Below, one piece after another: positions 1 to 57,411 of a DNA stretch of 57,411 nucleotides (positions within the stretch are counted from its first letter, which is position 1; the number at the start of each line of letters is the position of its first letter). A program made the translations under genes and the position numbers. The stretch lies in IMG/VR virus record IMGVR_UViG_3300020001_000001, positions 1-57,411 of that record; one strand, given 5' to 3'. The notes below the pieces were generated by a model. It ran no database searches, was not told where the DNA came from, and was given only the letters and a program-made list of their open reading frames with translations. Source of the stretch: a virus. Its lineage: Duplodnaviria > Caudoviricetes.

Positions 1-101
1 GCTCTGCGCCCTCCCCGGAATGATCCGCACTCGGAATGGGACCCGAACGATAGCCTCTCGCAACAATAGTCTCGCCCGCCCGTCAATCCGATATCCGAAC
101 G
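1..101. repeat. Terminal direct repeat (assembly overlap), identical to 57311-57411; indicates a circularised complete genome
   Basis: Exact 101-nt identity of both ends read directly. Confidence 0.95.
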
Positions 102-442
102 ATTGGACCCCGCGAGCGAGTGTGACCTCAACACCACACAGATACGGATATGTAATTGTTACGATAGCGGCATACCCCTTGCGGCACCTTGGATCGCGCG
201 TACAGGCGTCGCGCCCTCTTTCCTTGCGCTGATACCTGGAACGGCTTGCGCCGGCCTGTAGCGCAAATTCGCGCCACGCGAGACACAATCTCGCCCGGCG
301 AGATCGAAGCTACTTCAGTGGCACGCCCATTGCCGGGTCTTGGACATAGGTTGAACGGCGCCTCGTACGCGCCAGCATAACTACCATGCTGCGCTATAGC
401 CTTCTCGCCTATAGCCTGCGCCGGAGCGGCCAGAAAGTGGAC

Positions 443-475
443 AATAAAAAACCCCTGCCATCACTGGCAGGGGTT
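443..475 (-). terminator. Rho-independent terminator ending the leftward transcript
   Basis: Minus strand AACCCCTGCCA-GTGA-TGGCAGGGGTT followed by TTTTATT, downstream of ORF 563-1051. Confidence 0.8.
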
Positions 476-562
476 GAACAGGTTCCGGCTTGCCGGATCA
501 GAGAAGCAATGCCGCCACGTAGACCAGCATGGCCGCTACGGCGCAAAGGCCCATATTGGACA

Positions 563-1051
563 TTAGCCTTCTCCCTCGTTAGTGACCGGCGCGGCGGTAA
601 CGCCACCATTCCAGACAGTGGGTTTCGGCTTACGCGCGTTTTCCGCTTTCCGCTCCGCACTACTCGCCAGCATACGCCCGCGAGCCAGTACGCCCGGCAT
701 GTCAGAATAGTTGATCTTGAACATGTCAGCCACGGCTTGCCGCGCATCTTTCGGGCGGGGGAAATCCGCTTGCGCGTCAATGAACGCGACGCGAGCTTCC
801 ATGCACCGCTCGTCAGACAACGCAATGATCGTCGCCGCTTTCAGTGCGAAGCCTTCGGAGCGAATACATTCAGTCAGCTCATGGGTGTTGGATGCCAGAT
901 AGCCCGATACGCGCATTGTATCGCCGTGCAACACAACCAATTCATCCAGTAGATCACTTGTGGCATCGGTCGCACCGTCTAGCCATTCGTGGATTGTTGC
1001 CGCCTGTTTGGCGGAAAGGCCAGCGAAGAAAAGCGCGAAAGGTGTTGTCAT
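563..1051 (-). CDS. Hypothetical protein
   Basis: ORF with AGGAG upstream of ATG at 1051; lies between the ParB-like gene and the terminator. Confidence 0.7.
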   Translation of the reverse strand: MTTPFALFFAGLSAKQAATIHEWLDGATDATSDLLDELVVLHGDTMRVSGYLASNTHELTECIRSEGFALKAATIIALSDERCMEARVAFIDAQADFPRPKDARQAVADMFKINYSDMPGVLARGRMLASSAERKAENARKPKPTVWNGGVTAAPVTNEGEG

Positions 1052-1108
1052 CGTTCGTACTCCTGGAAAGGGAAACCCCTGGCGCACAATGCCAGGGGGA
1101 AAGCCAGC

Positions 1109-2485
1109 CTATTTACGCGCAACCTTGCGGGTTGTCGCGCCAGTCATCGCTTGCGCCATTGCGCCGCGCTCAGTGCCGTTGGCGATGGCTTTGGACGCGA
1201 TAACGGCGGCCAGCGGCGCGGAACGATTGGCTTTTGCGATTGCCTTGCGCTCCGCTTCATTCGCGGCGGCATTACGCTCCGCTTCGTCCCTGCGACGTGT
1301 TTTGTCCGCCGCTTCCTTCGCCGCGACCACGCGAGCAACGGTAGCGAGCCGTTCCGTCTCGCGTTTGGCCGCTTCCACCTTGGCCGCTTCCCGCGCCTTG
1401 GCCGCAGTCTTTTCCTGCGCTTTGGTCAGTAACGGGATCGTGACCTTTGCCGGTACGGCTGGAATCGGCGCTGGCGCAGTGTCGCCCGGTTCGGATATGC
1501 CGACGAAGTGCTTCCAACCCATGTTGACGATTACGATCATCTTGCGTGCGGTAGCAGCATCTGCGAATGCGCAGACAATCGCGCCGTTCCGGTCGATCAT
1601 GTCACCGTCATGCTCGCCCTTGCCTTGCGAGAATGGTCCAGCAATGGCCGAAAACGGATCGGCGTTATCCGCCTTCGCGCGTGATGCCAATTCGGCATGT
1701 TGCGCGTTATTTTGCGCCAATCGGTCAACACGCGCCGCCGGAGCGGGCGGCGTCGCGCTCTTTTTGTTCTTGTCGCCGACGGTACGCTTGCCAGTCGCTT
1801 TTTCCTCCGCCTCGGCCAGTATCTTGCCACTGGCCTTTTTCGCGCCCGCGGCAATCGCGGCATCCTTCGCGCCCTTGCCAATCTCAGTTGCTTTTTTCTC
1901 GCCGTGCGCACCTGTCAGTAACACCGCCACTGTTGGCGCTATCCAGCCTTCTTTAATCAGCGCCTTCAATTCCGGGTTGGCGTTCGCCAGTTTCATTGCC
2001 TTGCGTACCCAGCCGATTGTTTTGATGCCGCATTGTGCGGCAATCTGAGTCTCGGTCATTCCCTCGGCCTTCAATTCCAGGTACGCCGCGCCCTTCTCGT
2101 GCTCGGCCAGGTGTTTTCCGGCATTGGAGTGGATTAGGTTCAAGAGCATATCGCGCTTGCTGCGTTCCGTACCATCTGCGTTCCGCGCCTCAGGAATGAT
2201 TGACACTTTTTTGACGCCAGCGCGGATCGCCGCCTCACGGCGCCTATGCCCGGAAATGACAAAAGTCTCTTGGCCGACAATGCGAACGGTAATCGGCTCA
2301 TCCATCAAGTACCCAGTCGCGAGGGCCATTGATGACACAAGCGAAGCGTCATCTTCGTCAATGTCTGGATCAAACGCATCGCGGACATTGTATCCCGGAA
2401 TAACCTTTAAGTTATTCGGGTCAATAACGTGCCACGGGCCGGACATGGTGACTGTTTTCGGCATATCAACATACTTGCTTGCCAT
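1109..2485 (-). CDS. ParB/RepB/Spo0J-like protein 1 (ParB N-domain, HTH, long Ala/Lys-rich C-terminus)
   Basis: GYNVR and PITV...VISGHRRREAA arginine patch; HTH GMTETQIAAQCGIKTIGWVRKAMKL; GGAG RBS before ATG 2485. Confidence 0.8.
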   Translation of the reverse strand: MASKYVDMPKTVTMSGPWHVIDPNNLKVIPGYNVRDAFDPDIDEDDASLVSSMALATGYLMDEPITVRIVGQETFVISGHRRREAAIRAGVKKVSIIPEARNADGTERSKRDMLLNLIHSNAGKHLAEHEKGAAYLELKAEGMTETQIAAQCGIKTIGWVRKAMKLANANPELKALIKEGWIAPTVAVLLTGAHGEKKATEIGKGAKDAAIAAGAKKASGKILAEAEEKATGKRTVGDKNKKSATPPAPAARVDRLAQNNAQHAELASRAKADNADPFSAIAGPFSQGKGEHDGDMIDRNGAIVCAFADAATARKMIVIVNMGWKHFVGISEPGDTAPAPIPAVPAKVTIPLLTKAQEKTAAKAREAAKVEAAKRETERLATVARVVAAKEAADKTRRRDEAERNAAANEAERKAIAKANRSAPLAAVIASKAIANGTERGAMAQAMTGATTRKVARK

Positions 2486-2556
2486 TTGAATTACTCCATT
2501 GCACTTGCGCCAATTCTCGCAACCCGTTGAACGCGGCGCTTCTTTCAACGTCCAAA

Positions 2557-2585
2557 ATAGTAACACAAGGTTATCGTCATGTCAA
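2557..2585 (-). promoter_or_regulatory. Sigma70-like promoter for ParB-like gene 1
   Basis: TTGACA-17 nt-TACTAT on the minus strand. Confidence 0.7.
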
Positions 2586-2793
2586 ATAGCCCTATCAGGC
2601 TGAAGTATACTTCTGGCCTTATCCCAACGCGCCCGCATTTCCGCGCGAACAACATAGCCAAGAGCGCACGTCATACGCACTTACGCGGGCGCATACGCGC
2701 ACGCGAGAACGCTCCGGTACGCGCGAGCGCCCGACGCACCCACGACGTACGCGCAAACAGGCCCGGACGTTTCCGCCCGAGCCTGTTACGCTT

Positions 2794-2868
2794 ACCCACT
2801 ATACGATTACGCGCACCCACTACTAATCATGTGCGGGCACCCACTATACGATTACGCGCACCCACTAC
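2794..2868. repeat. 30-bp direct repeat ACCCACTATACGATTACGCGCACCCACTAC x2
   Basis: Copies at 2794-2823 and 2839-2868. Confidence 0.85.
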
Positions 2869-3082
2869 GCATCTGGTGTTTGCGGCCACGACAACCCCCG
2901 ACGTGGCCCAGATGTTTGCCGCAACCGCATTGTCGCCCGGCGAGCACCGCGGCCATGTCCTGCTTACGCTTTCGTACTGTCGTGATCGCTACCTCCAATT
3001 CAGCCGCTACACGTTTGACACCGCGGCCACCCAACAACCGCAACCTGATCGCCCGGTCAATCGACGGCTCTATTCGGTTCAT
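2852..3082 (-). CDS. Small HTH protein with a Cys/His-rich tail
   Basis: GRGVKRVAAELEVAITTVRKRK HTH pattern; CGCGKH..H...C tail. Confidence 0.55.
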   Translation of the reverse strand: MNRIEPSIDRAIRLRLLGGRGVKRVAAELEVAITTVRKRKQDMAAVLAGRQCGCGKHLGHVGGCRGRKHQMRSGCA

Positions 3083-3470
3083 CCGGCGCCTCCTGAAGCG
3101 CCCGCAACGCTCGCAGCGTCATCTGACCGTGACCTCCGAGCGCACGCCATGCCGCGTACGCCGCTGCCGAACCGCGTGGCGACCACGTATTGCGCGAGTT
3201 GTCCGCCGCCCGGATCGTGCGTGCGACCTGCACCATGAATCTGTCCAGTTTACCCGCATCCGCCGCCCAGGCATACCGGGTCAACTTCGCCCGGTATGCA
3301 GCGAGGAAAGCGTCTTTCGTCGGCGCTCCCGTGTCGTTCCGTCGTTTCAGTTCCGCCGAGATGATGACGGCTCTCCACTGTTCCAGCGGCCCGCAAAGCC
3401 TATCGAGCAACGTCTGCGTCCCTGTGCACCTGACCGCGCATCTAAACCTGTTGCGTACGTTCGGAATCAC
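3057..3470 (-). CDS. Hypothetical protein
   Basis: Translationally coupled ORF in the leftward operon. Confidence 0.6.
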   Translation of the reverse strand: MIPNVRNRFRCAVRCTGTQTLLDRLCGPLEQWRAVIISAELKRRNDTGAPTKDAFLAAYRAKLTRYAWAADAGKLDRFMVQVARTIRAADNSRNTWSPRGSAAAYAAWRALGGHGQMTLRALRALQEAPDEPNRAVD

Positions 3471-3748
3471 GACTTTCTCCCCTGCCCCATAATCGCCAAC
3501 GTGATATCGGTCAGTTCGTCGATGATCTGCTGTAGTCCAAGAACGCGGTCAACGTGCTGCTGTCGCGCAACGCCGTAAGCCTCTGGCGGCATCGTCTGGT
3601 AGTCGCGACCATGCGGACAGCACCCGGTCAGGTAATCCATTGCCGTTTGCAGGTTCGATATCGCCGCGCGGTTCGCGACGATCAACGCGACCGCGCTTGT
3701 CCCGTTGAGGTTAACCGTCGGCACGATTAGTGTCCGTTTCGTCTCCAT
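3467..3748 (-). CDS. Hypothetical phage protein (PHGRDYQ motif)
   Basis: AGGAGG RBS; ORF in operon. Confidence 0.75.
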   Translation of the reverse strand: METKRTLIVPTVNLNGTSAVALIVANRAAISNLQTAMDYLTGCCPHGRDYQTMPPEAYGVARQQHVDRVLGLQQIIDELTDITLAIMGQGRKS

Positions 3749-3773
3749 TTAATCCTCCTGAGTGAAGTATACT

Positions 3774-3869
3774 TCAGCCGCCCGCCAGCACCACTACCAG
3801 CGGACGCAGCACGATCGGGTACGCCGCGACAAACGCGACGAGCCCGGTCACGATCGACAGCGTTCTCAC
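3774..3869 (-). CDS. Tiny hydrophobic membrane peptide
   Basis: GTG overlaps the upstream stop; VRTLSIVTGLVAFVAAYPIVLRPLVVVLAGG. Confidence 0.4.
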   Translation of the reverse strand: MRTLSIVTGLVAFVAAYPIVLRPLVVVLAGG

Positions 3870-4012
3870 GAACGCCAGAGACGGTTCAGAAACCGCTGGT
3901 ACTCCTGGCCCGCTGCGTATCCGCGAGCGTAGCAGGTGGTCCCGACAAGTATTCCGACCGCCACGGCGACCGCTACGCAATAGGTAATCACGTCAAACAA
4001 ATCGAAGTGCAT
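3866..4012 (-). CDS. Small membrane protein (48 aa, below the ORF-track cutoff)
   Basis: GGAGG RBS; MHFDLFDVITYCVAVAVAVGILVGTTCYARG... Confidence 0.5.
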   Translation of the reverse strand: MHFDLFDVITYCVAVAVAVGILVGTTCYARGYAAGQEYQRFLNRLWRS

Positions 4013-4023
4013 CGTACCCCCTC

Positions 4024-4218
4024 CTAAAACCGATAGCGCCGAAACAATTCCTGCGCCGCCTTATGCTCTTTCAGCATTGCCCGGTACAGGTCCTGTCGCT
4101 TTTTCCTGTACTTCCTTCCCCGGCCCTCCGGGTTGAGCAACCGTCTCGTCGCCCGTATGACCTCCACGTTGCTCTGACTGACGTGTAGGCCCAATCGGCA
4201 GTACGTCCCGTACATCAT
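4024..4218 (-). CDS. Basic hypothetical protein
   Basis: ATGA overlap with the upstream gene. Confidence 0.65.
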   Translation of the reverse strand: MMYGTYCRLGLHVSQSNVEVIRATRRLLNPEGRGRKYRKKRQDLYRAMLKEHKAAQELFRRYRF

Positions 4219-4739
4219 TCGCGCTCCTGATCGCCTTCGCCGATCTCCGCAGCATCAGCGAACGCCTGCTCGATCCCGGCGTTTATCGACGGTCCCGCGT
4301 CGAACCAGCCCGCGATTTTAGCCATGCGCTCCAGGTGATCCACGATGGCCAGAGACTCGTCGCCAAGCGGAGTACCGCCCCGCGTCGCTGTCCAGTGTTC
4401 GCGAGCCGCCGCGAACGTCGGAAAATCGCGACACCCGGCTTGAACTCGGATCGTTTTTTCACGACGGGCCAGAAAAATATAGCCGTCTGACCGTTGACCT
4501 CCGCAGATGATCCCGGCGCCCGTCATGTCGGCGCCACTCATGTTGGCGCCCCTCATGTTGGCGCCCCTCATGTTGGCGCCCGTCATGTTGGCGCCCGTCA
4601 TGTTGGCGTCCCTCATGTCGGCGCCACTCATGTTGGCGTCCCTCATGTTGGCGCCCCTCATGTTGGCGCCCGTCATGTTGGCATTTCGGAAATCACGTTT
4701 GCCCGCAGCGTAACGCGCCTCAAATTCTTCACGGGTCAT
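4215..4739 (-). CDS. Pentapeptide-repeat protein
   Basis: Tandem A(N/D)M(T/R/S)(G/D) repeats; AGGAG RBS; C-terminal VQAGCRDF domain typical of phage pentapeptide proteins. Confidence 0.85.
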   Translation of the reverse strand: MTREEFEARYAAGKRDFRNANMTGANMRGANMRDANMSGADMRDANMTGANMTGANMRGANMRGANMSGADMTGAGIICGGQRSDGYIFLARREKTIRVQAGCRDFPTFAAAREHWTATRGGTPLGDESLAIVDHLERMAKIAGWFDAGPSINAGIEQAFADAAEIGEGDQERE

Positions 4740-4769
4740 CAGTTTTTCTCCTGTGTTTGGAAGTATACT

Positions 4770-4934
4770 TCAGGCCACCAAGGCCAAAAGCGTGTAGAGA
4801 AAAATCAGCACCATCGAGACGGCGCTAACCAGGGCGAAACCCCGCGACGCGGGGTTCCGTAGTCGTCGTGACAGTTCCGTCGCGTTGAGTATCAGCACGA
4901 GAACTGTCACGAGGTAAAGCCATTTAGCAGTCAT
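4770..4934 (-). CDS. Small two-TM membrane protein (54 aa)
   Basis: MTAKWLYLVTVLVLILNA...GFALVSAVSMVLIFLYTLLALVA; fills a gap in the operon. Confidence 0.45.
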   Translation of the reverse strand: MTAKWLYLVTVLVLILNATELSRRLRNPASRGFALVSAVSMVLIFLYTLLALVA

Positions 4935-5271
4935 CGGGATCGTAGTAGCACGAGTGTATGTCTACCGCGATCATGTCCGCGACGGACTTGAACTTGGTCA
5001 ATTCCCACAACCGACTATGCCGTCTCGCCAACGATTGCCGTACCCGAACACGCGAAATCTCGATGTACGTATCGCCGGTGAACCGCGTATCCTGAAAATC
5101 GCCGCCTTTCTCGGCGATAAGATGAAGGCACAAATCACGCAACGTCGGATCGTCCATCCGCGCCGCCTCACGGTTGAGATTGACATCAACCTTGACCGCT
5201 CCCGGACACGCGGGCATCCACATTGTCCCGGTCAGACCGCCGACAAGGCGCAGTTGGTATTTCCAGTTCAT
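4924..5271 (-). CDS. Hypothetical protein
   Basis: ORF tightly packed in operon. Confidence 0.65.
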   Translation of the reverse strand: MNWKYQLRLVGGLTGTMWMPACPGAVKVDVNLNREAARMDDPTLRDLCLHLIAEKGGDFQDTRFTGDTYIEISRVRVRQSLARRHSRLWELTKFKSVADMIAVDIHSCYYDPDDC

Positions 5272-5272
5272 G

Positions 5273-5830
5273 TCACACGTCCATTTCGTGATCGTGGAAC
5301 GACGTGTCGAGCGACGGCGTATCCAGCGGCGCGTCAGGATCGAGATACCGGCTTCGCTGTTTCTTCCGCCGTTTCTTGGCGGGGTAATCCCGCGTCAATG
5401 CCGACGAGCGTTGTTCCGTGACGACCGGCTCACCCTCCGCTATCTTGCGGGTAACTGTTGCCCTCAATACGGCCAGCGGGTGCGACGGTGCGAGCGCCCG
5501 GCCATTCAGGACCAGATACTCCACGACATCCGGCGTAGGCCACTTATCGGCCACAACCCTCGCCACGTCAGCCCGCGTCACCGGCTCACTCACAAACTGC
5601 GTTCCGGGTTCGGAAGTTACTTCCGAATTGTGGAACGTGGCGGTATGCCGGAACGTGGACGCCGAAGCCGCCTTCAACCCGACGTGGAGGTTGTCGCCTT
5701 CCGCGAGCGTCACGACCTCGCACCCGTCAAAAGCGATGTACGCCTTGCCGTCCACCACCTTAACCCACACACCCAGATCGTCGTCGAGCCGCGTGCGGTG
5801 TATCACTCGGTCCATGAGATGCTTAATCAT
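5273..5830 (-). CDS. Hypothetical protein
   Basis: GGAGG RBS; packed ORF. Confidence 0.65.
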   Translation of the reverse strand: MIKHLMDRVIHRTRLDDDLGVWVKVVDGKAYIAFDGCEVVTLAEGDNLHVGLKAASASTFRHTATFHNSEVTSEPGTQFVSEPVTRADVARVVADKWPTPDVVEYLVLNGRALAPSHPLAVLRATVTRKIAEGEPVVTEQRSSALTRDYPAKKRRKKQRSRYLDPDAPLDTPSLDTSFHDHEMDV

Positions 5831-6035
5831 CGTTACCCTCCTTCGTGTACTCGTACGACCACTGACCGATGCGATTGCCGTTCGCGTCCAGAACCGGCTT
5901 CACGAACGTACGTCTCGCGTAGACGGTCTGGCCTACCTGCCAACCGGCGTGCCGGATCAGCCGTTTCAGTTCCGGCCCCGGCTCGTCGAATGCAGCGTTG
6001 TCGCAGTCGATCGTGAGCGTGAATTTAGCTGGCAT
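5823..6035 (-). CDS. Hypothetical phage protein (DNAAF...LDANGNRIG motif)
   Basis: Motif recurrent in small phage proteins; packed ORF. Confidence 0.7.
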   Translation of the reverse strand: MPAKFTLTIDCDNAAFDEPGPELKRLIRHAGWQVGQTVYARRTFVKPVLDANGNRIGQWSYEYTKEGNDD

Positions 6036-6207
6036 CGGAAACCCCGCACGCTTTCAGGAAACGCGGCATATCGAAGCGCCGGTTGCCGTTCACGAGTTCA
6101 CTAGCGAAAGCCCTGGCGATACTGGCGCGCACCGTGTCCATACCGATGATCGCCGTATTCCAATCGCGAATGACTTTCGCGATCAGTTCGTAGTCCTTTT
6201 TCGACAT
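6025..6207 (-). CDS. Hypothetical phage protein (KKDYELIA...RFD..RFLKACG motif)
   Basis: AGGAG RBS; recognisable small phage protein motif. Confidence 0.75.
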   Translation of the reverse strand: MSKKDYELIAKVIRDWNTAIIGMDTVRASIARAFASELVNGNRRFDMPRFLKACGVSDAS

Positions 6208-6237
6208 TTCAGTCTCCTGTTTCGGTTGAAGTATACT

Positions 6238-6516
6238 TCAGACGGCGACTGGCGCCGTCCGAAGATATTCGATCAGATCGTCCAGTTCTCGCAAATCGCC
6301 CGCGAGCCGTGCGGCGTCATCTTCCGTGTTCTCGTACTCCTCGTACAACACCATGTCGCGGCACGACACATGCAGCCACTCGATACACCGGCGCCGGTGT
6401 TTCTCCGATTGCACCGCGCCTCTTTCGTCAAACCCGTACATGCACGCACCGGGATCATCGTTCGTCATGTACGAGCCCCACTGCGCCGCTCGTACCCAGA
6501 ACTGTGCGGGCGTCAT
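6238..6516 (-). CDS. Hypothetical protein
   Basis: ATGA coupling; AAQWGSYM..DPGACMYGF motif. Confidence 0.65.
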   Translation of the reverse strand: MTPAQFWVRAAQWGSYMTNDDPGACMYGFDERGAVQSEKHRRRCIEWLHVSCRDMVLYEEYENTEDDAARLAGDLRELDDLIEYLRTAPVAV

Positions 6517-6728
6517 TCGACCGTTCCCGACCAATATCTGAAGGTGTCGGGGTCCGATCTGTTCCACTTGTCGAGTAGTTCAAAAAACTCGACGCGCGTG
6601 ATATCTCTATGCTGAGTACTCCGCGTTGTGTGGACGAGCCTTTTCCCGGACGGTATGTGCAGACAAGTGTAGCGCCAGTCACCCGGCGACACCCGAGCGT
6701 GATGGAAATAATCTTGCGCCGTTTTCAT
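6513..6728 (-). CDS. Hypothetical protein
   Basis: TGATG coupling with the upstream gene. Confidence 0.6.
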   Translation of the reverse strand: MKTAQDYFHHARVSPGDWRYTCLHIPSGKRLVHTTRSTQHRDITRVEFFELLDKWNRSDPDTFRYWSGTVE

Positions 6729-6967
6729 CACCCGGCCACCTTCAGCCACTTGCCATCGTCCTGCTTCTCGTACTTTTGGCCTTTACCCGTACCCAGGCCG
6801 ACGCCAACGCGACGGTGACACGTCAAGCACATATTCCCCCAGGGTCCCATTTTTGTTTTGCCGTCAACGAACGCCGTCGTGATGGCGTGCGAGTGGTGCA
6901 GGTTAAGGTCGCACTGTGTCGGCGCATCGCCCATCCAGTATCGTTTCTTCGGGGCTTCATCGCTCAT
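6728..6967 (-). CDS. Hypothetical phage protein, possibly Zn-binding (DGKTKMGPWGNMC..C...GLGTGKGQKY)
   Basis: AGGAG RBS; conserved-looking phage motif. Confidence 0.75.
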   Translation of the reverse strand: MSDEAPKKRYWMGDAPTQCDLNLHHSHAITTAFVDGKTKMGPWGNMCLTCHRRVGVGLGTGKGQKYEKQDDGKWLKVAG

Positions 6968-7046
6968 TGTGGTTACTCCTGTTACCCTGGCTTCCCCAGG
7001 CTGCTACCGACGGCAAGCCGTCGGTAACGGTATGCGGAAGTATACT

Positions 7047-7382
7047 TCAAACTCGCCCGATCATGTTCGCCTTACGAATACTCTGCACGTCAATCCACTT
7101 CTCCAGACTAACTGGACGCAACTGCGTGTGATCTACCGCCCGGTACGTCCACGCCATAATCGGAAAGCCTGCTTTATCGACTCCGATGAGCCGCCACGCG
7201 GCGGCTTCACAGGGGACCATGGTGCAACCAACGCTGCCGTCTATTCGTTTATGCGCCTCGGCATAGCCCGTTTCGTGCGTATGGGGTAAAACGCAAATGC
7301 AGTTCGTGATCTTCACGATCTCTTTCGCCGCCATATCGTATGCTACGTCGTTCACTTTTAGTCCTGGGAATACGTCGGCCAT
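7047..7382 (-). CDS. Hypothetical protein
   Basis: AGGAGG RBS before ATG 7382. Confidence 0.7.
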   Translation of the reverse strand: MADVFPGLKVNDVAYDMAAKEIVKITNCICVLPHTHETGYAEAHKRIDGSVGCTMVPCEAAAWRLIGVDKAGFPIMAWTYRAVDHTQLRPVSLEKWIDVQSIRKANMIGRV

Positions 7383-7441
7383 CTTGTCCTCCTGTAACCG
7401 GGGCCGAAGCCCCGGTGTTGGTTGAAGTATACTTCGGGGTT

Positions 7442-7633
7442 TCAGCCCGTCTTCTGCATCAGGTTCAACGAGAGACTGATTTCGTCGTTGACCTTGACGC
7501 TCCCGTTTGTGCTGGCGACCAGATTGGTCTTGCCTGACTTGGAAGGCGTCGCCGCCTTCAACGCCCCCGGACCGATATCCATGGTGACGATCAACTTGTT
7601 GGCTTTCACCACGAACTCTACATTTTGTGACAT
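7442..7633 (-). CDS. Small conserved protein (PSKSGKT.LVAST.G motif)
   Basis: First gene after the leftward promoter. Confidence 0.7.
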   Translation of the reverse strand: MSQNVEFVVKANKLIVTMDIGPGALKAATPSKSGKTNLVASTNGSVKVNDEISLSLNLMQKTG

Positions 7634-7706
7634 ATTTCTTGTTCCGTTTCGGAAGTAATACTTCCGGCACTATTACCGGAAGGCGATCAGATTTCGATCG
7701 TCCCAA

Positions 7707-7735
7707 ACACTAGCACAACGACAACGCCCTGTCAA
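7707..7735 (-). promoter_or_regulatory. Sigma70-like leftward promoter
   Basis: TTGACA-17 nt-TAGTGT, with GTTGTGC before the -10 element. Confidence 0.7.
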
Positions 7736-7973
7736 GTCGCTGAAATCGACGGAAGTTACTTCCAACGGTCTCCCAACGCGCGTATCGCGATCTATTGATA
7801 CCGGGCGACGCGCGCTACGCGCGAACGCGCACGATCTGCGTACGCGAGTACCCGCATACCACATAGGCGCGCCGGCACGCACCCGCGAACGTCTACCAGG
7901 GGCGAACGCGGAAAACCGAAACTTCGGCAACCCGGTCCTAATCATGTGAGACCCACTACTAATCATGTGAGAT

Positions 7974-8002
7974 TTGACACGACATTGCCGTTGTGCTACA
8001 CT
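7974..8002 (+). promoter_or_regulatory. Sigma70-like rightward promoter (divergent pair)
   Basis: TTGACA-17 nt-TACACT, with GTTGTGC before the -10 element. Confidence 0.75.
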
Positions 8003-8064
8003 ATATTTTGGATCGGTGGAATTTCTCTGCCGAACGGAAGTTACTTCCGAAGGAGTGTGGAAAA

Positions 8065-8295
8065 ATGCTGGTAGCGATTGCCGATACGCCGGAAGAACTT
8101 CGCGGCGAGATACTGAAACTGCTTATATTCGCCGAGAAAACGCAGCGCACGCAGTCGGAACAACGCACCGCTGTTCGCGGCAAAATGGCAGCACGACACG
8201 CCGCCAATGTTCTTCAGAACGTGGTCGAGGACGTAAAACGTATCGGGATATTACCCAAAACGGAGTTGAAACGTGGTGAAGACCCTACGAGTTAA
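8065..8295 (+). CDS. Hypothetical protein
   Basis: AAGGAG RBS; first gene after the promoter. Confidence 0.65.
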   Translation: MLVAIADTPEELRGEILKLLIFAEKTQRTQSEQRTAVRGKMAARHAANVLQNVVEDVKRIGILPKTELKRGEDPTS

Positions 8296-8500
8296 CGGCG
8301 ACGATCTGCCACCGGCCTATGTCGATGGCTGGATGGCGCACAAGAACAGCGTCAGCCGCAACAATAACCCCTACAACATCATGCGGCAGTTCGCGTCGTA
8401 CGAACTGTGGATGGAGGGTTGGACGGCGCGTAACTACGCCGGGAAGAACAACGAAGACATGAGTACGCTGGACGACTATGTCCCGCGTGTAACACTGTGA
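8273..8500 (+). CDS. Rmf-like fold small phage protein
   Basis: AY.DG..A......NPY......W.EGW pattern. Confidence 0.55.
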   Translation: MVKTLRVNGDDLPPAYVDGWMAHKNSVSRNNNPYNIMRQFASYELWMEGWTARNYAGKNNEDMSTLDDYVPRVTL

Positions 8501-8516
8501 AAGGAGTAATCTGACA

Positions 8517-8789
8517 ATGCCTTACGTGCTTGACGAAACGTCGCAGCGTGCGCAGATTGAGAACCTGGACGTGAACGGCGAGGCGTTCTGCCGCGCCAAA
8601 CGGTTCGACGCTGACGAGACACTGAAAGACACGCCTGCCGCTCTGCTGTCCGTGTGGCGCAACGCCGTCCAGGCGACCGTGCTGCGGATCGAGAAACGTA
8701 CCGGGCACAAATACACGGTCGAGTGCGGCGAGTTCCGCACGCAGTCACGCGATATCGTTGCGTGCATGGCGATCACGAGGACAGAATAG
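8517..8789 (+). CDS. Hypothetical protein
   Basis: AAGGAG RBS. Confidence 0.7.
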   Translation: MPYVLDETSQRAQIENLDVNGEAFCRAKRFDADETLKDTPAALLSVWRNAVQATVLRIEKRTGHKYTVECGEFRTQSRDIVACMAITRTE

Positions 8790-8985
8790 TGGCAAAGGAT
8801 GACGAGTCAGTTTATCGGATGATCCGATCGCGGACCTGAGACAGTCTGTTCGGATGATCCGACCTGGATACCCGACGTGTACCCGACGAACGCGAAAGGA
8901 CAGGTGCCGTTTGCCCGTGCGGTTATGGAGAGCGTCGCGACGAGTATCGAGCGGGCGTTGCCGCTTTTGGAAAAAGGAAAAGCCG

Positions 8986-9186
8986 ATGATACTACGCAGA
9001 GTTGACCGCTTACAGAAAAATGACCGCGTAAAACTTAACGCGCTCGTCTATCACGTACGTTTTATCGGCGGCGCGGAAACCGCAGGGTACACAGGAGTCC
9101 GTTTCGAGGCGGCGAACCGGGTCGGGACAGAACACGAAATCGCCGCCGTGCTTCAGAACGACGACTTGATCGAGGTCGTGATATGA
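8986..9186 (+). CDS. Hypothetical protein
   Basis: AAGGA RBS; ATGA coupling downstream. Confidence 0.55.
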   Translation: MILRRVDRLQKNDRVKLNALVYHVRFIGGAETAGYTGVRFEAANRVGTEHEIAAVLQNDDLIEVVI

Positions 9187-9440
9187 AGGCGCAACTCGCG
9201 ATGGACATGATGGCCCGCATGGCCGACGACTGGGGCGACACCGCCCAGGCCATGCTGTCCGTCACTATCGCCCTGGTGATGCGGAAGTTGGAAGTAACTT
9301 CCGTCACCGTTGCCCTGGACGAAGTTCGCGAAACGATGGACCGTTTCGCGATCATTCGGACGTACTCGGAGGTTGATGGGCGTCCGTACATGACTGTAAC
9401 TGTGGAGAAAAAGCGTGATACCGATCTACCAACAAGCTAA
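9183..9440 (+). CDS. Hypothetical protein
   Basis: Coupled ORF. Confidence 0.6.
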   Translation: MKAQLAMDMMARMADDWGDTAQAMLSVTIALVMRKLEVTSVTVALDEVRETMDRFAIIRTYSEVDGRPYMTVTVEKKRDTDLPTS

Positions 9441-9819
9441 AGACGATTGTTTCGCGGCGTGTATCGCGAGCCTTCTGCACTGTCCGCTCAGTTTCGTACC
9501 GCCGATGACGGCGGTATCTGACGTACGTCAGTACGACGGCAAACTGCAAAAGTGGCTGCACCAGTACATCCGCTGCGGCGGCTATGTGGAGTTTGGCTTC
9601 CCCGAGCCGCTGCCGGAACTTATGTCGCGTATGATGGTCAGCGCCGAAACCAGCTATTACATACTCACCGGCACGAACCGTGCCGCCGCCGCGCATTCGG
9701 TCGTCTGTCTCGGCGGTATGATCGCCCACGATCCGTCAGCCGAGCCGGGACACCACACGCTCGTCGGTCCGGTTAACGACGGTTTCTATCGCGTTGGTTT
9801 CTTGCTACTCGGTCCATAA
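9415..9819 (+). CDS. Papain/C39-like cysteine peptidase-fold protein
   Basis: QQ..DDCFAACIASLL ... HSVV......HDP putative Cys-His-Asp triad. Confidence 0.6.
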   Translation: MIPIYQQAKDDCFAACIASLLHCPLSFVPPMTAVSDVRQYDGKLQKWLHQYIRCGGYVEFGFPEPLPELMSRMMVSAETSYYILTGTNRAAAAHSVVCLGGMIAHDPSAEPGHHTLVGPVNDGFYRVGFLLLGP

Positions 9820-9828
9820 GCCAGCGAT

Positions 9829-9858
9829 TTGACAACTACCCCGCAGTTGTGCTTAAAT
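9829..9858 (+). promoter_or_regulatory. Sigma70-like promoter for ParB-like gene 2
   Basis: TTGACA ... GTTGTGC-TTAAAT. Confidence 0.55.
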
Positions 9859-9918
9859 AGACTTTCTGGCGGATCGTCCACCAGGAATAACCTTACCATT
9901 GATGAAAGCCCCCTTACC

Positions 9919-11076
9919 ATGGCTAAAGCAGCGAAGACGAAGCCTGTGGCCGCTACCAAGGCCAAAGGCCCGAGCCTGAAGATGATTGAGTTCACCGCCG
10001 CCGCGATCAAGGATGCTATTGCCGCGACCGGCGCCAAGAAGTCCGGGAAGTTACTTCTGGTCCCGCTGGACCAGATCACGGAGGCCCCCGGCTTCAACCT
10101 CCGTATCGACAACGAGAAGTACCGCGCAGGTATCGCGAAACTCGCCAAGTCGATTGAGGCGGAAGGCTTTTATGAAAGCCATCCGCTGTCGGGCTTCGCC
10201 GCCGAAATCGACGGCGCGGCGAAGATCGTCGTCATTGACGGTCATCGCCGGTTTCAGGCGCTACAGCAACTCGCCGCCAACGGTTTCGAGTTTGACGGTA
10301 TCCCCGTCGTGCTGAAGCCGGGAGACGCGGATAGCCTCGATCTGGCGGTCGCGCTGGACAAGGAAAACTCCGCCGAAGAACTGTCCATGCTGGAGCGGGC
10401 GGTGCTGGCGAAGCGTATGCTGACCGCGGGTCTTGCCCGCAAGGAGATTGCTGATCGCCTGGACTGTTCGGAGCGTCACGTTGGCGATCTCCTGGTCCTG
10501 ATCGACGCGCCGAAGGCCATTCGCGATCTCGTCCGCGACGGCAAGATCGCTGCATACGAGGCCATCGCCAAGATGCGCAAAGAAGGCGGCGCCGACAAAA
10601 TCCTCGAAGCCGCGGCCAAGGCTGACGAACTGGCCGCTGAGAAAGCGGAGAAGGCCACGAAGCTGACCAAGACGACGCTGGAAACGGGCGGCGTCAAACC
10701 GCCGAAACTCCAGGTCTTCAAGATGAACTTCAAGGCGACCGCCGGCTCGCCGTTCGAGTACGAAGACGTTGAACCGTTCCTCGGCCTGCTCGGCGACGAG
10801 GATTGGTTCAAGCCAGTCCGCAAGAAGTCGCAGCGGATGGCCCTGTCCGATATGCAGATCGAGGTCACGATCCGGCGCCCGAAGACGGACACCGAAGTCG
10901 AGGCCGAAGCCGACTCGAAGGTGGCGGCTGACGCGGCGAAACCGCCGAAGGCCGGTCGGAAGCAGCCCGCAGCGGACCCGGACCTGGACGACGACGATGG
11001 CGGTTTGGGCGACGACGACGGCGCCGTTGACCTCCGCGCCCTCGGCATCGCGGAACCCGCCAACGCGGAAATGTGA
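9919..11076 (+). CDS. ParB/RepB/Spo0J-like protein 2 (ParB N-domain, HTH, acidic tail)
   Basis: APGFNLR and IVVIDGHRRFQAL arginine patch; HTH GLARKEIADRLDCSERHVGDLL. Confidence 0.85.
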   Translation: MAKAAKTKPVAATKAKGPSLKMIEFTAAAIKDAIAATGAKKSGKLLLVPLDQITEAPGFNLRIDNEKYRAGIAKLAKSIEAEGFYESHPLSGFAAEIDGAAKIVVIDGHRRFQALQQLAANGFEFDGIPVVLKPGDADSLDLAVALDKENSAEELSMLERAVLAKRMLTAGLARKEIADRLDCSERHVGDLLVLIDAPKAIRDLVRDGKIAAYEAIAKMRKEGGADKILEAAAKADELAAEKAEKATKLTKTTLETGGVKPPKLQVFKMNFKATAGSPFEYEDVEPFLGLLGDEDWFKPVRKKSQRMALSDMQIEVTIRRPKTDTEVEAEADSKVAADAAKPPKAGRKQPAADPDLDDDDGGLGDDDGAVDLRALGIAEPANAEM

Positions 11077-11097
11077 TCGGAAGTTACTTCTGAAACG

Positions 11098-11123
11098 GAC
11101 GGGGCCGCGAGGTCCCGTCTTTT
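11098..11123 (+). terminator. Rho-independent terminator
   Basis: GACGGGGCC-GCGA-GGTCCCGTC-TTTT. Confidence 0.7.
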
Positions 11124-11139
11124 CGCGTTGGAGGCGAAC

Positions 11140-11418
11140 ATGAAAATCGAACTGTACGATACCGAGCGCAAGTTGATCGGCGCGGAAACACTACCCGCGG
11201 ACTTCGTTTGGTCGCTAGACGAAACCGGCACATTCCGAAACATCCAAACCCTGTCTGTGGAGATTACCGCGTACTCCTTGGGCGTGAGTTATTTTCTCGT
11301 GTGGGGCCACATTGGGGGTCCTCCGGTTTTGTCAGGACTGGTACATGGTCAAGACGACCCGTTATTCCCGACTAATCGTCTCGTGTTCGTGCCCGGTTCG
11401 ATGCGCGTTGGAGGCTAA
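11140..11418 (+). CDS. Hypothetical protein
   Basis: GGAGG RBS. Confidence 0.65.
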   Translation: MKIELYDTERKLIGAETLPADFVWSLDETGTFRNIQTLSVEITAYSLGVSYFLVWGHIGGPPVLSGLVHGQDDPLFPTNRLVFVPGSMRVGG

Positions 11419-11419
11419 C

Positions 11420-11617
11420 ATGAGCGACACGCTGTTCAGGATAGTCAGCCCGTTCGGTATCCGCTGGCTGCCGGTATTCCGCACCGAGGAAGCGGCGTGG
11501 AGTCGTATTCTCGGGGTGAAGCGTTTGGCCGATAACCCGGATAACCGCGCCGCGATACTGCGTGAGGGCTGGAAAATTGTGGAAGTTACTTCCGTCAACG
11601 GGATGAGGATCGGATGA
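11420..11617 (+). CDS. Hypothetical protein
   Basis: GGAGG RBS. Confidence 0.65.
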   Translation: MSDTLFRIVSPFGIRWLPVFRTEEAAWSRILGVKRLADNPDNRAAILREGWKIVEVTSVNGMRIG

Positions 11618-12342
11618 ACCAAGAACAAGCCTACGACTGGCTGAAAGGCCGAATGACGGGACCAACGAACGGCGCGCAAGCGACGCAACTGGCTACGCGC
11701 TTGAGCGCCGATCTCGCCAGACTCGTGAGCGGGCGCGCGACACAGGACCTGTATGGTTGGAGCGCCCGGCTGGAGAACTACGAATTTGAGACGGGCTTCC
11801 CCGGCTCGTTGTTCGTCTCTCCTGACGGGCGTCTTGTCGGCACCTGGATCATGGGTAACGACTACCGGGTCAAGTCGCAGTTCTACGGCGGGTATCCGGC
11901 GACCTACCTATCTCGCGTGCGGTCGCTGTTCCGCGACAAGAAACACGTTCTTCATTTGTTCTCGGGGATGGTTGACACCACCCTATATCCCGGTGACACG
12001 GTCGATCTGAATTTATCTCTGGCGCTGGCCCATCCAAAAGGCGGCACGCACTATACCGACGATGCGCAAACCCTTACCCGCGTGCCGCTGGAAAAGTATG
12101 ACCTCGTGTTGGCCGACCCGCCCTATTCGGTTGAGGACGCCGAACACTATCAGACAACGATGGTGAAACGGAATAAGGTCATGACGGCGTTGGCGAGGTT
12201 GCCGAGGGGCGCGCACGTCGTATGGCTCGACCAGGTACTGCCCATGTGGCGGAAAGACACATTCGACCTAACGGCGGTTGTCGGTATCGTTCGCAGTACA
12301 AACCACCGCTTCCGGGTTTGCAGCATTTTCAGAAAGAAGTAA
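11614..12342 (+). CDS. Putative amino (N6A/N4C) DNA methyltransferase
   Basis: SAM-binding LHLFSG and catalytic DLVLADPPY. Confidence 0.7.
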   Translation: MNQEQAYDWLKGRMTGPTNGAQATQLATRLSADLARLVSGRATQDLYGWSARLENYEFETGFPGSLFVSPDGRLVGTWIMGNDYRVKSQFYGGYPATYLSRVRSLFRDKKHVLHLFSGMVDTTLYPGDTVDLNLSLALAHPKGGTHYTDDAQTLTRVPLEKYDLVLADPPYSVEDAEHYQTTMVKRNKVMTALARLPRGAHVVWLDQVLPMWRKDTFDLTAVVGIVRSTNHRFRVCSIFRKK

Positions 12343-12376
12343 CTTCCGATACCTCGATACCACAAGGAGGGCTGCG

Positions 12377-12817
12377 ATGTCGCTCACGGCACGTCAGACA
12401 GATGTCCTGCGCTGCTTGCGCCTTGGGCTATCCGATAAAGAGATCGCCGCCACGCTTAACGTCGCGAAAGGCACCGTGAAATCGCATAAGGCGCTGCTGT
12501 TCCGCGCGCTCAACGTGACCAATCGCACCGCCGCCGCTATGCACTGGCTAACAACCAAAGGAGAAACCATGGACCCGCTGCCGCCAAAACCGTTTAACCT
12601 CACCGCGCGACGAACGGATGGCTACGTCGTGAACATTGTCGAGAGCGGCAAGGCTCTGTCTGTCACCGTGACGCGTACCGCTGACGACGTGAGTTGGCGC
12701 GGCGTTCGCGATACGGTGGAAGAAGCCGTATCGCTGGCGGCACGAATTGTCGTCGAGCAACAACTGATCCAACAAATGCACGAAGGGGATACTGACCGTG
12801 ATAGTTCTCGGGGCTGA
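12377..12817 (+). CDS. LuxR-family HTH transcriptional regulator with a C-terminal extension
   Basis: LTARQTDVLRCLRLGLSDKEIAATLNVAKGTVKSH...LNVTNRTAA; AAGGAGG RBS. Confidence 0.85.
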   Translation: MSLTARQTDVLRCLRLGLSDKEIAATLNVAKGTVKSHKALLFRALNVTNRTAAAMHWLTTKGETMDPLPPKPFNLTARRTDGYVVNIVESGKALSVTVTRTADDVSWRGVRDTVEEAVSLAARIVVEQQLIQQMHEGDTDRDSSRG

Positions 12818-13370
12818 TTTTTTCCACGCGGTTCGCGACAATCTGTTTAGCGGACGCCTGTCGCAATCTCAGGTTGACGGCATGTCGTTTATCGCGGATG
12901 CGTGGAACCTGAAGTACGCGGCCAACGATCCGCGCTGGCTGGCCTACGCGTACGCTACGTCTTACCTGGAGACGGCGCACACGATGCAGCCTATCGAGGA
13001 GTTCGGTAGGGGACACGGCTACCCGTACGGTGTGCCTGACCCGGTGACGCACCAGACGTATTACGGTCGAGGATACGTCCAACTTACATGGCTGGCCAAC
13101 TACCGCAAACTCGGCCAGTTGCTCCATCTCGATCTGGTCACGCATCCTGAAATGGCCCTCGATCCGCGAACCGCTGCGGCGATCATGTTTGAGGGCATGA
13201 TCGACGGCCTGTTCACCGGCAGGAAACTGGCCGACTATTTCAACTCGCACCGTAGCGACGCGTTCGGCGCCCGCCGCATCATCAACGGCACGGATCATGC
13301 CGGGGATATCGCGGACTATTACGGCGAGTTTTTGGACGCCCTGGCGGACCAGAAGTATACTTCCGATTGA
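12798..13370 (+). CDS. Glycoside hydrolase family 19 endolysin
   Basis: LAYAYAT...ET...MQPIEE; YYGRGYVQLTW..NY; ARRIING. Confidence 0.85.
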   Translation: MIVLGADFFHAVRDNLFSGRLSQSQVDGMSFIADAWNLKYAANDPRWLAYAYATSYLETAHTMQPIEEFGRGHGYPYGVPDPVTHQTYYGRGYVQLTWLANYRKLGQLLHLDLVTHPEMALDPRTAAAIMFEGMIDGLFTGRKLADYFNSHRSDAFGARRIINGTDHAGDIADYYGEFLDALADQKYTSD

Positions 13371-13371
13371 C

Positions 13372-13400
13372 TTGACACGATGACGGCGTTGTGCGATACT
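13372..13400 (+). promoter_or_regulatory. Sigma70-like promoter
   Basis: TTGACA-17 nt-GATACT, with GTTGTGC before the -10 element. Confidence 0.6.
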
Positions 13401-13428
13401 GCGGCTGGTGAAAAGGAGAACGGAAACG

Positions 13429-13893
13429 ATGGTTAACTATCTTACCGACACGCCGGATATCGTCAAGGGGCTTGTCCTGGCTCTCGACCACGCCATCGCG
13501 GCGCTGACCGAGGTCGCGGAACCGACCGCCGAGACGCTCGCCTCACTCGGCGTCGTGCGCAGCCTGCGCCAAGGTTACGCCGATTGGCTGGCGGATCAGG
13601 AGTCGGATGATTTCGGCTCGGTTCGCTCCAAGATGCTCCAGGCCGGGGTGGCCCCCGAAACCGTCAACAAAATAGAGGCCAAGATCGACCGACTCAGCGC
13701 GGAGACGGGGTTGCCGCGAAGCCGCGTGATACACGGGATTTGCGCCAATGTTGAACGTGATATGCGCCGCGCCGGGATGAACCCGGACGAGATGCGGCGC
13801 AAGATGCTCGACGCTGCCGAACGTGGTGACGCGGCGACGGCGGCGCGGCTCATCGCGGAGATGAACGCGGCCCTGGCGGCATTATCCAGATAA
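13429..13893 (+). CDS. Hypothetical helical protein
   Basis: AAGGAG RBS. Confidence 0.7.
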   Translation: MVNYLTDTPDIVKGLVLALDHAIAALTEVAEPTAETLASLGVVRSLRQGYADWLADQESDDFGSVRSKMLQAGVAPETVNKIEAKIDRLSAETGLPRSRVIHGICANVERDMRRAGMNPDEMRRKMLDAAERGDAATAARLIAEMNAALAALSR

Positions 13894-14060
13894 TGCCGAT
13901 AAGAACACGTTGTTGGGGTGGGAGATCGGTCGCCATGTGCCGCGCTCTGCTTGACGTGCCGGGTTCTCCGGCGCTGCCTCCCGGTCGAGTGCCCGGCTGG
14001 TCGTGCGCGAGTTGCGGCATTCCGCCCGGCACGCGAGGCTCAATACTAAAGGAACAGAAA

Positions 14061-14438
14061 ATGAAAGCGATACAGAAAATGAAAGCGATCTGGATCAATA
14101 CGCCGAAAGGCGAGATTACGTAGGTTGAGTACGCTGGCCTCGATGATTTGCAGCGTATGGTCGGGCGCGATACGTACACGACAATCGCCTTCGCCGGAGA
14201 GTTGAACGGCGATACGGTCTACGTGAACGACGAGGGTCTGTACGTGTTCGATTGTTTCTTCACTCTGCCGGGCTGCGGCCAAGGTCTGTTCGCCGGTCCC
14301 GGTGTGATCGTCGGAAAGGAGATCGGGCAGACAGCCAACACCCGTGATCCGAAAACTAAACTCGCGGAAGTTACTTCCGCCGTTAGGTTTCTTGACCGAC
14401 ACGAGGCTCGCGCGATGGTGAATAAACTCGGTATCTGA
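14061..14438 (+). pseudogene. DUF3846-like gene interrupted by an in-frame TAG (14121-14123)
   Basis: MKAIWINTPKGEIT*VEYAGLDDLQRMVG...DTVYVNDEGL...G.GVIVG reads through in one frame. Confidence 0.6.
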
Positions 14439-14451
14439 TACTACGGACACG

Positions 14452-14484
14452 AGAAAATGGCGGCTCTCGCGAGCCGCCCTTTTT
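14452..14484. terminator. Probably bidirectional terminator between convergent operons
   Basis: AAAAT-GGCGGCTC-TCGC-GAGCCGCC-CTTTTT. Confidence 0.75.
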
Positions 14485-14500
14485 GCCGTACACCGCGTTG

Positions 14501-14683
14501 TCAGGTTGCCGGTGTAGCGGCGACGGCGTCCTCCAGCGCCTGATCGAATTGCGCCTGTTCCTCCAGCGTCGGATCACGGTTCTCCGTGATAAGGGTCTTC
14601 ACGGTCGCGAGTGCCGTCATGAGCGACGGCACCTGACCAAGCAGCGCGATAGCCGCTTCGATGATGGGTAAAGCTGCAAGCAT
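14501..14683 (-). CDS. Small hydrophobic protein, lysis-cassette candidate
   Basis: AGGAGG RBS; amphipathic N-terminus. Confidence 0.6.
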   Translation of the reverse strand: MLAALPIIEAAIALLGQVPSLMTALATVKTLITENRDPTLEEQAQFDQALEDAVAATPAT

Positions 14684-14694
14684 ACGTTCCTCCT

Positions 14695-15027
14695 TCAGTG
14701 AACCGCCGCAGGCGCGACGGGGGTTTCAGTCGCGAGTCGCGACAGTACGGCGGTCAGCGCCGTAAGCGATACAGGCAAGCCGGCGTTGTTGTCGCGCTGG
14801 ACCTGTTTGAACGTGTCGTGCGCCGCGTGGATATCCGCGATCATCGGCGTCCGCACGGCGGGACTGGTACACGGCCCGGCCTTCAGGTTGAGACAGGTGT
14901 TCGCCGCGTTGACGGCGGCAGTCAGCGTGACCTCGACCGCCGCGATGTCGGCTTTGCTGACAGGTGCGCTGGGTGTGACATTTGTACCACACCCGACCAG
15001 GAACAAAATCAGAACAAGGGGCCTCAT
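14695..15027 (-). CDS. Lipoprotein, spanin candidate
   Basis: MRPLVLILFLVG-C lipobox; GGAG RBS. Confidence 0.6.
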   Translation of the reverse strand: MRPLVLILFLVGCGTNVTPSAPVSKADIAAVEVTLTAAVNAANTCLNLKAGPCTSPAVRTPMIADIHAAHDTFKQVQRDNNAGLPVSLTALTAVLSRLATETPVAPAAVH

Positions 15028-15097
15028 GGGCTTTACTCTCCGGGGTAGGGGTTTAGATGGGTCGAAAACGGGTCGATTTCGGGGGTAGGGCAGGCTT

Positions 15098-15556
15098 TCA
15101 GCCGAGGGTCGGTAGGGTAGGTGCAGCGGAAGTAGCCGCCGCCTGTACGGCCGCTCCAAGCCCCGGCGCGGGCAGGGTCTCCTGTATGACTTTTGGCAAA
15201 CGAGCCGCGATGACTTGCTGCACCGCAGCATTCGGCGTCGTGTCGTCGTGCGTGCCGTCGATGATTTGCGCCACACGGTCGGGGAACCTCTGGTGCATGT
15301 AGGCGGTCGCGGCAAGCAACACGTCTCGCATCGCGGCGCGCGTGATAACGCCGTCCGTGATGATCGACGGCACCGTCGCGATACCCGCGCCGATGGCCGT
15401 CCGAATTTCGGCCTCCATGTTAGCCTTGTCCTGCGCCGTCGCCTGGAGGCCGAACTTCGCCATGAGCACGGTAAGCATCTGCACGAGGTAGTACGTGACC
15501 GGAGCAGCGAGGGCCGTCAGGATCACCGGCAAAGCGTCGGCGAGATAAGTATTCAT
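15098..15556 (-). CDS. Holin-like membrane protein
   Basis: N-terminal TM segment; position next to the lipoprotein; AAGGAG RBS. Confidence 0.5.
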   Translation of the reverse strand: MNTYLADALPVILTALAAPVTYYLVQMLTVLMAKFGLQATAQDKANMEAEIRTAIGAGIATVPSIITDGVITRAAMRDVLLAATAYMHQRFPDRVAQIIDGTHDDTTPNAAVQQVIAARLPKVIQETLPAPGLGAAVQAAATSAAPTLPTLG

Positions 15557-15578
15557 GGGGCATCTCCTTTCAGGGGGT

Positions 15579-15613
15579 AAAGAAAAAGCCCTCCGATGCG
15601 ACACCGGAGGGCC
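15579..15613 (-). terminator. Rho-independent terminator
   Basis: GCCCTCCG-loop-CGGAGGGC-TTTTTCTTT on the minus strand. Confidence 0.7.
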
Positions 15614-15676
15614 AAGTCTGGTAGCACTAGGAGGTAGCGAGACGAATATACATGCGAAGTTACTTCGTGTCCAGTT

Positions 15677-16096
15677 TTATTCTTGGCGCCGGTCTTTTGG
15701 ACCGCTGCGCCGTTCGATCCCGTCCCAGGTTGCTTTTTGTTCTGCTACGAGATCGCTCGCGACCTTGATGGCGGTCCGTACGAGTTTATCGTTCGCAACT
15801 TCCGCCTCTCGCGCAATCGCCGGTCTGATAGTGTCCATGGCTTTCGCCACGATGGCGCGTCCCATACCGTTCGTGACGGCGTGCCCCATGTCCCGGATAT
15901 CGCTCTTTAGTTCGGCGCTGTTCGTGACCTGTCTCACTTGAACCGCGGTGAGCGCCTTTTCGTTTCGTGATGACGTGCGCGCGTTCAAGATGGACGCGAC
16001 CGAGGCAACGACGGAGGCGATGCTTGGGGGCAGCGACGCGCTTACCGCGATGATGATCGCGGCTCCGTGCTGGTCGAAAAATTCCATGAACGTCAT
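15677..16096 (-). CDS. Membrane protein (holin/antiholin candidate)
   Basis: N-terminal hydrophobic segment, charged C-terminus. Confidence 0.5.
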   Translation of the reverse strand: MTFMEFFDQHGAAIIIAVSASLPPSIASVVASVASILNARTSSRNEKALTAVQVRQVTNSAELKSDIRDMGHAVTNGMGRAIVAKAMDTIRPAIAREAEVANDKLVRTAIKVASDLVAEQKATWDGIERRSGPKDRRQE

Positions 16097-16139
16097 TGGA
16101 CAGTTTCCCGGCTATTTTAGTGTTCTCGGAAGTTACTTC

Positions 16140-16559
16140 TCATAGGCGTACGGCGAATGGCCGCATATGTTCCTTCTCTCGCGCCGCCATCATGCGGCGG
16201 CGTACTTCAGCGGCATCGAACTCAGGGTGCAGCCCGGCTACGGCTGACCTCTCGACGGCGTCGATCATGGCGCCCGCAACGCCGATGCCGCGCGGCTTGC
16301 CGAGTGTTGCGTCGCGCACCATGACGCCGGTCGTGACGACCTCGATACTCGTACGGCGTTCGGCCAGCCATGTTTCGGAATACGTTCGCAGCGCGGCGGG
16401 AATTGTCTGCATCTGACGACGAGCCATGTGCATCGTCGTCAGACACTCGTCATCCGTCTTTGGCTGTTCCAAGTGTGGAGAGACGTGTCGCCACAATTTA
16501 CGCATGGCGGTCACGTCCAACTCCATCAGACACCGACGGAACGCGGCGGCATGTCGCAC
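16140..16559 (-). CDS. Hypothetical protein (start uncertain)
   Basis: ORF following the tail-fibre genes. Confidence 0.6.
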   Translation of the reverse strand: MRHAAAFRRCLMELDVTAMRKLWRHVSPHLEQPKTDDECLTTMHMARRQMQTIPAALRTYSETWLAERRTSIEVVTTGVMVRDATLGKPRGIGVAGAMIDAVERSAVAGLHPEFDAAEVRRRMMAAREKEHMRPFAVRL

Positions 16560-16561
16560 GG

Positions 16562-16990
16562 CTAGTCCAGCGTGATCGTAGTGGACGTGCCGAGACGCGG
16601 GGTGACGCCGCTACCCGTGACGACGGACGGCGAGACTGCACCGGAGAACAAGATCGCGGCGGAACCGCCGCCCGTCTTGCCGGTCGAGGCGAACGTGACG
16701 GTGCCCGAGCCGCCGGTGCCAGCGGGGAAATCCACGCTCGCGGCTGGCGATGCGCTACCGCCAGTGCAGGTCCAGCCGCCTGACGTGCGCGCAACGGAGA
16801 CACGAGCGTAAGAGGTGTACCCGACCTCAGACGAGGCCATGGTACCGGAGTCTGTGGGATCGGCGGTGTGTAGCCCGACCGCGATGTTGGTCTGCGGCGA
16901 ACTGGCCGCGTTGTCCGCGTAGTTGGCCCAGGCCGTCGCGTTGAAGATCAGGGCCATTACTGCGGTTTCGGTGGCGTCAGCGATGCTCAT
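16562..16990 (-). CDS. Small beta-rich tail-fibre-associated virion protein
   Basis: VGLHTADP.....E..YTSYARVSV.R...GW motif common in phage fibre modules. Confidence 0.7.
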   Translation of the reverse strand: MSIADATETAVMALIFNATAWANYADNAASSPQTNIAVGLHTADPTDSGTMASSEVGYTSYARVSVARTSGGWTCTGGSASPAASVDFPAGTGGSGTVTFASTGKTGGGSAAILFSGAVSPSVVTGSGVTPRLGTSTTITLD

Positions 16991-17043
16991 GGTGAAGTTT
17001 CCTTGGGTTGGAGTTACGGTATAGCACGGAAGTTACTTCCGGT

Positions 17044-18720
17044 CTACGTCAGAGTGAAGCCCGGATCGACATAGTAGGTTGAACTCGCGGCGGCGAACTT
17101 CATCTGCACCGTGACGAACCCCGCGAGTTGTGGTTGCGGCGACGTGAGCGTAACCACCATGGCGATACGCCACCCGGCGCGGAAGGTACAATCGCCGTCT
17201 GTTACGGTTCCGCCGTCAACCGCCGTAGCGTAGCCTCCCGGTAGACTCGACGCGGTGTTGTGCGGCGACGAGCCTATCGCGGTGCAGAAAAATACTCTAC
17301 CGGAGTTACTAGATACACTAATTGCGTCGCCAACGGCTTGCGTGTGTGAGTTGGCGCGAGCCGTCGCCAGCGTATCCCAGGCCGACGTATCCGCGCTCCA
17401 GTTCGCCGCTATCGTCAGCATGTTGGACTTCGAACCGGTCTTTACAGACCCAACGGGGCTACTCGCGCTCCCGAAGTACCGAACTTCCGGCCACAGATCA
17501 CCGTTGGTCGGAATGGCCGACGTGTTAGAGATCGCGTACACCGTGACCGTTGCGTTCGAGCCGATGGCGGCGTTCCATTTATGGAGGGCTTCGCCGACGA
17601 AAAGGTTACGGAATTTTACGCCTGCCCCGGTCACGATCTTTTCGGAGTAACCTGCGATGGAGTCGTTAGCGCCTCCCGTACGGATTACGGCGAGACTGTT
17701 GGTCAGCGTGCCGAGAGTGTCGTAGATGGAGTGTGCCTCTGTGTCCGCGCCGTTGGCGGCGGCGAAACACACGACGCGCCCGTAACCGAGACCCGAACCG
17801 AAACCGTTCGTGCCGCCGAAACCACTGGCCGTTTTGACCCGACTCAGGTTGATCTGCACCGGATTATTGACAACGGCGAGTATCGCCCCGGTCAGCCCTG
17901 AAATATCCACATTGATAAGACTGATCTCAGTGAAGTTGCCGCCCGAGAACATATTGGTCGCGCCGGAGCCGCCTACCGCGCTCGCCGTGTCACGCCAAAT
18001 GAAACGACCCCCGGATGATGAACTCGTGAATAACTGCCCGAGTCCGCTAGTCGGGTTGTACGCCGTGTTGATGAACTCCGTATATGTGCCCGTCGCTCCA
18101 AGCTGGCTGGAGCCGTTCTGACTGATCGTGCAGTTTTCGTAAATTTGGACCCGATTACTGGTGACGTTGAAGCCTCCCGTTGACCCGGAAGAAAACGTGA
18201 GGCCATTGAAATACCACGAACCCGTCCAGTTCTTCGATGAATTGTTGGTGAATGCCGCCCCAGTCTTTACGTCTGAGGCCGTCGGCGACGCGACGGTGTG
18301 ATCCACCGATATGACGTTCAGAACACTCGTATCGGCGCTTATCCCGGAGTTCATATCCTGACTGAGCGTCTGCGTATGATCATCACCGAGATAAATAATA
18401 TCGTCGGCAGAACTTCGTCCGTACGCAGTTTCTAGTAGGGCAAAACACGCCGTCCAAGCGTATGTGGCGTTGCCTGTAACCTCGGTCCAGGTTCCACCAT
18501 TGTCCGCCGTGGTCGCGCCGTTACCGAGGTTCCAGGTTGGTTGCAGCGCCCCCGTAGTGAACGTCCCGCCGTTGTTGCGAAACGCACGTTCGTTGCCCGA
18601 CGACGGCGCGGTTGCTCGCACGATGGTCCCTGTCGGCGTGGATACTCCGGTGGCCCAAGCCGTAATTCCCCAAAACCCGGTAGTCGAACCGTTGCCGTTG
18701 TTGCAATACCGCGTGGTCAT
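17044..18720 (-). CDS. Tail fibre / receptor-binding protein
   Basis: G/S/T/N-rich, beta-helix-like composition; position after the tail tip gene. Confidence 0.7.
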   Translation of the reverse strand: MTTRYCNNGNGSTTGFWGITAWATGVSTPTGTIVRATAPSSGNERAFRNNGGTFTTGALQPTWNLGNGATTADNGGTWTEVTGNATYAWTACFALLETAYGRSSADDIIYLGDDHTQTLSQDMNSGISADTSVLNVISVDHTVASPTASDVKTGAAFTNNSSKNWTGSWYFNGLTFSSGSTGGFNVTSNRVQIYENCTISQNGSSQLGATGTYTEFINTAYNPTSGLGQLFTSSSSGGRFIWRDTASAVGGSGATNMFSGGNFTEISLINVDISGLTGAILAVVNNPVQINLSRVKTASGFGGTNGFGSGLGYGRVVCFAAANGADTEAHSIYDTLGTLTNSLAVIRTGGANDSIAGYSEKIVTGAGVKFRNLFVGEALHKWNAAIGSNATVTVYAISNTSAIPTNGDLWPEVRYFGSASSPVGSVKTGSKSNMLTIAANWSADTSAWDTLATARANSHTQAVGDAISVSSNSGRVFFCTAIGSSPHNTASSLPGGYATAVDGGTVTDGDCTFRAGWRIAMVVTLTSPQPQLAGFVTVQMKFAAASSTYYVDPGFTLT

Positions 18721-18751
18721 TTCAACTCTCCAACTCGGAAGTAACTTCCGA

Positions 18752-21700
18752 TCATGCCGATGTTCCGTCGGGGAACGGTTTTGTGTATGTCGCTGTCGTC
18801 TCGACTACGCCACCTGGGACCGGACGCATGTAGCTGGTTACGATGATCGGAACTGCGGCCATCGTGCCGGTTCCGGCCATGGTCGCAACTGTCGCGGCAA
18901 TAGCCGATGCAGCCCCGGTGAGCGCACCCGCTCCGGCCATGGTCGCGACGCCCGTGCCGGTGCTTCCGGCAATCCCGGTTAGTGTCCCGGTTCCGGTCAT
19001 GGTCGCAACGGTTGCGGCATCCGCGGTTCCGACCGCGGCCAGGGTCCCGACGCCCGCCATCGTCGCGACAGTGTCGGACAGGCCGACTCCAGCCGCCGCC
19101 ATTGCGCCGGTTCCGGCCATCGTCGCGGTCGTCACTTGTAGCGAACTTCCCGTCGCGGGCATCGCGCCGGTTCCGGTCATGGTCGCTACCGTTGTCGCAA
19201 CCGTCGAGTCGAACACCGCCGTAGAGCCTGTGCCCGTCATCGTGCCGGTTGTCTCGGCAATGGACGATCCGGTCGCTGCCAGTTCGCCGGTTCCTGCCAT
19301 CGCGGCCTCGGTGATCGACGGTCCAAGCCACGAGCCTACGCCGTTGAACTCGCCTTGGCCGTGCACGGTCGCGTTCGTAATCGCGACGCCGAGAACAGTC
19401 CCGACGCCGTTCATCGCGCCTTGCCCGTGCATCGTCGCGGTCGTAATCGCCGTACCGATTGCCATCATCGAACCGACGAAAGCGCCTTGCCCGTGCATCG
19501 TGGCCGCGCCCCATCGCACGATTTCGCCGACGCCGTGCAGCGCCCCGACGCCGCTCATGCGGGCAATACCGACGCCGTCGCCCACGTACGCCAGTTTCAC
19601 CCGGTACGATTTCAGGCTTTGCCGTCCGTCCGTCACGGTGTAGAGGATCAAATCGACGCGCTCCGGGTCAGGCCCGCTCGCCGCCTCGGTCGCGTCGTAG
19701 GTATAGGTGCTGGCCGATATCCCGGTGTGCGACCGGATCAGCGCGTCAGTCGCGCCGTCATGGACCTCCACTACGTATGTCGTCGAGGCTTCTGCCGTAA
19801 CCGCGCCGTCGAGATGCGTCACTATCTGATCGAACTGCGTCAGGCGGTTGCGCGCGACCCACGTCAGGGTGGCGTCGCCGCGAACGGCAGTCGGATCGTC
19901 GGTCAGCGCGAGTGAGCCGTTCAACTCCACGTCGCCCGGCGCGTACGGCAGCATGTGCCGTGCGACAATGACGACTTCCTCGTGTGTCGCGGTGACAAGA
20001 TCGCTCGCGGCGGTCGCGGTCACGTTCTGCAACTGTACGTCGATCACTTCGCCGAAGGCGAATGGATCAGTCCGCGCGAGCCGGTCGCCGTCGTAGAAAA
20101 ACAGAAGTTCGCCGGTCGAGTGCTTCTCGGGGATGGTATCAGCCGCACCGCGCTCAATCGTAACGTGCCCGGTCGTGATGTCGAAGCTGACGATCTTGAT
20201 AACCTCGTCGCCCAACAGTGCCGCCGTGTCGGAAGTAACTTCCGTCAGGTCGAAACCCGCCGACAGATCGAGGCCGGTGTCGTAATACCCGACCGGCGCG
20301 ACAACAACGCCAACTGGCGAAAACACGCCGGTCGATACGGACGGCGCGCCGCCAGTCGGAGTCGCGCTCATGCGGATTGACTTACTCGTCAACGTCGGGC
20401 GACCGGCAACGCCGATAACGCCGCCTTCGGTATCTGGCACCGCCGCCAGCTCCGCCGCAGACAAGATGCGGGCCATCTCGAAGTAGTTCGCCTCCGCGAC
20501 GAACTCCCGCGTGATCGACGGCGCGAAACCCGACTGTACCGGCGGTATCCAGCTACCGGGAACTGCCGCCGCGTAGACTGTGGATGGAAGGCCGAACACG
20601 TCTTGAAGGCACTCCATCGTTATCGTGCCGTCGATCATGGTTCCGTCGTCGTACGTCGCTACGCGAAGAAGCATACTCCCGATACCCGCGTCAGGTGCGG
20701 CGATGCGGATCACCATACCGGGTTGAATGCGCCACGCGCGCCGGTCGAACTTCAGCGTGAGACGTTTCAGCCCTGCGGACCCTACACGTAGTTCCCGCAA
20801 CGCCACGCGCGTCGCGATGTCCTGATCGTAGATGCCGGGGAAGTCTTTTGTCACCGACACCACGGCGTTCAACGACTGGATCGACGCCGGGTTCTGTACG
20901 CGCTTCTGCCGATCTTCGTCGAGGTTCTGTTCGCGCCAGTTCACAATGACCTCGTTCGCCACCACAAGCGACGAGCCGGTCTCGCTGGCCGTGACGGACA
21001 ACAGCCCGGATTGGTAATCGAAGAACGGCACGAGCGAGCGGTCGTAATCGTCGCGGATCAGCCGCAGGATCATCAGGCCGGTGCCGCGGTCGATGTACAG
21101 CACGCCGCCGATATGGTCGATTACCGTTTGAATGAAGGCACCGATATCGGTGTCCTTCGTCCACCGAATGCACATTCCAAAGTTCTCGGTCCAAAGGGCG
21201 TTCGCGGCGTACGTCCAGGCCGCGTCGTCCATGTCCGCGCGATCGAGGCCGAGGCCCCATTCGGGATCGGTTAAGCACTGGTACAGAATGTGCGCCGGGT
21301 TCATCCCGATTACGGCGCTTGGCGTGGTGACGCCGTCCCGCGTCACGTCAACGAACGAGAGTAGTCGCACCTTGGCGGGATACCAGCAACCGTTGTCGCC
21401 CCAGCCATTCAGCGCACGACGCGTTCTGATTTTCCACGTCTTCGGATACGGATTATTCGAGCAAACCTGACCGCTGTAGTACAGCGTCGTCGTGCCCTTG
21501 AAGTCGGATATGTCCGCACGCCGCTCCGTAACGATGGTGCTGTCCTGAACGCCTACGCCGTCAACGTACGTCACCGCATCGCCAGACGGAACGGCGGATA
21601 TGGCGTCCTTTATGAAACCCGGAACGATCTGACTGGCCGCGCCGAACAGGAACGTGAGCGTTCCGACGATGCCGCCTTCGCCAGTATCACCGCCGAACAA

Positions 21701-21880
21701 TTCTGGCGCGGTTATCGAGACGGATGTTCCGTCCACTACCGGCCCGTTCTCCACCCATGCGTACTGATCTCCAACCTTGATCGTCACCACGTCGTCAACC
21801 GGGCCGCGCCCGATACCCATAAGGATATCGAAGAAGTATTTGTACCCGGTGATCTGTGAGTTACCGCCGCCTTTACTCAC
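18752..21880 (-). CDS. Central tail tip / host-specificity protein with C-terminal repeat array
   Basis: MNPAHILYQCLTDPEWGLG and LIRDDY Chi-like tail motifs; 12 ATMxGxG repeats. Confidence 0.85.
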   Translation of the reverse strand: MSKGGGNSQITGYKYFFDILMGIGRGPVDDVVTIKVGDQYAWVENGPVVDGTSVSITAPELFGGDTGEGGIVGTLTFLFGAASQIVPGFIKDAISAVPSGDAVTYVDGVGVQDSTIVTERRADISDFKGTTTLYYSGQVCSNNPYPKTWKIRTRRALNGWGDNGCWYPAKVRLLSFVDVTRDGVTTPSAVIGMNPAHILYQCLTDPEWGLGLDRADMDDAAWTYAANALWTENFGMCIRWTKDTDIGAFIQTVIDHIGGVLYIDRGTGLMILRLIRDDYDRSLVPFFDYQSGLLSVTASETGSSLVVANEVIVNWREQNLDEDRQKRVQNPASIQSLNAVVSVTKDFPGIYDQDIATRVALRELRVGSAGLKRLTLKFDRRAWRIQPGMVIRIAAPDAGIGSMLLRVATYDDGTMIDGTITMECLQDVFGLPSTVYAAAVPGSWIPPVQSGFAPSITREFVAEANYFEMARILSAAELAAVPDTEGGVIGVAGRPTLTSKSIRMSATPTGGAPSVSTGVFSPVGVVVAPVGYYDTGLDLSAGFDLTEVTSDTAALLGDEVIKIVSFDITTGHVTIERGAADTIPEKHSTGELLFFYDGDRLARTDPFAFGEVIDVQLQNVTATAASDLVTATHEEVVIVARHMLPYAPGDVELNGSLALTDDPTAVRGDATLTWVARNRLTQFDQIVTHLDGAVTAEASTTYVVEVHDGATDALIRSHTGISASTYTYDATEAASGPDPERVDLILYTVTDGRQSLKSYRVKLAYVGDGVGIARMSGVGALHGVGEIVRWGAATMHGQGAFVGSMMAIGTAITTATMHGQGAMNGVGTVLGVAITNATVHGQGEFNGVGSWLGPSITEAAMAGTGELAATGSSIAETTGTMTGTGSTAVFDSTVATTVATMTGTGAMPATGSSLQVTTATMAGTGAMAAAGVGLSDTVATMAGVGTLAAVGTADAATVATMTGTGTLTGIAGSTGTGVATMAGAGALTGAASAIAATVATMAGTGTMAAVPIIVTSYMRPVPGGVVETTATYTKPFPDGTSA

Positions 21881-22091
21881 CGGAAGTCACTTCCGCGCGA
21901 GCCGCGTCAACTACCCGTAGCGCCAGCGGATCGCCAGTGTCGAGAAACACTTGCGCCGCGATGCCGTCCCGCAGGAACGCCATCCAGTTCATGTCATGCG
22001 CCGCGAACCACGCACGAGCGCCGCCGGTGCATAATTTCGCGGCGCGCAAGTGGCGTATGTGGCACCGTAATTCGGAAGTTACTTCCGTCAT
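21873..22091 (-). CDS. Tail assembly protein (Chi-like)
   Basis: LCTGGARAWFAAHDMNWMAFLRDGI motif. Confidence 0.75.
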   Translation of the reverse strand: MTEVTSELRCHIRHLRAAKLCTGGARAWFAAHDMNWMAFLRDGIAAQVFLDTGDPLALRVVDAARAEVTSGE

Positions 22092-22336
22092 TTTTTACCG
22101 CCGCCGCTTGATTGCCTGATCGCCTCAGTGCGCAGGTTCCCATACCATAATACCTGCCAATCCGGCGTCCAGCAATCCCCGAAGATAACCGACTGCGGCG
22201 TGCCCTCCAGCGCGACAGGAAAGCTGAAATCGGTCAATTTCGTCGGCGTCGCGTCCGTGTTCTTCGGATGCGGCGTCGTGAGCGCGGTTATGACGTAGGA
22301 GACGATGAGTAGCGCGATAGCCCAAACGAAATTCAC
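22088..22336 (-). CDS. Tail assembly protein
   Basis: GTG with AAGGAG RBS; DFSFPVALEGTPQSVIFGDCW...WYG. Confidence 0.75.
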   Translation of the reverse strand: MNFVWAIALLIVSYVITALTTPHPKNTDATPTKLTDFSFPVALEGTPQSVIFGDCWTPDWQVLWYGNLRTEAIRQSSGGGKK

Positions 22337-22350
22337 GACTGCGCTCCTTC

Positions 22351-23199
22351 TCAGAAAACCGGATTGCCGTCGAACGGACTCTTGCCGGGCAGCATACCGA
22401 AACCGCCGTACCTGGATATGTTGCCGATACCCGGATCGCCAAAGTGACGGCACGAGGACGGGACCAGTGTGCAGCCGGGAAGCAGCCTTACGGCCATGCC
22501 GACGGTCAGGCCGTCCGCGGCTCCAAGTAGAATACAGGTCGATCCGTCGTCCTGCTGAATGCCGCGTCGCTCCACGTACGCCGGGTCGGGGTTCCACTCA
22601 ATGAAACCCGCTGCGAAACGATTGTCCCACCGTGCGGGGGACGGCTGCGCGTCCAGGGCGTACCCGAAAGCGTTCCCGTACAGCGCCGTGATCGTCGCCG
22701 GTTCGGCCCAATCGCCCGCGCCCAGGCCGCAACCGGGACCATAGACGTTGTGGGTGCAGCCGCGCGTCCACGCGAGACGTAAACCGCGACGGTTGAGAAA
22801 AAAGGTTTGCGTATTGCACACGATGTCGGACGTGACCGGATCACGGTACTTAACCGAGGAAATGAAGCCGGTCCACACCAGCGGCGCGAAATTATCGCCG
22901 TATTGCAGTAGTCGAACCTGCACCTTTATCGGTTGAGACGGCGGCGTACCGACGAACATGCGCGGGATCGCGATTGACGACGGAACGGTTATAGTGAAAT
23001 CGTCCGTTACCGCCTGACCTTTCTGCTTAAAACCGTCGTCCAGTATCGCGATTGCGGAATAAATGTCGCCCGCGTACGACACGTCTCTGTCGCCTGACGC
23101 ATAGCGCCAGAACGCGTCGCCGCGTTTGAACGTGTACAGGCGAACATCTTCACCGTCGTTGGTGCTGATCTCGCGGAGGTCATAGGATGATCCTGACAT
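22351..23199 (-). CDS. BR0599/DUF2163-family tail hub protein
   Basis: C.H.VY...CG; LLPGC.....C..F....YGGF..P..PF motifs. Confidence 0.85.
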   Translation of the reverse strand: MSGSSYDLREISTNDGEDVRLYTFKRGDAFWRYASGDRDVSYAGDIYSAIAILDDGFKQKGQAVTDDFTITVPSSIAIPRMFVGTPPSQPIKVQVRLLQYGDNFAPLVWTGFISSVKYRDPVTSDIVCNTQTFFLNRRGLRLAWTRGCTHNVYGPGCGLGAGDWAEPATITALYGNAFGYALDAQPSPARWDNRFAAGFIEWNPDPAYVERRGIQQDDGSTCILLGAADGLTVGMAVRLLPGCTLVPSSCRHFGDPGIGNISRYGGFGMLPGKSPFDGNPVF

Positions 23200-23232
23200 A
23201 CGATCCTCTTTAGCAGACTTCGAACCGTTTCG

Positions 23233-25779
23233 CTAGGCTTGACCACCGGCGCTACCGTCAGCGCCTGCGCCGCCATCACCGCCGCCGCCGCTACCGTCGG
23301 CGCCGCCGCTTCCGCCGTCTTGCGAACCCTCGAATACTGACGAGCCGGGGTCCGTGACGATATCCACGTTCGAGGGGAGTGGCGGAAAACCGTCGCCTGA
23401 CTGCACGTACGACCCGGTAAATATGTTCGTCGAGTACGGACTGGCGTCTCGACGATCCGTGATTGCGGCGAACGCTGTCGTGACGGTCGCGGCTCCCGAC
23501 GCGTCAGTGTGGTGCAGTATTTCGATCTCGTCCAGGTCCTGTCGGGACAGCACAACAAAACAGGCGCGCACGAGAATATCCTCGGCCACGTTACGACCAA
23601 GCGCCTCCGTGAAGGTAAGTCGCTCTGTCTGATCGCTAATAATCTCCGCGCTCGCGACTGTGCGCAACACGACGCTTCCGTCATGGAAGTAGAAACCGAC
23701 AAGATGTCTCTCAGTGTCCGCCGAGAGAATGTATTCAGTATAGCCATATCGCTCGATAACCAGTGTAGTGCTCGTAGCTGCCGCGAATTGGGCCGGAACC
23801 ACGTCGCGGTAGTACGTCGGCACGTAGAGCGGCATCAGTTTCCCGCGTAGCCAGTAGAGAAATCCACGAAACGCTTTCATCTCCGCGCGGCCTTGCAGGA
23901 CCAGCCCAACTTGTTGCACGACGAGCGAGCGCCCTCCGAGGTCGCTACGCGGCGTCCAGGGACTAAGCTGATTGTCAAACTCCGCAAGCAGCCGCGAGTA
24001 CGTGACGCTGATATCGGTAGCCTCATTCGGGAGAACGGCTAACACCGGGTAAAGCGCGCCCGGCAGGACGTCGGGCTCGACCGCGTCGAAATCGTTTATC
24101 TCCACGGACTGAAACAAGATGGTGACTTGCTGCGCGCCGTCGCCCATGCGCTTGCCGTTCTGCGTTCCCTGCATGAACGCCTGTTTCGTAAGGTAGACCG
24201 ATGACCCACGAGGCCAGTCGCGGACCAAAGGCGACGCCAGCGTGAGTTGCCCGGAAGTTACTTCCGCGACGACGACGCCCTCGAAAATGAAAGGCGTGTC
24301 GGAGTCGATCAACACGATTGTCGATCCGGCGACGATCTCGGTATCGTCCGTCGTGTCGCAGGTCAACGTGATCGAACCGGCATCGTGCGCACTTGCGAGA
24401 AACAGTTTCTCCCACCATAGCGGATATATCCACCGGCTCGCGGCGGGGCCAATCATGTACGCGTCGTACAGGCGTCGCGTCGCGTCGATAAGCGTGAAGG
24501 ACGCCTCGATCTGACGACGCGGAGAAGCGCGGAGACAACGACGCTGTTCGTCCGCGCTCTGCGACCGGATAACATCGGTTTTCCACTGTAGCCGCTCCGT
24601 TACGCCGTTTACCCAATCCGGCTCAATCGTCCAGATAGGAAACACCGGAGAGAATACGCCGGACCCTTCGATGACCGCCATCGCGGGCGCGATGATCGAC
24701 GCCGGTTCGGGAAACGTCGTCGGCAGGAAGTCCACGGACGGCGCCCCCGGCTCACCGGCGTTACCGTTAGTGTACCCGGTAGTTCCGCCCGCTCGTGTCG
24801 TGCCGCCGTCCATCACGAAATCCGTGATGTAGCCGATATAGACTTTATGCGCCGCCGCGATGATCGGCTGAGAGTTGAAACGTGACGAGAAACCCGGCGA
24901 GCCGTTGACGGAGTAGACCGGCGTCGAGTCCAGTAACGTACCGGGCACGCCGCCGGGACCATCGGAGTCGAACAGCACGCCGCGAACATGCCCCGGCCCG
25001 CTCGATACCATGTTTATCAGCAGGGCGCCGAGGCTGAAATCCGTAGCAGGCGTGAAGGGCGTGACCCATAAAGTCGGTTGAGTGAATACTGTATATCCCC
25101 CGTACGCAAGATCGCCCACGGCAGAGTATGTTGAAGTCCATCCGCTGTACCCGGTTGGCGGCGCGTGACGAAATGCCGATGCTCCGAAATTAAGCGTAAC
25201 GCTGTCGGGCGTATTCCGAACCGACACGGCGGGCCACACTCGCGTTCCGAGTGTCAGGCTGTCGGCGCCGGAGTTGTTTTCGAACTTCAACCCGCCGACT
25301 CCGGTCGCCGGATTAGCGGACGGGTTGCCGTTCCACGATCCGGTATTCAGTTTGAACCACGCGAGCCGCTTGGTTACGTCAAAAGCGAGCGCGCCGTGAT
25401 CTCCGGCGACCCACGTATCGGAAACATGCGAAAAACCGTCACCTACGTTGTTTCCGTACCATCCACCTGTCGAGCCCGTGGCCAGCCCGGTTCGTGCGGC
25501 GCTAGGTGTGCTGAAATCCTGGTCGCCGACAAACCTATTCGGTAAAATGGTACCGTACCTGTAGCCCACAACTCCGACGTGGATTGATCCGAACAAGCCG
25601 TCGTCGAGTACGTCGTTGACGGTAAACTCAAAATACCACTTACCGGCGGTTTTCCCCTCAAACGCCCGGACGGCAGTAAAAGAGGCGGCTCCCGGCGCGG
25701 AAGCGGTCAGCCCCGAAGGACTGATCGTGATGTCGGTTCCCGCCGTGGATGGGTCGAGTTTCGTGTACGTCGGCATCAA
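23233..25779 (-). CDS. Distal tail-type protein with N-terminal SPRY/lectin-like domain
   Basis: GKWYFEF SPRY-like motif; PDW..GVTERLQWKTDVIRS....EQRR.LR..PRR tail domain. Confidence 0.75.
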   Translation of the reverse strand: MMPTYTKLDPSTAGTDITISPSGLTASAPGAASFTAVRAFEGKTAGKWYFEFTVNDVLDDGLFGSIHVGVVGYRYGTILPNRFVGDQDFSTPSAARTGLATGSTGGWYGNNVGDGFSHVSDTWVAGDHGALAFDVTKRLAWFKLNTGSWNGNPSANPATGVGGLKFENNSGADSLTLGTRVWPAVSVRNTPDSVTLNFGASAFRHAPPTGYSGWTSTYSAVGDLAYGGYTVFTQPTLWVTPFTPATDFSLGALLINMVSSGPGHVRGVLFDSDGPGGVPGTLLDSTPVYSVNGSPGFSSRFNSQPIIAAAHKVYIGYITDFVMDGGTTRAGGTTGYTNGNAGEPGAPSVDFLPTTFPEPASIIAPAMAVIEGSGVFSPVFPIWTIEPDWVNGVTERLQWKTDVIRSQSADEQRRCLRASPRRQIEASFTLIDATRRLYDAYMIGPAASRWIYPLWWEKLFLASAHDAGSITLTCDTTDDTEIVAGSTIVLIDSDTPFIFEGVVVAEVTSGQLTLASPLVRDWPRGSSVYLTKQAFMQGTQNGKRMGDGAQQVTILFQSVEINDFDAVEPDVLPGALYPVLAVLPNEATDISVTYSRLLAEFDNQLSPWTPRSDLGGRSLVVQQVGLVLQGRAEMKAFRGFLYWLRGKLMPLYVPTYYRDVVPAQFAAATSTTLVIERYGYTEYILSADTERHLVGFYFHDGSVVLRTVASAEIISDQTERLTFTEALGRNVAEDILVRACFVVLSRQDLDEIEILHHTDASGAATVTTAFAAITDRRDASPYSTNIFTGSYVQSGDGFPPLPSNVDIVTDPGSSVFEGSQDGGSGGADGSGGGGDGGAGADGSAGGQA

Positions 25780-28700
25780 CCGTTCCCCAGGATGCTGCGG
25801 ATTGCGCCCGCGTTGTTCTTAATGTGGGTTATCACTGTCTTCTCGCCGTGAGAACCGGCGAGTGCCCCGGCGAGGTCCCGCTCATTCATGACGAGAACCT
25901 GACGGATCGACTGCGGCGCGGAAGTTACTTCCGGTTTCCCGGTGTAGTTATTCCGGTGACGCGGATCGTTCGCCGTAAGCATTTCCTCCCCGACTTTACC
26001 AACAAGCGGCACTTCCTGCGGCCCGAGGCCGACGACGCCCCCCGTGTGCATCCGTCGCGCGTTGGCGAATATGTCGGGGTTGACGGATCGAGACATTGTG
26101 GTGGCGCCAATAATGCCGCCTTCGTGCGCCGCCGCCGAAAGAGTACTCACGGTGTCGATGAACGTGCCGCTCTCCGCTGCCGCCGATCCGGCACCCGCCG
26201 CCGCGCCGGCTCCGGCATTGAACAACTTGGCGATGCCGCCTCCCGCGCCGCTCGACTGAAGCGCGTTCAGTATCTCCTGTTTAATGATGATCGACGCGAT
26301 GTCCTTCAGTACGCCCGCCGCGAATTGCGAGAAGGCGACGCCGACCGCTTTCGCCACGTCGCCGATGTTGCCGACGCCCGCCGCGACGTTACCTACGGCT
26401 TGCGCGAGCGTGTCGAAACCCTGAAGCGCGTGGCTGACGATTGATTGGTCAACCTCGTTCGCGAATTTACGTTGCGAGGCCGTCAGGTCGTCGTTCGAGG
26501 CTTTCGTCTTCTCGATAGCCGCCTTCATCTTGGCGTAGACTTCAGGCGAGATTTCCCCGAGTGAACGCTGGAGGTCAATCTGTTTTTGGAGCGAGTCGAT
26601 CAACCCGTTTATGACCGGCTTCGCTTCGGCGTAGGCTTTGATCTGTTCGGCGTCCGCCTCACGTTGTGTCCTGTGGCCGTTCGCCACGAGATCGTTGAGC
26701 GTCTTAACCTTGTCGTTGCGCGCGGAGATCAAATCGCCGATCTTCGTCAGACTTTCCGCGTCCAGCGTCTCAAACGCCTTGGCGTCGTTCGGGTCGATCT
26801 TGGCGTTGGCCGCAAGCCGTTCCTGCGCGCGAGCGGTTTGCGGTTGTGCCCGAAGGTCCGCGTTCGACACCGCGATGGCGGCTCTGACCCTCGTGCCGGA
26901 CAGCCGCACGACTTCGGCGGTTTGGTCGAACGCTTGTTGCAGCGTTATTGTTCCGGCCTTCAGGTCCGCGGCGATCTTAGATACGCGGTCATCGCGCTCC
27001 TTCACGGCGGCATCAACAATAGCCTTGTCCGCCTCCGCCGTCGCGATGTCTACGGCCTGATCTCGTAGCTTCAACACCTGATTACGGAACTGTTCGATCG
27101 GCATACCGCCGATGGTCGTAACACCTTTGGCGACCAACGCTGCAATTTGATCCAGTGACGCTTGCGTTGCGTTCAAAGCCGCCTGTCGTTTTGCCGCCGC
27201 GTTCGTCGGGTCGGCATTGGCGATCCGGTCGTCCAGTGCGCGCTTGGCGGCGTCCGCCTCCTGCTTAACTTGTGCATCTTCCTTGTCGCGAACCGACTTT
27301 TGGCGCGACCGGAAGTCCGTGTCCAGTTTGGCCCGCAGTGCTTTGCTCTGGTCGTCTTCCTCCAGTCCGTTTCGGTCCTTGTCCATCTGCGCCTGGACCT
27401 CACGGCGCTTCGCGTCGGCTTCGGCCTTATCCCGCGCAATGCGGAGGGCGCTGTTGCCCATCGCCTCTTGCGACAACTGCTGGTCGATCATACGCTGGAG
27501 CCGGGTTTGCTCCAGTTGGTTCGCAGACTGCGTCAGCCCCGGTACGGCGTTGCCGGTCATCACGCCGGTCTGAGTTGGGAAGTTACTTCCGACCTGCGTT
27601 GTCCCGGCGCGTCGAATACCGAGTTGACGCGGGTCCTCGAATGACGTGGCTACCTTGCTGCCGTAATTGCCCGAGACCATTTCAACCAACAGTACGCCGT
27701 CCGACCCGGTTTTGAAGTTCCCGGTCGCGATACCAACGTGGCCTCCCGGCTCACCTGCTGGATGACCTTTTGACTGCACGAGAATATCACCCGCGCGGAC
27801 TTCGGCGGCGTTGGCTATCCCGACGCCCCACTTCTCGAAGTCGGTAGCGACGTTCGTTCCCGTGCCTTGGATGCCCGCCGCGCGCAACGCCGCGTTGGCG
27901 AAGGCCGCGCACCACGCGTTGATGATCGGTTCGATACTCTGCCCGATGAACGGTGCGACGGCTTGCAAGGTCTGCCCGCGGTGTTCCAGTGCCGCACTCG
28001 CCGCGCTACCCGCAAGCGCGTTTATCGCGTTTGTGCCGGTTGTCGGCCCGCCTTCGGGCGACTGCCCGGCGAGTTGAAGTAGCTTAAACTTGTCGGCGGC
28101 AGAGATCAGTTTCTTTTCAAGTTCGTCAACCTGTCGTCCAAGTCGATCAAGTAGCGGGTTAGTCTCAATCCCCTGCTTGGTCAGTTCATCGCGCAGCGTG
28201 TTGTACTTATCGAACGCCGTACGGAACTTATCGGATAGCGTGTCTACGTCATGTTGGGCGTTGCGGAGCGCCGGATTGTCCGTAGAGCCGCCGCGTCCCT
28301 GCCCGGTAAGCCCCTTCGTGAGCGCGCTCAGAACGTCTACGGTGCCCCGAGCACCGTCGATCAACGCCTTGAAGAACCCCTTGTTCTTGTCCGCGACCTC
28401 TTGCGAACCGAGTGCGTCCAGAAAATCGTGCCACGAGTTTTTCAGTTCAACGATGCCGTCACTGTACGGACCGATTCCGTCTTTCTTGGCGCGCTTCATG
28501 GCCTCGGAAACGGCGTCAATCGTCGCCGCGCGCGCCGCGTCAATCGTGCCGCCGTCTCGCTGCGCTTCCAAATATCGCGCCAGTTCCGGCGTCAGTAGTT
28601 TCATCTCCTGAAGTAGCTTCTCCAGGTCGTCGATGCTCCCGGTTGGGATGATCGACAGTTTCTTGGTCGCTTCGTCCGTCGTAATCCCGAAGGCCCGCGT

Positions 28701-31322
28701 CATGTTAACGACGGCGGTTGTGAACTGTTCGATACGTTCGGAACTGAGGTTCTGCCCAAGGAACGTCTTAACCGCCGTACCGGCCTCCGCGAACGAGAGG
28801 CCGAGACGCTCCGCTTGACGTTGGAGGCCAAGTAACACCGCGCTTGACCGGCCCGTGGCGTCAACTGTACCGGCGAGGGCCGCATTGAAACTGCGTAATG
28901 CGCCTTCCGCGGAGTACACACGCTCCAGGGACAGAACGATAAGCCCGATTGCGGTGGCGACCGGAGCGCCGATAAGTAACATCGTCCGCATCGCGGAGAT
29001 GGACGTTTCGAAGATTTGGAAAATCTGCCCGGCCTGAGACTCGAACGTACGCAAGACGCCCTGGCCCAGAGACAACTGCGTGATAACGTCGTTCGCCTGG
29101 AAACTTAAATTCTGGAGTTGGTACGAGGACAGGCCGAACAATCCGGGGTTGCCTTGCGTCGCGCGAGACTGCACGGTCGCGAGCCGCGTGGCCGACGCTA
29201 TCAACTTATCGGTTTCCGCCGTCAGGTTCGCCGTGCTGATCCTTCGCACCAGCAACGCAGCGTCCACTTGCGCTTGTTGCGTGACCTGACCCTGGAGATT
29301 TCCCCGGCTCGTCTCCAGCGTGCGCTCCGCTCGCGCCAGTTCGCTGACATCAGCCGAACCGGCTTTCACCGCCGCACCGAGACGCACGACCTCCGCTTGC
29401 GCCGCCGTGAAAGACGCGCGGGCGGCGTCCGTTGCGGTCTTCTGTCGCGTAAATTGGTCAATCAGGCTGGCATCGCTCGCGATCTGCCGCTGCACCGCGT
29501 AGACCTGATCCATCGTCTTGTTGAACGTCTGCGTCGTCATCTGCGCTTTGCCGACGCTCGCGTCCAGTTTATCGACCGCCGCAGCCGTATCGACAATCGG
29601 GGCCACACCGCGCTCCGTCGCTCCGGCGACTGCGGATACCGCGCTTCTCGCGGACGGCGCACTCGTTCCGGCAACCGGCGCCGTGAGCGAACTCGCGGCA
29701 CGTACGCGCGCGTCAACCTGTGCGTCGAGTGCGGTTTTCTCCAGGGCCAAGGCTTCTCGACGGAGGCGCGATGTCGTGACTGCGAGGTTCGTATAGCGGA
29801 TCAAGGCATCGTCGAGAGTGCCGACCGTCACCCCGATCTTGTTTAGCGCGGCTTCCTCTGCGGCCAACGCTTCCCGCTCTTGCTGCGCCCTGTTCGCGAG
29901 CGGATCGACGCTGCGGCGAAGCGCCGTCGTTCTGGAAGTAACTTCCGAAAGTTGGTCAGGGTTCGTGATCGTCTTCGCGGACGCCTCCAGTCGGGCGATC
30001 TCCGCGACCACGTCATCGAACGCCTTGCGCGCGGCGTCCGCCGCAGCCTTCTGTCGGGCGAAGCTGTCTACAATTTGAGACTGACGCCCTAGTTCGCGCG
30101 AAGCCACGTCGAGACGTTTCAACCCTTGCGTGTATTCGTCTACCCCGGCACCCGCAGAGTAGAGTGTCGAATGAACCTTAAACACCGCTGATTGCAAACC
30201 CGCCAAATCGGCAGGGGTCGTGCCGGGGCTTGGAGGGGGCACCAAGCCCGCTTGCACCCTCGCAGCTAGGGTAGGCGCGGGGGAAGGCACCGGGACGCCC
30301 AGCGCTCCGGCTCGGCTGGCCGCATCGGCGTGTAGCGAGGCGACCTGTCCCTGCGCCTTCTGCACGGTCGCCCGGAAGGCGTCAAAGGACTCCCGCGCCT
30401 TCACCGCCGCCGCGTCCTCTGCCGCCCATACGGAAGATACTTCCGCCGCAAGCGCCCGCTGTTCCGCCTGAAACTCGGAAGCGTCCTTCGCGCGCCGGTT
30501 CGCCAGCGCCTTCTCCGCATCGGCTACCCGGAAGGCTTCTTCTACGTCGAACCGGCGCGCGTTGAGCGGAGACTGTTTGTCTGCCGCCTCTTGCGCTATG
30601 CGGCCTTTCTCGCGTATGGCCGTCGCCGCGTCCAGTACGGCTTGTTTCTCGCGTTCCTGATCCGCGATGAACTTGGTCGCGTCGCGAGCGCGCTGGTTCG
30701 CTACTTGGTTCTGTACGCCCGCGTCCAGTAGCGCCTTCTGTAGCGGGTCCGCTCCGGCTTTACCCTCGCTGATCCCTTGCGCCGCCTGTAACTGTGCGGC
30801 GGAGATTTCCGCGTGCGCCCTGTCGAGTGCGAGCCGCTGCACTTTCGCGTCAAGCTGATCGGTCAGTACGCCCATGTGGACAAGCTGGTCAGCCGACTTC
30901 TGGAAAGTCGCCGTCAGCGTGTTCAACCGCGTCACCGAACCGGCGAGCGAGTTGTCCAATCGCGTGAGCGCGTTCGTCTGTTTGTCGGTTCGTTCCGTCA
31001 CGTCGGGCAGAGACGCGGCGAAGTCGTCGCGTTTCTGTTGCCGCGTGTCTACGACGGTTTGCTGTTTATCGACTGAAGCCTGTTTGCGGGAGAACGCGTC
31101 AAGCGCCTCCCGCTTCAACAGAAGTTGCCCCGCCGCGTCGATCAAATCTTGCAACGACCTGGCGTAGTCCTTCGTCGAACCGATGCCGTTTGCCGCCGCT
31201 ACTTGTTGTTGCGCGAGCGCAGCGACAAGCTCTTTCACTTTAGTCGTGACTTGTGCAAGCGGCTGGAGCGCCTGATCGACTTGCGCCCGCAGGATCAGAT
31301 CGGTGGAGCGTTCATTCGCCAT
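25776..31322 (-). CDS. Tape measure protein with an embedded NlpC/P60 (TIGR02594-like) peptidase domain
   Basis: 1848 aa, Ala-rich and helical; YQLQNLSFQ.NDV.TQL; AWCAAFAN...GHVGI; HTGG..G..EVP...GEEMLT. Confidence 0.9.
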   Translation of the reverse strand: MANERSTDLILRAQVDQALQPLAQVTTKVKELVAALAQQQVAAANGIGSTKDYARSLQDLIDAAGQLLLKREALDAFSRKQASVDKQQTVVDTRQQKRDDFAASLPDVTERTDKQTNALTRLDNSLAGSVTRLNTLTATFQKSADQLVHMGVLTDQLDAKVQRLALDRAHAEISAAQLQAAQGISEGKAGADPLQKALLDAGVQNQVANQRARDATKFIADQEREKQAVLDAATAIREKGRIAQEAADKQSPLNARRFDVEEAFRVADAEKALANRRAKDASEFQAEQRALAAEVSSVWAAEDAAAVKARESFDAFRATVQKAQGQVASLHADAASRAGALGVPVPSPAPTLAARVQAGLVPPPSPGTTPADLAGLQSAVFKVHSTLYSAGAGVDEYTQGLKRLDVASRELGRQSQIVDSFARQKAAADAARKAFDDVVAEIARLEASAKTITNPDQLSEVTSRTTALRRSVDPLANRAQQEREALAAEEAALNKIGVTVGTLDDALIRYTNLAVTTSRLRREALALEKTALDAQVDARVRAASSLTAPVAGTSAPSARSAVSAVAGATERGVAPIVDTAAAVDKLDASVGKAQMTTQTFNKTMDQVYAVQRQIASDASLIDQFTRQKTATDAARASFTAAQAEVVRLGAAVKAGSADVSELARAERTLETSRGNLQGQVTQQAQVDAALLVRRISTANLTAETDKLIASATRLATVQSRATQGNPGLFGLSSYQLQNLSFQANDVITQLSLGQGVLRTFESQAGQIFQIFETSISAMRTMLLIGAPVATAIGLIVLSLERVYSAEGALRSFNAALAGTVDATGRSSAVLLGLQRQAERLGLSFAEAGTAVKTFLGQNLSSERIEQFTTAVVNMTRAFGITTDEATKKLSIIPTGSIDDLEKLLQEMKLLTPELARYLEAQRDGGTIDAARAATIDAVSEAMKRAKKDGIGPYSDGIVELKNSWHDFLDALGSQEVADKNKGFFKALIDGARGTVDVLSALTKGLTGQGRGGSTDNPALRNAQHDVDTLSDKFRTAFDKYNTLRDELTKQGIETNPLLDRLGRQVDELEKKLISAADKFKLLQLAGQSPEGGPTTGTNAINALAGSAASAALEHRGQTLQAVAPFIGQSIEPIINAWCAAFANAALRAAGIQGTGTNVATDFEKWGVGIANAAEVRAGDILVQSKGHPAGEPGGHVGIATGNFKTGSDGVLLVEMVSGNYGSKVATSFEDPRQLGIRRAGTTQVGSNFPTQTGVMTGNAVPGLTQSANQLEQTRLQRMIDQQLSQEAMGNSALRIARDKAEADAKRREVQAQMDKDRNGLEEDDQSKALRAKLDTDFRSRQKSVRDKEDAQVKQEADAAKRALDDRIANADPTNAAAKRQAALNATQASLDQIAALVAKGVTTIGGMPIEQFRNQVLKLRDQAVDIATAEADKAIVDAAVKERDDRVSKIAADLKAGTITLQQAFDQTAEVVRLSGTRVRAAIAVSNADLRAQPQTARAQERLAANAKIDPNDAKAFETLDAESLTKIGDLISARNDKVKTLNDLVANGHRTQREADAEQIKAYAEAKPVINGLIDSLQKQIDLQRSLGEISPEVYAKMKAAIEKTKASNDDLTASQRKFANEVDQSIVSHALQGFDTLAQAVGNVAAGVGNIGDVAKAVGVAFSQFAAGVLKDIASIIIKQEILNALQSSGAGGGIAKLFNAGAGAAAGAGSAAAESGTFIDTVSTLSAAAHEGGIIGATTMSRSVNPDIFANARRMHTGGVVGLGPQEVPLVGKVGEEMLTANDPRHRNNYTGKPEVTSAPQSIRQVLVMNERDLAGALAGSHGEKTVITHIKNNAGAIRSILGNG

Positions 31323-31535
31323 CGGTCAGTTTCTCCAAGGTCTCTGTCACTTGTTGCCCGGTCCCGTTCACGGCAACGCGGTGTAGCAATGCCTCTGTTC
31401 GCATTCTCGCATGAATGCGCCGTCGCGTAAACCGCACTTCACTCCACAGGCGTCCAAGCGGATACCACGGAGCGTGGTAGTGTCCTTCCGACAGTAGCAA
31501 ACCGACGCAATCGCGAATGTCGCGGTAGTGTCGGA
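31312..31535 (-). CDS. Tail assembly chaperone, frameshift-extended (gpT-like) part
   Basis: The -1 frame is open across the upstream chaperone stop; LLLSEGH..A..YPLG motif; no good independent start. Confidence 0.6.
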
Positions 31536-31985
31536 TTACTGGATCGTCCGCTGGCTTGACTGCGTGGGGTCGGAGGGCTGCGAGCTGGTCGTCAGCACTA
31601 TCGTCCTCAATAGCACCGCGAACCCCAAAGGGCCGCCGACATCCTCGAACGTCAATTCCAACACCTTCAGAACGATCTTCATTTGTAGCGGCATCGACAA
31701 CCGGCTCGCCGCGTCCAGATCGGTTTCCCCGGTCGCGATAAGGATCGTCTTCACGATGGTCGCGGGCGCGTTGATGATGGCGCTGTAGACGCGCGCCTCG
31801 ATATCGTTGTCGTCAGCCGGAAGTAACTTCCGGGTGGCGTCCCAGGACGTGAACAGCATCCGCAAATCCGCAACATGATTGCGGAGCAGCGTTGCGACAT
31901 CGGTCGAGTTGAGACCGCGCACAGTGCAAAGCACTTTTCCGCGATACTCGATGTCGGCTTTTTCGGGAGCGTAGTCACTCAACAT
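31536..31985 (-). CDS. Tail assembly chaperone (gpG-like)
   Basis: TVRGLN..DV..L; LTFEDVGG; lies between major tail and tape measure genes. Confidence 0.8.
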   Translation of the reverse strand: MLSDYAPEKADIEYRGKVLCTVRGLNSTDVATLLRNHVADLRMLFTSWDATRKLLPADDNDIEARVYSAIINAPATIVKTILIATGETDLDAASRLSMPLQMKIVLKVLELTFEDVGGPLGFAVLLRTIVLTTSSQPSDPTQSSQRTIQ

Positions 31986-32003
31986 GGGGGCTTCTCCTGG
32001 CTT

Positions 32004-32039
32004 AAACGAAAAGGGCGGAGCCTCTGACGGCCCCGCCCC
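32004..32039 (-). terminator. Terminator after the major tail gene
   Basis: GGGCGGGGCC-loop-GGCTCCGCCC-TTTTCGTTT. Confidence 0.65.
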
Positions 32040-32064
32040 ACTATACACTCCCGGCGTACCGAAG

Positions 32065-32946
32065 TTAAGAGGCGACGATGTTGCTCGACGTGACGAGTGC
32101 GGAGCCGGTCAGCGCCGCGTTGTCGAACAGTTTGGCGGTGTAGGTCGCCGCCGTGCCGATGACGAACGGCCCCACGAAACCGGCGCTGCCGTGAACCTCG
32201 TGAACCGTTCCGTACGGCGTGGTGCTCTGGAACAGGCTGATATAGCCAACCGTGCCGCCGGTGAGGGTGTAGTGCATGTCGAACGTGATAAACAGATCGA
32301 CAGCCGTCGGCCCGGTGACAGTGCCGCCCGTGGCGAGGTCTGGAGCCGCACCGGCAACCGCCGCGTCGGCGACGGTGAACTCAGCCGTGGCGTCATCCGC
32401 GGCGACGCTGGTGTGGTCCGACATCTCGTACACGTAGACGCGCTGCGTTGCAGCATCGCGCTTCAGGGCTTCCGCCGTGTACGACATGGTCTGCCACGTA
32501 TCACCCTTCAACGCGAGGTTGCCGCTCGGCGTCAGGTTCACGTAGGGAAACCAATAGTTCTTATTGTCGCCAACCGGGTTGTCGGCCTCGAAGGTCAGCG
32601 CGCCGAAGATGGTATCCTGGCGACCGATGACGAGCGCGGAGCCAATGTCGGCCGGCGCATCGCTCGGGAGGGCGTCGGTTGCGTTGCCGCCGAACCAAAG
32701 CGCCAGATTGCCGTTGTCGATATTATCGCAATCGAACGTGAGTGTCAGATCCGTTTGAAGCACGATCGAACGATCCTTGATCTTCAATCCGCCTTCCGAC
32801 GAATAGTGATCCAGCTTCGTATTGCTTTGCGCGATGGTGAATTGCGGCGTGTTGCCGAAGTAGCCACGCGTGCCGCCTGTGGTGGTGCCTTTGGCGTAGG
32901 GCGTGAAGTAGAGTTTGCCCCGACCCAATACCAGATTGTCAACCAT
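32065..32946 (-). CDS. Major tail tube protein with C-terminal extension
   Basis: NLVLGRGKLYF...YFGNTP; NPVG.N..YWFP.V.L.PSG.LALKGD.WQ. Confidence 0.85.
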   Translation of the reverse strand: MVDNLVLGRGKLYFTPYAKGTTTGGTRGYFGNTPQFTIAQSNTKLDHYSSEGGLKIKDRSIVLQTDLTLTFDCDNIDNGNLALWFGGNATDALPSDAPADIGSALVIGRQDTIFGALTFEADNPVGDNKNYWFPYVNLTPSGNLALKGDTWQTMSYTAEALKRDAATQRVYVYEMSDHTSVAADDATAEFTVADAAVAGAAPDLATGGTVTGPTAVDLFITFDMHYTLTGGTVGYISLFQSTTPYGTVHEVHGSAGFVGPFVIGTAATYTAKLFDNAALTGSALVTSSNIVAS

Positions 32947-32974
32947 GACGTGTATCCCTCAGTTGAAGTTACAG

Positions 32975-33493
32975 TTAATCCAGAGCCCAAGGGTCTGAGA
33001 CATCGGCCTTATACCACACCATGAGCGGCAGGTATAGACATTCCGTTCCCCCTGGTTGCGGCGTCGCCGCGCGAATGACGCCGGGTCCGATACGCGCGCT
33101 CGTGAGTAAGCGCCCGAGGCGATAGTCGGATGGATAAACCGGATTGCCCACACCGTTCATCACCACCATTCGCGCGAGGCGCTTCTCCAAGGCACCTTTC
33201 AGTCCGTAGAGGTTGTCGGTCGGCGTGTCTTGCTCCGTCTTCGCCCATCCTTGGATAAGTAAATCGAGGCACTCAACGCGAACCATTTTCTCGAAGCCTG
33301 CTTCGTCGGGCTGCGCGTCGGGCCGCATCGACTCCAAGATGGAGACGAACGGCACCGGCTCGTTATCCCCGAACACCCGCTTGCCGCGAAAGACGCGCCC
33401 CGTCAGGTCAAGGTCATAGCCATTCGCGGGCGTAATCCCGGCGAGCAACGTCGTCAGTCGCTTCAGGATCGTCAGGGTTTTGGTGTCGGCCAT
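32975..33493 (-). CDS. Tail terminator / completion protein
   Basis: ITPANGY..DL...VFRG...FG; gene position. Confidence 0.75.
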   Translation of the reverse strand: MADTKTLTILKRLTTLLAGITPANGYDLDLTGRVFRGKRVFGDNEPVPFVSILESMRPDAQPDEAGFEKMVRVECLDLLIQGWAKTEQDTPTDNLYGLKGALEKRLARMVVMNGVGNPVYPSDYRLGRLLTSARIGPGVIRAATPQPGGTECLYLPLMVWYKADVSDPWALD

Positions 33494-34131
33494 CAGAGCG
33501 CCGCCCCGCTACGGAACGCGAACTGCCGATGAAACTCGTCCTCCAGAGCGGAAGTAACTTCCGGCGCAATTTGGTCGGCCACATCCTGAAACACCTGATC
33601 GACGGACGGCGCGTACAGGAGGAAGATACCGCTATGCCCGCCGTCCTTCTGTGGAACTTCGTATGGCGAATAGCGGTCAACGCCTTTGACGGTTTCGCCG
33701 GGCCGCAACTTGATCGCGAACCCGATACCACCACCAGGGAACTGCCACAGAAACGCGCTCTTGAAGTTCTGCGACGAACCGGGCTTGACGTGAACCGTCA
33801 CGTTACCCGGCTTGCGCACCTGCCCACTCGTGTAGACCGGCGAACCTGGAGCCGCGAACCGGGCAAGCGAGGTCGGACGGTCGCGACCGCTGATCCGCGC
33901 CTCCAACTTGTTCGTGTTCGCGAACTGGCTGACGAACAGCCGATCCGGGCGCTCCAGATATCCTTCGGGGAAGGCGACCTGTTGCGTCATGTTGCGACGG
34001 GCGAGCGCCAACGCGGGACCACGCGCCGTCTCGTTTAGCGCGATGCTCATGGACTCGGCGGCGACGCGAGGGAACGACTCGAAGTACTGTTCGAGGTTCG
34101 CCACACCGGAAGCATCAACGGTTACGGTCAT
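33493..34131 (-). CDS. Neck / tail completion protein
   Basis: RPTSLARFA and LLYAPSVDQVF motifs; gene position. Confidence 0.75.
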   Translation of the reverse strand: MTVTVDASGVANLEQYFESFPRVAAESMSIALNETARGPALALARRNMTQQVAFPEGYLERPDRLFVSQFANTNKLEARISGRDRPTSLARFAAPGSPVYTSGQVRKPGNVTVHVKPGSSQNFKSAFLWQFPGGGIGFAIKLRPGETVKGVDRYSPYEVPQKDGGHSGIFLLYAPSVDQVFQDVADQIAPEVTSALEDEFHRQFAFRSGAAL

Positions 34132-34556
34132 GCGGACTCTCCGGTCATCGCGCCCGTGCCCGCCATCGTTGCCGTAACAGGTGTCTGACGTAGGTACTGC
34201 GTGACGGCCCACTTTTCGTCAATGGGTCCCTCGAACGCATCTCGCGCGTCCAGTTCCAAGATCGCAGGTTGCCCGACAGCGAAATAATCCGAAAACACAA
34301 CGCGGTCGCCGCGAACGGGGGCGACAGCCGTCCCGGCATTAAGAACCGCAAGTTCTTCGCGATTGAAAACGACACGAGAAACGCCCTCCACGATTGTCGC
34401 ATAACCTTCTCCGGCGATATCGCCGCCAAGCACCATGCGACCGTGTAGGCGAGCCGTGCAAGAGAACGTCCCGTCAACAGTAGTCAGCACGCAAGGCACC
34501 GCGAACGTCCGATGAACGTCGCGGCGGCTCTTGGCTTTGATATCGTGGAAAGTCAC
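34128..34556 (-). CDS. Head-tail joining (gpFII-like) protein
   Basis: F.DIKAKSRRDVH..FAVP motif; gene position. Confidence 0.7.
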   Translation of the reverse strand: MTFHDIKAKSRRDVHRTFAVPCVLTTVDGTFSCTARLHGRMVLGGDIAGEGYATIVEGVSRVVFNREELAVLNAGTAVAPVRGDRVVFSDYFAVGQPAILELDARDAFEGPIDEKWAVTQYLRQTPVTATMAGTGAMTGESA

Positions 34557-34864
34557 AGGTTGTCGTCGTCCGCGCCGGCATCCGCGGCGGCTGCGCGACG
34601 ACGTTGCGCGGCGGTCAGCGGCTTCGGCGTTTCTTTCACCTGGACCGGGTCCGCATCTTCGGCATCGACTGGCTCGACCGCGGAAGTAACTTCCGGCTGA
34701 ACGCCAAGGCGCTCGACGACAGCGCGGCGCAGCGCGTGCGGATGCAGGGCCTGGACTTCCGCGACTTCCTCGTCGGTGAACTCAAACGGAACGCCGATTT
34801 TCGGGGTGATGTTCTTGCCGTCGCGACGAACGCGAACGGTGTGGTGGGGGACACGAATGGGCAT
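34553..34864 (-). CDS. Conserved Chi-like protein downstream of the capsid gene
   Basis: HTV.V.RDGK.I.P.IG.PFEFT.EE; GGAG RBS. Confidence 0.7.
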   Translation of the reverse strand: MPIRVPHHTVRVRRDGKNITPKIGVPFEFTDEEVAEVQALHPHALRRAVVERLGVQPEVTSAVEPVDAEDADPVQVKETPKPLTAAQRRRAAAADAGADDDNL

Positions 34865-34890
34865 GACAGTGTTTCTCCGGGGGGTCAGAG

Positions 34891-35448
34891 TTAGACGAAC
34901 TGGCCTTGGTGGTTTCGCGGACGTTCGATTGCCCGAGTAGCGGCGGCGTCGCACAGTATAGCGCGTTCTGCGGGATTACGCCAACGAGCCTTAGCCGCTT
35001 CCGACATTTTAAGTCTTGTGGCGTCGGAAAAGGTTCGCCCCGTTTGCGCTTTTGACATACGTTTACGCGTTGCGTCGCTACGTTTCGCCCCGATATGCAT
35101 TTTACGGATACGCGCCACTTGGGCGGCAGACGCTTTTCTCCACAATCCGAGTTGTGATTGTGCGACACGTCGAAAATTTATCATTCGCGTCGGGCAGCGT
35201 TGAAAAAGTGCATCTAGATACGCCTGTTCACGAGAGATCAATTTTCGAGAAGACGGCACTGTTTCCAAAACGATAAAACGCGGTTCTTCACCTTCTCGGT
35301 CGTAGCACCGCTGCATACGCAGATTGAAATGACGCCCGCGGCGTAATCCGTCAAGGTGTTGCGATCTACGCTTCGTGAAGTTCAACGCCGACCCGATATA
35401 GATCGAGTCAGTTTTACCCCACACGATAGCGTAGATCACGTTGAGCAT
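34891..35448 (-). CDS. Free-standing GIY-YIG homing endonuclease with NUMOD3-like repeats
   Basis: VIYAI......YIGSA....R..QH; REQAYLD; SDATRKRMS / SDATRLKMS. Confidence 0.85.
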   Translation of the reverse strand: MLNVIYAIVWGKTDSIYIGSALNFTKRRSQHLDGLRRGRHFNLRMQRCYDREGEEPRFIVLETVPSSRKLISREQAYLDALFQRCPTRMINFRRVAQSQLGLWRKASAAQVARIRKMHIGAKRSDATRKRMSKAQTGRTFSDATRLKMSEAAKARWRNPAERAILCDAAATRAIERPRNHQGQFV

Positions 35449-35450
35449 CG

Positions 35451-36569
35451 TTACGAAGACGCCGCTACTTTTAGACTAAAAGTGTTGTTCGGGCGCAACG
35501 GAACCATGAGCGGCGCGGACTGCGTCATGGTGTAGGTGACGCTCGGGTCTTCCTCGTCCCACATTTTCGGAAACATGGAAAGCGCCTGGAGTTGTGCGCC
35601 GCGATCCATGATGGCGCCGAAGCACTGAGCGCCGTCAACGATCTCGCCGATGCCGACGACAGTTCCCGAGTCGAAGTACGGAACGCCGACGCCATCGTCG
35701 CCTTCGTAGAAGTTCGAATAGGTCCACATATCGAGTCGGCCGATACCGCCCGTTCCGACCATGCTACCCTGGTAGTTGTACGGCTGGCCGGAATTGATGT
35801 TGGACGCATTGAACAGGGACTCGTTGCCCCGGATCAGGATGTTGAGCAGCGCCTGCACGTCCGCGTGATTGGTCTGTAAGAACGCCGCCCAGGCGTCGAG
35901 GCCGAAGATCAGCGTATTCACCGGCGCACGAGACAGCTTGAACGCCTGAGTACGAGCCGACTGAATGTCGTCCATGACCGTCGCGGTGCTGGCGGTCCAG
36001 AGGGTTGCCCCGCTGTTGACGACCGTCAGGCTGGCATCGCGCCCGAAGTCCACGGTAACGGACGGATAGTCCTCGCCCGCGACTACGACCGAAGCGGACA
36101 CCAGGGCCTGACAGGCCATCCAGTCCCAACGGTTTTCGATCATCTGACGTTCGCGGCGAATGTTGTCCGCGATAATCAGGTCCATGCGCTGTTGCAGGGA
36201 CAGTGTGCCGAGAGGCGCTTCGCCGGCGCGACGCGGCATGGCGCGCGTCGGATCGACGACATGCTTCGGTTTGACGTAGGCGGGACGGAACGACTTCGTG
36301 CTGAAGCCTTTCGACCGCATCGGGCGCCCCTGTACGTTCGGCGCGACGAACGGCGCGAGCCGGTATTCGTTCTCGTCGATCTCGTCAAACAAAATGCGCG
36401 GAGACTGCGAGTTGACCTGCCGGGGGAACCACTTCAGCCAGAAGCCGTCGAGACCCGGCTGGTTCTGCGGAGCGTACAGGACTTCGAGAAGCGTCGCGGT
36501 GTCGAGATACTGTTCGCCGGATACCACTCGCGGTACGAAGACGGGCGACGTAATCAAACTTTTCTTCAT
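35451..36569 (-). CDS. Major capsid protein (lambda gpE family)
   Basis: LAPFVAPNVQGRP; FRPAYVKPKH; TQSAPLMVP. Confidence 0.92.
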   Translation of the reverse strand: MKKSLITSPVFVPRVVSGEQYLDTATLLEVLYAPQNQPGLDGFWLKWFPRQVNSQSPRILFDEIDENEYRLAPFVAPNVQGRPMRSKGFSTKSFRPAYVKPKHVVDPTRAMPRRAGEAPLGTLSLQQRMDLIIADNIRRERQMIENRWDWMACQALVSASVVVAGEDYPSVTVDFGRDASLTVVNSGATLWTASTATVMDDIQSARTQAFKLSRAPVNTLIFGLDAWAAFLQTNHADVQALLNILIRGNESLFNASNINSGQPYNYQGSMVGTGGIGRLDMWTYSNFYEGDDGVGVPYFDSGTVVGIGEIVDGAQCFGAIMDRGAQLQALSMFPKMWDEEDPSVTYTMTQSAPLMVPLRPNNTFSLKVAASS

Positions 36570-36638
36570 GTCGGCATTTCCCTTTCTGCTTACGCGGCCA
36601 ATCGCCTTTCGGGCGAGCGGAAGTTACTTCCGAAGTCG

Positions 36639-37370
36639 TTACGGGTAGGTGATGTTGGTCGAAACTCCGATCGGCTCGCTGATCTGGATATTCGTACGGT
36701 CGAACGCGGCCTGTTGCAGCGCCTTCGTGTTGACGCTGGCGGGCCACACCAGGATATTGCGGTTGAACACGCCGCCCGTGAAGAACGGGATGCCTTCACC
36801 AACCGTCGCGCCTTGCGCCGCGATGCCGATAGCCTTGCTCTCGCCTTCGTCCGTGCCGCCACTAAGGGCCGTTGCGCCGCCGGCGAACGAGAAGCCGGTG
36901 CCGCTTTCGGAGATGGCGATGTTGTTGCCGCCATAGCCGCGCTCCAGGGAGTACACGGTGACGACAGCGCCGGAACGTGTCACGCGACAATGCGTCAGGT
37001 CCATGTTGGCCGGAAGATTGGCGACGGCGGCGAAGTTGGTTGCCGTTGCCGTTGCCGTGCCGCCGATGAGAAAATCGGTGGCCACTGCGGGCGTCGCTGA
37101 AGCGGTAAAGGCGGTGCCATTGATCGTGATCGTGTCGCCAGCGGTGCCGACGCCCGAGAAGGTTCCGGCCTTGTTAGCTGCGCCGTTCAACGGGTCCCAG
37201 GCCACGATCAGACCGTCTTCGTCACGAGCGATGATAGCGAGTTGAACGACTGTCGTCGCGCCACACACTCCGCGATCCGTGATGATGTCGGCTTCCCCGG
37301 CGAACAATTCGGCCGGATCGAATGTGCCTTCGTTGGTGAACCCCATGACGAGGTTGGCGGGATAAGTCAT
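36639..37370 (-). CDS. Head decoration protein with an inserted domain
   Basis: P.ELFAGEADI.T ... GGVFN...LVWP; directly upstream of the capsid gene. Confidence 0.8.
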   Translation of the reverse strand: MTYPANLVMGFTNEGTFDPAELFAGEADIITDRGVCGATTVVQLAIIARDEDGLIVAWDPLNGAANKAGTFSGVGTAGDTITINGTAFTASATPAVATDFLIGGTATATATNFAAVANLPANMDLTHCRVTRSGAVVTVYSLERGYGGNNIAISESGTGFSFAGGATALSGGTDEGESKAIGIAAQGATVGEGIPFFTGGVFNRNILVWPASVNTKALQQAAFDRTNIQISEPIGVSTNITYP

Positions 37371-37433
37371 TTCACAAGTCCCTTTCGTGGACGGAGATCG
37401 TGTTTACGCGTCGCGCGCGACGGCGTCAAGCGG

Positions 37434-38894
37434 TCAGTGGGTTGTCGTCGGCTTATATCCCATGGCGCGAGCCTGAAGCGCGAGGATACGCTTCGCGGGC
37501 GGCACGTTCTCGTCGTCGCCACCGTCTGCATTCGCTCCGACGTTCGGCTGTTTGCCGTTATCCATCGCCGCCTTGAAGTGGTTCGTCTCGGTCGCGGCGG
37601 GAGTCGCCTTCGGATCGACAGCCGCCGCCGCAACCGGCGCCACGGCTTTCGGCGACGCGGCGAGAATGCCGCCAGCGGCTTCCACACTCATATCCGTATG
37701 CAACGCGAGATGCGCCGCAAGGGACTCGCGGCCAACCGCTTCGGCGTGGCCCTGAATGCCGGAAATGCGAGTGCGCTCGGCGGTGCGGGCTTCGGCGGCG
37801 ACGGCGTCCGCGTCAACGGAAGTAACTTCCACAGCCGGGGTTTGAGAGGCGGCGGCGGGCTTAACTGCACCGGGTACGGGTTTCAGCATAGCGTTCTCCT
37901 GTTCGTCTGGTTTGTCGTCGTCGGGATCATCCCCGGCGCCGGGATCGTCACTTGAAGCGTCGTCGGAGGCGTCCGCGTCGTCGGAACACGAATTGAAATA
38001 TGCTTCTACAGCATCGGAAGGGTTTTGTATAGCGTCAATTAAGCCCAGCGCAAGGGCGTCCGACGCACCGTAGGCGCGAGCCTCGGTTTCACGAACTGCC
38101 GCGTCGTCCATTCCGCGACCACGAACGACCGCCGCAATGAACGTATCATAGGTCGCGTCGATATCCGCCTGAAACTCGGCGCGCACTTCGTCGCTCAACG
38201 GTTCGTACGGATTGCCGTCAACCTTGTGCGCACCTGCGGTGATGAACGTAATCTTGATGCCGATGTCGTCGAGCATCTTCGACACATCGGCGTGCATCAT
38301 CACGACGCCGATGTTGGCGCAACTGCCTGAAGGCGTGATCGCGATGTGATCGCATTGCGACGCCAGGAAGTACGCAGCCGAGTGACAGTTGGCGTCAACT
38401 ACGGCGATGCTCGTTTTGCCGCCCTGACCGGCGTTCGCCGCGTAGATCAGGTCCGCGGTTTCGCTGCACCCCGCGACCATTCCGCCAGGACTGTTCACGT
38501 CGAAAATGATCGCGGTCACGTCGTCGTCGGCCATCGCCGCCGCGACCTGATTACGCAGGAAGTTGTACCCGGTCACGAAACCCCACGACCACGAGAAGCG
38601 GTTAATGAGCAATCCGTGGATCGGGATAAGGGCGAAACCGTCCGAGAATATGAACGGCTTCTCACTCGACGACACGTCGAAACCGTACGTCGCCGCGAGT
38701 GTGGCGCACCGTTCGGCGTAGGCTGCGGCCTCCGTCGCGGGGGAGGCTTCGGCCAATTCGCGAAGATCGGCCATCATCGCCCCGGAAGTAACTTCCGAAT
38801 TTAAGCCGAGGCCCTGCCCGGCATAAGACTGCGACACGAGTGCAGGACGACCGACAAGCTGATCGAGGGCTGCGCGGGCTTGGTACTTGCTCAA
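37434..38894 (-). CDS. S49 prohead protease / scaffold fusion
   Basis: DVNSPGG; SAAYFLASQ; AGAHKVDGNPYEPL; C-terminal ERTRISGI scaffold; TTG start assumed. Confidence 0.88.
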   Translation of the reverse strand: MSKYQARAALDQLVGRPALVSQSYAGQGLGLNSEVTSGAMMADLRELAEASPATEAAAYAERCATLAATYGFDVSSSEKPFIFSDGFALIPIHGLLINRFSWSWGFVTGYNFLRNQVAAAMADDDVTAIIFDVNSPGGMVAGCSETADLIYAANAGQGGKTSIAVVDANCHSAAYFLASQCDHIAITPSGSCANIGVVMMHADVSKMLDDIGIKITFITAGAHKVDGNPYEPLSDEVRAEFQADIDATYDTFIAAVVRGRGMDDAAVRETEARAYGASDALALGLIDAIQNPSDAVEAYFNSCSDDADASDDASSDDPGAGDDPDDDKPDEQENAMLKPVPGAVKPAAASQTPAVEVTSVDADAVAAEARTAERTRISGIQGHAEAVGRESLAAHLALHTDMSVEAAGGILAASPKAVAPVAAAAVDPKATPAATETNHFKAAMDNGKQPNVGANADGGDDENVPPAKRILALQARAMGYKPTTTH

Positions 38895-39175
38895 ATGCTG
38901 ACTGCCGCCATGGCGCCGACGCCCGCCATGGTCGCGTGCGTTGCTCGCGTCGCAACCTGGAACTGCGCCATATCGACGGGACTTACGGACGCGCCGCCTG
39001 ACACGAGCGGGATACGCACGTTCGACGGCTGCGCCCATAGCAGGTTCGCCGCACAACTCGGGTAGCCGTTAAGCAACGGCACCCGTACGTCGTCATCCGC
39101 CGTCGCGGTGTCGGTCAGAGAGATCGAGAGGCCCTTATCCAACAGGGGGACACGTTCGGCTCCAGTGAGGCTCAT
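38891..39175 (-). CDS. Hypothetical 94-aa protein between portal and protease
   Basis: 4-nt overlaps with both neighbours; ends in the ATMAGVGAM motif. Confidence 0.6.
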   Translation of the reverse strand: MSLTGAERVPLLDKGLSISLTDTATADDDVRVPLLNGYPSCAANLLWAQPSNVRIPLVSGGASVSPVDMAQFQVATRATHATMAGVGAMAAVSI

Positions 39176-40824
39176 GGCTGGTTTCCTTGTTCGCTGGCGC
39201 CGCCGTCCGTGGTGGCGTCGGAGGGGGTTTCTGTCTGGCCGAGAGGCTTTTTCGCAGCGAGATCAAACACGAGGCCGTACTGCGTCAGCAACGCTTCCTC
39301 GCGTTTACGTTGCGCGAACAGCTCGCGCCAATCGACGCCAAGGCGAGCCCCTTCCGCCTCGTACGTCGAGAGGCCCGACGCGATGCGTAGTATCGCCGCC
39401 TGAGTCTCCTTCAACTCGTCAATTTGACCGGCGCCAGAACCGATCCACTTGCACGCGGTAAAGGCTTCCTTGGCGAGAGGGCGATAAAACACGTCGCGTT
39501 TGACGCCAGATGGCAGCGGCACATTGCCGTTCGCCATTTCTTCCTCTAGCACCAGGGCGTATATCTCGGTAGCGAGACGATCCGCCACATGCTTTTTACG
39601 AGCCGCCATGAACCGGGCTGATACGCCCATGGCTGCGCGGCCTGACGAATAGTTCGTCTTGCTGAAGTCGCGCGAAAATTCCTCGTACGACAGGCCGAGT
39701 GAAGCGGCGGTATGCCGGTGGAGGCTTTCTTCAAAACTCGTACCTACGCCGCCCACGGTTTTCGCGGGCTGCATGTTGAGTTTCGTTCCGGGGAACAGAT
39801 GGGGGATTTTGGCACCGTCGATGCGGATATTGTTCGCGTCATCGAGATACTGACCCAGGGCGCCCATGTAGGTGCCGTAGACGTTGAGAAGCGCCTGACC
39901 GGGACTCGTCGCAGTAGACTGGCCCATGGCGACCGCCAACACGTCAGGCGGCAATTCCGACTCAATCGCGGCGGCGTACGTCGCGTTGATGATGGCGTTT
40001 TGCAACGTGACCTCGGAGAACTTCTTGGTCATGTGCATGTTCTTCAGCGCGGCGACCATGTCGGACACGCCGCGCGTTTGATCGGGTAGTGACTGTTCGA
40101 CAATGTGGAGGACCTGTTTACGGCCCCACGGCTTCGCGATGGGCACGCGCCGCCAGATCACCGACAGGTTGTCGGGGTACATGTCGTAGAGATCGCCCAT
40201 GCGGAAATTGTACGCAACGGCCTTTCCCTTATCGTCGCGTTCGACGCCGCGCCGGAGGTAGCGCGTGTCCATCGTATTGTTCGGATTGGACAGGCGGTCG
40301 CCGGAAATGAACTGAAGCGCCGTGTTAATCGGGCGGTCGGCTTCGCGTATCCACTCGACGGTTGAGATCAGTTCTCCGGTCATCAGGAATACGCCGATGG
40401 CGAGACGGATCATTCCCGTCAGCGTGTTGACGCGTTGTGCGTCCAGCCACGCGTCGTTACTGTCGGCCAGGAGCCCGAAACGAGCCTCCACGATTTGTTG
40501 AAAATCGTCGGCCCACGCTTCGTCAAAACCCTTGCTGAAAGTCGATAGCACTTTCCAGTTCGGCGCGGCGTTGAGCCGGTACTGCGCGCCGACGATGCTG
40601 TCCTTGTGGATCGACACGGCACCGTAGGCCAAACCGCTGTTACGAACTGAGTCGCGACCTCGGGCATCCGCAAGAGGCTTGACGGTGTTGATGACGTTGT
40701 CGGGCGACCGCATGGTCGGGCGCCACAGAAGCGTTTCCCGCGCGGTTCGATCCGCGCCCTCCAATCCGCCGCCGCTGTAGATCGGGACGGCGAGGGCGTT
40801 AAGGTTGTGCGGGTTATGCGCCAT
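39172..40824 (-). CDS. Portal protein (lambda gpB family)
   Basis: ARGRDSVRN; QTRGVS; DFSKTNYSSGRA; IDELKETQA. Confidence 0.92.
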   Translation of the reverse strand: MAHNPHNLNALAVPIYSGGGLEGADRTARETLLWRPTMRSPDNVINTVKPLADARGRDSVRNSGLAYGAVSIHKDSIVGAQYRLNAAPNWKVLSTFSKGFDEAWADDFQQIVEARFGLLADSNDAWLDAQRVNTLTGMIRLAIGVFLMTGELISTVEWIREADRPINTALQFISGDRLSNPNNTMDTRYLRRGVERDDKGKAVAYNFRMGDLYDMYPDNLSVIWRRVPIAKPWGRKQVLHIVEQSLPDQTRGVSDMVAALKNMHMTKKFSEVTLQNAIINATYAAAIESELPPDVLAVAMGQSTATSPGQALLNVYGTYMGALGQYLDDANNIRIDGAKIPHLFPGTKLNMQPAKTVGGVGTSFEESLHRHTAASLGLSYEEFSRDFSKTNYSSGRAAMGVSARFMAARKKHVADRLATEIYALVLEEEMANGNVPLPSGVKRDVFYRPLAKEAFTACKWIGSGAGQIDELKETQAAILRIASGLSTYEAEGARLGVDWRELFAQRKREEALLTQYGLVFDLAAKKPLGQTETPSDATTDGGASEQGNQP

Positions 40825-41057
40825 CAGAAAAGGAAGCCCATCGGATGGTTTGGGCACTTGCCCAGGGCAACCGATTTATAGGTGCTGCACTGACTTTGGA
40901 GAGTGGCGATCAGGTTCAACAGACCGGCCCGGTTAGCCGTGGAGTACTGAACTTCCTCTCCATTCTGATCCCGAACAGAACGTAGGGAGGCGCCCGTGCT
41001 CAATTCAAACCATGCCTGATCGGCTTGTCGCAGTAGCGTGCAAGGGTCTAGGTCCAT
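40824..41057 (-). CDS. Head-tail joining protein gpW-like
   Basis: L.TG....VRDQNGE.V.Y..AN motif between TerL and portal. Confidence 0.8.
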   Translation of the reverse strand: MDLDPCTLLRQADQAWFELSTGASLRSVRDQNGEEVQYSTANRAGLLNLIATLQSQCSTYKSVALGKCPNHPMGFLF

Positions 41058-41081
41058 CGGTCAAAACTCCAGGAGGACCAG

Positions 41082-41110
41082 TTTATACCAGAACCGTTGT
41101 CCCGACGCAA
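41082..41110 (-). promoter_or_regulatory. Sigma70-like promoter upstream of the head genes
   Basis: TTGCGT-17 nt-TATAAA. Confidence 0.5.
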
Positions 41111-41138
41111 TACCCTTGTTTTCGGAAGTAACTTCCGG

Positions 41139-41320
41139 TCAAAAACGGTTTCCTTTACTCTTGTTATGTGTTTCTTCTATCACCTGTAAATTCCACGGAA
41201 CATGCAAGCCGCATACGTTTGTACCTTGGAGCGGTACGACGCGACGCACTTTCCCGTGGTCGCGTACCGAAACACATGACCCCTGCGACACGACTTGTCT
41301 GATATCACATAGCCCGCCAC
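41139..41320 (-). pseudogene. Internally deleted, frameshifted HNH endonuclease remnant
   Basis: N-part SCRRGHVFRYATTGKCV and, in another frame, C-part VVPLQGTNVCGLHVPWNLQVIEETHNKSKGNRF*. Confidence 0.7.
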
Positions 41321-43605
41321 TACGAACCGCCTAGCAGTTTACCGAAACTGCTGAAGTCAACTGGCGGTTCCTCTTTCGCGACGGGCGCAAAGCGACCTTG
41401 CGCCGCCGCGCTGACCATGTCGTTCTTATCCCAGGGTGCCGCCCATCCAGGAGGGTTCGTCCAGTCGATACCCTCTACACGAATGAGCGTCGAGACGCAC
41501 AGACCGAGCGCGTAGTAGCTTAAATCCCACGCCTCGTTGCGGAGATTGCGCGGGTTTTGCCAGCCCTTATCGTCGCGGACCTCCACGCACATTTCGCTAA
41601 ACCACGCATCGGGAAGCCAGCGACCGAACCGCAACATACCTTTGCCGGGCGTGATACAGTCAGCGCGACCGCGCAGGGCGTCTTTCAGGAGATTAGAATT
41701 GAGGAACAGGACCGGCACGTCACCGCGCGCCGCTGACAGTTTATCTTTTCGGTTGCTGTCGGGGAACATGATATGTGCGCGTGGACGACTCGGTAGCGAG
41801 TCGCCTTTCAGGAGTTGGAACCGTCCGCCACGTCCCGCCGCCTTCAACAGCCGGTAATAATTGTACCCATTGGTCGTGACGCCTTCGCGTCCGCCGCTAT
41901 CGCAGCCGGTTAGCCGGATCGACATGCGGCGACCGCTACCGTCCGACAACCGATAGGTTCGGTCCAGTACTTCGGTCGTAATCTCATTCCAATCCTCCTG
42001 GTACGCCGAAGGCTTTACCCATTGTGAGTCGCCTTGCGCGTCGAGTCGGTTGCTCTTGCGTATTTGGAAACGATCAACTACCACCATGTCGAACGGTTCG
42101 CCGGGCACGACGCCATTGATTTGCACGGAAAACAGGTTGTTCTGCACGTCAACGGTCGCCACCAGAAAACGAACGTCAGCCGGAACTTCGGGCTCCATGA
42201 CGTAATCGATGACCTTGGGGTTCCAGATGCGGTCAATTTTCTGTTCGGAAGTTACTTCCGAAACGGGGAGTATCTCCGCTCGGTTCATAAGGTTCTCCGG
42301 TAGCAGCGCACTCTCCTGCGACTTCGGGAGATACGGCACGCCGAGATCGGTGTTGAAGAACTTCTTTAGCGAGTCCTCCGACTGCGTCTTCTCGAACTCG
42401 TTCAACGCGTTTAGGTAGGCCACGACCAAGTTCGTCCAGGTCGTGAAGTTGGCTGCGATCCCATTCAGCCAAAAAGATGCCATCATCGATCTGACGCCGT
42501 CGCCGATGACGTTGCCATCCGCGTCGATCCCTTGGCCGTCCTTCAGCCAAAGGCCACGTTGCTGCATCGCCGTTCGTTCGTTCTGCTCAATTACGCATCC
42601 GTCACCAGGGCAGATCAATCGTGCCGTCTCGGCTGACGCCAGTACGGATGACTTAACATCCCATTCCAGGTGCTTCCACTGACCCTCGAAGAAGTGGCCA
42701 CAATGCGGGCACGGCCAGTACCAACGGCGTCGGTCGCCTCGGTTGTACAGGGATATGATGCCGGTACACGGCGGCGCTTCGTGCGGTGTTGACGCTATCC
42801 AGCGCGGATTTTCGACCGGGCGGGAAGGTGACGACTCCGCGACGGTCATCGCGAACGAACGAAACGTCGTCGTGCGCTTTGATCCTAGATCAAACGGCGA
42901 GCCGTCGCCACCGATGTCGTCGGGCATCCGGTCATAGTCGGTAAGCGCGATACGTCCTACCGGGCGACCGGCGAACTCCGTGACGGTCGGGTGCGACAGA
43001 TTAAGCAACATGCCGGTGACGTATTGTTTGTCGTACACGTTGTCGGCCTCGCGCGCCTTCATCAACAACGCGCCAATCTCAGGCGAATTTCGGTGCATAC
43101 GATTGACGCGACGCATTGAAAAATCACGCGAAGCGGATTGCGTCGGAGAGTAGACTATCATGTCCATTCCATCGACCTTAACCGAGTACGCGAGCCAATT
43201 AAGGATCAGAGCCTCCGTTTTACCACATTGCGCAGGCGCAACGAATGACAAAGCCGTAAAGACCCGGCTCTGTAGCGTATTCATTGGCTCGACCATGTAG
43301 GGGGCCATGTCGTTCCGATACGGCCCGATGTACGAGCCGGGGTTATTCAGCCGCACGTAGCGTTCGGCGGCATCCGAGATGCTGATACGCTCAGGCGGTC
43401 GCAGGAGGTCAGTTAGACCTCCTACGATATCCTCGACCGTATCAAATGTAGTCCGCGTCCCCCGGCCTGGGTTCTCGGGGAACAACGTCTCCCCACTCGT
43501 CCCTTTCAGGATCACCGTCTGGGTCAGGTCGAGAATAGGAGAGACTTTCTTTCGGTGCGAACGCCTTTCCGCTGGAGTTTTTTCTAAGGTGGTCGAGGTT
43601 GACAA
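41320..43605 (-). CDS. terL: Terminase large subunit (lambda gpA family); true start probably nearer 43490-43520
   Basis: APAQCGKTE Walker A; ESSPS; GDRRRWYWPCPHC; TVDVQ; RNEAWDL. Confidence 0.93.
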   Translation of the reverse strand: MSTSTTLEKTPAERRSHRKKVSPILDLTQTVILKGTSGETLFPENPGRGTRTTFDTVEDIVGGLTDLLRPPERISISDAAERYVRLNNPGSYIGPYRNDMAPYMVEPMNTLQSRVFTALSFVAPAQCGKTEALILNWLAYSVKVDGMDMIVYSPTQSASRDFSMRRVNRMHRNSPEIGALLMKAREADNVYDKQYVTGMLLNLSHPTVTEFAGRPVGRIALTDYDRMPDDIGGDGSPFDLGSKRTTTFRSFAMTVAESSPSRPVENPRWIASTPHEAPPCTGIISLYNRGDRRRWYWPCPHCGHFFEGQWKHLEWDVKSSVLASAETARLICPGDGCVIEQNERTAMQQRGLWLKDGQGIDADGNVIGDGVRSMMASFWLNGIAANFTTWTNLVVAYLNALNEFEKTQSEDSLKKFFNTDLGVPYLPKSQESALLPENLMNRAEILPVSEVTSEQKIDRIWNPKVIDYVMEPEVPADVRFLVATVDVQNNLFSVQINGVVPGEPFDMVVVDRFQIRKSNRLDAQGDSQWVKPSAYQEDWNEITTEVLDRTYRLSDGSGRRMSIRLTGCDSGGREGVTTNGYNYYRLLKAAGRGGRFQLLKGDSLPSRPRAHIMFPDSNRKDKLSAARGDVPVLFLNSNLLKDALRGRADCITPGKGMLRFGRWLPDAWFSEMCVEVRDDKGWQNPRNLRNEAWDLSYYALGLCVSTLIRVEGIDWTNPPGWAAPWDKNDMVSAAAQGRFAPVAKEEPPVDFSSFGKLLGGS

Positions 43606-44089
43606 CTAACTTCTCCCTGGCTTCGTTGAGGGCTTCGTGCATGAGGTTCTCGACGATCTCTCGCTGACGAACCGACAGGCCCGTCTCGCGCTCGACCGCG
43701 TCAGCCGCCAGCATAAGCGAAAGCCGCAGAGTTTTGAAGACCTCACTCGCCAGTTCAACAACCGCCTGGGTATCCCACAGATCGCCAACGTCCCGTAGGT
43801 AGCGGAGACGTTGGTTCTGTCCGTACCAGAACTCCTTACTGAGCATCTTCGGCAAGTCGGTGTGGTGCGTCGCCAACACCTGACTAATCAGGTCCGTCAT
43901 CGACTCGTCGAATTTGATTAACTTTGGCGCGGCGTCGCGGATACGCCACGTATCGCTGTTCTCTCGCTTGCCGGTCGGAGGCAAGCCTTCGAGTCTTTTC
44001 CGAATGTCCTTGCGGTCCATTCGGAACAGTGCGGCCAACTCGGTTACGTTGGCGCCACTGACGATGATCGGGTTATTACCGGCTGGCAT
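43442..44089 (-). CDS. terS: Terminase small subunit (DUF1441-like)
   Basis: N-terminal HTH; LPKMLSKEFW.GQ..R......GDLW.T; directly upstream of TerL. Confidence 0.8.
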   Translation of the reverse strand: MPAGNNPIIVSGANVTELAALFRMDRKDIRKRLEGLPPTGKRENSDTWRIRDAAPKLIKFDESMTDLISQVLATHHTDLPKMLSKEFWYGQNQRLRYLRDVGDLWDTQAVVELASEVFKTLRLSLMLAADAVERETGLSVRQREIVENLMHEALNEAREKLVVNLDHLRKNSSGKAFAPKESLSYSRPDPDGDPERDEWGDVVPREPRPGDADYI

Positions 44090-44095
44090 CGGAAG

Positions 44096-45604
44096 TTACT
44101 TCCATTTCCTTCGTAGATCACGGATGTACGTCTTAACGGCGTTCTGCGCGTCATCCTTTCCGCGCAGCGCCGGAACCACCTTGGCGTCAGCCGTCTTTTG
44201 CGTGACCAAGTGATATACACGAACCGTCTTTTTCTGGCCTTGCCGGTCAAGACGTTTATTCATCTGGAGATAGTCGTCTAACGGCAACGGGTTGTCAAAC
44301 CAGACAAGCGTGTGTCCCGGCCCGTACTGCATGTTGAGGCCGTGGCCCGCGCTCCGGGGGTGGACCAACAGTTCGCCGATCTTACCGGCGTTCCACGCCG
44401 GGACACAGTCACCGCGCTTGTCCATCTTGACCGCTTTCGGGAACCACTGTTGCAGCCGCGCCAGCGATGACCGATGCCAGTAAGCGATAAGGAGTGGCGA
44501 GCCTTGCGCTTCCTCGCGTAGCTGCTTCAGTTCCTCCAGCTTATGATCGTGGAAGCGATGCCACTTACGGTCGCCGTCGTAGACCGCGCCGCTGGCCATC
44601 TGAAGTAACTTCCCGGCGAGTGTGGTGCCGTTCTCCGCCTCGATCTCGACCTCGGGCAAATCCAGTATGAACTCGCGTTCAAACTGTTTGTACAGCGCCA
44701 GTTCTTCCCGATCGAGAATGATCGGGCGTTCGATCGTGATCGCCTTCGGACGGTCGAGATAGTCTTCTTCCCGCATGACGATACAGAGGTCCGCGATCTT
44801 CGCCGCGACCGTTTCTTCGGCTCCGTCCTGCGGCACGTATTTGTGCTGATAGGGTTTGTGGATCATGTAGGTCTCACGGAACTTCGTAATGCCTTTGCCG
44901 AAGCGTTCGCCTCGGTCGAGCAAGTAGACCTGAGCGAAGTAATCCTCGATACCCTCGGGGGCCGGAACACCGCTGAGAAGATGAAGGCGGCGCAGCTTAG
45001 GCCGCACGCGATTGAGTGCCTTCCACCGTGCCGTGTTCTTGTCGGCAAAGCCCTTACTCTCGTCCACGATGACGCAATCGTACGGCCAGTCTTTACCGAA
45101 AAACTCGACCAGCCATTCAAGCGCCTCACGATTTATAATATGGATCATCGTGTCTTCGCTGGCGAGCGCCCGTTTCTGCAACTCGATATGCGCGGTCTTC
45201 GCGCGATTGGCCGCGTGGTTGGGCGATCCGATGTCCTGGTCGCGTTCGCCCTTACGAGCTGTCTTCTGTGCGGCGATCAGATCGGGGTGCTTCTCGTCGG
45301 CCCGGATCACGGTGTAAGACATCCACCACGTATGCGACCACTCCGCGATTTCGGTCGGCCACGTCTGCACCGCGACGCGCACGGGCGCGACGACCAGGAC
45401 CTTGCAGACCTGACGCAAAACGAACAGTCGATTGAGGACTGTCAGGACGGACACGGTTTTACCCAGGCCCATCGACATGAAAACCCCGGAGAAGGGGTTC
45501 TCAAGCATGAACGGCACCGCCTCGTGTGACTGATAGTGTTCCAAATCGAGAACGGACCTTACGGCCCGTTCCTGACGGCTCAGAAGTAACTTCCGAAAAG
45601 TCAC
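44096..45604 (-). CDS. SNF2-family helicase
   Basis: MGLGKT; VVDES; LSGVPAP; HPRSAGHGLNMQ; RLDRQGQ. Confidence 0.92.
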   Translation of the reverse strand: MTFRKLLLSRQERAVRSVLDLEHYQSHEAVPFMLENPFSGVFMSMGLGKTVSVLTVLNRLFVLRQVCKVLVVAPVRVAVQTWPTEIAEWSHTWWMSYTVIRADEKHPDLIAAQKTARKGERDQDIGSPNHAANRAKTAHIELQKRALASEDTMIHIINREALEWLVEFFGKDWPYDCVIVDESKGFADKNTARWKALNRVRPKLRRLHLLSGVPAPEGIEDYFAQVYLLDRGERFGKGITKFRETYMIHKPYQHKYVPQDGAEETVAAKIADLCIVMREEDYLDRPKAITIERPIILDREELALYKQFEREFILDLPEVEIEAENGTTLAGKLLQMASGAVYDGDRKWHRFHDHKLEELKQLREEAQGSPLLIAYWHRSSLARLQQWFPKAVKMDKRGDCVPAWNAGKIGELLVHPRSAGHGLNMQYGPGHTLVWFDNPLPLDDYLQMNKRLDRQGQKKTVRVYHLVTQKTADAKVVPALRGKDDAQNAVKTYIRDLRRKWK

Positions 45605-45607
45605 CGT

Positions 45608-45862
45608 TCAATATCCCTTTTTACCCAAAATCCAGTTGCTCGCGTACAGCGACTTGCCGTCCTCAGTGCGACGCAACTGGCTGACCGGATACCAGTTCAT
45701 TCGCGGCGGTCGCGGCGGCACATCGAGCAACACCGCGCTTTCGGTGTAGTTCTCAACCCATCCGGTCCACTTAGGAATGTCCGAATACTTGTCTTCCTCG
45801 AACTCCTGCATAACCGGAATGAGTTTCACCAACTCCGGTGTCTTGTGTATCTCCATCGACAT
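45608..45862 (-). CDS. Hypothetical protein
   Basis: GGAGG RBS; W.PVSQL motif. Confidence 0.6.
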   Translation of the reverse strand: MSMEIHKTPELVKLIPVMQEFEEDKYSDIPKWTGWVENYTESAVLLDVPPRPPRMNWYPVSQLRRTEDGKSLYASNWILGKKGY

Positions 45863-45866
45863 GTTA

Positions 45867-46148
45867 TTACCAAACCTCCAAATTGAGGATGCGGCGTGCG
45901 TCGTCCATATTGTCGCACCAGTGGACCTCCAGCCCAAAGTCCTCGCGTAACTCCCGGTGCCGTTTCGCTTGTTGGCGAGACGGCGTCTCTCCGGGTCGCT
46001 TGAACTCGATCAGCACGGCTCTGCCTGCTTTGCCGAATATCCGGTCGTTCGCGCCGCGCGTGCCGATGAACATCAGCTTGCGTTGCAGCCAACCGGCGTC
46101 TTCGGCTTCGCTACAGATCGCCTGTTCGATCTCGGCTTCGCGTGCCAT
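45867..46148 (-). CDS. VRR-NUC domain nuclease
   Basis: EAEIE; G..DRIF; IEFKRPG......Q. Confidence 0.88.
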   Translation of the reverse strand: MAREAEIEQAICSEAEDAGWLQRKLMFIGTRGANDRIFGKAGRAVLIEFKRPGETPSRQQAKRHRELREDFGLEVHWCDNMDDARRILNLEVW

Positions 46149-46479
46149 TCTTCACCGCTATCCAAAGTTTATCCATCGCCGCTGCGATGCGCTTATCTTG
46201 CGCGGGTTCCGCACGGCGCGTCGCCTGTTCGGCAGCGTGTTTCGGCATTTTAGTCTGGTGTTTTTTCAGCACCGCCATCTGCGCCTGAGCGCGTTCCCAC
46301 GCTGCCGCAAAGGCTTCCTCCGGCGTATCGCCCTCGGCGTACTCCGAGAAGTAGTTGGTAGTCGCTCCGTTCGGCTGGTGGTATTGCAGGTTCACTCGAA
46401 AGAACCCTGCCAACTGAAAGCAATTAAGCAGGTGCCAGCCCTGCTTGTTCGCCTCGAAAACCATCTCTGTGAAAGCCAC
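46111..46479 (-). CDS. Hypothetical protein
   Basis: GTG with GGAG RBS, downstream of a promoter. Confidence 0.6.
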   Translation of the reverse strand: MAFTEMVFEANKQGWHLLNCFQLAGFFRVNLQYHQPNGATTNYFSEYAEGDTPEEAFAAAWERAQAQMAVLKKHQTKMPKHAAEQATRRAEPAQDKRIAAAMDKLWIAVKNGTRSRDRTGDL

Positions 46480-46556
46480 GCGCAGTCTCCGTTTTTGATT
46501 TAGTGTTGTCGTCCCGGAAGTTACTTCCGTTTCGGTCGATCTACGACCGAAACGAC

Positions 46557-46585
46557 AGTATAGCACATATCGAGACTCGTCGCAA
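46557..46585 (-). promoter_or_regulatory. Sigma70-like promoter
   Basis: TTGCGA-17 nt-TATACT, with TGTGC before the -10 element. Confidence 0.6.
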
Positions 46586-46586
46586 G

Positions 46587-47129
46587 TCAGTCGCGATGCT
46601 CTCTCACGAACCCGCGTGGCGTCATAAACAGGTCCAGTTCAAGTTGGGCGCTCTTGGCGTTAAAGGTTTCCAGTACCGCTTGGTCCAGGTCGATCCCGGC
46701 TTCCGCCGCTAAGAGGTCCAGGTAGATCACCACGTCGGCCAACTCGCGGGCGAGCATCGGCTTCGCTTCGTGCAGCGTCATATCGCCGCGCCTGATTTTC
46801 TTCAGGATGTTCCCGGCTTCGCCCAATTCGCCGGAAGTCGCGGTGTACCAATCATTAAGCGACCAATCGCGACCGCTGTGTTTTATCTCGCCTTTGGCGT
46901 TCTTGAACAGCGGGCAGCGCGCGAGGTTCGACCCGCGTAAAACGCGGAACGTCAAGGCGTCGCCGAAGGCCAACGCCGTTCCCGGCATCAGGTATCGGGA
47001 TATTTTGTCTTCATAGATCAGTCGTTGCGCTTCCGCTGTCGTCATCACCCCGTTGCGAAGCGCATCGGCGTTCGGATCAGACTTCTCCGCGAGCGTCCGA
47101 GAAGCGACCCCATTTTCGACGTGTGTCAT
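46587..47129 (-). CDS. MazG-like nucleotide pyrophosphohydrolase
   Basis: GELGEA.N..KK...ELADVVIYLDLLA. Confidence 0.85.
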   Translation of the reverse strand: MTHVENGVASRTLAEKSDPNADALRNGVMTTAEAQRLIYEDKISRYLMPGTALAFGDALTFRVLRGSNLARCPLFKNAKGEIKHSGRDWSLNDWYTATSGELGEAGNILKKIRRGDMTLHEAKPMLARELADVVIYLDLLAAEAGIDLDQAVLETFNAKSAQLELDLFMTPRGFVREHRD

Positions 47130-47737
47130 AGTCCTGCATCTCCTAATTTTTCCAATACCAGCCAATATGAGTGGTATTTACGCGCGTGTCTCTGGCGAAG
47201 GACCGGGTTGTATGCCGGACCGTATGTTCGGTATCGCACGAGGATGTCCTTCGCGTAGAAGCCCCTCGCTCTGGCCCATTGCCATACATGGCAATGGGTG
47301 AGCGTCGTTTTGCTGTCAGTGTAGTCCTGAGTTTTGAAAGCGACAATGCCGCCAGGACGAAGAACGCGGTAGAACTCATTCAGCGCCCCCTTGTAAGTGC
47401 GTTCAAGTTCCTCCCAGGACTTGAACATTGTGAAGCGACCGGCTGCGGCGTTCTTCGTCAGGGCCGTGCCGTGCGGACTGTACATGAAAGGCGGATCGAA
47501 AACGATGCTGTCGAGTGACCTGGACTTTACCGGGAGGGCGGTTACGTTCGCTTGTTCGGTATCGAGGTCCTGCGGATCAATGTCGAACCGTAGCCGCGGC
47601 TTCGGCACAACGCCGCTCTTGTAGAACGAGCCGCGCGAGTAGCAGACATCGGCGTCGAACGGGAAGCCCGCGTTGTGCAATTTTATAATTCCGTTCAAAA
47701 TTTCATCGTCGGTAAGGGCGATAGATTTAACGACCAT
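47126..47737 (-). CDS. Putative amino (N6A/N4C) DNA methyltransferase
   Basis: DVCYSRG, SIVFDPPF, EFYRVLRPGG. Confidence 0.75.
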   Translation of the reverse strand: MVVKSIALTDDEILNGIIKLHNAGFPFDADVCYSRGSFYKSGVVPKPRLRFDIDPQDLDTEQANVTALPVKSRSLDSIVFDPPFMYSPHGTALTKNAAAGRFTMFKSWEELERTYKGALNEFYRVLRPGGIVAFKTQDYTDSKTTLTHCHVWQWARARGFYAKDILVRYRTYGPAYNPVLRQRHARKYHSYWLVLEKLGDAGL

Positions 47738-47784
47738 CGGAAGTTACTTCCGTTCTCCGGCATACTGTATGTTGCAACATCGTA

Positions 47785-50700
47785 TCAATCCTTGCGGTAG
47801 ATTGTTGCGAGATAGCCGGAGGCATCCAACGGTAAGCCAGTGGTCCAGGCTATCGCCTCAACCATGCACTTACGCAGCGCCTCCAACGTGTAACAGTTAT
47901 CACCCTTGCGGACAAGAGCAATCAGTTCGTCGTGGACGGAGCCGACGAGTTCGAAGCCAAACTCGCGAGCCCGGATCATCCCGATCTTCAAGATGTCGCG
48001 AGCAGTCGCTTGCACCACGTTCTCGCACTGTTTGCCGCCGCTGCTAAAGACGCGGCCCCATTGATGCGTGATCTGGTTCTTACCCATATATGACAATACG
48101 CGGCGCGTGAATACCGTTGGTTCGCCGGTAACACGATCCTTTCCCTCAAACTCCTTCGTGACGATCCGGGGTTTGTAGTAGTACATCGGGCGACCGGACG
48201 GCAGTTGAACCGTCAGGTAGGGGCCATTCATCGCAAAGCGTATCTTGCCATTGACCGTCGTCGGACGACCGTTCAACGCCGCCTTGGCTGCGTTCTCCAG
48301 GGCCGCCCAGAACTCCGGTATTTCAGAATAAATCTGTCGGAACAGTTTGACGTGCCGGTGCGCTTCCTCGCGTGTGATATCCACGCCCATGTTCTCGGCG
48401 TAACCCCACAGCCCGGTACGCTTGTTCCGCTTGAACTCGCCGCCGCCTAGCTGATAGGTGCAATTATGGACGATCAGCGGCCCGTCGCTTGTTAGCACCA
48501 TGAAACGATTTTGCGGTCCCGAATTGAGAATGTCGAACGTAGGCTCCCTTACACTTCGCTTGATCGGCGATAATGTGCTCGGCGGACAGGCCCTGTCGTA
48601 TTTTACGGGCAACTGTTCCGGCGTCGCGATATCGCGGTGCAAATCGTTCGGCAAATTCAACCGCGCACATTCGTTCTCCGCGGTAGTCGATCCATCGCAG
48701 GTCCTTTTTGTTTCGGTTATTCCGGGCTTCGGAAACGAAATGGATATTACCGGCCTCATAGTTTCCGTCATTGTCCTTCCGGTCGATGTCCAAAGTTGGA
48801 TCGCCGTGTCCCGGAAGCGTAAGACAATGCGCAATAAATTCGTATACGTCCCAAAATCTACACTTGATACCCCGTCCGCCATAGCGGTGTCCAGCATCTC
48901 CAGCGCCGCGGCACCGCGACTCAATCGCATAATATCGGTTTGCGAGTCTATCGACCACGTCTCGACCCGCGTGCCGAAATCGAACGTACACACCATTGGC
49001 GTGTTCACGTTGCGCCCGTCTTGCGCAGGGCAAGCAACTTCTACTCTTGCCAAGTTCAAGATTTTGTTGATAGACCGCCGCAACGTAGCCACAGGAACAT
49101 CTGCAAACATAGTGCAATCCATTCGTTCTGCGACTGGTGGAGACAACTTCCCACTCGCCAAAGCGATAGCCTTTTTCGCGATATCCGTATTTTGTGACAG
49201 CCGACATGCGCTCTCCCATTTATTAGCTCGAACGAGTACCTCGTGTCCTGGCGTCACTCGGACGCCGCCCAAATCTATTACGTATTTGTCGCCTTGGTAG
49301 ACAACGCCGCCGTGCGACACAAAATTCTCTCCATCGAACATTCTGTCAGCCGAAGTAACTTCAGAGATTTCAGCCCAACCGCGTTGGGTCAAAACCAGCG
49401 TATCGGATGCGAAACAACCCAGGACGGCGGGCTTGCATATCTGCCGCTCGGCTCCGGTGATCGCTGCGTAGGCTTTCTGATACAGTTCCACCCCGAAGTC
49501 GCGGTACGGGTCGCGGCCCTCGGCAAATACGTTCAACATACGCGTGCAGCCAGACAGCCACGCCGTTACGGCGGTTTCGATAGCCTTCAGATCACACACC
49601 AGAAGTTCGTAGCCTTCGGGTGCCTGAAATGCGGAGCGGACGGAACCGGCCAGCGCGATCATCGGCTCGTCGAACAGAAGCGACAGATCGGACATATTGC
49701 CGCTCTGGATGACGCGAGCCGCGACCTCCAACTTTTCCCAATTAAGCGGCGTATCGTCTTCCGGCTTCAGTTGCTTGGGCGTGTGGGTCAGGTTGTGTGG
49801 CTGTGGGCCGCGTCCAGCCCAACGCAGCGTACGAGCGGCGCCGACGAACTGAAACGAGTGTCGCAGGTTGTCGTCCGCCGAGAGTCGCCGCATGATCGCG
49901 GAGAACTTCTTAACGCTCGTGCGGCTGACGTTCTGCCGAAGACGTAACGCCTTCCGGGCGTCGTTCGTCAGCACTGGCTCACCGGCCTTCCGGCACTCTG
50001 TATCTTTCGCCAGCATTTTCTTCACGCTGGCTTTCTGAAGGTCCTCATATTCGTAGCCGCGTTCCTGAAGCCACGGAAGTAACTTCGCAGTCGAGTTGGG
50101 GTTCCACAGTTTCGTGAGCGTCTTCAATTCGCGTTTCAGTTCGGCGCGGCGGACCTCCGCGAGAATATCGGCGTTCTCGACGAACTCCCGGTTGACTGGC
50201 AGTCCACGATCGTTGATCTCCTGGTCACACTCGTACGCATCCCATTCGTCATCGGCGACCTCGTAGCGGATCAGCTTATCGCGAATGCCGTCCTCCGCGA
50301 CAACGTCCTGCGCGTTATAGTCACAGAACCGCTGCCAATCTTCGGGATCAGTTTCGCGAGTGCGCCTGACATGTGGGTTTTTCTGCGTGATCCTCTGCGG
50401 CTGACAGAACAGCTTGATAAGTCTGGACCCTTCCTTGTCCTTCAGCCTGAACTGCGGCAGACCCATAGCCGTGCCGATTTGAAACAGATCGCCGGTGAAC
50501 GACTGCATGTTGGCGAGCGCCGTCGTGCAGCGCCAGCCCTTCAGCGGCGTAGCGATCTTCAGGGTATTCATCGTGATAAGACGCTCGAAGGCTGCGTTGA
50601 AAGCCCACTTCTCGACCTCGGGATCGAGAAGCGCCACCTTCAGGTCAGCCGGGAACGGGTTGCACGTCAGATCGACATGTTGCACACCGAAGCCGTCGTG

Positions 50701-50889
50701 CATGTCATAGGCGACCATCAGCGCGCGGGTTGACGGATGAACGCTGTACTCCCACACGCCGACGCTACTGGCGCCGGTCAGTGGGGCTTCGCTGAAAGTT
50801 TCGTAATCGCAACTAACGCGTTTCCGCGTCCCTTCGGAACGACGGATACCCGCGTCAGACTGCACGAATGTCGTGCCGTCCAATGGCAT
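47785..50889 (-). CDS. Family A DNA polymerase containing an intein
   Basis: DYET and AFNAAFER exonuclease motifs; motif A DLKAIE; motif B RQICK; ENVVQA.ARD; VHDE. Confidence 0.93.
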   Translation of the reverse strand: MPLDGTTFVQSDAGIRRSEGTRKRVSCDYETFSEAPLTGASSVGVWEYSVHPSTRALMVAYDMHDGFGVQHVDLTCNPFPADLKVALLDPEVEKWAFNAAFERLITMNTLKIATPLKGWRCTTALANMQSFTGDLFQIGTAMGLPQFRLKDKEGSRLIKLFCQPQRITQKNPHVRRTRETDPEDWQRFCDYNAQDVVAEDGIRDKLIRYEVADDEWDAYECDQEINDRGLPVNREFVENADILAEVRRAELKRELKTLTKLWNPNSTAKLLPWLQERGYEYEDLQKASVKKMLAKDTECRKAGEPVLTNDARKALRLRQNVSRTSVKKFSAIMRRLSADDNLRHSFQFVGAARTLRWAGRGPQPHNLTHTPKQLKPEDDTPLNWEKLEVAARVIQSGNMSDLSLLFDEPMIALAGSVRSAFQAPEGYELLVCDLKAIETAVTAWLSGCTRMLNVFAEGRDPYRDFGVELYQKAYAAITGAERQICKPAVLGCFASDTLVLTQRGWAEISEVTSADRMFDGENFVSHGGVVYQGDKYVIDLGGVRVTPGHEVLVRANKWESACRLSQNTDIAKKAIALASGKLSPPVAERMDCTMFADVPVATLRRSINKILNLARVEVACPAQDGRNVNTPMVCTFDFGTRVETWSIDSQTDIMRLSRGAAALEMLDTAMADGVSSVDFGTYTNLLRIVLRFRDTAIQLWTSTGRTMTETMRPVISISFPKPGITETKRTCDGSTTAENECARLNLPNDLHRDIATPEQLPVKYDRACPPSTLSPIKRSVREPTFDILNSGPQNRFMVLTSDGPLIVHNCTYQLGGGEFKRNKRTGLWGYAENMGVDITREEAHRHVKLFRQIYSEIPEFWAALENAAKAALNGRPTTVNGKIRFAMNGPYLTVQLPSGRPMYYYKPRIVTKEFEGKDRVTGEPTVFTRRVLSYMGKNQITHQWGRVFSSGGKQCENVVQATARDILKIGMIRAREFGFELVGSVHDELIALVRKGDNCYTLEALRKCMVEAIAWTTGLPLDASGYLATIYRKD
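48463..49416 (-). mobile_element. Intein (318 aa) in polymerase motif B
   Basis: Block A CFASDTLV, block B TPGH, block F FDILN, terminal VHN followed by C+1; removal restores KPAVLG-CTYQLGG. Confidence 0.92.
48464..49207 (-). CDS. HNH homing endonuclease in an alternative frame within the intein
   Basis: CRCSCG, SCLPC, YGGRGI, IDRKDNDGNYEAGN...NNRNK; GGAG RBS before ATG 49207 (alternative ATG 49219). Confidence 0.85.
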   Translation of the reverse strand: MSAVTKYGYREKGYRFGEWEVVSTSRRTNGLHYVCRCSCGYVAAVYQQNLELGKSRSCLPCARRAQREHANGVYVRFRHAGRDVVDRLANRYYAIESRCRGAGDAGHRYGGRGIKCRFWDVYEFIAHCLTLPGHGDPTLDIDRKDNDGNYEAGNIHFVSEARNNRNKKDLRWIDYRGERMCAVEFAERFAPRYRDAGTVARKIRQGLSAEHIIADQAKCKGAYVRHSQFGTAKSFHGANKRRAADRP

Positions 50890-51134
50890 CAGATGAACTC
50901 CAGTTCGTGTTGATTGGCGTCGGCGATGCGGTTTTGCGTCAGCTTTCCGATATATTCGCGGTAAGCCCGGAGGTCGCGCTCGATGCGCTTCCCCCGGTCT
51001 TCCGCAATCAGTCCGTAAGCGAAACCCGCGTGTATCGAACGCTCGCGGATATCTTCTTCCAGTCTTCTTACTTCGTCACGCCACGTCTTCCACTCGTCAA
51101 CCGAAAAAGGCGCCCGGTTAGACTTGTTGCCCAT
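50889..51134 (-). CDS. Hypothetical protein
   Basis: TGATG coupling to the polymerase. Confidence 0.6.
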   Translation of the reverse strand: MGNKSNRAPFSVDEWKTWRDEVRRLEEDIRERSIHAGFAYGLIAEDRGKRIERDLRAYREYIGKLTQNRIADANQHELEFI

Positions 51135-51151
51135 GGAAGTTACTTCCGGTT

Positions 51152-51868
51152 CTACATCGCGTCGTCGTCATCCTCGAAGCCGCCACTGTCGGCGTCATCG
51201 CTCTCCAGGCTGTCGTCGATATCATCATCGTCGAGACGCCGGCCGTTGCCGAACGCATCGCCCTTGGCGCGAAACTGCACCGCGAGCAATTCGGCGTTCG
51301 CCCGAGTGCCGTATTCGTTGTCCTGCGGCCAGGGCCGGATCAGGACGGTGCAGTAGCAACCGCCGTAGAAAATCCGCTTGGCTTGCTCCGGCGTCAGCCG
51401 CAACGGCTTGCCGGTTTCAGGGTCACGACCGGAGCCGCGCAACTGCGGCTGATCGGGCGACCGGCAAGCCGCGATCCAGTGATCCCGATACTCGGGATTA
51501 TCCTTGCCCGTGATATACTCGCCGTCCTCGTCCTTGGCGTCGCCGTTCTTGATGAACTTCATCGACGAAGGATACTTGAACGGCTTACCGGCCTTCCCCT
51601 TGCCCTTGTCTGTCATCTGCTTCTCAAGCAGCTTGATCGCATCGACGCACATGCTCATCGCGTCTTTATGCGTGTCCTTCGGCAGCATCGCGGTCAGATT
51701 GAACGCGGAACTTTCCTTGCCGGTCTTTTTATCGACTGTCACCTGGGGCTTATCCAGGTGCGGATAGGAAATTCGTACCATGTCGAGACGGACGGCTCCG
51801 TCACTGAAGACGGCGCCAACGCCGTCTACTTTGCGGACGATTTTTCTCTCTTGCGGTTTAGCGGCCAT
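51152..51868 (-). CDS. DUF2815-family single-stranded DNA-binding protein
   Basis: VRISYPHL; FYGGCY; LLAVQF...GDAFG; acidic tail. Confidence 0.88.
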   Translation of the reverse strand: MAAKPQERKIVRKVDGVGAVFSDGAVRLDMVRISYPHLDKPQVTVDKKTGKESSAFNLTAMLPKDTHKDAMSMCVDAIKLLEKQMTDKGKGKAGKPFKYPSSMKFIKNGDAKDEDGEYITGKDNPEYRDHWIAACRSPDQPQLRGSGRDPETGKPLRLTPEQAKRIFYGGCYCTVLIRPWPQDNEYGTRANAELLAVQFRAKGDAFGNGRRLDDDDIDDSLESDDADSGGFEDDDDAM

Positions 51869-51923
51869 GTCGATTTTACTCCGGTGTGTTCGGTTTGAAC
51901 GGGTTCACTCTATCGGCAGTACT

Positions 51924-52106
51924 TTAGCAGTCGTTCTCAACCAGGACCTGCGTAATCCCTGGTATCTGTTTCTCGGCTTCGGCCAGAAACGCTCTGGCGG
52001 CGACGAAGGCTTCACGCGGTGAAATCGAGATCATCTTAGAGGGGTTAAGCGCGTAAATTACCAACGCCGCCCCGGCGACAAGTAAGTCTTCACGTTTCAC
52101 AGACAT
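51924..52106 (-). CDS. Hypothetical protein
   Basis: GGAG/GGA purine-rich RBS. Confidence 0.6.
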   Translation of the reverse strand: MSVKREDLLVAGAALVIYALNPSKMISISPREAFVAARAFLAEAEKQIPGITQVLVENDC

Positions 52107-52117
52107 TTTCCATTCTC

Positions 52118-53644
52118 CTACAGTTCGTCGTCATCGTCGAACGCATCATCCGCGGCGTCCTCCACGTCTATCCGCTCGTCCTTCTCGGAAACGAGCGTAG
52201 GCTTGCCGGGCGTGATCTGCACCAGCCCGGTTTTCTTTTTGCCGTCGCCGTACAGCAACGTCTCGATCTTGCTCGGTGCGTAAAACGCCTTCAACAGCGT
52301 TGCCGCCTTATTCACGGAAGTTACTTCCGTGACGAAGATGTCCTTTTCAAGCAGACCGGCGATGCTAAGTTCCTGCGCCGCGTGTTCGGCGTCCAGCCAT
52401 GAGAACGACCGGCGACCTCGCGTCACCTTCATGCCGGGCACATTGACGCCGGACTGCGCCAATCGCAGCAGTTCCTCCCCGATCTCTCTGAAGTACTTCT
52501 CGAAGAAACCGCGATGCCGGTAGCGCCATACGGCCAACGCCACATTCTGCGAGTTTACCTCCATTTTAACCGGCTTATCTGTTACAAATTGGTGTATCGC
52601 GACATCTCCGCCGCCGTACTCGAATGGAGGGGTTATACCCTCAATTACCCCTTCGTCAACCTCGAATGCGTCATCAGTCAGGTCGGCCAACAACGCAGAC
52701 CGGGCTGGGCACAGTTTGTCCTTGCACCACTGGCACGCTTTCGGCGAAGGCGAGCGTGGCGCGTTCTCGCGCCATCCGGCATCTGCCGCCGCCCGCACTT
52801 CTTCGCCGAAGACCAGCAATTCGATATCAGAACATTCATCCGTTTCGAAGCTGTCGAGACGCGGTTGCGCAATGCGCAGCGTGATCGAGCCGAAGCTGTA
52901 GAACCAATTCCATTCGAGGAACACACCGAGGGCATAGAGCATCGCCTGAGAGTTGCGCTTCACGTCAACCTTCAGGTGGCCCATTTTCAGATCGGTGATA
53001 ATGAGGCGACCGCGCCGAAGTATACTTCCGTCGGCGGCTCGCGTCGCCGGAATGCAGACAAAGTGATCCGCCGTTCCGCCTTGTTCGGGGATCGGGGTAT
53101 AGGACGAGTAATCGACGTGCTGTTCGATGAACACGTCACCGAGGACTTCGACCTCGGCGCAGTAGTCGATATAGCGGCGAACGTGGTGGACCATGTTCGC
53201 GTCGATCTCGACGGTATGACCGTCAGACTGGCCGGTCGTCCCGAGAAACTGTTTCGGCACACGTTCGGCACGTTTCTTTCCGTCGTCGCGGATGGCCGTC
53301 AGCCATTTCGCGGCGAAGTCGTGCGCCACCGTTCCGTACGCTGCGTCGTATCCCGCCATATCCGCCTTCGTGGCGTTTGCAAGAATGTATCCCTTGCAGT
53401 TCATCCATCCTGCGGATGATGACGGGGAAAACAATGAGTGTCCATTGTTGCCGGTCCCGTAGGTTCGGATCAGGCGAGCGATCTCCTGTTCTCGTGTCTC
53501 TGGGGTTCTGTCTTTTGCGAGCGCCGGTACTTTTGGCATCTCGTGCAGTACGCGCTTTGCGCGGTACATGTTCCGTAGCCCGTCATTCGGATAATCGCGT
53601 TTGGCGATTGCCGACGCCCTCAATTTGCGATCTATGGTCGCCAT
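52118..53644 (-). CDS. DUF2800 PD-(D/E)xK (Cas4-like) exonuclease
   Basis: HSLFSPSS..GW.NC; GT.AH; GTAD; DLKMG; QPR; CQWC....CPA. Confidence 0.88.
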   Translation of the reverse strand: MATIDRKLRASAIAKRDYPNDGLRNMYRAKRVLHEMPKVPALAKDRTPETREQEIARLIRTYGTGNNGHSLFSPSSSAGWMNCKGYILANATKADMAGYDAAYGTVAHDFAAKWLTAIRDDGKKRAERVPKQFLGTTGQSDGHTVEIDANMVHHVRRYIDYCAEVEVLGDVFIEQHVDYSSYTPIPEQGGTADHFVCIPATRAADGSILRRGRLIITDLKMGHLKVDVKRNSQAMLYALGVFLEWNWFYSFGSITLRIAQPRLDSFETDECSDIELLVFGEEVRAAADAGWRENAPRSPSPKACQWCKDKLCPARSALLADLTDDAFEVDEGVIEGITPPFEYGGGDVAIHQFVTDKPVKMEVNSQNVALAVWRYRHRGFFEKYFREIGEELLRLAQSGVNVPGMKVTRGRRSFSWLDAEHAAQELSIAGLLEKDIFVTEVTSVNKAATLLKAFYAPSKIETLLYGDGKKKTGLVQITPGKPTLVSEKDERIDVEDAADDAFDDDDEL

Positions 53645-53730
53645 TTGGAAGTTACTTCCGGCTTATGGTTAAGGGGCCGCTTATGCGCGGCCCCCTGTTT
53701 ACCCAACCCTACGCCTCCGGGGCGTAACGA

Positions 53731-54078
53731 CTAGCAAAGGCTGTCGTCATCCTCCGGGTCTTCCGCCGCCTCGCCCATGATTTCCTCACAGGCCGCGATG
53801 ACGGCACTGTAGCGGGCCGGCTTGATCCCGTTCATCTCGGCACTGTTACCAGCTTCCTTGATGATCTTCACGGCGGCGGGCTTGCCCTTCTCGTCCTTCA
53901 CGCCGACGAGTGCGGCCTTCACCATCTCGAACGTGATCTTATCTTCCTTCGGCGCCGTTACGGCCTTGCCCGGCGTCACCTTGCCGGGTGCGGCTTTGCC
54001 GCCTGGAGCCGTTCCCCCATGAGCGATCGTGTTGGCGTTGAGGGCCGCGATCAACCGCTCGGCTACTTCTTCGATCAT
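53731..54078 (-). CDS. Conserved Chi-like replication-module hypothetical protein
   Basis: LIAALNANT; VKAAL..VKD.KGK..A..II; acidic tail. Confidence 0.75.
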   Translation of the reverse strand: MIEEVAERLIAALNANTIAHGGTAPGGKAAPGKVTPGKAVTAPKEDKITFEMVKAALVGVKDEKGKPAAVKIIKEAGNSAEMNGIKPARYSAVIAACEEIMGEAAEDPEDDDSLC

Positions 54079-54141
54079 GCTATAAGTTCCTTGTTGGTTT
54101 CTGGCGAAAGTTCGAAAGTCGTTGGCCTTCGAACAATTATT

Positions 54142-54170
54142 ATGCTACCATCGACTTTCGGTTGTGTCAA
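54142..54170 (-). promoter_or_regulatory. Sigma70-like promoter of the replication operon
   Basis: TTGACA-17 nt-TAGCAT. Confidence 0.65.
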
Positions 54171-54260
54171 ATCGGTTGAAATTAGCCGAGTCAAACACTT
54201 GATCGAACGGACGGACAAAAGAGTCGATGAAACGGCGTTACAAAATCAACCGAGGGTTGG

Positions 54261-56843
54261 ATGCAAAAAACTCACAACGATAACGACGAACTGAAACTGC
54301 GTTTCAGTGTTAGCCAGGGATCGTCGATGGCGGCGGTCGATAACGTCACTCAGAGCTGGGGGGAGTTGGTCAAGAAACTGTCGCGGTCGTACGAAGACCC
54401 GATGACGCTGGCGCAGTTCAAGGAAAAGCCGAAGGATTGGCAAAACACGCGCAAACAGCGCAACGGGTATTTCATCGGCGGACAGATGAAGGGGCACGCT
54501 CGCGCGCAAGCAACCATGCGCGAGAGGCAGATACTCACGTTCGACATCGACCAGGGCAATACGGAACTGTTACGCGATCTGCGCGAGGGTAAGACAGGGC
54601 TCGGGCCGTGTGAGTATCTCGTTCACTCCACGCGCACGCATGGTGACGGAGCCGTTAAGCTGCGGCTCATAGTGCCCCTCGCGAAGTTACTTCCGAAAGA
54701 GGACTTTCAGGCCGTCGCCCGCGTGGCCGCGTGGAACCTGGATTGCAATATGGTCGTGGTCGATCCGGTGTCATTCGTGCCAGCGCAAATCATGTACTGG
54801 CCCGCGCACTGTTCAGGCGTAAAGCCGATATTGATCCGCCACCGCGGGCCGTTGCTGGACGTGTACGCGATGCTGGAGGATTGGGGCGGCGGTCCTGACG
54901 TGTGGCGCGACATCGGCATGTTGCCGGTATCGGCGCGCGACGACGCCCGGCTGCACATGCGCTCGGGCAAGATGCACCAGAACCCGTTGGACAAGCGTGG
55001 GCCGGTTGGCGCGTTCTGTCGGACGTGGTCGGTGCACGAGGCCATCGATGAGTTTCTGTCTGACGTCTACGAGCCGTCGGAGTATTCGGCCAGCGGCGAG
55101 CCATCGCGCTACTCGTACACGCAGGGAACGTCCGCAAACGGGCTGGTCGTGTTTGACAGCGGTCACGTCGAGTCCTACCACGGCAGCGACCCGCTGTCGC
55201 AGATGAACGTCAACGCGTTCGACATGGTGCGGATACACAAGTTCGGCCACCTGGACGGCGTGCGTGATGAGGACGAGAAAGACCCGCGCCAGTTGCGGTC
55301 GTTCAAGGCCATGGAGACGATGCTTCTGGAGTACCCGGATTACGTGCAAGAGTTGCGCGACGGCTACTACGGCCTGTCGCCCGACGAGATTGACGACTCT
55401 TTCGAGGCGGGCGACACCGACGCCGCAAAAACAGAAGTCACTTCCGCGATCGAAACGCCGAAAGTCGTCGATGATCCCGAGTGGGAAGCAAAACTCGACA
55501 TAAATGAGAAGGGCACCGTCAAGAATACGTTGACGAACCTGATCCTGATACTGCGCAATGGCCGGTTGCTCAAAGGCCGCTTCGGTTACAACGAACATCG
55601 GCACGTTGACTGCCTCGTGAAGCGGTTTCGCTCAATCGCACTACGGTTCGATCACAAGATACCCGCAGGAGAGACGTTCACGACCATTGACGACGCCCAT
55701 ATTGCGTCGATCCGGTCGCTGTTGGAAGCGCCGCGCGGCAAGAACAACACCGGGTGGGGCCTGCGCGTGTCTGAGCGCGACCTGAAAGACGCATTGACCG
55801 TGGTCTGTCGCGAAGCCTCCTTCCATCCGGTGCGCGACTATCTGGACACCCTGGTATGGGACGGTAAAAGCCGTATAGAGCATCTATGGACGCGAGCCTG
55901 TCACACGCCCGACACGCCCTACTACCGCATGACCTCGCACCACTTCCTGGTGGCGGCGGTCGCGCGAGTTTACGAGCCGGGGACCAAGTTCGACTTCATG
56001 CCGGTTCTGATCGGGCCGCAGGGTATCCGAAAGTCAACACTTGTGATGACCATCGGTTCGTCGGCCTGGACGACCGAGTCAGAAGGTCATTTCGATGATA
56101 AAAAGAAGTTCGTGGAGGCGTCGCTCGGGTTCTGGTTTATTGAGCATGGCGAGATGACGCACTTCCGGCGTGCGAGTGACGAGGAAGGGATCAAGGCCAT
56201 GTTGAGCGGGACCGCCGACACGGTTCGGCTGTCCTACCGGCGCAACCCGGAAACGATACGGCGGGACTTCGTCATCGTCGGCACGACAAACGATTGGGCA
56301 TTCCTGCGCACGACGCACCGGCGTATCTGGCCGATCCCCTGCGAAGGCCGCATCGACCTGGAGTGGGCCGCAGCGAACCGCGACCAACTGTTCGCGGAGG
56401 CCGTTCAAGAGTACCGGCGGATGCGGCGCGAGAGCAACAGTGGGTTCTTGCCGCTCTACCTGACCGGGGAGGCCGATGACGAACACCAGCGCCGACAGGC
56501 CGAACATCTCCTGCCCGACGACTCCGCCGCGAAAGCGGGGATCGTGGCCGACTACCTGGATGCACTCGTTCCGTTTTCGCAATCGAAGCCCGGTTGGTCG
56601 GGCGAGGACGCGACGGACGCGGCGATCACCGATGAAGATACCGTCAGGCGGACGTACACGTGCGCGGTCGATATTTTTGTCCGGGCGCTCGGCGGCGACT
56701 TCTCGAAGTACGATCGGCGTGCCGCCCAAAACGTCGGAGAGATCATGCGGAACCTGGAACCCGAATGGCGAGCGGGGGTGAAGGCTCGGTGCGGCAGATG
56801 GGGCATCCAAAGGACATACCGGCGAAATGGGATCGATCTTTAG
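54261..56843 (+). CDS. Primase-helicase (PrimPol-like N-terminus with VirE/VapE SF3 helicase)
   Basis: FDID, HSTRTH, LRLIVP; GPQGIRKST Walker A; VGTTN. Confidence 0.9.
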   Translation: MQKTHNDNDELKLRFSVSQGSSMAAVDNVTQSWGELVKKLSRSYEDPMTLAQFKEKPKDWQNTRKQRNGYFIGGQMKGHARAQATMRERQILTFDIDQGNTELLRDLREGKTGLGPCEYLVHSTRTHGDGAVKLRLIVPLAKLLPKEDFQAVARVAAWNLDCNMVVVDPVSFVPAQIMYWPAHCSGVKPILIRHRGPLLDVYAMLEDWGGGPDVWRDIGMLPVSARDDARLHMRSGKMHQNPLDKRGPVGAFCRTWSVHEAIDEFLSDVYEPSEYSASGEPSRYSYTQGTSANGLVVFDSGHVESYHGSDPLSQMNVNAFDMVRIHKFGHLDGVRDEDEKDPRQLRSFKAMETMLLEYPDYVQELRDGYYGLSPDEIDDSFEAGDTDAAKTEVTSAIETPKVVDDPEWEAKLDINEKGTVKNTLTNLILILRNGRLLKGRFGYNEHRHVDCLVKRFRSIALRFDHKIPAGETFTTIDDAHIASIRSLLEAPRGKNNTGWGLRVSERDLKDALTVVCREASFHPVRDYLDTLVWDGKSRIEHLWTRACHTPDTPYYRMTSHHFLVAAVARVYEPGTKFDFMPVLIGPQGIRKSTLVMTIGSSAWTTESEGHFDDKKKFVEASLGFWFIEHGEMTHFRRASDEEGIKAMLSGTADTVRLSYRRNPETIRRDFVIVGTTNDWAFLRTTHRRIWPIPCEGRIDLEWAAANRDQLFAEAVQEYRRMRRESNSGFLPLYLTGEADDEHQRRQAEHLLPDDSAAKAGIVADYLDALVPFSQSKPGWSGEDATDAAITDEDTVRRTYTCAVDIFVRALGGDFSKYDRRAAQNVGEIMRNLEPEWRAGVKARCGRWGIQRTYRRNGIDL

Positions 56844-57140
56844 GTTTCAGGGCAGTACACGGGGCAGTACACGGGGGCAGTACACACAAAACTGGCGGAA
56901 ATCCGCCATAAAGAACTGCGTGGACTGCGTGTACTGCCTTTTCGCACATAGCCCAAATACAGGCCGTGCGTGCCGTCGTATGCGTCATACCCCCTACTCC
57001 TGTTCTACTACACTTCTTTTAGTACTAATAAGCAGTACACGCAGTACACAGTGGTCAAATACGGCGGATTTCAGCCGTTTTTAGCGTGTACTGCCCCGTG
57101 TACTGCCCCGTGTACTGCCCGTGTACTGCCTCCTGAAAAC
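56844..57140. repeat. Large imperfect inverted repeat with GCAGTACAC iterons; putative replication origin
   Basis: GGCAGTACAC x3 on the left, GTGTACTGCC x4 on the right; GGCGGAAATCCGCC pairs with GGCGGATTTCAGCC. Confidence 0.8.
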
Positions 57141-57159
57141 CCACTTTGCCGGGGCCAAA

Positions 57160-57233
57160 TCATTAGAAAGGTGATAATGATCCGGCTGCCGAATAATAAT
57201 TCATTAGAAAGCTGATAATGATCCGGCTGCCGA
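57160..57233. repeat. 33-bp direct repeat x2 (1 mismatch)
   Basis: TCATTAGAAAG(G/C)TGATAATGATCCGGCTGCCGA at 57160 and 57201. Confidence 0.85.
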
Positions 57234-57302
57234 CTAAATAGAAGTGACTTCCGGTATAGCCCGACCGACCGACCGGGGTAAGCCGTAGTGGAGTACTGAT
57301 AA

Positions 57303-57331
57303 ATTCCGGGGCTCTGCGCCCTCCCCGGAAT
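57303..57331. other. Putative cosN site
   Basis: ATTCCGGG-GCTCTGCGCCCTC-CCCGGAAT dyad; the contig begins at GCTCTGCGC; gpA-type terminase. Confidence 0.6.
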
Positions 57332-57411
57332 GATCCGCACTCGGAATGGGACCCGAACGATAGCCTCTCGCAACAATAGTCTCGCCCGCCCGTCAATCCG
57401 ATATCCGAACG

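Follow-up and report, generated by a model that had tools for sequence, protein, structure and literature searches.

As outlined in PMC11790492, KorB-CTP loads at OB, an odd palindrome of 13 bp, and then slides to distant promoters. KorB on plasmid RK2 (sites of the KorB-OB kind) and Noc on the Bacillus chromosome (the Noc-NBS kind) serve as analogs here. Here we analyzed the 57,411-nt record of a soil phage, hereafter the window, along the whole of which all coordinates are numbered.

A scan with the pattern AAGT-N(1-2)-ACTT found the core GAAGT-N(1-2)-ACTTC at 49 sites, in agreement with the original prediction of about 50 genome-wide copies of one palindrome. All 49 starts it had given as intact lie within 5 nt of scanned sites (compared by eye), and the four it had marked as degenerate are so: three carry one mismatch and the fourth, at 7652, has a 3-nt spacer. 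The claim of a single palindrome stands for 41 sites, which have a 1-nt spacer, (C)GGAAGT-W-ACTTCC(G). The other eight form a second class with spacer TA, TGAAGTATACTTCA, a half-site spacing variant. The sites and associated features are as follows.

306-316: one-mismatch site (GAAGCTACTTC)
1109-2485, minus strand: second ParB-like gene, 458 aa (PHROG ParB-like, 4e-30; phmmer matches to Spo0J and ParB)
2602-2613: 2-nt-spacer site (TGAAGTATACTTCT), intergenic, upstream of the second ParB-like gene
3764-3775: 2-nt-spacer site, intergenic
4760-4771: 2-nt-spacer site, intergenic
5613-5623: 1-nt-spacer site within gene 5273-5830 (minus)
6228-6239: 2-nt-spacer site, gene edge/intergenic
7037-7048: 2-nt-spacer site, gene edge/intergenic
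7424-7435: 2-nt-spacer site, intergenic
7652-7664: degenerate 3-nt-spacer site (GAAGTAATACTTC), divergent control region, 19 nt upstream of leftward gene start
7752-7762: site within divergent intergenic region 7634-8064
7974-8002, plus strand: rightward early operon, sigma-70-like promoter (by consensus match alone)
8037-8047: site between this promoter and the ATG at 8065
9291-9301: site within gene 9183-9440 (plus)
9919-11076, plus strand: ParB/KorB/Noc-like gene, 385 aa, candidate site reader (Pfam HTH_ParB; PHROG ParB-like, 4e-40)
10047-10057: site inside this ParB-like gene
11080-11090: site 4 bp past its stop codon
11582-11592: site within gene 11420-11617 (plus)
12336-12346: site overlapping stop of gene 11614-12342 (plus)
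13352-13363: 2-nt-spacer site at end of gene 12798-13370 (plus)
14367-14377: site within gene 14157-14438 (plus)
15656-15666: site, intergenic (CGAAGTTACTTCG)
16129-16139: site, intergenic/gene edge
17029-17039: site, intergenic
18738-18748: site, intergenic
20232-20242: site within tail gene 18752-21880 (minus)
21883-21893: site, central C, small gene/gene junction
22075-22085: site, intergenic
24254-24264: site within gene 23233-25776 (minus)
25921-25931: site within tape-measure gene
27579-27589: site within tape-measure gene
28610-28620: one-mismatch site (GAAGTAGCTTC) within tape-measure gene
29935-29945: site within tape-measure gene
30433-30443: one-mismatch site (GAAGATACTTC) within tape-measure gene
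31820-31830: site within pre-tape-measure gene
33551-33561: site within gene 33493-34131 (minus)
34683-34693: site within gene 34553-34864 (minus)
36620-36630: site, intergenic, upstream of capsid gene
37819-37829: site within prohead protease gene
38785-38795: site, intergenic, 9 nt upstream of protease start
41125-41135: site, intergenic
42248-42258: site within TerL gene, indel-tolerant position
44092-44102: site over helicase stop, directly upstream of TerS start
44602-44612: site within SNF2 helicase gene, the sole in-gene site also place-conserved in BcepNazgul and G004
45583-45593: site, intergenic or at helicase 5′ end
46517-46527: site, intergenic
47740-47750: site directly upstream of gene 47126-47737 (minus)
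49352-49362: site within PolA gene, in its extra 314-aa insert
50076-50086: site within PolA gene
51136-51146: site filling 17-nt spacer between two genes, abutting ATG
52317-52327: site within exonuclease gene
53017-53028: 2-nt-spacer site within exonuclease gene
53648-53658: site directly upstream of exonuclease start
54683-54693: site within primase-helicase gene
55434-55444: site, central C, within primase-helicase gene
57241-57251: site, central G, adjoining iteron cluster

Exact GGAAGTNACTTCC occurs 29 times in the window and in none of 100 dinucleotide-preserving shuffles. At up to one mismatch, GAAGTNACTTC gives 44 matches (41 exact, plus those at 306, 28610 and 30433), compared to a mean of 1.23 and a maximum of 5 in the shuffles, 0/100 of which reached 44. 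One-mismatch relatives number only three, against 41 perfect 1-nt-spacer cores. The central base of the 1-nt-spacer sites is T in 23, A in 15, C in two and G in one, with perfect dyad symmetry. Ten core bases are invariant in 49/49 sites, an invariance that follows from the search pattern itself, and position counts and the site list show outer positions varying without compensation. Flanks of the 2-nt-spacer class are preferentially T...A, and six of the eight copies of this class lie within 2.6-7.4 kb. Because the sequence is exact, dyad-symmetric and free of compensatory changes, these features point to sequence-specific duplex-DNA sites for a symmetric dimeric protein, as originally predicted, and not to an RNA hairpin.

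Within genes, 24 of the 49 sites are found, compared to a mean of 1.12 (maximum 3) in 200 synonymous-codon shuffles, bearing out the view that the sites are under strong selection. Sixteen of these 24 read EVTS, a tetrapeptide expected 0.27 times in the proteome and found nowhere else in it; distant orthologs show unrelated residues or gaps at these positions. The other 25 sites lie outside genes, although non-coding DNA makes up only ~10% of the window by rough gene calls. Selection acts on the sites as DNA, even at the expense of the encoded protein, and the sites span all gene modules, as had been claimed.

Gaps between the 49 sites average 1138 bases (CV 0.47), with the largest, in the linear window, at 2356. 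When 49 points were placed at random 100,000 times, the CV never fell below 0.58 and the largest gap averaged 5118, close to the 5 kb originally estimated; neither the observed CV nor the observed largest gap was matched once. Bases 1-100 recur at 57312-57411, which makes the record circular, with a closed length of ~57.3 kb. The predicted largest gap of ~2.3 kb therefore holds for the linear window, whereas the true largest gap, by arithmetic, is the ~2.67 kb over the circle junction. Spacing is also even (P 0.002 or less) in G002, G003, G006 and G016, but in five other motif-bearing relatives it is indistinguishable from random (P 0.07-0.44). Even spacing, originally taken as a sign of selection, is upheld for the window and not for these five; regular spacing is a trait of the window's clade and one further relative.

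The motif is present at 12-71 copies each in BcepNazgul, G001, G003-G006, G016 and G043 (18 in the Burkholderia phage BcepNazgul, 12-71 in IMG/VR records) and at 6-22 copies in the fragments G002, G034 and G035; a reversed-pattern control gave zero in the records of motif-bearing relatives. In-gene sites are mostly place-conserved in close relatives (14 of 18 mapped in G003, 15/18 in G006, 10/11 in G002) and mostly not in distant ones (BcepNazgul 1/13, G004 1/13, G001 0/14, G005 0/14, G016 0/13, G034 0/8), showing that the latter acquired their copies of this motif at independent positions. Other lineages carry sister palindromes that keep the 6-N-6 build: CGGAAAT-N-ATTTCCG (9 copies in G008), GAAAAGC-N-GCTTTTC (7 in a 14.7-kb contig) and TCAACTT-W-AAGTTGA (4 in L352). 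This pattern fits a phage-borne reader of drifting specificity.

The candidate reader is the protein encoded at 9919-11076, with phmmer matches to Noc 7ol9 (2e-5) and Spo0J and an AF2 model that matches Noc, KorB 8qa9 and ParB over ~220 columns. Its nucleotide-binding residues are invariant: residues G58, N60, R62, G108, R111, N150 and E159 do not vary, and 25 homologs all keep the Arg of Box I, the Gly and Arg of Box II, and the Asn of Box III. Judged by sequence and predicted fold, it is a true member of the ParB/KorB/Noc family. By tblastn, its gene is the only one outside the structural and replication modules common to 9/9 motif-bearing near-complete genomes and G008. It is missing from 5/5 Chi-like genomes that lack the motif. 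Among 22 further motif-poor records, 19 do not have it, and these 19 include each of the 14 with a completeness of 90% or more. Its stop codon is followed by a site at a distance of 4-7 bp in the window, G003, G006 and BcepNazgul; in G004, G016, BcepNazgul and G001, a site precedes the ORF by 77-160 bp. The survey of relatives, the co-occurrence with a ParB-like gene and the codon-preserving shuffle all came out in the predicted direction. No ParA had been recognized originally, and a Pfam scan of 72 ORFs found none in the window; nor was there a tyrosine integrase match in genomes that combine the motif with both this ParB-like gene and a polymerase of family A.

We therefore favor, with a probability of about 0.5, the reading that the palindromes are duplex-DNA recognition sites for a phage-made symmetric dimer, most likely this ParB/KorB/Noc-family protein; the GGAAGTWACTTCC duplex is its predicted target. 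The co-occurrence of motif and gene reflects just one or two events in evolution, within one clade. No gene stands out in this respect, as the motif label requires three changes on the ParB-like tree and two to three on the trees of TerL, portal, capsid and helicase.

This equal clustering on other trees also suits a different reader, either a small fast-evolving phage regulator untraceable by tblastn or a conserved host protein, with the ParB-like protein a bystander of the clade. We regard this as possible but unlikely. Motif-bearing genomes share an identical motif but have ParB-like proteins of only ~30% identity, whose putative recognition helices also differ (SERHVGDL in the window, SDRYLYDL in BcepNazgul). 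In G008, with its variant motif, this helix resembles that of the other genomes. No specificity residue covaries with the variant motif in the 25-homolog alignment; a single column (I216) sets variant-motif readers apart, and not exclusively. Ten records (AH2, G007, G009, G010, G015, G022, G041, G042, G044 and G046) carry the ParB-like gene without the dispersed motif, indicating that the gene is not sufficient for it, and many small early-arm ORFs have no detectable homologs. However, no other accessory gene is common to all motif-bearing genomes. The LuxR-type protein and TerS, both originally proposed as binders, were set aside: the window's LuxR-type gene has no homolog in any relative tested, and TerS also occurs in motif-lacking genomes. 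As for a host protein, lineage-specific sister motifs better fit a phage-borne reader, and the bacterial 15-mer matches, among those listed, come from unrelated phyla, usually as a single match in a contig, with no host signal seen.

The second ParB-like gene has a clear homolog only in G003 (39% identity), and matches of 25-30% elsewhere are probably cross-matches to the single ParB-like gene of those genomes. One could speculate that its product reads the 2-nt-spacer class. G003 carries this gene yet uses 1-nt-spacer sites in the corresponding arm, leaving the link unsupported.

The sites might instead tell the phage replisome where to prime, initiate or nick, which we consider improbable. 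A palindrome gives an identical signal on both template strands, the spacing of 1-2 kb is comparable to the length of an Okazaki fragment, and one site adjoins the iteron cluster by the primase gene. The motif is confined to genomes that have both a family-A polymerase and the ParB-like gene: dispersed palindromes are found in 10/10 records with both the ParB-like gene and window-type PolA (window, BcepNazgul, G001, G003-G006, G016, G043 and, as a variant, G008), in 0/10 with the former only and in 0/3 with the latter only. However, this correlation coincides with the temperate/non-temperate lineage split, and Chi-like genomes have the polymerase without the motif. The primase-helicase is not conserved among motif-bearers (window type only in G003, G006, G002 and weakly G016), and the iteron cluster at 56850-57135, next to the primase gene, is a conventional origin candidate. 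To our knowledge, phage nick or primase signals are short or asymmetric, which also counts against such a role.

More doubtful still is an RNA or single-strand DNA hairpin, CGGAAG-UWA-CUUCCG, marking cistron boundaries for processing, stability or translation. It would be present in the transcript from either strand, with a 6-bp stem and 3-nt loop of -3.9 to -7.1 kcal/mol. Beyond the location of 25 sites outside genes, those at 44092, 47740, 51136 and 53648 end 0-3 nt before a leftward-gene ATG, where abutting copies could offer GGAAG as a ribosome-binding site. However, the folds are weak (z-scores -0.7 to -2.7 for the six of 49 sites folded), no T run follows the sites in the flanks inspected, and the stem lacks compensatory changes, its sequence being fixed and its outer pair varying on one side only. 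The 2-nt-spacer variant preserves half-sites rather than stem length, and the 24 in-gene sites are evenly spaced and unrelated to cistron ends.

Least probable of all is a dense epigenetic self-mark, the target of a DNA-modifying or restriction-related enzyme, for instance a phage methyltransferase or a ParB-assisted base modifier: two window ORFs (11614-12342 and 47126-47737) match PHROG "DNA methyltransferase" and phage ParB homologs can activate DNA-modifying dioxygenases (PMC13229309), but both ORFs have clear homologs only in G003 and G006 (70-73% identity) and otherwise one weak 29% match in motif-lacking G020, being absent from other motif-bearers; the 72-ORF Pfam scan found no dioxygenase domain; those ParB homologs, as far as the source describes them, have no evident DNA-binding domain, unlike the window protein; and a target role leaves over-representation and even spacing unexplained.

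If the ParB-like protein encoded at 9919-11076 does read the sites, then, by analogy with KorB on RK2 and Noc in Bacillus, a dimer would bind each palindrome via its helix-turn-helix domains, and its N-terminal nucleotide-binding domains would close to form a clamp, which would then move off the site and slide. Both CTP use and sliding are drawn from these relatives. CTP use is uncertain because Box II varies, with GHRR confined to the window's clade and AH2, and GHTR, GHHR, GQHR or GYTR in other homologs. The original interpretation is partly supported, with coating, condensing, silencing and protecting as candidate roles. A palindrome recurring about every 1,100 bases round the whole chromosome, in genes and between them, appears to be undescribed among viruses. 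Loading sites at intervals of about 1.1 kb would spread the ParB-like protein evenly over the whole chromosome, where it may exert global transcription control or may mark, organize or shield phage DNA in lytic growth.

Forty-nine sites in the window carry the palindrome once its 2-nt-spacer form is counted, and they coincide with all 49 starts that the original prediction had listed as intact; the four further entries that it had marked as degenerate are indeed degenerate copies. The main class has the consensus C-GGAAGT-W-ACTTCC-G, with a 1-nt spacer (as a duplex, GGAAGTWACTTCC). Within it, GAAGTNACTTC is found in 41 exact copies with only 3 one-mismatch relatives, compared to 1.23 occurrences at up to one mismatch in shuffled sequence, and GGAAGTNACTTCC is found 29 times compared to none in 100 shuffles. 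The central base is A or T in 38/41 of the 1-nt-spacer copies. The second class consists of eight copies of T-GAAGTATACTTC-A, with a 2-nt (TA) spacer, six of which punctuate the leftward operon at 2.6-7.4 kb. The even spacing claimed for the array was borne out: the gaps between sites have a CV of 0.47 and a maximum of 2356, and in 100,000 simulated random placements neither that degree of regularity nor a largest gap that short ever arose. By our own arithmetic, the gap across the circular junction is approximately 2.67 kb.

The window features to which we refer are as follows.

Features of the window
1109-2485, minus strand: second ParB-like gene, 458 aa
4215-4739, minus strand: pentapeptide-repeat protein in the early leftward operon (Pfam E 1.6e-24)
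7941-7973: 13-mer TAATCATGTGAGA, twice, 20 bp apart
7974-8002: sigma-70-like early promoter, its -35 box adjoined upstream by the 13-mer pair
9919-11076, plus strand: ParB-like gene, 385 aa, the candidate reader of the sites
11614-12339: methyltransferase-like ORF
12377-12817: LuxR/GerE protein
47785-50889, minus strand: family-A DNA polymerase
54019-54291: ORF
56850-57135: about nine copies of the iteron GGCAGTACAC, direct and then inverted, just past the primase-helicase gene
about 57000-57040: A+T-rich stretch flanked by the iterons
57158-57235: direct repeat of about 33 bp (tcattagaaag-tgataatgatccggctgccga), twice, immediately before the palindrome at 57241

Three sites lie within the divergent early control region, one of these three between a sigma-70-like promoter and the ATG that opens the rightward operon, and Nazgul (BcepNazgul, a cultured Burkholderia phage) has a site in its equivalent divergent region. 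The 13-mer next to the early promoter may be the site of a second regulator.

The window comprises 57,411 bases at 59% G+C, and its bases 1-100 exactly repeat 57312-57411, which indicates a closed assembly of approximately 57.3 kb unique length; the repeat reflects overlapping ends in the assembly of a genome that is circular or terminally redundant. The sequence is present in two contig sets only, both from sequencing runs of one soil-metagenome sample, and no RNA datasets containing it are listed. The phage collection searched held no relative at the nucleotide level. The portal protein is 61% identical to that of AH2 (a Burkholderia phage) and 53% identical to that of Nazgul, both members of Casjensviridae.

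Our rough gene calls place 72 ORFs over 90% of the DNA. Pfam and PHROGs matches identified lambda-like head and tail genes and a replication module, listed as gpA-type terminase, SNF2 helicase, family-A DNA polymerase, Gp2.5-like SSB, exonuclease and primase-helicase; besides these, the window encodes two ParB-like genes, a LuxR-type gene and two methyltransferase-like ORFs. As the original prediction had remarked, neither a ParA nor a repressor is recognizable: the Pfam scan detected no repressor domain and no ParA/CbiA-type domain, IncC or KorA among the 72 ORFs. Lysogeny genes were not found in the window, and no tyrosine integrase matched in it or in eight other motif-bearing records (0/9), suggesting that the phage is probably virulent. 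The iteron cluster looks like a replication origin. Pentapeptide-repeat proteins can mimic DNA, and the one in the leftward operon may have an anti-host or anti-defence function.

We asked at what level the palindrome is selected. Twenty-five of the 49 sites lie outside called genes, although the non-coding share is only about a tenth of the genome, and the other 24 lie inside genes, where 200 synonymous-codon shuffles gave an expectation of 1.12 and a largest count of 3; the excess thus survives the codon-preserving control that had been proposed for it. In 16/24 of the in-gene sites the sequence reads GAA-GTW-ACT-TCN, and these 16 account for every EVTS tetrapeptide in the proteome (0.27 expected). 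Distant orthologues have unrelated residues or gaps at the aligned EVTS positions, which argues that the motif was inserted where loops tolerate it, in proteins such as TerL, the protease, the tape measure and the exonuclease. Selection acts on DNA.

The core of the palindrome is invariant, changes in the outer pair fall on one side and are not compensated, the TA-spacer variant preserves the half-sites, and the flanks are random outside 15 bp, with position counts reaching background 2 bases beyond the consensus. Together these are the marks of a symmetric dimer, which would read duplex DNA, and with the dyad symmetry they uphold the dimer part of the predicted binding-site function. Against a structured RNA element or intrinsic terminator, the site as RNA forms a 6-bp stem and triloop of only -3.9 to -7.1 kcal/mol (6/49 sites folded), compensatory changes are absent, and no T run follows the sites in their flanks. 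A mobile repeat of REP or MITE-like type is contradicted by the background-level flanks beyond the 15-bp consensus and by in-gene copies that are in frame and translated.

To place the array in its family, we counted copies in related records, most of them IMG/VR records (G numbers).

Copies of the palindrome in relatives of the window
Nazgul: 18 copies
AH2: 0 copies
G003: 71 copies in 64 kb
G006: 59 copies
G002: 22 copies in 27.5 kb
G001: 26 copies
G005: 23 copies
G004: 19 copies
G016: 15 copies
G034: 13 copies in 36 kb
G043: 12 copies (strict 13-mer)
G035: 6 copies, central S

A reversed-pattern control gave no copies in the motif-bearing records. In one survey, 28/34 records were without any copy, and among 80 loci around terminase relatives, 17 had at least two copies and 59 had none. 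Spacing was significantly even in the window, G002, G003, G006 and G016, and evenness was non-significant in G001, G004, G005, Nazgul and G034. In the 26-kb fragment G035 (L376-L377), the central base was C or G in 6/6 copies. Close relatives keep in-gene sites in place (14/18 in G003, 15/18 in G006 and 10/11 in G002), and distant motif-bearing genomes almost never do (1/13, 1/13, 0/14, 0/14, 0/13 and 0/8), suggesting that each lineage came to place the same word independently of the others.

Sister palindromes built the same way are seen in further lineages: CGGAAAT-N-ATTTCCG (nine in G008), GGAAAY-N-RTTTCC (L416/G047), GAAAAGC-N-GCTTTTC (seven in one 14.7-kb contig) and TCAACTT-W-AAGTTGA (L352/G033). 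Position 5 of the half-site is A in G008 and G047 and G in most lineages. The AH2-type genomes, which are without the main motif, share a different palindrome, ACAACA-N3-TGTTGT. In AH2 (L001, 13505-13530) and G010 (about 11170-11195) it stands with a reversed copy downstream of the ParB-like gene, at a distance of approximately 400 bp; AH2 and G009 have 2-3 copies per genome. It may be the cognate site of the AH2-type ParB-like protein. Among the matches listed for bacterial genomes, the 15-mer occurs as scattered single matches in unrelated phyla. Also among those listed, Rufibacter/Sabulibacter genomes (Cytophagales; L160, L161, L165, L174 and L185) have it in pairs approximately 25 bp apart at several places, which looks like an unrelated host repeat family. 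Our literature search, which covered main texts largely outside the subscription journals, turned up no account of either the motif or an array of this kind in phages; the text matches listed were primers or unrelated by title, none in a phage context.

We then considered which protein might read the sites. In gene-presence tables from tblastn, queried with ORFs of the window, Nazgul and G001, the ParB-like gene at 9919-11076 is the sole gene outside the structural and replication modules common to all motif-bearing near-complete genomes and to G008. It is missing from five downloaded Chi-like genomes (relatives that lack the motif) and from 19/22 further records, among them every one of the 14 with a completeness of 90% or more. 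PF02195 (ParB_N) was found in 0/4 of the fragments G002, G033, G035 and G040, which are 24-70% complete, and this model also misses the window's own protein.

By phmmer, residues 74-218 of the protein match Noc and Spo0J, the best PDB sequence match being Noc (7ol9, E 2.4e-5). Pfam HTH_ParB matches at E 1.1e-5 (26 bits, compared to a cut-off of 22.6); the Pfam KorB domain does not match, and the score lies under the NCBIfam ParB cut-off. An AF2 model has a mean pLDDT of 69.5, with most 10-residue blocks of residues 21-260 at 80 or above, two blocks near 131-150 at 71-73, and helices 157-242 at about 71-93 (block means). This model matches Noc, KorB, ParB and sulfiredoxin structures as well as the KorB DNA-binding domain (1r71), and its top TM match is the KorB-KorA-DNA complex 8qa9 (TMt 0.68). 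Across 25 homologues there is no variation at the Box I Arg (R62), Box II Gly and Arg (G108, R111) or Box III Asn (N150); Box II as a whole is GHRR in the window and GHTR, GHHR or GQHR in the other motif-bearing genomes. By sequence and predicted structure, the protein is a true member of the ParB/KorB/Noc family, with a putative N-terminal sulfiredoxin-like nucleotide-binding domain and a central HTH. In 13 aligned genomes, an acidic stretch precedes the C-terminus of most homologues, and nearly all end in a short motif of DDL, DDI, DEL, ADL or EGL type. T7-type replication proteins dock on polymerase through acidic tails, which these C-termini recall.

ParB-type clamps have a 13-16 bp palindrome by the binder's own gene, and here the motif spans 13-15 bp. 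In the window, G003, G006 and Nazgul a copy follows the ParB-like stop codon by 4-7 bp, and in G004, G016, Nazgul and G001 a copy precedes the ORF by 77-160 bp. In the survey of co-occurrence with ParB-like genes that the original prediction had proposed, every motif-bearing near-complete genome has the gene, but ten records have the gene without the motif. Trees of TerL, portal, capsid and helicase also cluster the motif label no less well than the ParB-like tree does, so that the co-occurrence counts for one or two evolutionary events. Genomes with an identical motif differ in their putative recognition helix, and the two variant-motif proteins are set apart at column I216 alone, a column that varies in motif-lacking ones as well. 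Given the motif-less records, the equal trees and the helix variation, we put the probability that the ParB-like protein reads the sites at about one in two.

Other candidates were rejected. SNF2 helicase, TerS, SSB and exonuclease are also encoded by motif-lacking genomes; the family-A polymerase alone is present in Chi-like genomes without the motif; the primase varies in type among motif-bearing genomes; and the LuxR/GerE protein has no homologue in 19 other genomes. As a speculation, the second ParB-like protein could read the 2-nt-spacer class, TGAAGTATACTTCA. G003 does not support this link: it has the gene too, but its same arm holds only one TA-spacer site compared to 21 1-nt-spacer sites.

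Dispersed palindromes occur only where a ParB-like gene and a window-type family-A polymerase coincide (10/10 such records). They occur in 0/10 records with a ParB-like gene and no such polymerase (G022 has 3 copies and G009 2) and in 0/3 with the polymerase and no ParB-like gene; the tally leaves out G034, which is 63% complete. A tyrosine integrase is found in 4/9 of the motif-less ParB-like records, and AH2 is annotated with one. The co-occurrence with the polymerase and the lack of an integrase suggest that the array belongs to apparently virulent members with their own polymerase, a setting in which the ParB protein cannot serve plasmid partition. The window polymerase itself has a 314-residue insert (residues 493-806) missing from all relatives' polymerases, with a faint PHROG "endonuclease" match at residues 511-571 and one palindrome copy inside; it may be an intein or homing-endonuclease-like insertion. 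The insert, the ORF at 54019-54291 and the methyltransferase-like ORF at 11614-12339 have no Pfam family.

Among the closest known systems is KorB of RK2. According to a KorB study (PMC11790492), KorB enters DNA at an odd palindrome of 13 bp, forms a closed CTP clamp and reaches distant promoters by sliding, and the OB core TTTAGCGGCTAAA appears in an oligonucleotide there; on that description, both palindromes are 13 bp with an odd central base. Both proteins are ParB-family members in which a nucleotide-binding domain at the N-terminus is followed by a central HTH, and both sets of sites are dispersed over a replicon of approximately 60 kb. RK2 (IncP-1) has 12 OB sites in 60 kb, spread over the replicon near promoters, far off from them and in genes. 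With this count for RK2, its site density resembles that of Nazgul-type genomes (0.25-0.46 per kb). However, the window is probably a virulent phage and not a plasmid, shows no recognizable ParA/IncC or KorA homologue, and has 49 evenly spaced sites compared to about 12, half of them forced into coding sequence.

A ParABS partition system calls for a ParA ATPase partner, of Walker or actin type, and a replicon in need of segregation. N15 offers a phage precedent for ParB-family sites scattered and not clustered, if the candidate reader is correct. N15 has only four dispersed sopC/parS sites, used in partition of the plasmid prophage by SopB and the ParA-type SopA. In the window the scan of 72 ORFs detected no ParA partner, lysogeny genes were not found, and no tyrosine integrase matched in nine motif-bearing records; for want of a ParA and an integrase we do not file the array as a partition system. 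Noc, the source of the protein's best PDB sequence match, is a paralogue of ParB; its many palindromic binding sites are scattered over the whole chromosome, with no centromere cluster, and it spreads from them. Its NBS in Bacillus subtilis are 14-bp even palindromes, about 70 copies in 4.2 Mb, and on these figures are approximately 50 times sparser than the window sites. Noc tethers DNA to the membrane, blocking cell division, a cellular task without an obvious phage counterpart. The stoperators of cluster A mycobacteriophages and the conserved inverted repeats of phiC31 likewise place dozens of one short site (13-17 bp) across a phage genome for one silencing protein. Those phages are temperate, the binder is the immunity repressor, and stoperators are asymmetric, intergenic and oriented with transcription. 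In contrast, the window has a perfect, regularly spaced palindrome with 24/49 copies in genes, and neither an integrase nor a repressor domain was found, which argues against stoperator-type repressor sites.

By analogy with KorB, the phage ParB-like protein would load at each palindrome and then spread, and a site approximately every kilobase would load the chromosome uniformly, possibly for transcription timing, organization of replicating DNA or protection. A bolder version, which we consider unlikely, is that an integrase-lacking, apparently virulent siphophage clade turned the ParB-CTP clamp into a whole-genome coat, with exact loading sites approximately every kilobase even at a cost in protein sequence. 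Clamps continuously loaded on the DNA would mark it as self and gather it into a ParB condensate, which could protect it from host nucleases or provide a compartment, without a nucleus, for replication and packaging. The system would co-evolve with the phage's own family-A replisome.

With Nazgul cultured, published and carrying 18 copies, the question is directly testable. The motif is a simple signature for this phage group in metagenomes, and phage recoding would need to preserve it or deliberately remove it. If the ParB-like protein reads the sites, the array would be the densest and most regular of ParB type known to us, and the first in an apparently virulent phage. DNA-level selection would then be strong enough to put 16 identical tetrapeptides into unrelated proteins, and the site spacing, as an evolved answer to how far a clamp must travel, would offer a natural system in which to measure that distance. 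CTP-clamp proteins would thus serve viruses beyond partition.

Follow-up and report, generated by a model that had tools for sequence, protein, structure and literature searches.

A partner-less ParB/KorB-like protein as candidate reader of a genome-wide palindrome array in a tailed phage

Several described systems combine a dedicated DNA-binding protein with many copies of a short site. The parS site of ParABS systems is 16 bp long, Noc is an orphan ParB whose palindromic sites are numerous and dispersed, and the operator of KorB is a 13-bp palindrome similar to the one analysed here. This operator is dyad-symmetric and scattered over a replicon of ~60 kb, with some copies near promoters and others far from them. 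A study of KorB (PMC11790492) reports sliding of the protein over as much as 1.5 kb from where it is bound, and in vitro no condensation of DNA by KorB-CTP; the title of a reference cited there gives 12 KorB binding sites on the plasmid RK2. The motif by which a ParB activates its ParA has been defined as (L/F/I)G(K/R)G(L/F/I) (PMC12704722). Among phages, the stoperators of Cluster A mycobacteriophages are described as numerous genome-wide sites for one phage-encoded protein (PMC9283540), and orphan ParB homologues in phages without ParA are described as activators of phage thymine dioxygenases (5mYOX), which work with the dioxygenase and are reported to have no obvious DNA-binding domain (PMC13229309). 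We found no description in the literature of a partner-less ParB with genome-wide palindromes, in the style of a plasmid, for phages of the kind studied here.

The DNA that we analysed (the window, 57,411 bp) is a whole viral genome with terminal repeats, and the virus is a tailed phage with kinship to the AH2/BcepNazgul (Casjensviridae) group. Many of the small ORFs in its early region lack detectable homologues, and a LuxR-type helix-turn-helix (HTH) protein encoded at 12278–12817 has no counterpart in relatives. Consistent with the original prediction, the genome encodes neither ParA nor an integrase: six-frame searches of the whole genome with AAA_31, CbiA and Phage_integrase found nothing, and neither protein was found in a Pfam scan of 49 ORFs or a PHROG scan of 53 ORFs. 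A search of 185,579 species genomes turned up no related prophage.

Between positions 2602 and 57251 the genome carries 49 copies of a palindrome that has no strand, 41 of them GAAGT-N-ACTTC (0.04 expected) and 8 a 12-bp variant, GAAGTATACTTC (about 0.05 expected). The extended consensus is cGGAAGT-W-ACTTCCg, a 13-bp dyad of the form 6-1-6 whose 13-mer form is GGAAGTWACTTCC. The copies are distributed over the whole genome, genes included, at a mean spacing of 1172 bp (~1.2 kb) and with a coefficient of variation (CV) of 0.50, as opposed to 0.97 under random placement; spacing was more regular than random in five of five genomes tested (CV 0.50–0.74 versus ~0.97, P ≤ 0.0044). By location, 28 sites are in coding sequence, 15 are intergenic and 6 straddle, and non-coding DNA, which makes up 8.8% of the genome, is yet touched by 21 of the 49. 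The in-gene sites occupy all three reading frames (17, 7 and 3; n = 27). Site positions are kept in orthologous genes at 14 of 19 sites in relative G005 and 15 of 19 in G004, at protein identities of 37–73%, and the conserved, evenly spaced positions include the tape-measure, terminase and portal genes. The 13-mer was not enriched in a sample of 401 Pseudomonadota genomes, from which the host order may be missing (≤2 copies per genome, as for the control pattern). The array is real, selected and genome-wide, and, as far as this sample goes, it is not a feature of host genomes.

It is very unlikely that the element works at another level, either as a small RNA hairpin through which mRNAs are processed or stabilized where genes meet, or as a signal for replication or for the control of nucleases (a priming or nicking site, or protection of the Chi type). 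The hairpin of the 15-mer is weak (−4.2 kcal/mol), all copies share one sequence and not just a stem, the sites are strand-symmetric and they recur regularly within genes, even though 21 of 49 touch gene junctions and the 12-mers of the early leftward operon follow a stop codon and precede the next ribosome-binding site. A replication signal would fit the particular family A DNA polymerase shared by the motif clade (8 of 9 motif-bearing versus 1 of 9 motif-less genomes); however, Chi, priming and nick sites are to our knowledge asymmetric, and the sampled bacterial genomes showed no enrichment.

The two ParB-like genes were confirmed where the original prediction had placed them. The gene at 9919–11076 (plus strand) encodes ParB2, an orphan ParB/KorB-like protein of 385 aa as judged from its translation, PHROG and profile matches, AlphaFold2 (AF2) model and phyletic pattern. 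It consists of a basic N-terminal tail, a ParB N-domain, an HTH, a β-rich C-domain (residues ~264–339), an acidic tail and, at the C terminus, a conserved peptide, with the motifs PGFNLRI, DGHRRFQA and EN preceding the HTH. ParB2 matches phrog_1033 ("ParB-like partition protein", E 4e-40), its profile matches Noc, Spo0J and ParB in the PDB (E 2.7e-8 to 1e-5), and it passes the Pfam HTH_ParB cut-off (26.0 versus 22.6 bits); this was the only match above cut-off for either protein among HTH_ParB, ParB_N and KorB, and Pfam support is weak. KorB of RK2 is the best Foldseek match of the AF2 model (pLDDT 76; 8qa9, E 4e-9). Residues 43–257 align to 8qa9_B with a Z score of 14.2 and an rmsd of 3.4 Å over 191 residues, the model also aligns to ParB (6t1f, Z 12.4), and its HTH aligns to the DNA-binding domains of KorB, Noc and ParB (1r71, Z 7.9; 6y93; 6s6h). 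The C-domain (264–339) is confidently modelled, and its matches are uninformative. The AlphaFold and profile checks proposed earlier thus favor the assignment, and the model shows a predicted ParB/KorB fold, with an N-terminal ParB/Srx-like nucleotide-binding fold and a central HTH. Across all 25 close homologues, residues R62 (box I), G108, H109, R111, E149 and N150 never vary and R110 hardly does, and the ParB2 family lacks the arginine found in the canonical ENLQR sequence of box III.

The second, divergent paralogue, ParB1 (458 aa; 1109–2485, minus strand), carries PGYNVRDAF, SGHRRREAA and SN in its N-domain; an HTH comes next, then a small middle domain with the conserved pattern GPF..GK..D.NG..C..GW and finally a tail rich in Ala and Lys; the translations show both low-complexity tails that had been predicted, Ala/Lys-rich here and acidic in ParB2. 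ParB1 matches phrog_1033 (E 4e-30), and its Pfam ParB_N match is below the cut-off. Profile–profile comparison of the two families with hhalign (99.5% probability, E 1e-22, 182 columns) supports the proposed homology, which spans the N-domain and HTH. On the PHROG match and this alignment, ParB1 is classed as ParB-like. A terminator-like hairpin lies directly past its stop codon (1076–1098, minus strand). Homologues of ParB1 comprise 33 representatives at E ≤ 1e-30, the protein is present in four genomes, the window and three close relatives, and by this distribution ParB1 is a lineage-specific extra copy, not a core gene.

The ParA-activating motif is absent from ParB1, ParB2 and the first 80 residues of 25 of 25 ParB2 homologues. 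Type I ParABS partition was rejected on this absence from both window proteins and on the lack of ParA in the six-frame searches. A stoperator-type repressor system was also rejected, on the palindromic sites and the absence of an integrase and of prophage relatives.

Among related phages, the same motif is found in G001–G005, R16L, G419, G420 and G431, and 6-1-6 variants are found in Carli (GGAAAY-S-RTTTCC, 30 copies), G412 (GGAACT-N-AGTTCC, 22–24 copies) and L119 (AAAAGC-N-GCTTTT, 7 copies in 14.7 kb). All 8 near-complete genomes that carry the motif have ParB2, which is also the sole non-structural, non-replication window protein detected in all motif-bearing genomes, while 12 of 12 ParB2-less relatives (22-kb loci) are motif-less. 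The association gives a Fisher one-sided P of 0.0057 with kinship ignored, and the ParB2 tree has 10 of its 11 motif-bearing rows on one side. By gene content ParB2 is a core gene of the clade. The original prediction had treated the two ParBs as a unit, a view that does not stand: ParB1 is confined to its four genomes, and ParB2 accompanies the motif without it in seven (R16L, Carli, G004, G412, G419, G420 and G431). Homologues of ParB2 with 35–41% identity also occur without an enriched palindrome in nine phages, AH2 and eight viral records (G407, G408, G424, G427, G428, G430, G434 and G435), so ParB2 is insufficient for an array; this goes halfway toward the finding that the original prediction had held against itself, a ParB pair common in phages lacking the palindrome. 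Because all motif-bearing phages form one clade, the association is inseparable from shared descent, and the DNA polymerase type tracks the motif even better than ParB2 does. The GHRR arginine patch, from which CTP binding had been proposed, is present in both window proteins, but box II reads GHTR in R16L, G419 and G420 and GESR in G412, and motif-bearing relatives frequently lack the glutamate of box III. CTP dependence is thus not a family constant, and for the window phage the sequence makes it plausible.

The palindromes might instead be read by a DNA-binding protein of the host or by a small protein of the phage, with the ParBs binding few sites or doing another job. The nine relatives with ParB2 homologues and no array agree with such a reader, as does the comparison of recognition-helix residues with motif variants, which gave no clean covariation with one genome per variant (a search for further relatives carrying variants found none). 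The small early ORFs could hide a reader, and the variants could track hosts (Erythrobacter versus Sphingomonas). Against this, an all-against-all comparison of gene content across 18 genomes found no other DNA-binding candidate common to the motif-bearing genomes, the LuxR-type HTH is not shared with relatives, and the 13-mer shows no enrichment in the Pseudomonadota sample, subject to its possible lack of the host order. We consider another reader quite unlikely. A ParB-family protein is the best candidate, and to this extent the proposal that the palindromes are ParB targets holds; that ParB2 is the reader is, on its sequence and distribution, slightly favored.

Sites near promoters bear on how the palindromes may be used. 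The ParB1 promoter (2557–2585, minus strand) is a sigma-70-like TTGACA-N17-TACTAT found by promoter scan (10/12 plus TG), and 17 bp upstream of its −35 lies an operator-like copy of the 12-bp variant (2602–2613), as predicted. All four ParB1-bearing genomes have 1–3 motif copies 117–224 bp upstream of the ParB1 start, among them the densest clusters observed, with copies 25 and 36 bp apart, and the interior of the window gene has none; on these grounds ParB1 is probably controlled via the same sites. For ParB2 a TTGACA is present at 9829–9834, but the scan yielded no matching −10 element, so the claim that each gene has its own promoter is only half supported. One motif copy lies within parB2 (10047–10057, encoding GKLL), at a position not conserved in G005, G004 or R16L, and another lies 4 bp past its stop (11080–11090); the corresponding distance is 20 bp from the end of the stop codon in G005 and G004, and among six lower-density relatives, parB2 has a motif copy no more than 400 bp away in one. 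The copies predicted beside the ParB genes were therefore found, but adjacency to parB2 is no more than site density predicts. Elsewhere, 9 bp separate a 12-bp copy from the promoter-like TTGACA-N17-GATACT with TG that comes after it (13352–13400, plus strand), and the spacer of a promoter-like TGGACA-N17-TATATT (15645–15673, minus strand) holds a copy at 15656–15666. Hence three of the four best sigma-70-like sites within 1–18.8 kb have the motif 9–17 bp upstream of the −35 or within the spacer. This arrangement, the conserved copies upstream of ParB1 and the identity of the nearest structure, the KorA-locked form of KorB (8qa9), suit a reading in which ParB2 is a KorB-style global repressor or timer that slides to promoters, where a small partner protein locks it, with in-gene sites keeping promoters in range; KorB, KorA and TrbA are described as acting so (PMC11790492; PMC13584720). 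We regard it as unlikely, since 28 of 49 sites lie inside long late genes without a promoter-like site nearby, promoter control needs neither even spacing nor conserved positions in the tape-measure, terminase and portal genes, the Pfam/PHROG ORF scans identified no KorA- or TrbA-like partner, and the phage is lytic and without integrase.

We instead propose, at a little better than even confidence, a KorB-like, partner-less ParB system spread genome-wide, with ParB2 acting on the 49 sites. ParB2 would be expressed from the early rightward operon, and its dimer would bind the 13-bp palindrome GGAAGT-W-ACTTCC via the HTH. The sites would serve as nucleation or loading points, one per ~1.2 kb, from which NTP-dependent clamps (CTP by analogy) would spread outward; therefore all phage DNA, and only phage DNA, would be ParB-marked. 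The even spacing fits a limited sliding range, given the ~1.5 kb reach of KorB. Marking may serve to coat, organize or protect replicating DNA genome-wide, or to control transcription over long range, and ParB1, a putative later duplicate, may add a second function. NTP dependence, sliding and purpose are what we infer, and analogy with KorB weakens the idea of compaction, given the reported failure of KorB-CTP to condense DNA (PMC11790492).

More tentatively, it is possible that, in a clade of lytic alphaproteobacterial phages, a ParB/KorB clamp of plasmid type came to serve as a "self" coat for the entire genome. Selection would have kept loading sites at about one per sliding range, even in essential genes, replicating DNA would be covered or condensed in its own compartment apart from host DNA, and ParB2 would use its acidic tail and terminal peptide, both conserved, to recruit a downstream partner. 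If true, phage DNA would be set apart for protection, replication or packaging by an undescribed mode of phage genome organization.

Compared with the described systems, ParB2 differs from the 5mYOX-linked ParBs in having an HTH, and the Pfam/PHROG scans of the window ORFs returned no dioxygenase family. Like Cluster A stoperators, the sites are distributed phage-wide and their candidate reader is phage-encoded; however, stoperators are asymmetric, belong to temperate phages, whose immunity repressor binds them as a monomer, and halt transcription elongation, whereas the window sites are palindromic, lie in genes in all frames, have a ParB candidate reader and occur without an integrase. ParB2 shares with ParABS and Noc proteins the N-domain and HTH, box I arginine, GxRR and EN, as well as the profile matches to Noc, Spo0J and ParB, but here ParA is absent, the sites are not origin-clustered, the motif has 13 bp (6-1-6) and the replicon is that of a phage. 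The KorB/OB system of the IncP-1 plasmid RK2 differs in having 12 rather than 49 sites, in belonging to a plasmid rather than a lytic phage, and in its ParA (IncC), to which the phage has no counterpart and for which its ParBs carry no binding motif; the phage sites are mostly in coding sequence and evenly spaced, the Pfam/PHROG scans of the phage ORFs identified no homologue of KorA or TrbA, and the ParB2 C-terminal domain and motif sequence differ. Like KorB, its best structural match, ParB2 is a predicted ParB-CTPase-family protein with an HTH, and as in RK2 the dyad sites are dispersed over the replicon, some of them adjacent to promoters.

Two forms of the palindrome occur in the window, a 13-mer, GGAAGTTACTTCC, and a 12-mer variant, GAAGTATACTTC, and with its flanks the consensus is cGGAAGT-W-ACTTCCg. 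GAAGT-N-ACTTC was found 41 times and GAAGTATACTTC eight times, compared to 0.04 and 0.05 expected copies, and the 13-mer has 40 matches at one mismatch or fewer. The sites are regularly spaced (coefficient of variation 0.50 versus 0.97 for random placement; each of 5,000 random placements gave a higher value), and the same regularity was seen in the relatives G004 and G005, in Erythrobacter phage R16L and in Sphingomonas phage Carli (P ≤ 0.0044). The genome is ~91% coding; 28 sites lie wholly within coding sequence, 15 are intergenic and six straddle gene ends, and the coding sites use all three frames, yielding EVTS, KLL or S(N/I)(F/L). The 12-mer GAAGTATACTTC is nearly restricted to the early leftward operon (3764, 4760, 6228, 7037 and 7424) and almost absent in relatives. 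In this operon it occupies intercistronic gaps, with a stop codon on one side and a Shine-Dalgarno sequence 4–9 nt further on, and three copies overlap the TGA stop of the upstream gene. The RNA hairpin that the palindrome can form is weak (−4.2 kcal/mol). We consider it very improbable that the palindrome acts at the RNA level, or as a nuclease- or replication-related signal.

To place the array in its phylogenetic context we examined related genomes. A search of viral contigs with the single ParB2 sequence (ParB2 being the product of 9919–11076, plus strand) returned no relatives, while an alignment query did recover them. The window motif recurs, with 0.9–1.6 copies per kb, in each of five viral contigs whose ParB2 is 45–51% identical, and the two near-complete ones contain 74 and 61 copies. 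Site positions within orthologous genes are kept in 14 of 19 and 15 of 19 cases in two near-complete relatives and in 0 of 15 in R16L, which has 25 motif copies. Carli harbors no copy of the window motif and 30 copies of GGAAAY-S-RTTTCC. De novo palindrome counting among 80 terminase relatives revealed more GGAAGT carriers and two new variants of the 6-1-6 layout (half-site, spacer, half-site), GGAACT-N-AGTTCC with 22–24 copies in a 57-kb record (G412, comprising L172–L174) and AAAAGC-N-GCTTTT with seven copies in a 14.7-kb viral contig (L119), such that one clade contains four motif variants. The 13-mer showed no enrichment among 401 Pseudomonadota genomes sampled, each with at most two copies, like the control, in a sample that perhaps does not include the host order. 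There was likewise no enriched palindrome in 28 distant metagenome ParB loci (those of at least 5 kb among 37 fetched; 23–34% identity), and the array is absent from Delftia phage RG-2014, the ParB of which is 31% identical. Xylophilus phage Lumi (L078, OQ067477.1 38779–79372), which has a genome type unrelated to the window and a ParB2 homologue of 32% identity, contains 11 intergenic TTACT-N5-AGTAA palindromes in its early region, mostly just 5' of start codons. Among motif-less relatives with a ParB2 homologue, Burkholderia phage AH2 (L010) and record G427 contain two to three copies of ACAACA-N3-TGTTGT, and record G435 three copies of TATTCA-N-TGAATA; these low-copy 6-N-6 palindromes might be few-site ParB operators, possibly the ancestral state.

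The window is a 57,411-bp IMG/VR record with direct terminal repeats and a completeness rated 100%. In PHROG and Pfam scans, the minus strand between the tail (18.7 kb) and the terminase (43.6 kb) was recognised as a structural module of siphovirus type, and replication genes were found for a SNF2-type helicase, an Enc34-type ssDNA-binding protein, a DUF2800 exonuclease, a VapE-type primase-helicase and a DNA polymerase of family A that carries an inserted endonuclease-like segment (47785–50889, minus strand; 1034 aa, with a PHROG endonuclease match at residues 511–571). The plus-strand ORF at 45838–46503 is an antisense artefact; the true genes there are on the minus strand and include one for a VRR-NUC-like nuclease (45867–46151). 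The early region consists of two divergent arms that meet at ~7.7–8.0 kb. The product of an early gene at 4215–4739 (minus strand) belongs to the pentapeptide-repeat proteins (Pfam Pentapeptide, E 1.6e-24) and, because such proteins can mimic DNA, an anti-gyrase or anti-restriction role is possible. The large terminase shares 58% identity with its AH2 counterpart and ~54% with those of many Casjensviridae, and AH2, R16L and Carli, the latter two being cultured phages of the motif-bearing clade, have the same gene order as the window. Megablast with 25 kb of the window found no nucleotide-level relative among known phages. No close relative was present within 185,579 bacterial species genomes, where the best identity was ≤31% and prophage kin were absent, which fits a virulent phage.

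ParB2 is a protein of 385 residues and ParB1, encoded at 1109–2485 on the minus strand, one of 458 residues. Both match the PHROG family phrog_1033, 'ParB-like partition protein' (E 4e-30 for ParB1 and 4e-40 for ParB2); Pfam matches were weak for both, the sole ParB-related family above cut-off being HTH_ParB in ParB2. The two proteins share 22% identity in direct comparison, and an alignment of the profiles of their families scored 99.5% probability (E 1e-22) across 182 columns corresponding to the N-domain and the helix-turn-helix. The motifs originally noted in both can be read in the translations, as PGYNVR and GHRR in ParB1 and PGFNLR and GHRR in ParB2. Arg62, Gly108, His109, Arg111, Glu149 and Asn150 are invariant across 25 ParB2 homologues; in several motif-bearing relatives GHRR is replaced by GHTR or GESR and the box III glutamate is frequently absent. 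The ParB assignment of ParB2 was borne out by profile searches, which matched known structures of Noc, Spo0J and ParB (E 2.7e-8 to 1e-5), and by an AlphaFold2 model (pLDDT 76), for which the best match was KorB of plasmid RK2 (8qa9; Foldseek E 4e-9). The model and KorB can be overlaid with a Z score of 14.2 and an rmsd of 3.4 Å for 191 residues, with ParB and Noc next. Residues 264–339 form a confidently modelled β-rich domain, residues 1–21 and 341–368 are disordered, and the ESM Atlas contained no informative match above threshold to the C-terminal part. At the C-terminus of ParB2 (window 11004–11076), the last ~17 residues (..APDLRxLGIAEPAxAxL), which follow an acidic stretch, are kept in most of the 25 homologues and look like a docking peptide for a partner.

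The predicted lack of a ParA and an integrase also held: six-frame searches of the whole genome detected no AAA_31, CbiA or tyrosine integrase. Neither ParB1 nor ParB2 contains the ParA-binding motif as defined in PMC12704722, and none of the 25 ParB2 homologues has it within its first 80 residues.

To identify candidate readers of the palindromes we compared the 61 window ORFs with relatives by tblastn and clustered ORFs all-against-all across 18 genomes. The ParB cluster was the only non-structural, non-replication, DNA-binding-type window family found in every motif-bearing genome. ParB2 is encoded by all eight near-complete motif-bearing genomes and three partial ones, and all 12 relatives without it (22-kb loci) are motif-less; nine relatives, AH2 among them, encode a ParB2 homologue and lack the array. 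The association is significant by a one-sided Fisher test that ignores phylogeny (P 0.0057), but 10 of the 11 motif-bearing rows lie on the same side of the ParB2 tree, G412 forming a long, unplaced branch, and the association is thus not separable from common descent. The family A DNA polymerase type follows the motif-bearing clade even better than ParB2 does (8/9 vs 1/9). The palindromes could instead be read by another protein of phage or host. Among other candidates, both methyltransferases were rejected as they occur in the closest relatives only, and a LuxR/GerE-type HTH protein (12278–12817, plus strand; E 5e-15) as every relative lacks a counterpart. Its gene overlaps the start of ORF 12798–13370, which tracks the motif (6/9 vs 0/9) but whose sequence signature points to a GH19-type endolysin, a reading that also drew on a GH19 gene reported in the available text of the R34L1 Erythrobacter phage paper. 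We regard a different reader as unlikely and lean towards ParB2. All ParBs compared share the recognition helix pattern (S/T)x(R/K)(H/Y)(V/I/L)x(D/N)(L/V), which does not change cleanly along with the motif variant, each variant being represented by one genome; searches for additional relatives of the ParBs of G412 and Carli yielded none.

The original prediction of a two-paralogue system was not sustained. ParB1 is present in the window and the relatives G001, G003 and G005 alone and therefore lies outside the core system. A library of 1.84 billion proteins contains 33 representatives of the ParB1 family at E ≤ 1e-30. Of the TTGACA promoters ascribed to each gene, that of ParB1 is a sigma-70-like promoter (10/12 plus TG), and the gene also has a terminator-like hairpin; for ParB2 the TTGACA hexamer alone is evident. 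In all four genomes the interior of the ParB1 gene is motif-free and one to three motif copies lie 117–224 bp 5' of its start codon, where the tightest motif clusters of these genomes are found (25 and 36 bp apart). In the window one copy lies 17 bp 5' of the −35 element. Nowhere else is a ParB gene linked so strongly to nearby motif copies, and the arrangement looks like an operator. The stretch that separates the ParB1 promoter from the neighbouring gene (2660–2980) contains iteron-like direct repeats, with TTACGCGCACCCACT and its relatives in four copies, a 45-nt tandem pair and TACGCGCAC units; these repeats may be an origin, a pac site or a second binding array. G003 (L014) shows a comparable repetitive pattern in a translated region 5' of ParB1.

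Collectively, the model with the best support is that of an orphan ParB system resembling KorB and extending across the genome of a virulent phage. ParB2 dimers would nucleate at the 13-bp palindromes and, by analogy with KorB, may close as an NTP-dependent clamp and then spread. Selection for about one site per 1–2 kb, and for individual sites in essential genes, argues that no part of the genome should lie out of reach, and the outcome would be either that replicating DNA is coated or organised, or that transcription is controlled over long distances. The promoter-adjacent copies favour a regulatory component, and the intragenic, evenly spaced majority of sites favours a genome-wide one.

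The abstracts and passages searched contained no account of a lytic phage with ParB-type palindromes across its genome, and occurrences of the palindrome 11-mer there were unrelated primers only. The string 'palindrom' does not appear in the available text of the R34L1 paper and a 2025 ParB-fold survey (PMC12185513 and PMC12704722). The system is directly testable, as one protein and a 13-mer suffice, and the phage offers a natural test bed for the distance that ParB-type clamps travel in vivo. Moreover, the GGAAGT, GGAAAY, GGAACT and AAAAGC variants could provide compact orthogonal protein-site pairs as tools.

ParB-CTP clamps are known to act in segregation as part of ParABS, in nucleoid occlusion as Noc, and in the silencing of plasmid genes as KorB. 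The virulent phage described here maintains ~50 evenly spaced candidate sites despite the constraint on its own coding sequences, which argues for a function that needs the entire genome within clamp reach, possibly a new level at which phages organise their genomes or evade defences.

Follow-up and report, generated by a model that had tools for sequence, protein, structure and literature searches.

A mini-intein-like HINT domain and an out-of-frame HNH-like gene as a probable composite selfish element in a phage family A DNA polymerase gene

Introduction

The window analysed here, a stretch of 57,411 nucleotides that covers positions 1 to 57,411 of the IMG/VR virus record IMGVR_UViG_3300020001_000001 (Caudoviricetes), carries a DNA polymerase gene in which two reading frames of the same strand seem to be in use. 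A preliminary description of this locus proposed that the polymerase frame reads through an intein of 318 amino acids, that the centre of this intein is a shadow translation, and that the −1 frame holds a full HNH protein. This raises the question of what each of the two frames encodes and of what kind of element has been inserted. Our analysis indicates that it is very probably a composite selfish element in a phage PolA gene, made up of a mini-intein-like HINT domain and a separate HNH-like gene in the −1 frame. The HNH-like gene occupies the usual endonuclease insertion point of an intein, on the same strand.

The intein and its insertion site

The polymerase gene is located on the minus strand (47785..50889) and belongs to family A (Pfam DNA_pol_A, E 3.2e-16; phrog_17, E 2.7e-91). 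It encodes a precursor of 1034 aa, and an enzyme of 716 aa is predicted once this is spliced. The intein is inserted in polymerase motif B, between CKPAVLG and CTYQLGGG. Exactly these 318 residues are missing from intein-less polymerase relatives with 63-67% identity, and in 7/7 aligned intein-less relatives the 318 intein columns are empty (0 residues). In the three closest of them the junction reads CKPAVLG followed by C(S/A)YQLGGG, and their flanks are identical to those of the window at 20-26 of 30 nt per side. The insertion is precise and in frame, lies at a conserved site and is absent from homologous alleles, as is required of an intein.

The intein itself (318 codons; 48463..49416, minus strand) is of the class-1 type, with Cys1, T55-x-x-H58, His317-Asn318 and a +1 Cys; its landmarks in the polymerase ORF are CFASDTLVLT...TPGHEVLV...LIVHN, followed by C. 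The N-terminal nucleophile Cys1 as well as T55 and H58 of the block B TxxH motif are invariant in 6/6 and 9/9 aligned inteins, and the terminal HN, which in the window is followed by the +1 Cys, in 9/9. Invariant columns cluster in the N-terminal splicing region (residues 1-91; 49144..49416, minus strand) and are also found in the C-terminal one (residues 288-318, ending in FDILNSGPQNRFMVLTSDGPLIVHN; 48463..48555, minus strand), where D295, G300, P301, F305, H317 and N318 are conserved in both alignments (6 and 9 inteins). The AlphaFold model gives these two regions a pLDDT of 73-86 (about 82 for the C-terminal one). Its best structural match is the Mtu RecA intein (Z 13.7, rmsd 2.8 A, 117 residues); the top 32 matches are all intein or Hint domains, and the next, unrelated row drops to Z 3.4. 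A profile built from nine inteins matched 11 PDB sequences, all of them inteins or BIL domains (best E 0.0065). The curated HMMs speak against it: Pfam gave no match for the intein of the window, TIGR01445 stayed below its cut-off of 24.5 bits (13.3 bits, E 0.13), and Vint and Hint_2 each matched just 1/9 intein members. On the model, the ends of the intein are a complete HINT domain, which would be capable of splicing. The intein postulated in the preliminary description is thus borne out by its coordinates, its invariant residues and its fold.

The centre of the intein (residues 92-287; 48556..49143, minus strand) differs from the ends. It is the stop-free polymerase-frame reading of the HNH-like gene, has a pLDDT below 50 and is predicted to be disordered. 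Pfam and PHROG searches returned nothing for it, and neither the alignment of 6 nor that of 9 inteins has an invariant column there. The view of the centre as a shadow translation is well founded.

The hidden HNH-like protein

The hidden ORF (251 aa plus TAA; 48464..49219, minus strand, −1 relative to the polymerase frame) contains the motifs VCRCSCG, SCLPC, RYGGRGI, IDRKDNDGNYEAGN and NNRNK. Its PHROG matches, phrog_374 (E 1.2e-22) and phrog_3377 (E 6.5e-19), each bear the name HNH endonuclease, whereas the polymerase-frame centre matched no family; Pfam and NCBIfam searches did not assign the hidden ORF to a family. Free-standing homologues align with it over the full length, and its model reaches a pLDDT of 84.3, with a low-confidence tail (residues 232-246). 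A zinc-ribbon-like motif of four cysteines (C41, C43, C62 and C65; 49025..49099, minus strand) is nearly invariant among 36 aligned sequences.

A profile of the hidden ORF family had I-HmuI as its sole match in the PDB, and this match is weak (E 0.09). It aligns the HNH-like core D146-R147-K-D-N-D-G-N-Y-E-A-G-N158 (48746..48784, minus strand) with 74-DHKDgNkdNNlstN of I-HmuI. The metal ligands D74 and N96 of I-HmuI are matched by D146 and N170, of which N170 is nearly invariant and the Asp column is variable in some of the 36 aligned members. The general-base histidine is missing: R147 stands at the position of His75, and Arg is found there in 36/36 members. R147, N150, Y154, E155 and N158 are invariant in this alignment. 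In the structure comparison the best VIA match of the hidden protein was PacI (3m7k_A; Z 5.6, rmsd 3.3 A, 89 residues, model residues 74-174), which is short of decisive, and Foldseek against the PDB gave nothing at E<=1e-3. A weak similarity (Z 4.7-5.5) links the small N-terminal beta-barrel to Tudor/SH3-like domains and to the N-domain of Hpy99I. The designation as a full HNH protein is therefore overstated: the quoted motifs are all present, but the catalytic histidine is not.

Possibly, the hidden protein is a DNA-binding, HNH-derived non-nuclease, which has lost or never had nuclease activity and serves for example in regulation or exclusion, the intein being inherited mostly vertically. 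The Arg in all 36 members, the missing Pfam HNH match and the modest fold similarity to HNH enzymes fit this idea. However, we consider it rather unlikely. The Asp and Asn equivalents of I-HmuI are retained, and the HNH enzyme PacI is reported to use a Tyr in place of the His; together with the invariance of Y154 this counts against a lost nuclease. Furthermore, the family behaves like homing endonuclease genes: 458 phage records contain free-standing copies, some members bear AP2 or HTH DNA-binding modules, and some of the free-standing relatives adjoin intein-less polymerase genes. Homologous inteins are located at several points of two conserved regions in polymerases of unrelated hosts, and the element is precisely missing from close alleles. 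(A match in a Staphylococcus Kayvirus labelled 'dUTPase' is a free-standing HNH-like gene and was rejected as a nested case.)

Recurrence and selection

The nested architecture was present in at least 11 other inspected phage or metagenome polymerase genes. Among these are Pseudomonas phage MR14, Vibrio phage 97.13, Streptococcus phage Javan255, Hamiltonella phage APSE-1, Sodalis phage SO-1, Salmonella phage EnJE6 (a Jerseyvirus) and the loci L014, L015, L137, L145 and L160. In 12/12 inspected members the HNH frame is intact and has its own start, at about 30% identity between lineages. It is offset by −1 in ten of them (the window, L001, L002, L014, L015, L137, L145, L160, SO-1 and EnJE6) and by +1 in two (Javan255 and APSE-1). 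The intein profile matched 3038 representative proteins (clusters) at E<=1e-3, 648 of them reaching E<=1e-30; in a sample of 53 of these representatives, 42 carried DNA_pol_A, 11 had no family and none belonged to another family.

Selection on the two frames was compared in five pairs of relatives, separately for the central region and the ends. In the centre, identity was 55-85% in the HNH frame versus 27-59% in the polymerase frame, and pN/pS was 0.14-0.40 versus 0.99-1.90. At the ends of the intein, the polymerase frame had a pN/pS of 0.17-0.49. The relatives thus show purifying selection on the HNH frame in the centre and on the polymerase frame at both ends. Dual coding had been proposed for about 750 nt. 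This looks correct only for the overlaps with the splicing blocks, where either frame appears to be under constraint; over the centre, the polymerase frame merely stays open.

Across the 251 HNH codons of the window the polymerase frame has no stop. When the ORF was recoded synonymously (n=5000) with its own codon usage, which makes the control a conservative one, 3.4 stops arose on average and only 1.8% of the sequences were stop-free. The host frame is free of stops in 9/9 nested cases, and the recoding probability of 0 stops ranged from 0/5000 to 0.07 per case. A +1 frame with no stop was confined to the 5 nested ORFs in a set of 109 distinct, complete homologues; the rest had 2-24. An HNH match was present at 160 loci, of which 11 (including the window itself and duplicate contigs) had another same-strand frame open for at least 940 aa, two for 295 or 383 aa, and the remaining 147 for at most 192 aa. 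The stop-free polymerase frame over the HNH-like gene thus exceeds chance expectation.

These results bear on the notion that the element is a decaying relic, namely an ancestral intein with an in-frame HNH domain in which two compensating frameshifts left the HNH frame dead and surviving by chance. In-frame HNH inteins have been reported (bioRxiv 10.1101/2025.01.02.630785), and the low-confidence tail of the hidden ORF could be seen as a sign of decay. Yet a dead frame would hardly remain intact with its own start in all inspected members, in two different offsets and at this degree of divergence, nor would it show the low pN/pS values given above. In addition, an in-frame HNH version was sought in 5 longer ORFs (L016, L033, L172, L173 and L026) and not seen; none of these ORFs has Hint blocks. 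We regard a relic as very improbable.

Predicted expression of the two frames

If the insertion were a group I intron with an HNH gene, it would be removed at the RNA level and not from the protein; the notes on gp38/gp39 in the SO-1 record (NC_013600) indeed read 'type I self-splicing intron'. However, in each of the cases the polymerase frame continues through the insertion with no stop, which an intron would not need. The ends give a HINT fold with Cys1, TxxH, HN and the +1 Cys, and an Rfam scan of 47700..51000 gave no match at E<=1. An intron is highly unlikely on these grounds.

The start region of the hidden ORF (49205..49225, minus strand) has the layout given in the preliminary description: an in-frame TAATAA (49220..49225) abuts ATG 49219, and GGAG (49213..49216) sits 5 nt ahead of a second ATG at 49207. 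Likewise, the TAA stop (48464..48466) straddles the terminal His and Asn codons of the intein (CAT AAT), taking the third base of the former and the first two of the latter. A promoter and terminator scan found 2 promoter-like sites versus 1.1 expected from shuffling, and none above expectation at the internal start, where the predicted RNA fold is ordinary (z 0.04). From its start codons and SD-like sequences we infer that the hidden ORF is translated independently.

It is also conceivable that the HNH-like protein has no start of its own and is made by ribosomal frameshifting, as a fusion to the N-extein and the N-terminal part of the intein. A heptamer G AAA AAG occurs in the polymerase frame at about 49171..49177, close to where the conserved HNH region begins, and several members have an HNH frame that extends, still open, far into the N-terminal splicing region on its upstream side. 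But this heptamer falls short of a full X XXY YYZ site, the ATG of the window is preceded immediately or at a short distance by in-frame stops, with a similar situation in L145, and SD-like sequences precede the hidden starts in the window, Javan255, L002, L014 and L015. We therefore give frameshifting very little credence.

Contigs from two runs of one sample showed 0 differences and 0 indels against a 1301-nt stretch of the locus; this sample may be the source of the window and is hence not independent, and the comparison is one of contigs, not of raw reads. An assembly or sequencing artefact, for which nothing speaks except that the window is a metagenomic assembly, is practically negligible, since the layout recurs in isolate phage genomes and independent metagenome assemblies and an indel error is not needed to explain it.

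A probable composite mobile element

A possible course of events for the composite element is the following. Ribosomes that translate the polymerase would read straight through the whole element and produce a precursor in which the N-terminal ~91 aa and the C-terminal ~31 aa of the intein form the HINT fold, while the central ~196 residues would be a functionless, disordered, stop-free loop. Splicing would then join CKPAVLG to CTYQLGGG. The HNH-like protein would be made by internal initiation at ATG 49207 or 49219. Upon co-infection, it could nick or cut intein-less polymerase alleles, and repair would copy the whole element into them.

A more far-reaching reading, which we put forward at about even odds, is that phage PolA inteins form a very large and old family (thousands of clusters at 50% identity) for which the overlapping-frame layout is both ancestral and predominant, and in which the mini-intein and the HNH-like gene lacking the His have co-evolved as one mobile unit. 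As nested ORFs are suppressed by gene callers, routine annotation would then miss this layout as a rule. If this is true, overlapping homing endonuclease genes are a common route to bifunctional inteins or a stable alternative to them. For the window, the consequence is that the polymerase gene should be entered as an intein-containing precursor, and the HNH-like gene nested in it be added at 48464..49219. A layout that has been termed rare in the recent literature is widespread in phage family A polymerases, including those of easily grown Salmonella and E. coli/Shigella phages. It is therefore accessible to experiments on the translation of the nested gene, on the effect of a disordered loop of ~200 residues on splicing, and on homing without the catalytic His.

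Comparison with known systems

The arrangement is less novel than it may seem. Annotated nested pairs are found in RefSeq for APSE-1 (P46 within P45) and for SO-1, and inteins with an out-of-frame endonuclease are described in preprints of 2025-26; the arrangement in the window is therefore of an already known kind. Among the papers returned by our literature search, none describes the family of HNH-like genes in PolA inteins as such.

One preprint (bioRxiv 10.64898/2026.09.14.751524), which credits Gorbalenya 1998, deals with the dnaX intein of cyanobacteria, whose +2 frame holds a LAGLIDADG gene, and calls the layout 'a rarity'. As in the window, the host frame carries the splicing domains and has a disordered centre; it is the overlapping frame in which the endonuclease folds, with an SD-like start and a low dN/dS. 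The two systems differ in that the endonuclease is of the LAGLIDADG type and the host gene the cellular dnaX, whereas in the window it is HNH-like and in a phage PolA gene.

Non-canonical inteins of actinobacteriophages, as presented in bioRxiv 10.1101/2025.01.02.630785, have the endonuclease in another frame or on the opposite strand. Those with an out-of-frame gene have an endonuclease VII-like enzyme whose catalytic core spans residues 1-67, and their HNH inteins are in frame, in contrast to the out-of-frame, HNH-like gene of the window. The same preprint proposes that a free-standing endonuclease gene invades an intein. The preliminary description had suggested such an invasion of a mini-intein, and our data agree with it: free-standing relatives exist, some beside intein-less polymerases, and the nested HNH-like gene of APSE-1 has free-standing ones as its nearest neighbours.

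Two further systems are related in part. The ShiLan domain of a mycobacteriophage methylase (PMC11855218) is also an out-of-frame HNH ORF in an insertion that is stop-free in the host frame, and its stop likewise lies within the last bases of the insertion; it is described there as having no detectable splicing domain, whereas the window has a complete HINT domain. In fractured genes with split inteins (PMC2677866), a free-standing endonuclease gene takes the endonuclease position of the intein, as in the window, but the host gene is divided into two ORFs whose products are trans-spliced, while the host frame of the window is continuous.

Further counterparts are found in other phage polymerases. 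SO-1 gp38/gp39 and EnJE6 share with the window an intein in the motif B region, a hidden ORF of ~250 aa and the −1 offset. Their insertion (GKA, then C...HN, then CELGLGY) lies 4 residues earlier, as in MR14, and by blastp nearest neighbours, which carry no support values, their HNH-like proteins group with those of MR14 and Vibrio phage 97.13, that of the window being more distant. The SO-1 record labels the insertion a group I intron; in EnJE6 the gene is annotated as 'intein-containing DNA polymerase precursor' and the hidden ORF has no annotation.

APSE-1 P45 (NC_000935) is a family A polymerase with an intein homologous to that of the window (tblastn E 9e-12, 100% of the query). P46, annotated as 'HNH endonuclease', belongs to the same HNH-like family and is likewise out of frame on the same strand; RefSeq covers 141 aa of its open frame of 222 aa. 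It differs in its insertion point (YGGKS, then C...HN, then CENICQAAAR, near the GGKxxEN...QAxARD region), in its offset of +1 instead of −1, and in its kinship with free-standing genes and not with the clade of the window. The features that characterize the P45/P46 type are nevertheless all present in the window: the host frame carries the splicing blocks, between which it has a centre with neither fold nor family, and an ORF of an endonuclease family lies there out of frame on the same strand, in an alternative frame that folds and, in relatives, is under purifying selection. The window adds a further member to a large family to which APSE-1 P45/P46 and SO-1 gp38/gp39 also belong.

Layout of the locus

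The intein and the HNH-like ORF nested within it are real. The window, a virus record that is complete at 57,411 nt and bears direct terminal repeats, encodes on its minus strand a family-A DNA polymerase of 1034 aa (47785..50889; Pfam DNA_pol_A, E 3.2e-16; phrog_17, E 2.7e-91). The intein comprises polymerase residues 492-809 (48463..49416, minus); it starts with CFASDTLVLT, contains TPGH and ends in LIVHN followed by Cys. One base out of register with the polymerase frame, on the same strand, runs the hidden ORF of 251 aa (48464..49219, minus). By sequence reading, an in-frame TAATAA abuts the ATG at 49219, GGAG stands 5 nt ahead of the ATG at 49207, and the TAA stop shares bases with the intein's His-Asn codons. 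ORF and sequence reading reproduced the coordinates and every layout detail of the preliminary description, and all the motifs it quoted are present in the translated hidden ORF. No compensating indels that would bring the HNH-like frame into register were seen in matching contigs from two runs of a single sample, which may be the window's own source. At the internal start of the hidden ORF neither a promoter scan nor RNA structure gave a signal, and an Rfam search found no intron at the locus.

An antisense ORF of 280 aa (48458..49300, plus) also spans the intein, codon-aligned opposite the HNH frame, and in five of nine loci the antisense strand is likewise open over long stretches (155-278 codons). 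These stretches are probably a by-product of HNH codon usage, TTA, CTA and TCA being rare in that frame. Downstream of the polymerase gene (46587-47737, minus), two ORFs were noted by eye only, one of 203 aa with a DPPF-type methyltransferase-like motif and one of 192 aa resembling MazG.

The open polymerase frame and frame-specific selection

Could the polymerase frame be open across the HNH gene by chance? It could not. All nine nested cases tested (an HNH-like ORF within an intein, in another frame of the same strand) have no host-frame stop over the roughly 250 codons of the HNH ORF. When the ORFs were recoded synonymously according to their individual codon usage, a conservative control, an average of 2.4-16.4 stops arose, and the probability of none ranged from 0/5000 to 0.07 per case. 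Among 109 distinct complete homologous ORFs, the +1 frame was free of stops only in the five nested ones, the others having 2-24. Another same-strand frame was open for at least 940 aa in 11 of 160 matching loci (duplicate contigs and the locus of the window itself being counted); in two it measured 295 and 383 aa and in 147 at most 192 aa. The 383-aa open frame (+2; 303-1451) belongs to L187, a short GC-rich metagenome contig, where it overlaps an HNH-like ORF (697-1179). Hint blocks are absent from this frame, and at its end stands a reverse-transcriptase-like motif; the overlap may be due to chance or represent another type of nesting.

That the HNH frame is under purifying selection was borne out in five pairs (window and contig L145; Pseudomonas phage MR14 and Vibrio phage 97.13; contigs L014, L015 and L160 among themselves). 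In the centre, identity was 55-85% in the HNH frame against 27-59% in the polymerase frame, and pN/pS was 0.14-0.40 against 0.99-1.90. At the two ends, pN/pS was 0.41-1.31 in the HNH frame (with a single exception of 0.29, from 19 codons) and 0.17-0.49 in the polymerase frame. This reciprocal pattern is expected if the centre encodes an HNH-like protein and the ends a splicing domain.

The two encoded products

Within the insertion, HMM searches of both frames recognized only the hidden ORF, through PHROG families that bear the name HNH endonuclease (phrog_374, E 1.2e-22; phrog_3377, E 6.5e-19); the window's intein stayed below threshold with standard HMMs. Despite this, four lines of evidence agree that the insertion is an intein. 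In all seven aligned relatives without the intein, of which three are 63-67% identical, precisely the 318 intein residues are missing, and the junction in the three closest reads CKPAVLG|C(S/A)YQLGGG. In alignments of six and nine homologous inteins, invariant columns, among them C1, T55, H58, H317 and N318, are confined to residues 1-91 and 295-318. In the PDB, the 9-intein profile matched nothing but inteins and intein-like domains, 11 sequences in total (best E 0.0065). In the AlphaFold model, computed from only six sequences, residues 1-91 and 288-318 reach pLDDT 73-86, and residues 92-287 stay below 50. The 32 structures that the model matches best are without exception intein/Hint domains (next row Z 3.4); the Mtu RecA intein superimposes with Z 13.7 and rmsd 2.8 A over 117 residues. 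Taken together, these lines mean that the two ends build a complete HINT domain around a middle predicted to be a disordered loop.

Relatives of the hidden ORF were found in 458 phage records (tblastn). It aligns over its full length with free-standing genes, with which it shares an N-terminal four-Cys motif, RC.NP....Y..YGGRGI, IDRKDNDGNYEPGN and Q..N, and a C-terminal helix-turn-helix-like part. Modelling gave a confident structure (pLDDT 84.3), with values below 50 only in the tail 232-246, which overlaps the C-terminal splicing block of the intein. The sole PDB match of the family profile, I-HmuI, reached E 0.09; in this match D146, R147 and N170 align with I-HmuI D74, H75 and N96. All 36 aligned family sequences have Arg in the His75 column, and they share no conserved His anywhere. 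Structurally, residues 74-174 come closest to PacI, an HNH restriction enzyme, though the match is weak (Z 5.6, rmsd 3.3 A over 89 residues). PacI reportedly uses Tyr instead of the HNH His, and Y154 is invariant in the family; hence a putative nuclease activity of the hidden protein is plausible. P0044, a distant relative of 303 aa, has a Pfam HNH_3 match besides its GRGI...DRKDNDGNYE module. If the match is taken as N-terminal, this would suggest that the module itself is not a classical HNH_3 domain.

Size, recurrence and origins of the family

With a profile of six inteins, the representatives of 3038 protein clusters (50% identity) were retrieved at E<=1e-3; at a cut-off of E<=1e-30 the number was 648. 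Among the 150 best representatives, the window's own polymerase excluded, both the N-terminal and the C-terminal block were matched in 149 of 149, and the central shadow profile (residues 92-287, the polymerase-frame reading of the HNH gene) alone also matched 42 at library-wide E<=1e-3. Of 53 sampled representatives, 42 were DNA_pol_A and 11 matched no family at E<=1e-5; other families did not occur. Some representatives seem to contain two inteins of the window's family in one polymerase gene: P0060, P0062, P0063, P0070, P0072, P0079 and others have two N-blocks and two HN[CST] ends each.

The nested layout recurs in MR14, Vibrio phage 97.13 and Streptococcus phage Javan255, with five more Streptococcus records, labelled 'DNA polymerase I', giving the same match. 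It is also present in the metagenomic contigs L014, L015 (=L165), L137, L145 (=L146; HNH 57% identical to the window's) and L160. A tblastn search with the intein matched 186 phage records, mostly from Salmonella phages (140), and added Hamiltonella phage APSE-1, Sodalis phage SO-1 and Salmonella Jerseyvirus EnJE6. Ten database proteins (P0004-P0013) are 46-57% identical to the hidden ORF. Five were read in sequence (P0004, P0005, P0007, P0010 and P0011), and their C-terminal ends resemble its last 20-40 residues, four of the five with ...KCKGAYLRH..; these proteins may also be nested in inteins.

The insertion lies at motif B (KxxxLG|) in the window, L145, Vibrio 97.13 and Javan255, four residues before this site in MR14, SO-1 and EnJE6, and in the GGKxxEN|..QAxARD region in L014, L015, L160 and L137, with APSE-1 nearby. 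Relative to the polymerase, the HNH frame is +1 in Javan255 and APSE-1 and -1 in all others. By blastp, without tree support, the -1-frame HNHs are mutual nearest relatives whatever the insertion site, while that of APSE-1 is nearest to free-standing genes, which suggests at least two acquisitions of the HNH gene. Free-standing genes of this HNH-like family directly downstream of intein-less relatives of the polymerase (L117 3465-4070, L126 3537-4064, L130 3468-4064, L081 3552-4019) fit a family that targets the polymerase region.

Comparison with known systems

The mechanistic reading of the preliminary description, in which a putative nuclease would be translated independently while the polymerase frame stays open, is largely right. 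Its novelty did not stand: the nested family is widespread and already annotated in RefSeq. Like the window, APSE-1 has a nested gene, recorded as P46 'HNH endonuclease' inside P45 'DNA polymerase', and so has SO-1, with gp39 inside gp38; in EnJE6 the hidden ORF is present but carries no annotation. The SO-1 record (NC_013600, 1094-4282 and 2578-3336) notes a 'type I self-splicing intron', a label that seems mistaken: the polymerase frame is open throughout and the insertion has intein ends (Cys1...AHN|C). The label deoxyuridine 5'-triphosphate nucleotidohydrolase on a free-standing homologue of the HNH-like protein in Staphylococcus phage vB_SauM-V1SA15 (1477-2115) also looks wrong.

A literature search, with preprint supplements outside its range, brought up no paper treating the HNH-in-PolA-intein family as such. 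Related sources report differential loss of the APSE polymerase intein (PMC7313666), cite van der Wilk 1999 among the references for bacteriophage/prophage inteins (PMC549080) and describe a hidden HNH without a splicing domain (PMC11855218). Actinophage inteins can have the endonuclease in another frame or strand, the out-of-frame type being, as described there, endonuclease VII-like (10.1101/2025.01.02.630785). A cyanobacterial dnaX intein has a LAGLIDADG gene in the +2 frame; that report calls the overlapping-frame layout a rarity and credits Gorbalenya 1998 (10.64898/2026.09.14.751524). Yet this layout, rare according to the literature, is found across a widespread, already annotated family, of which the window is a further member.
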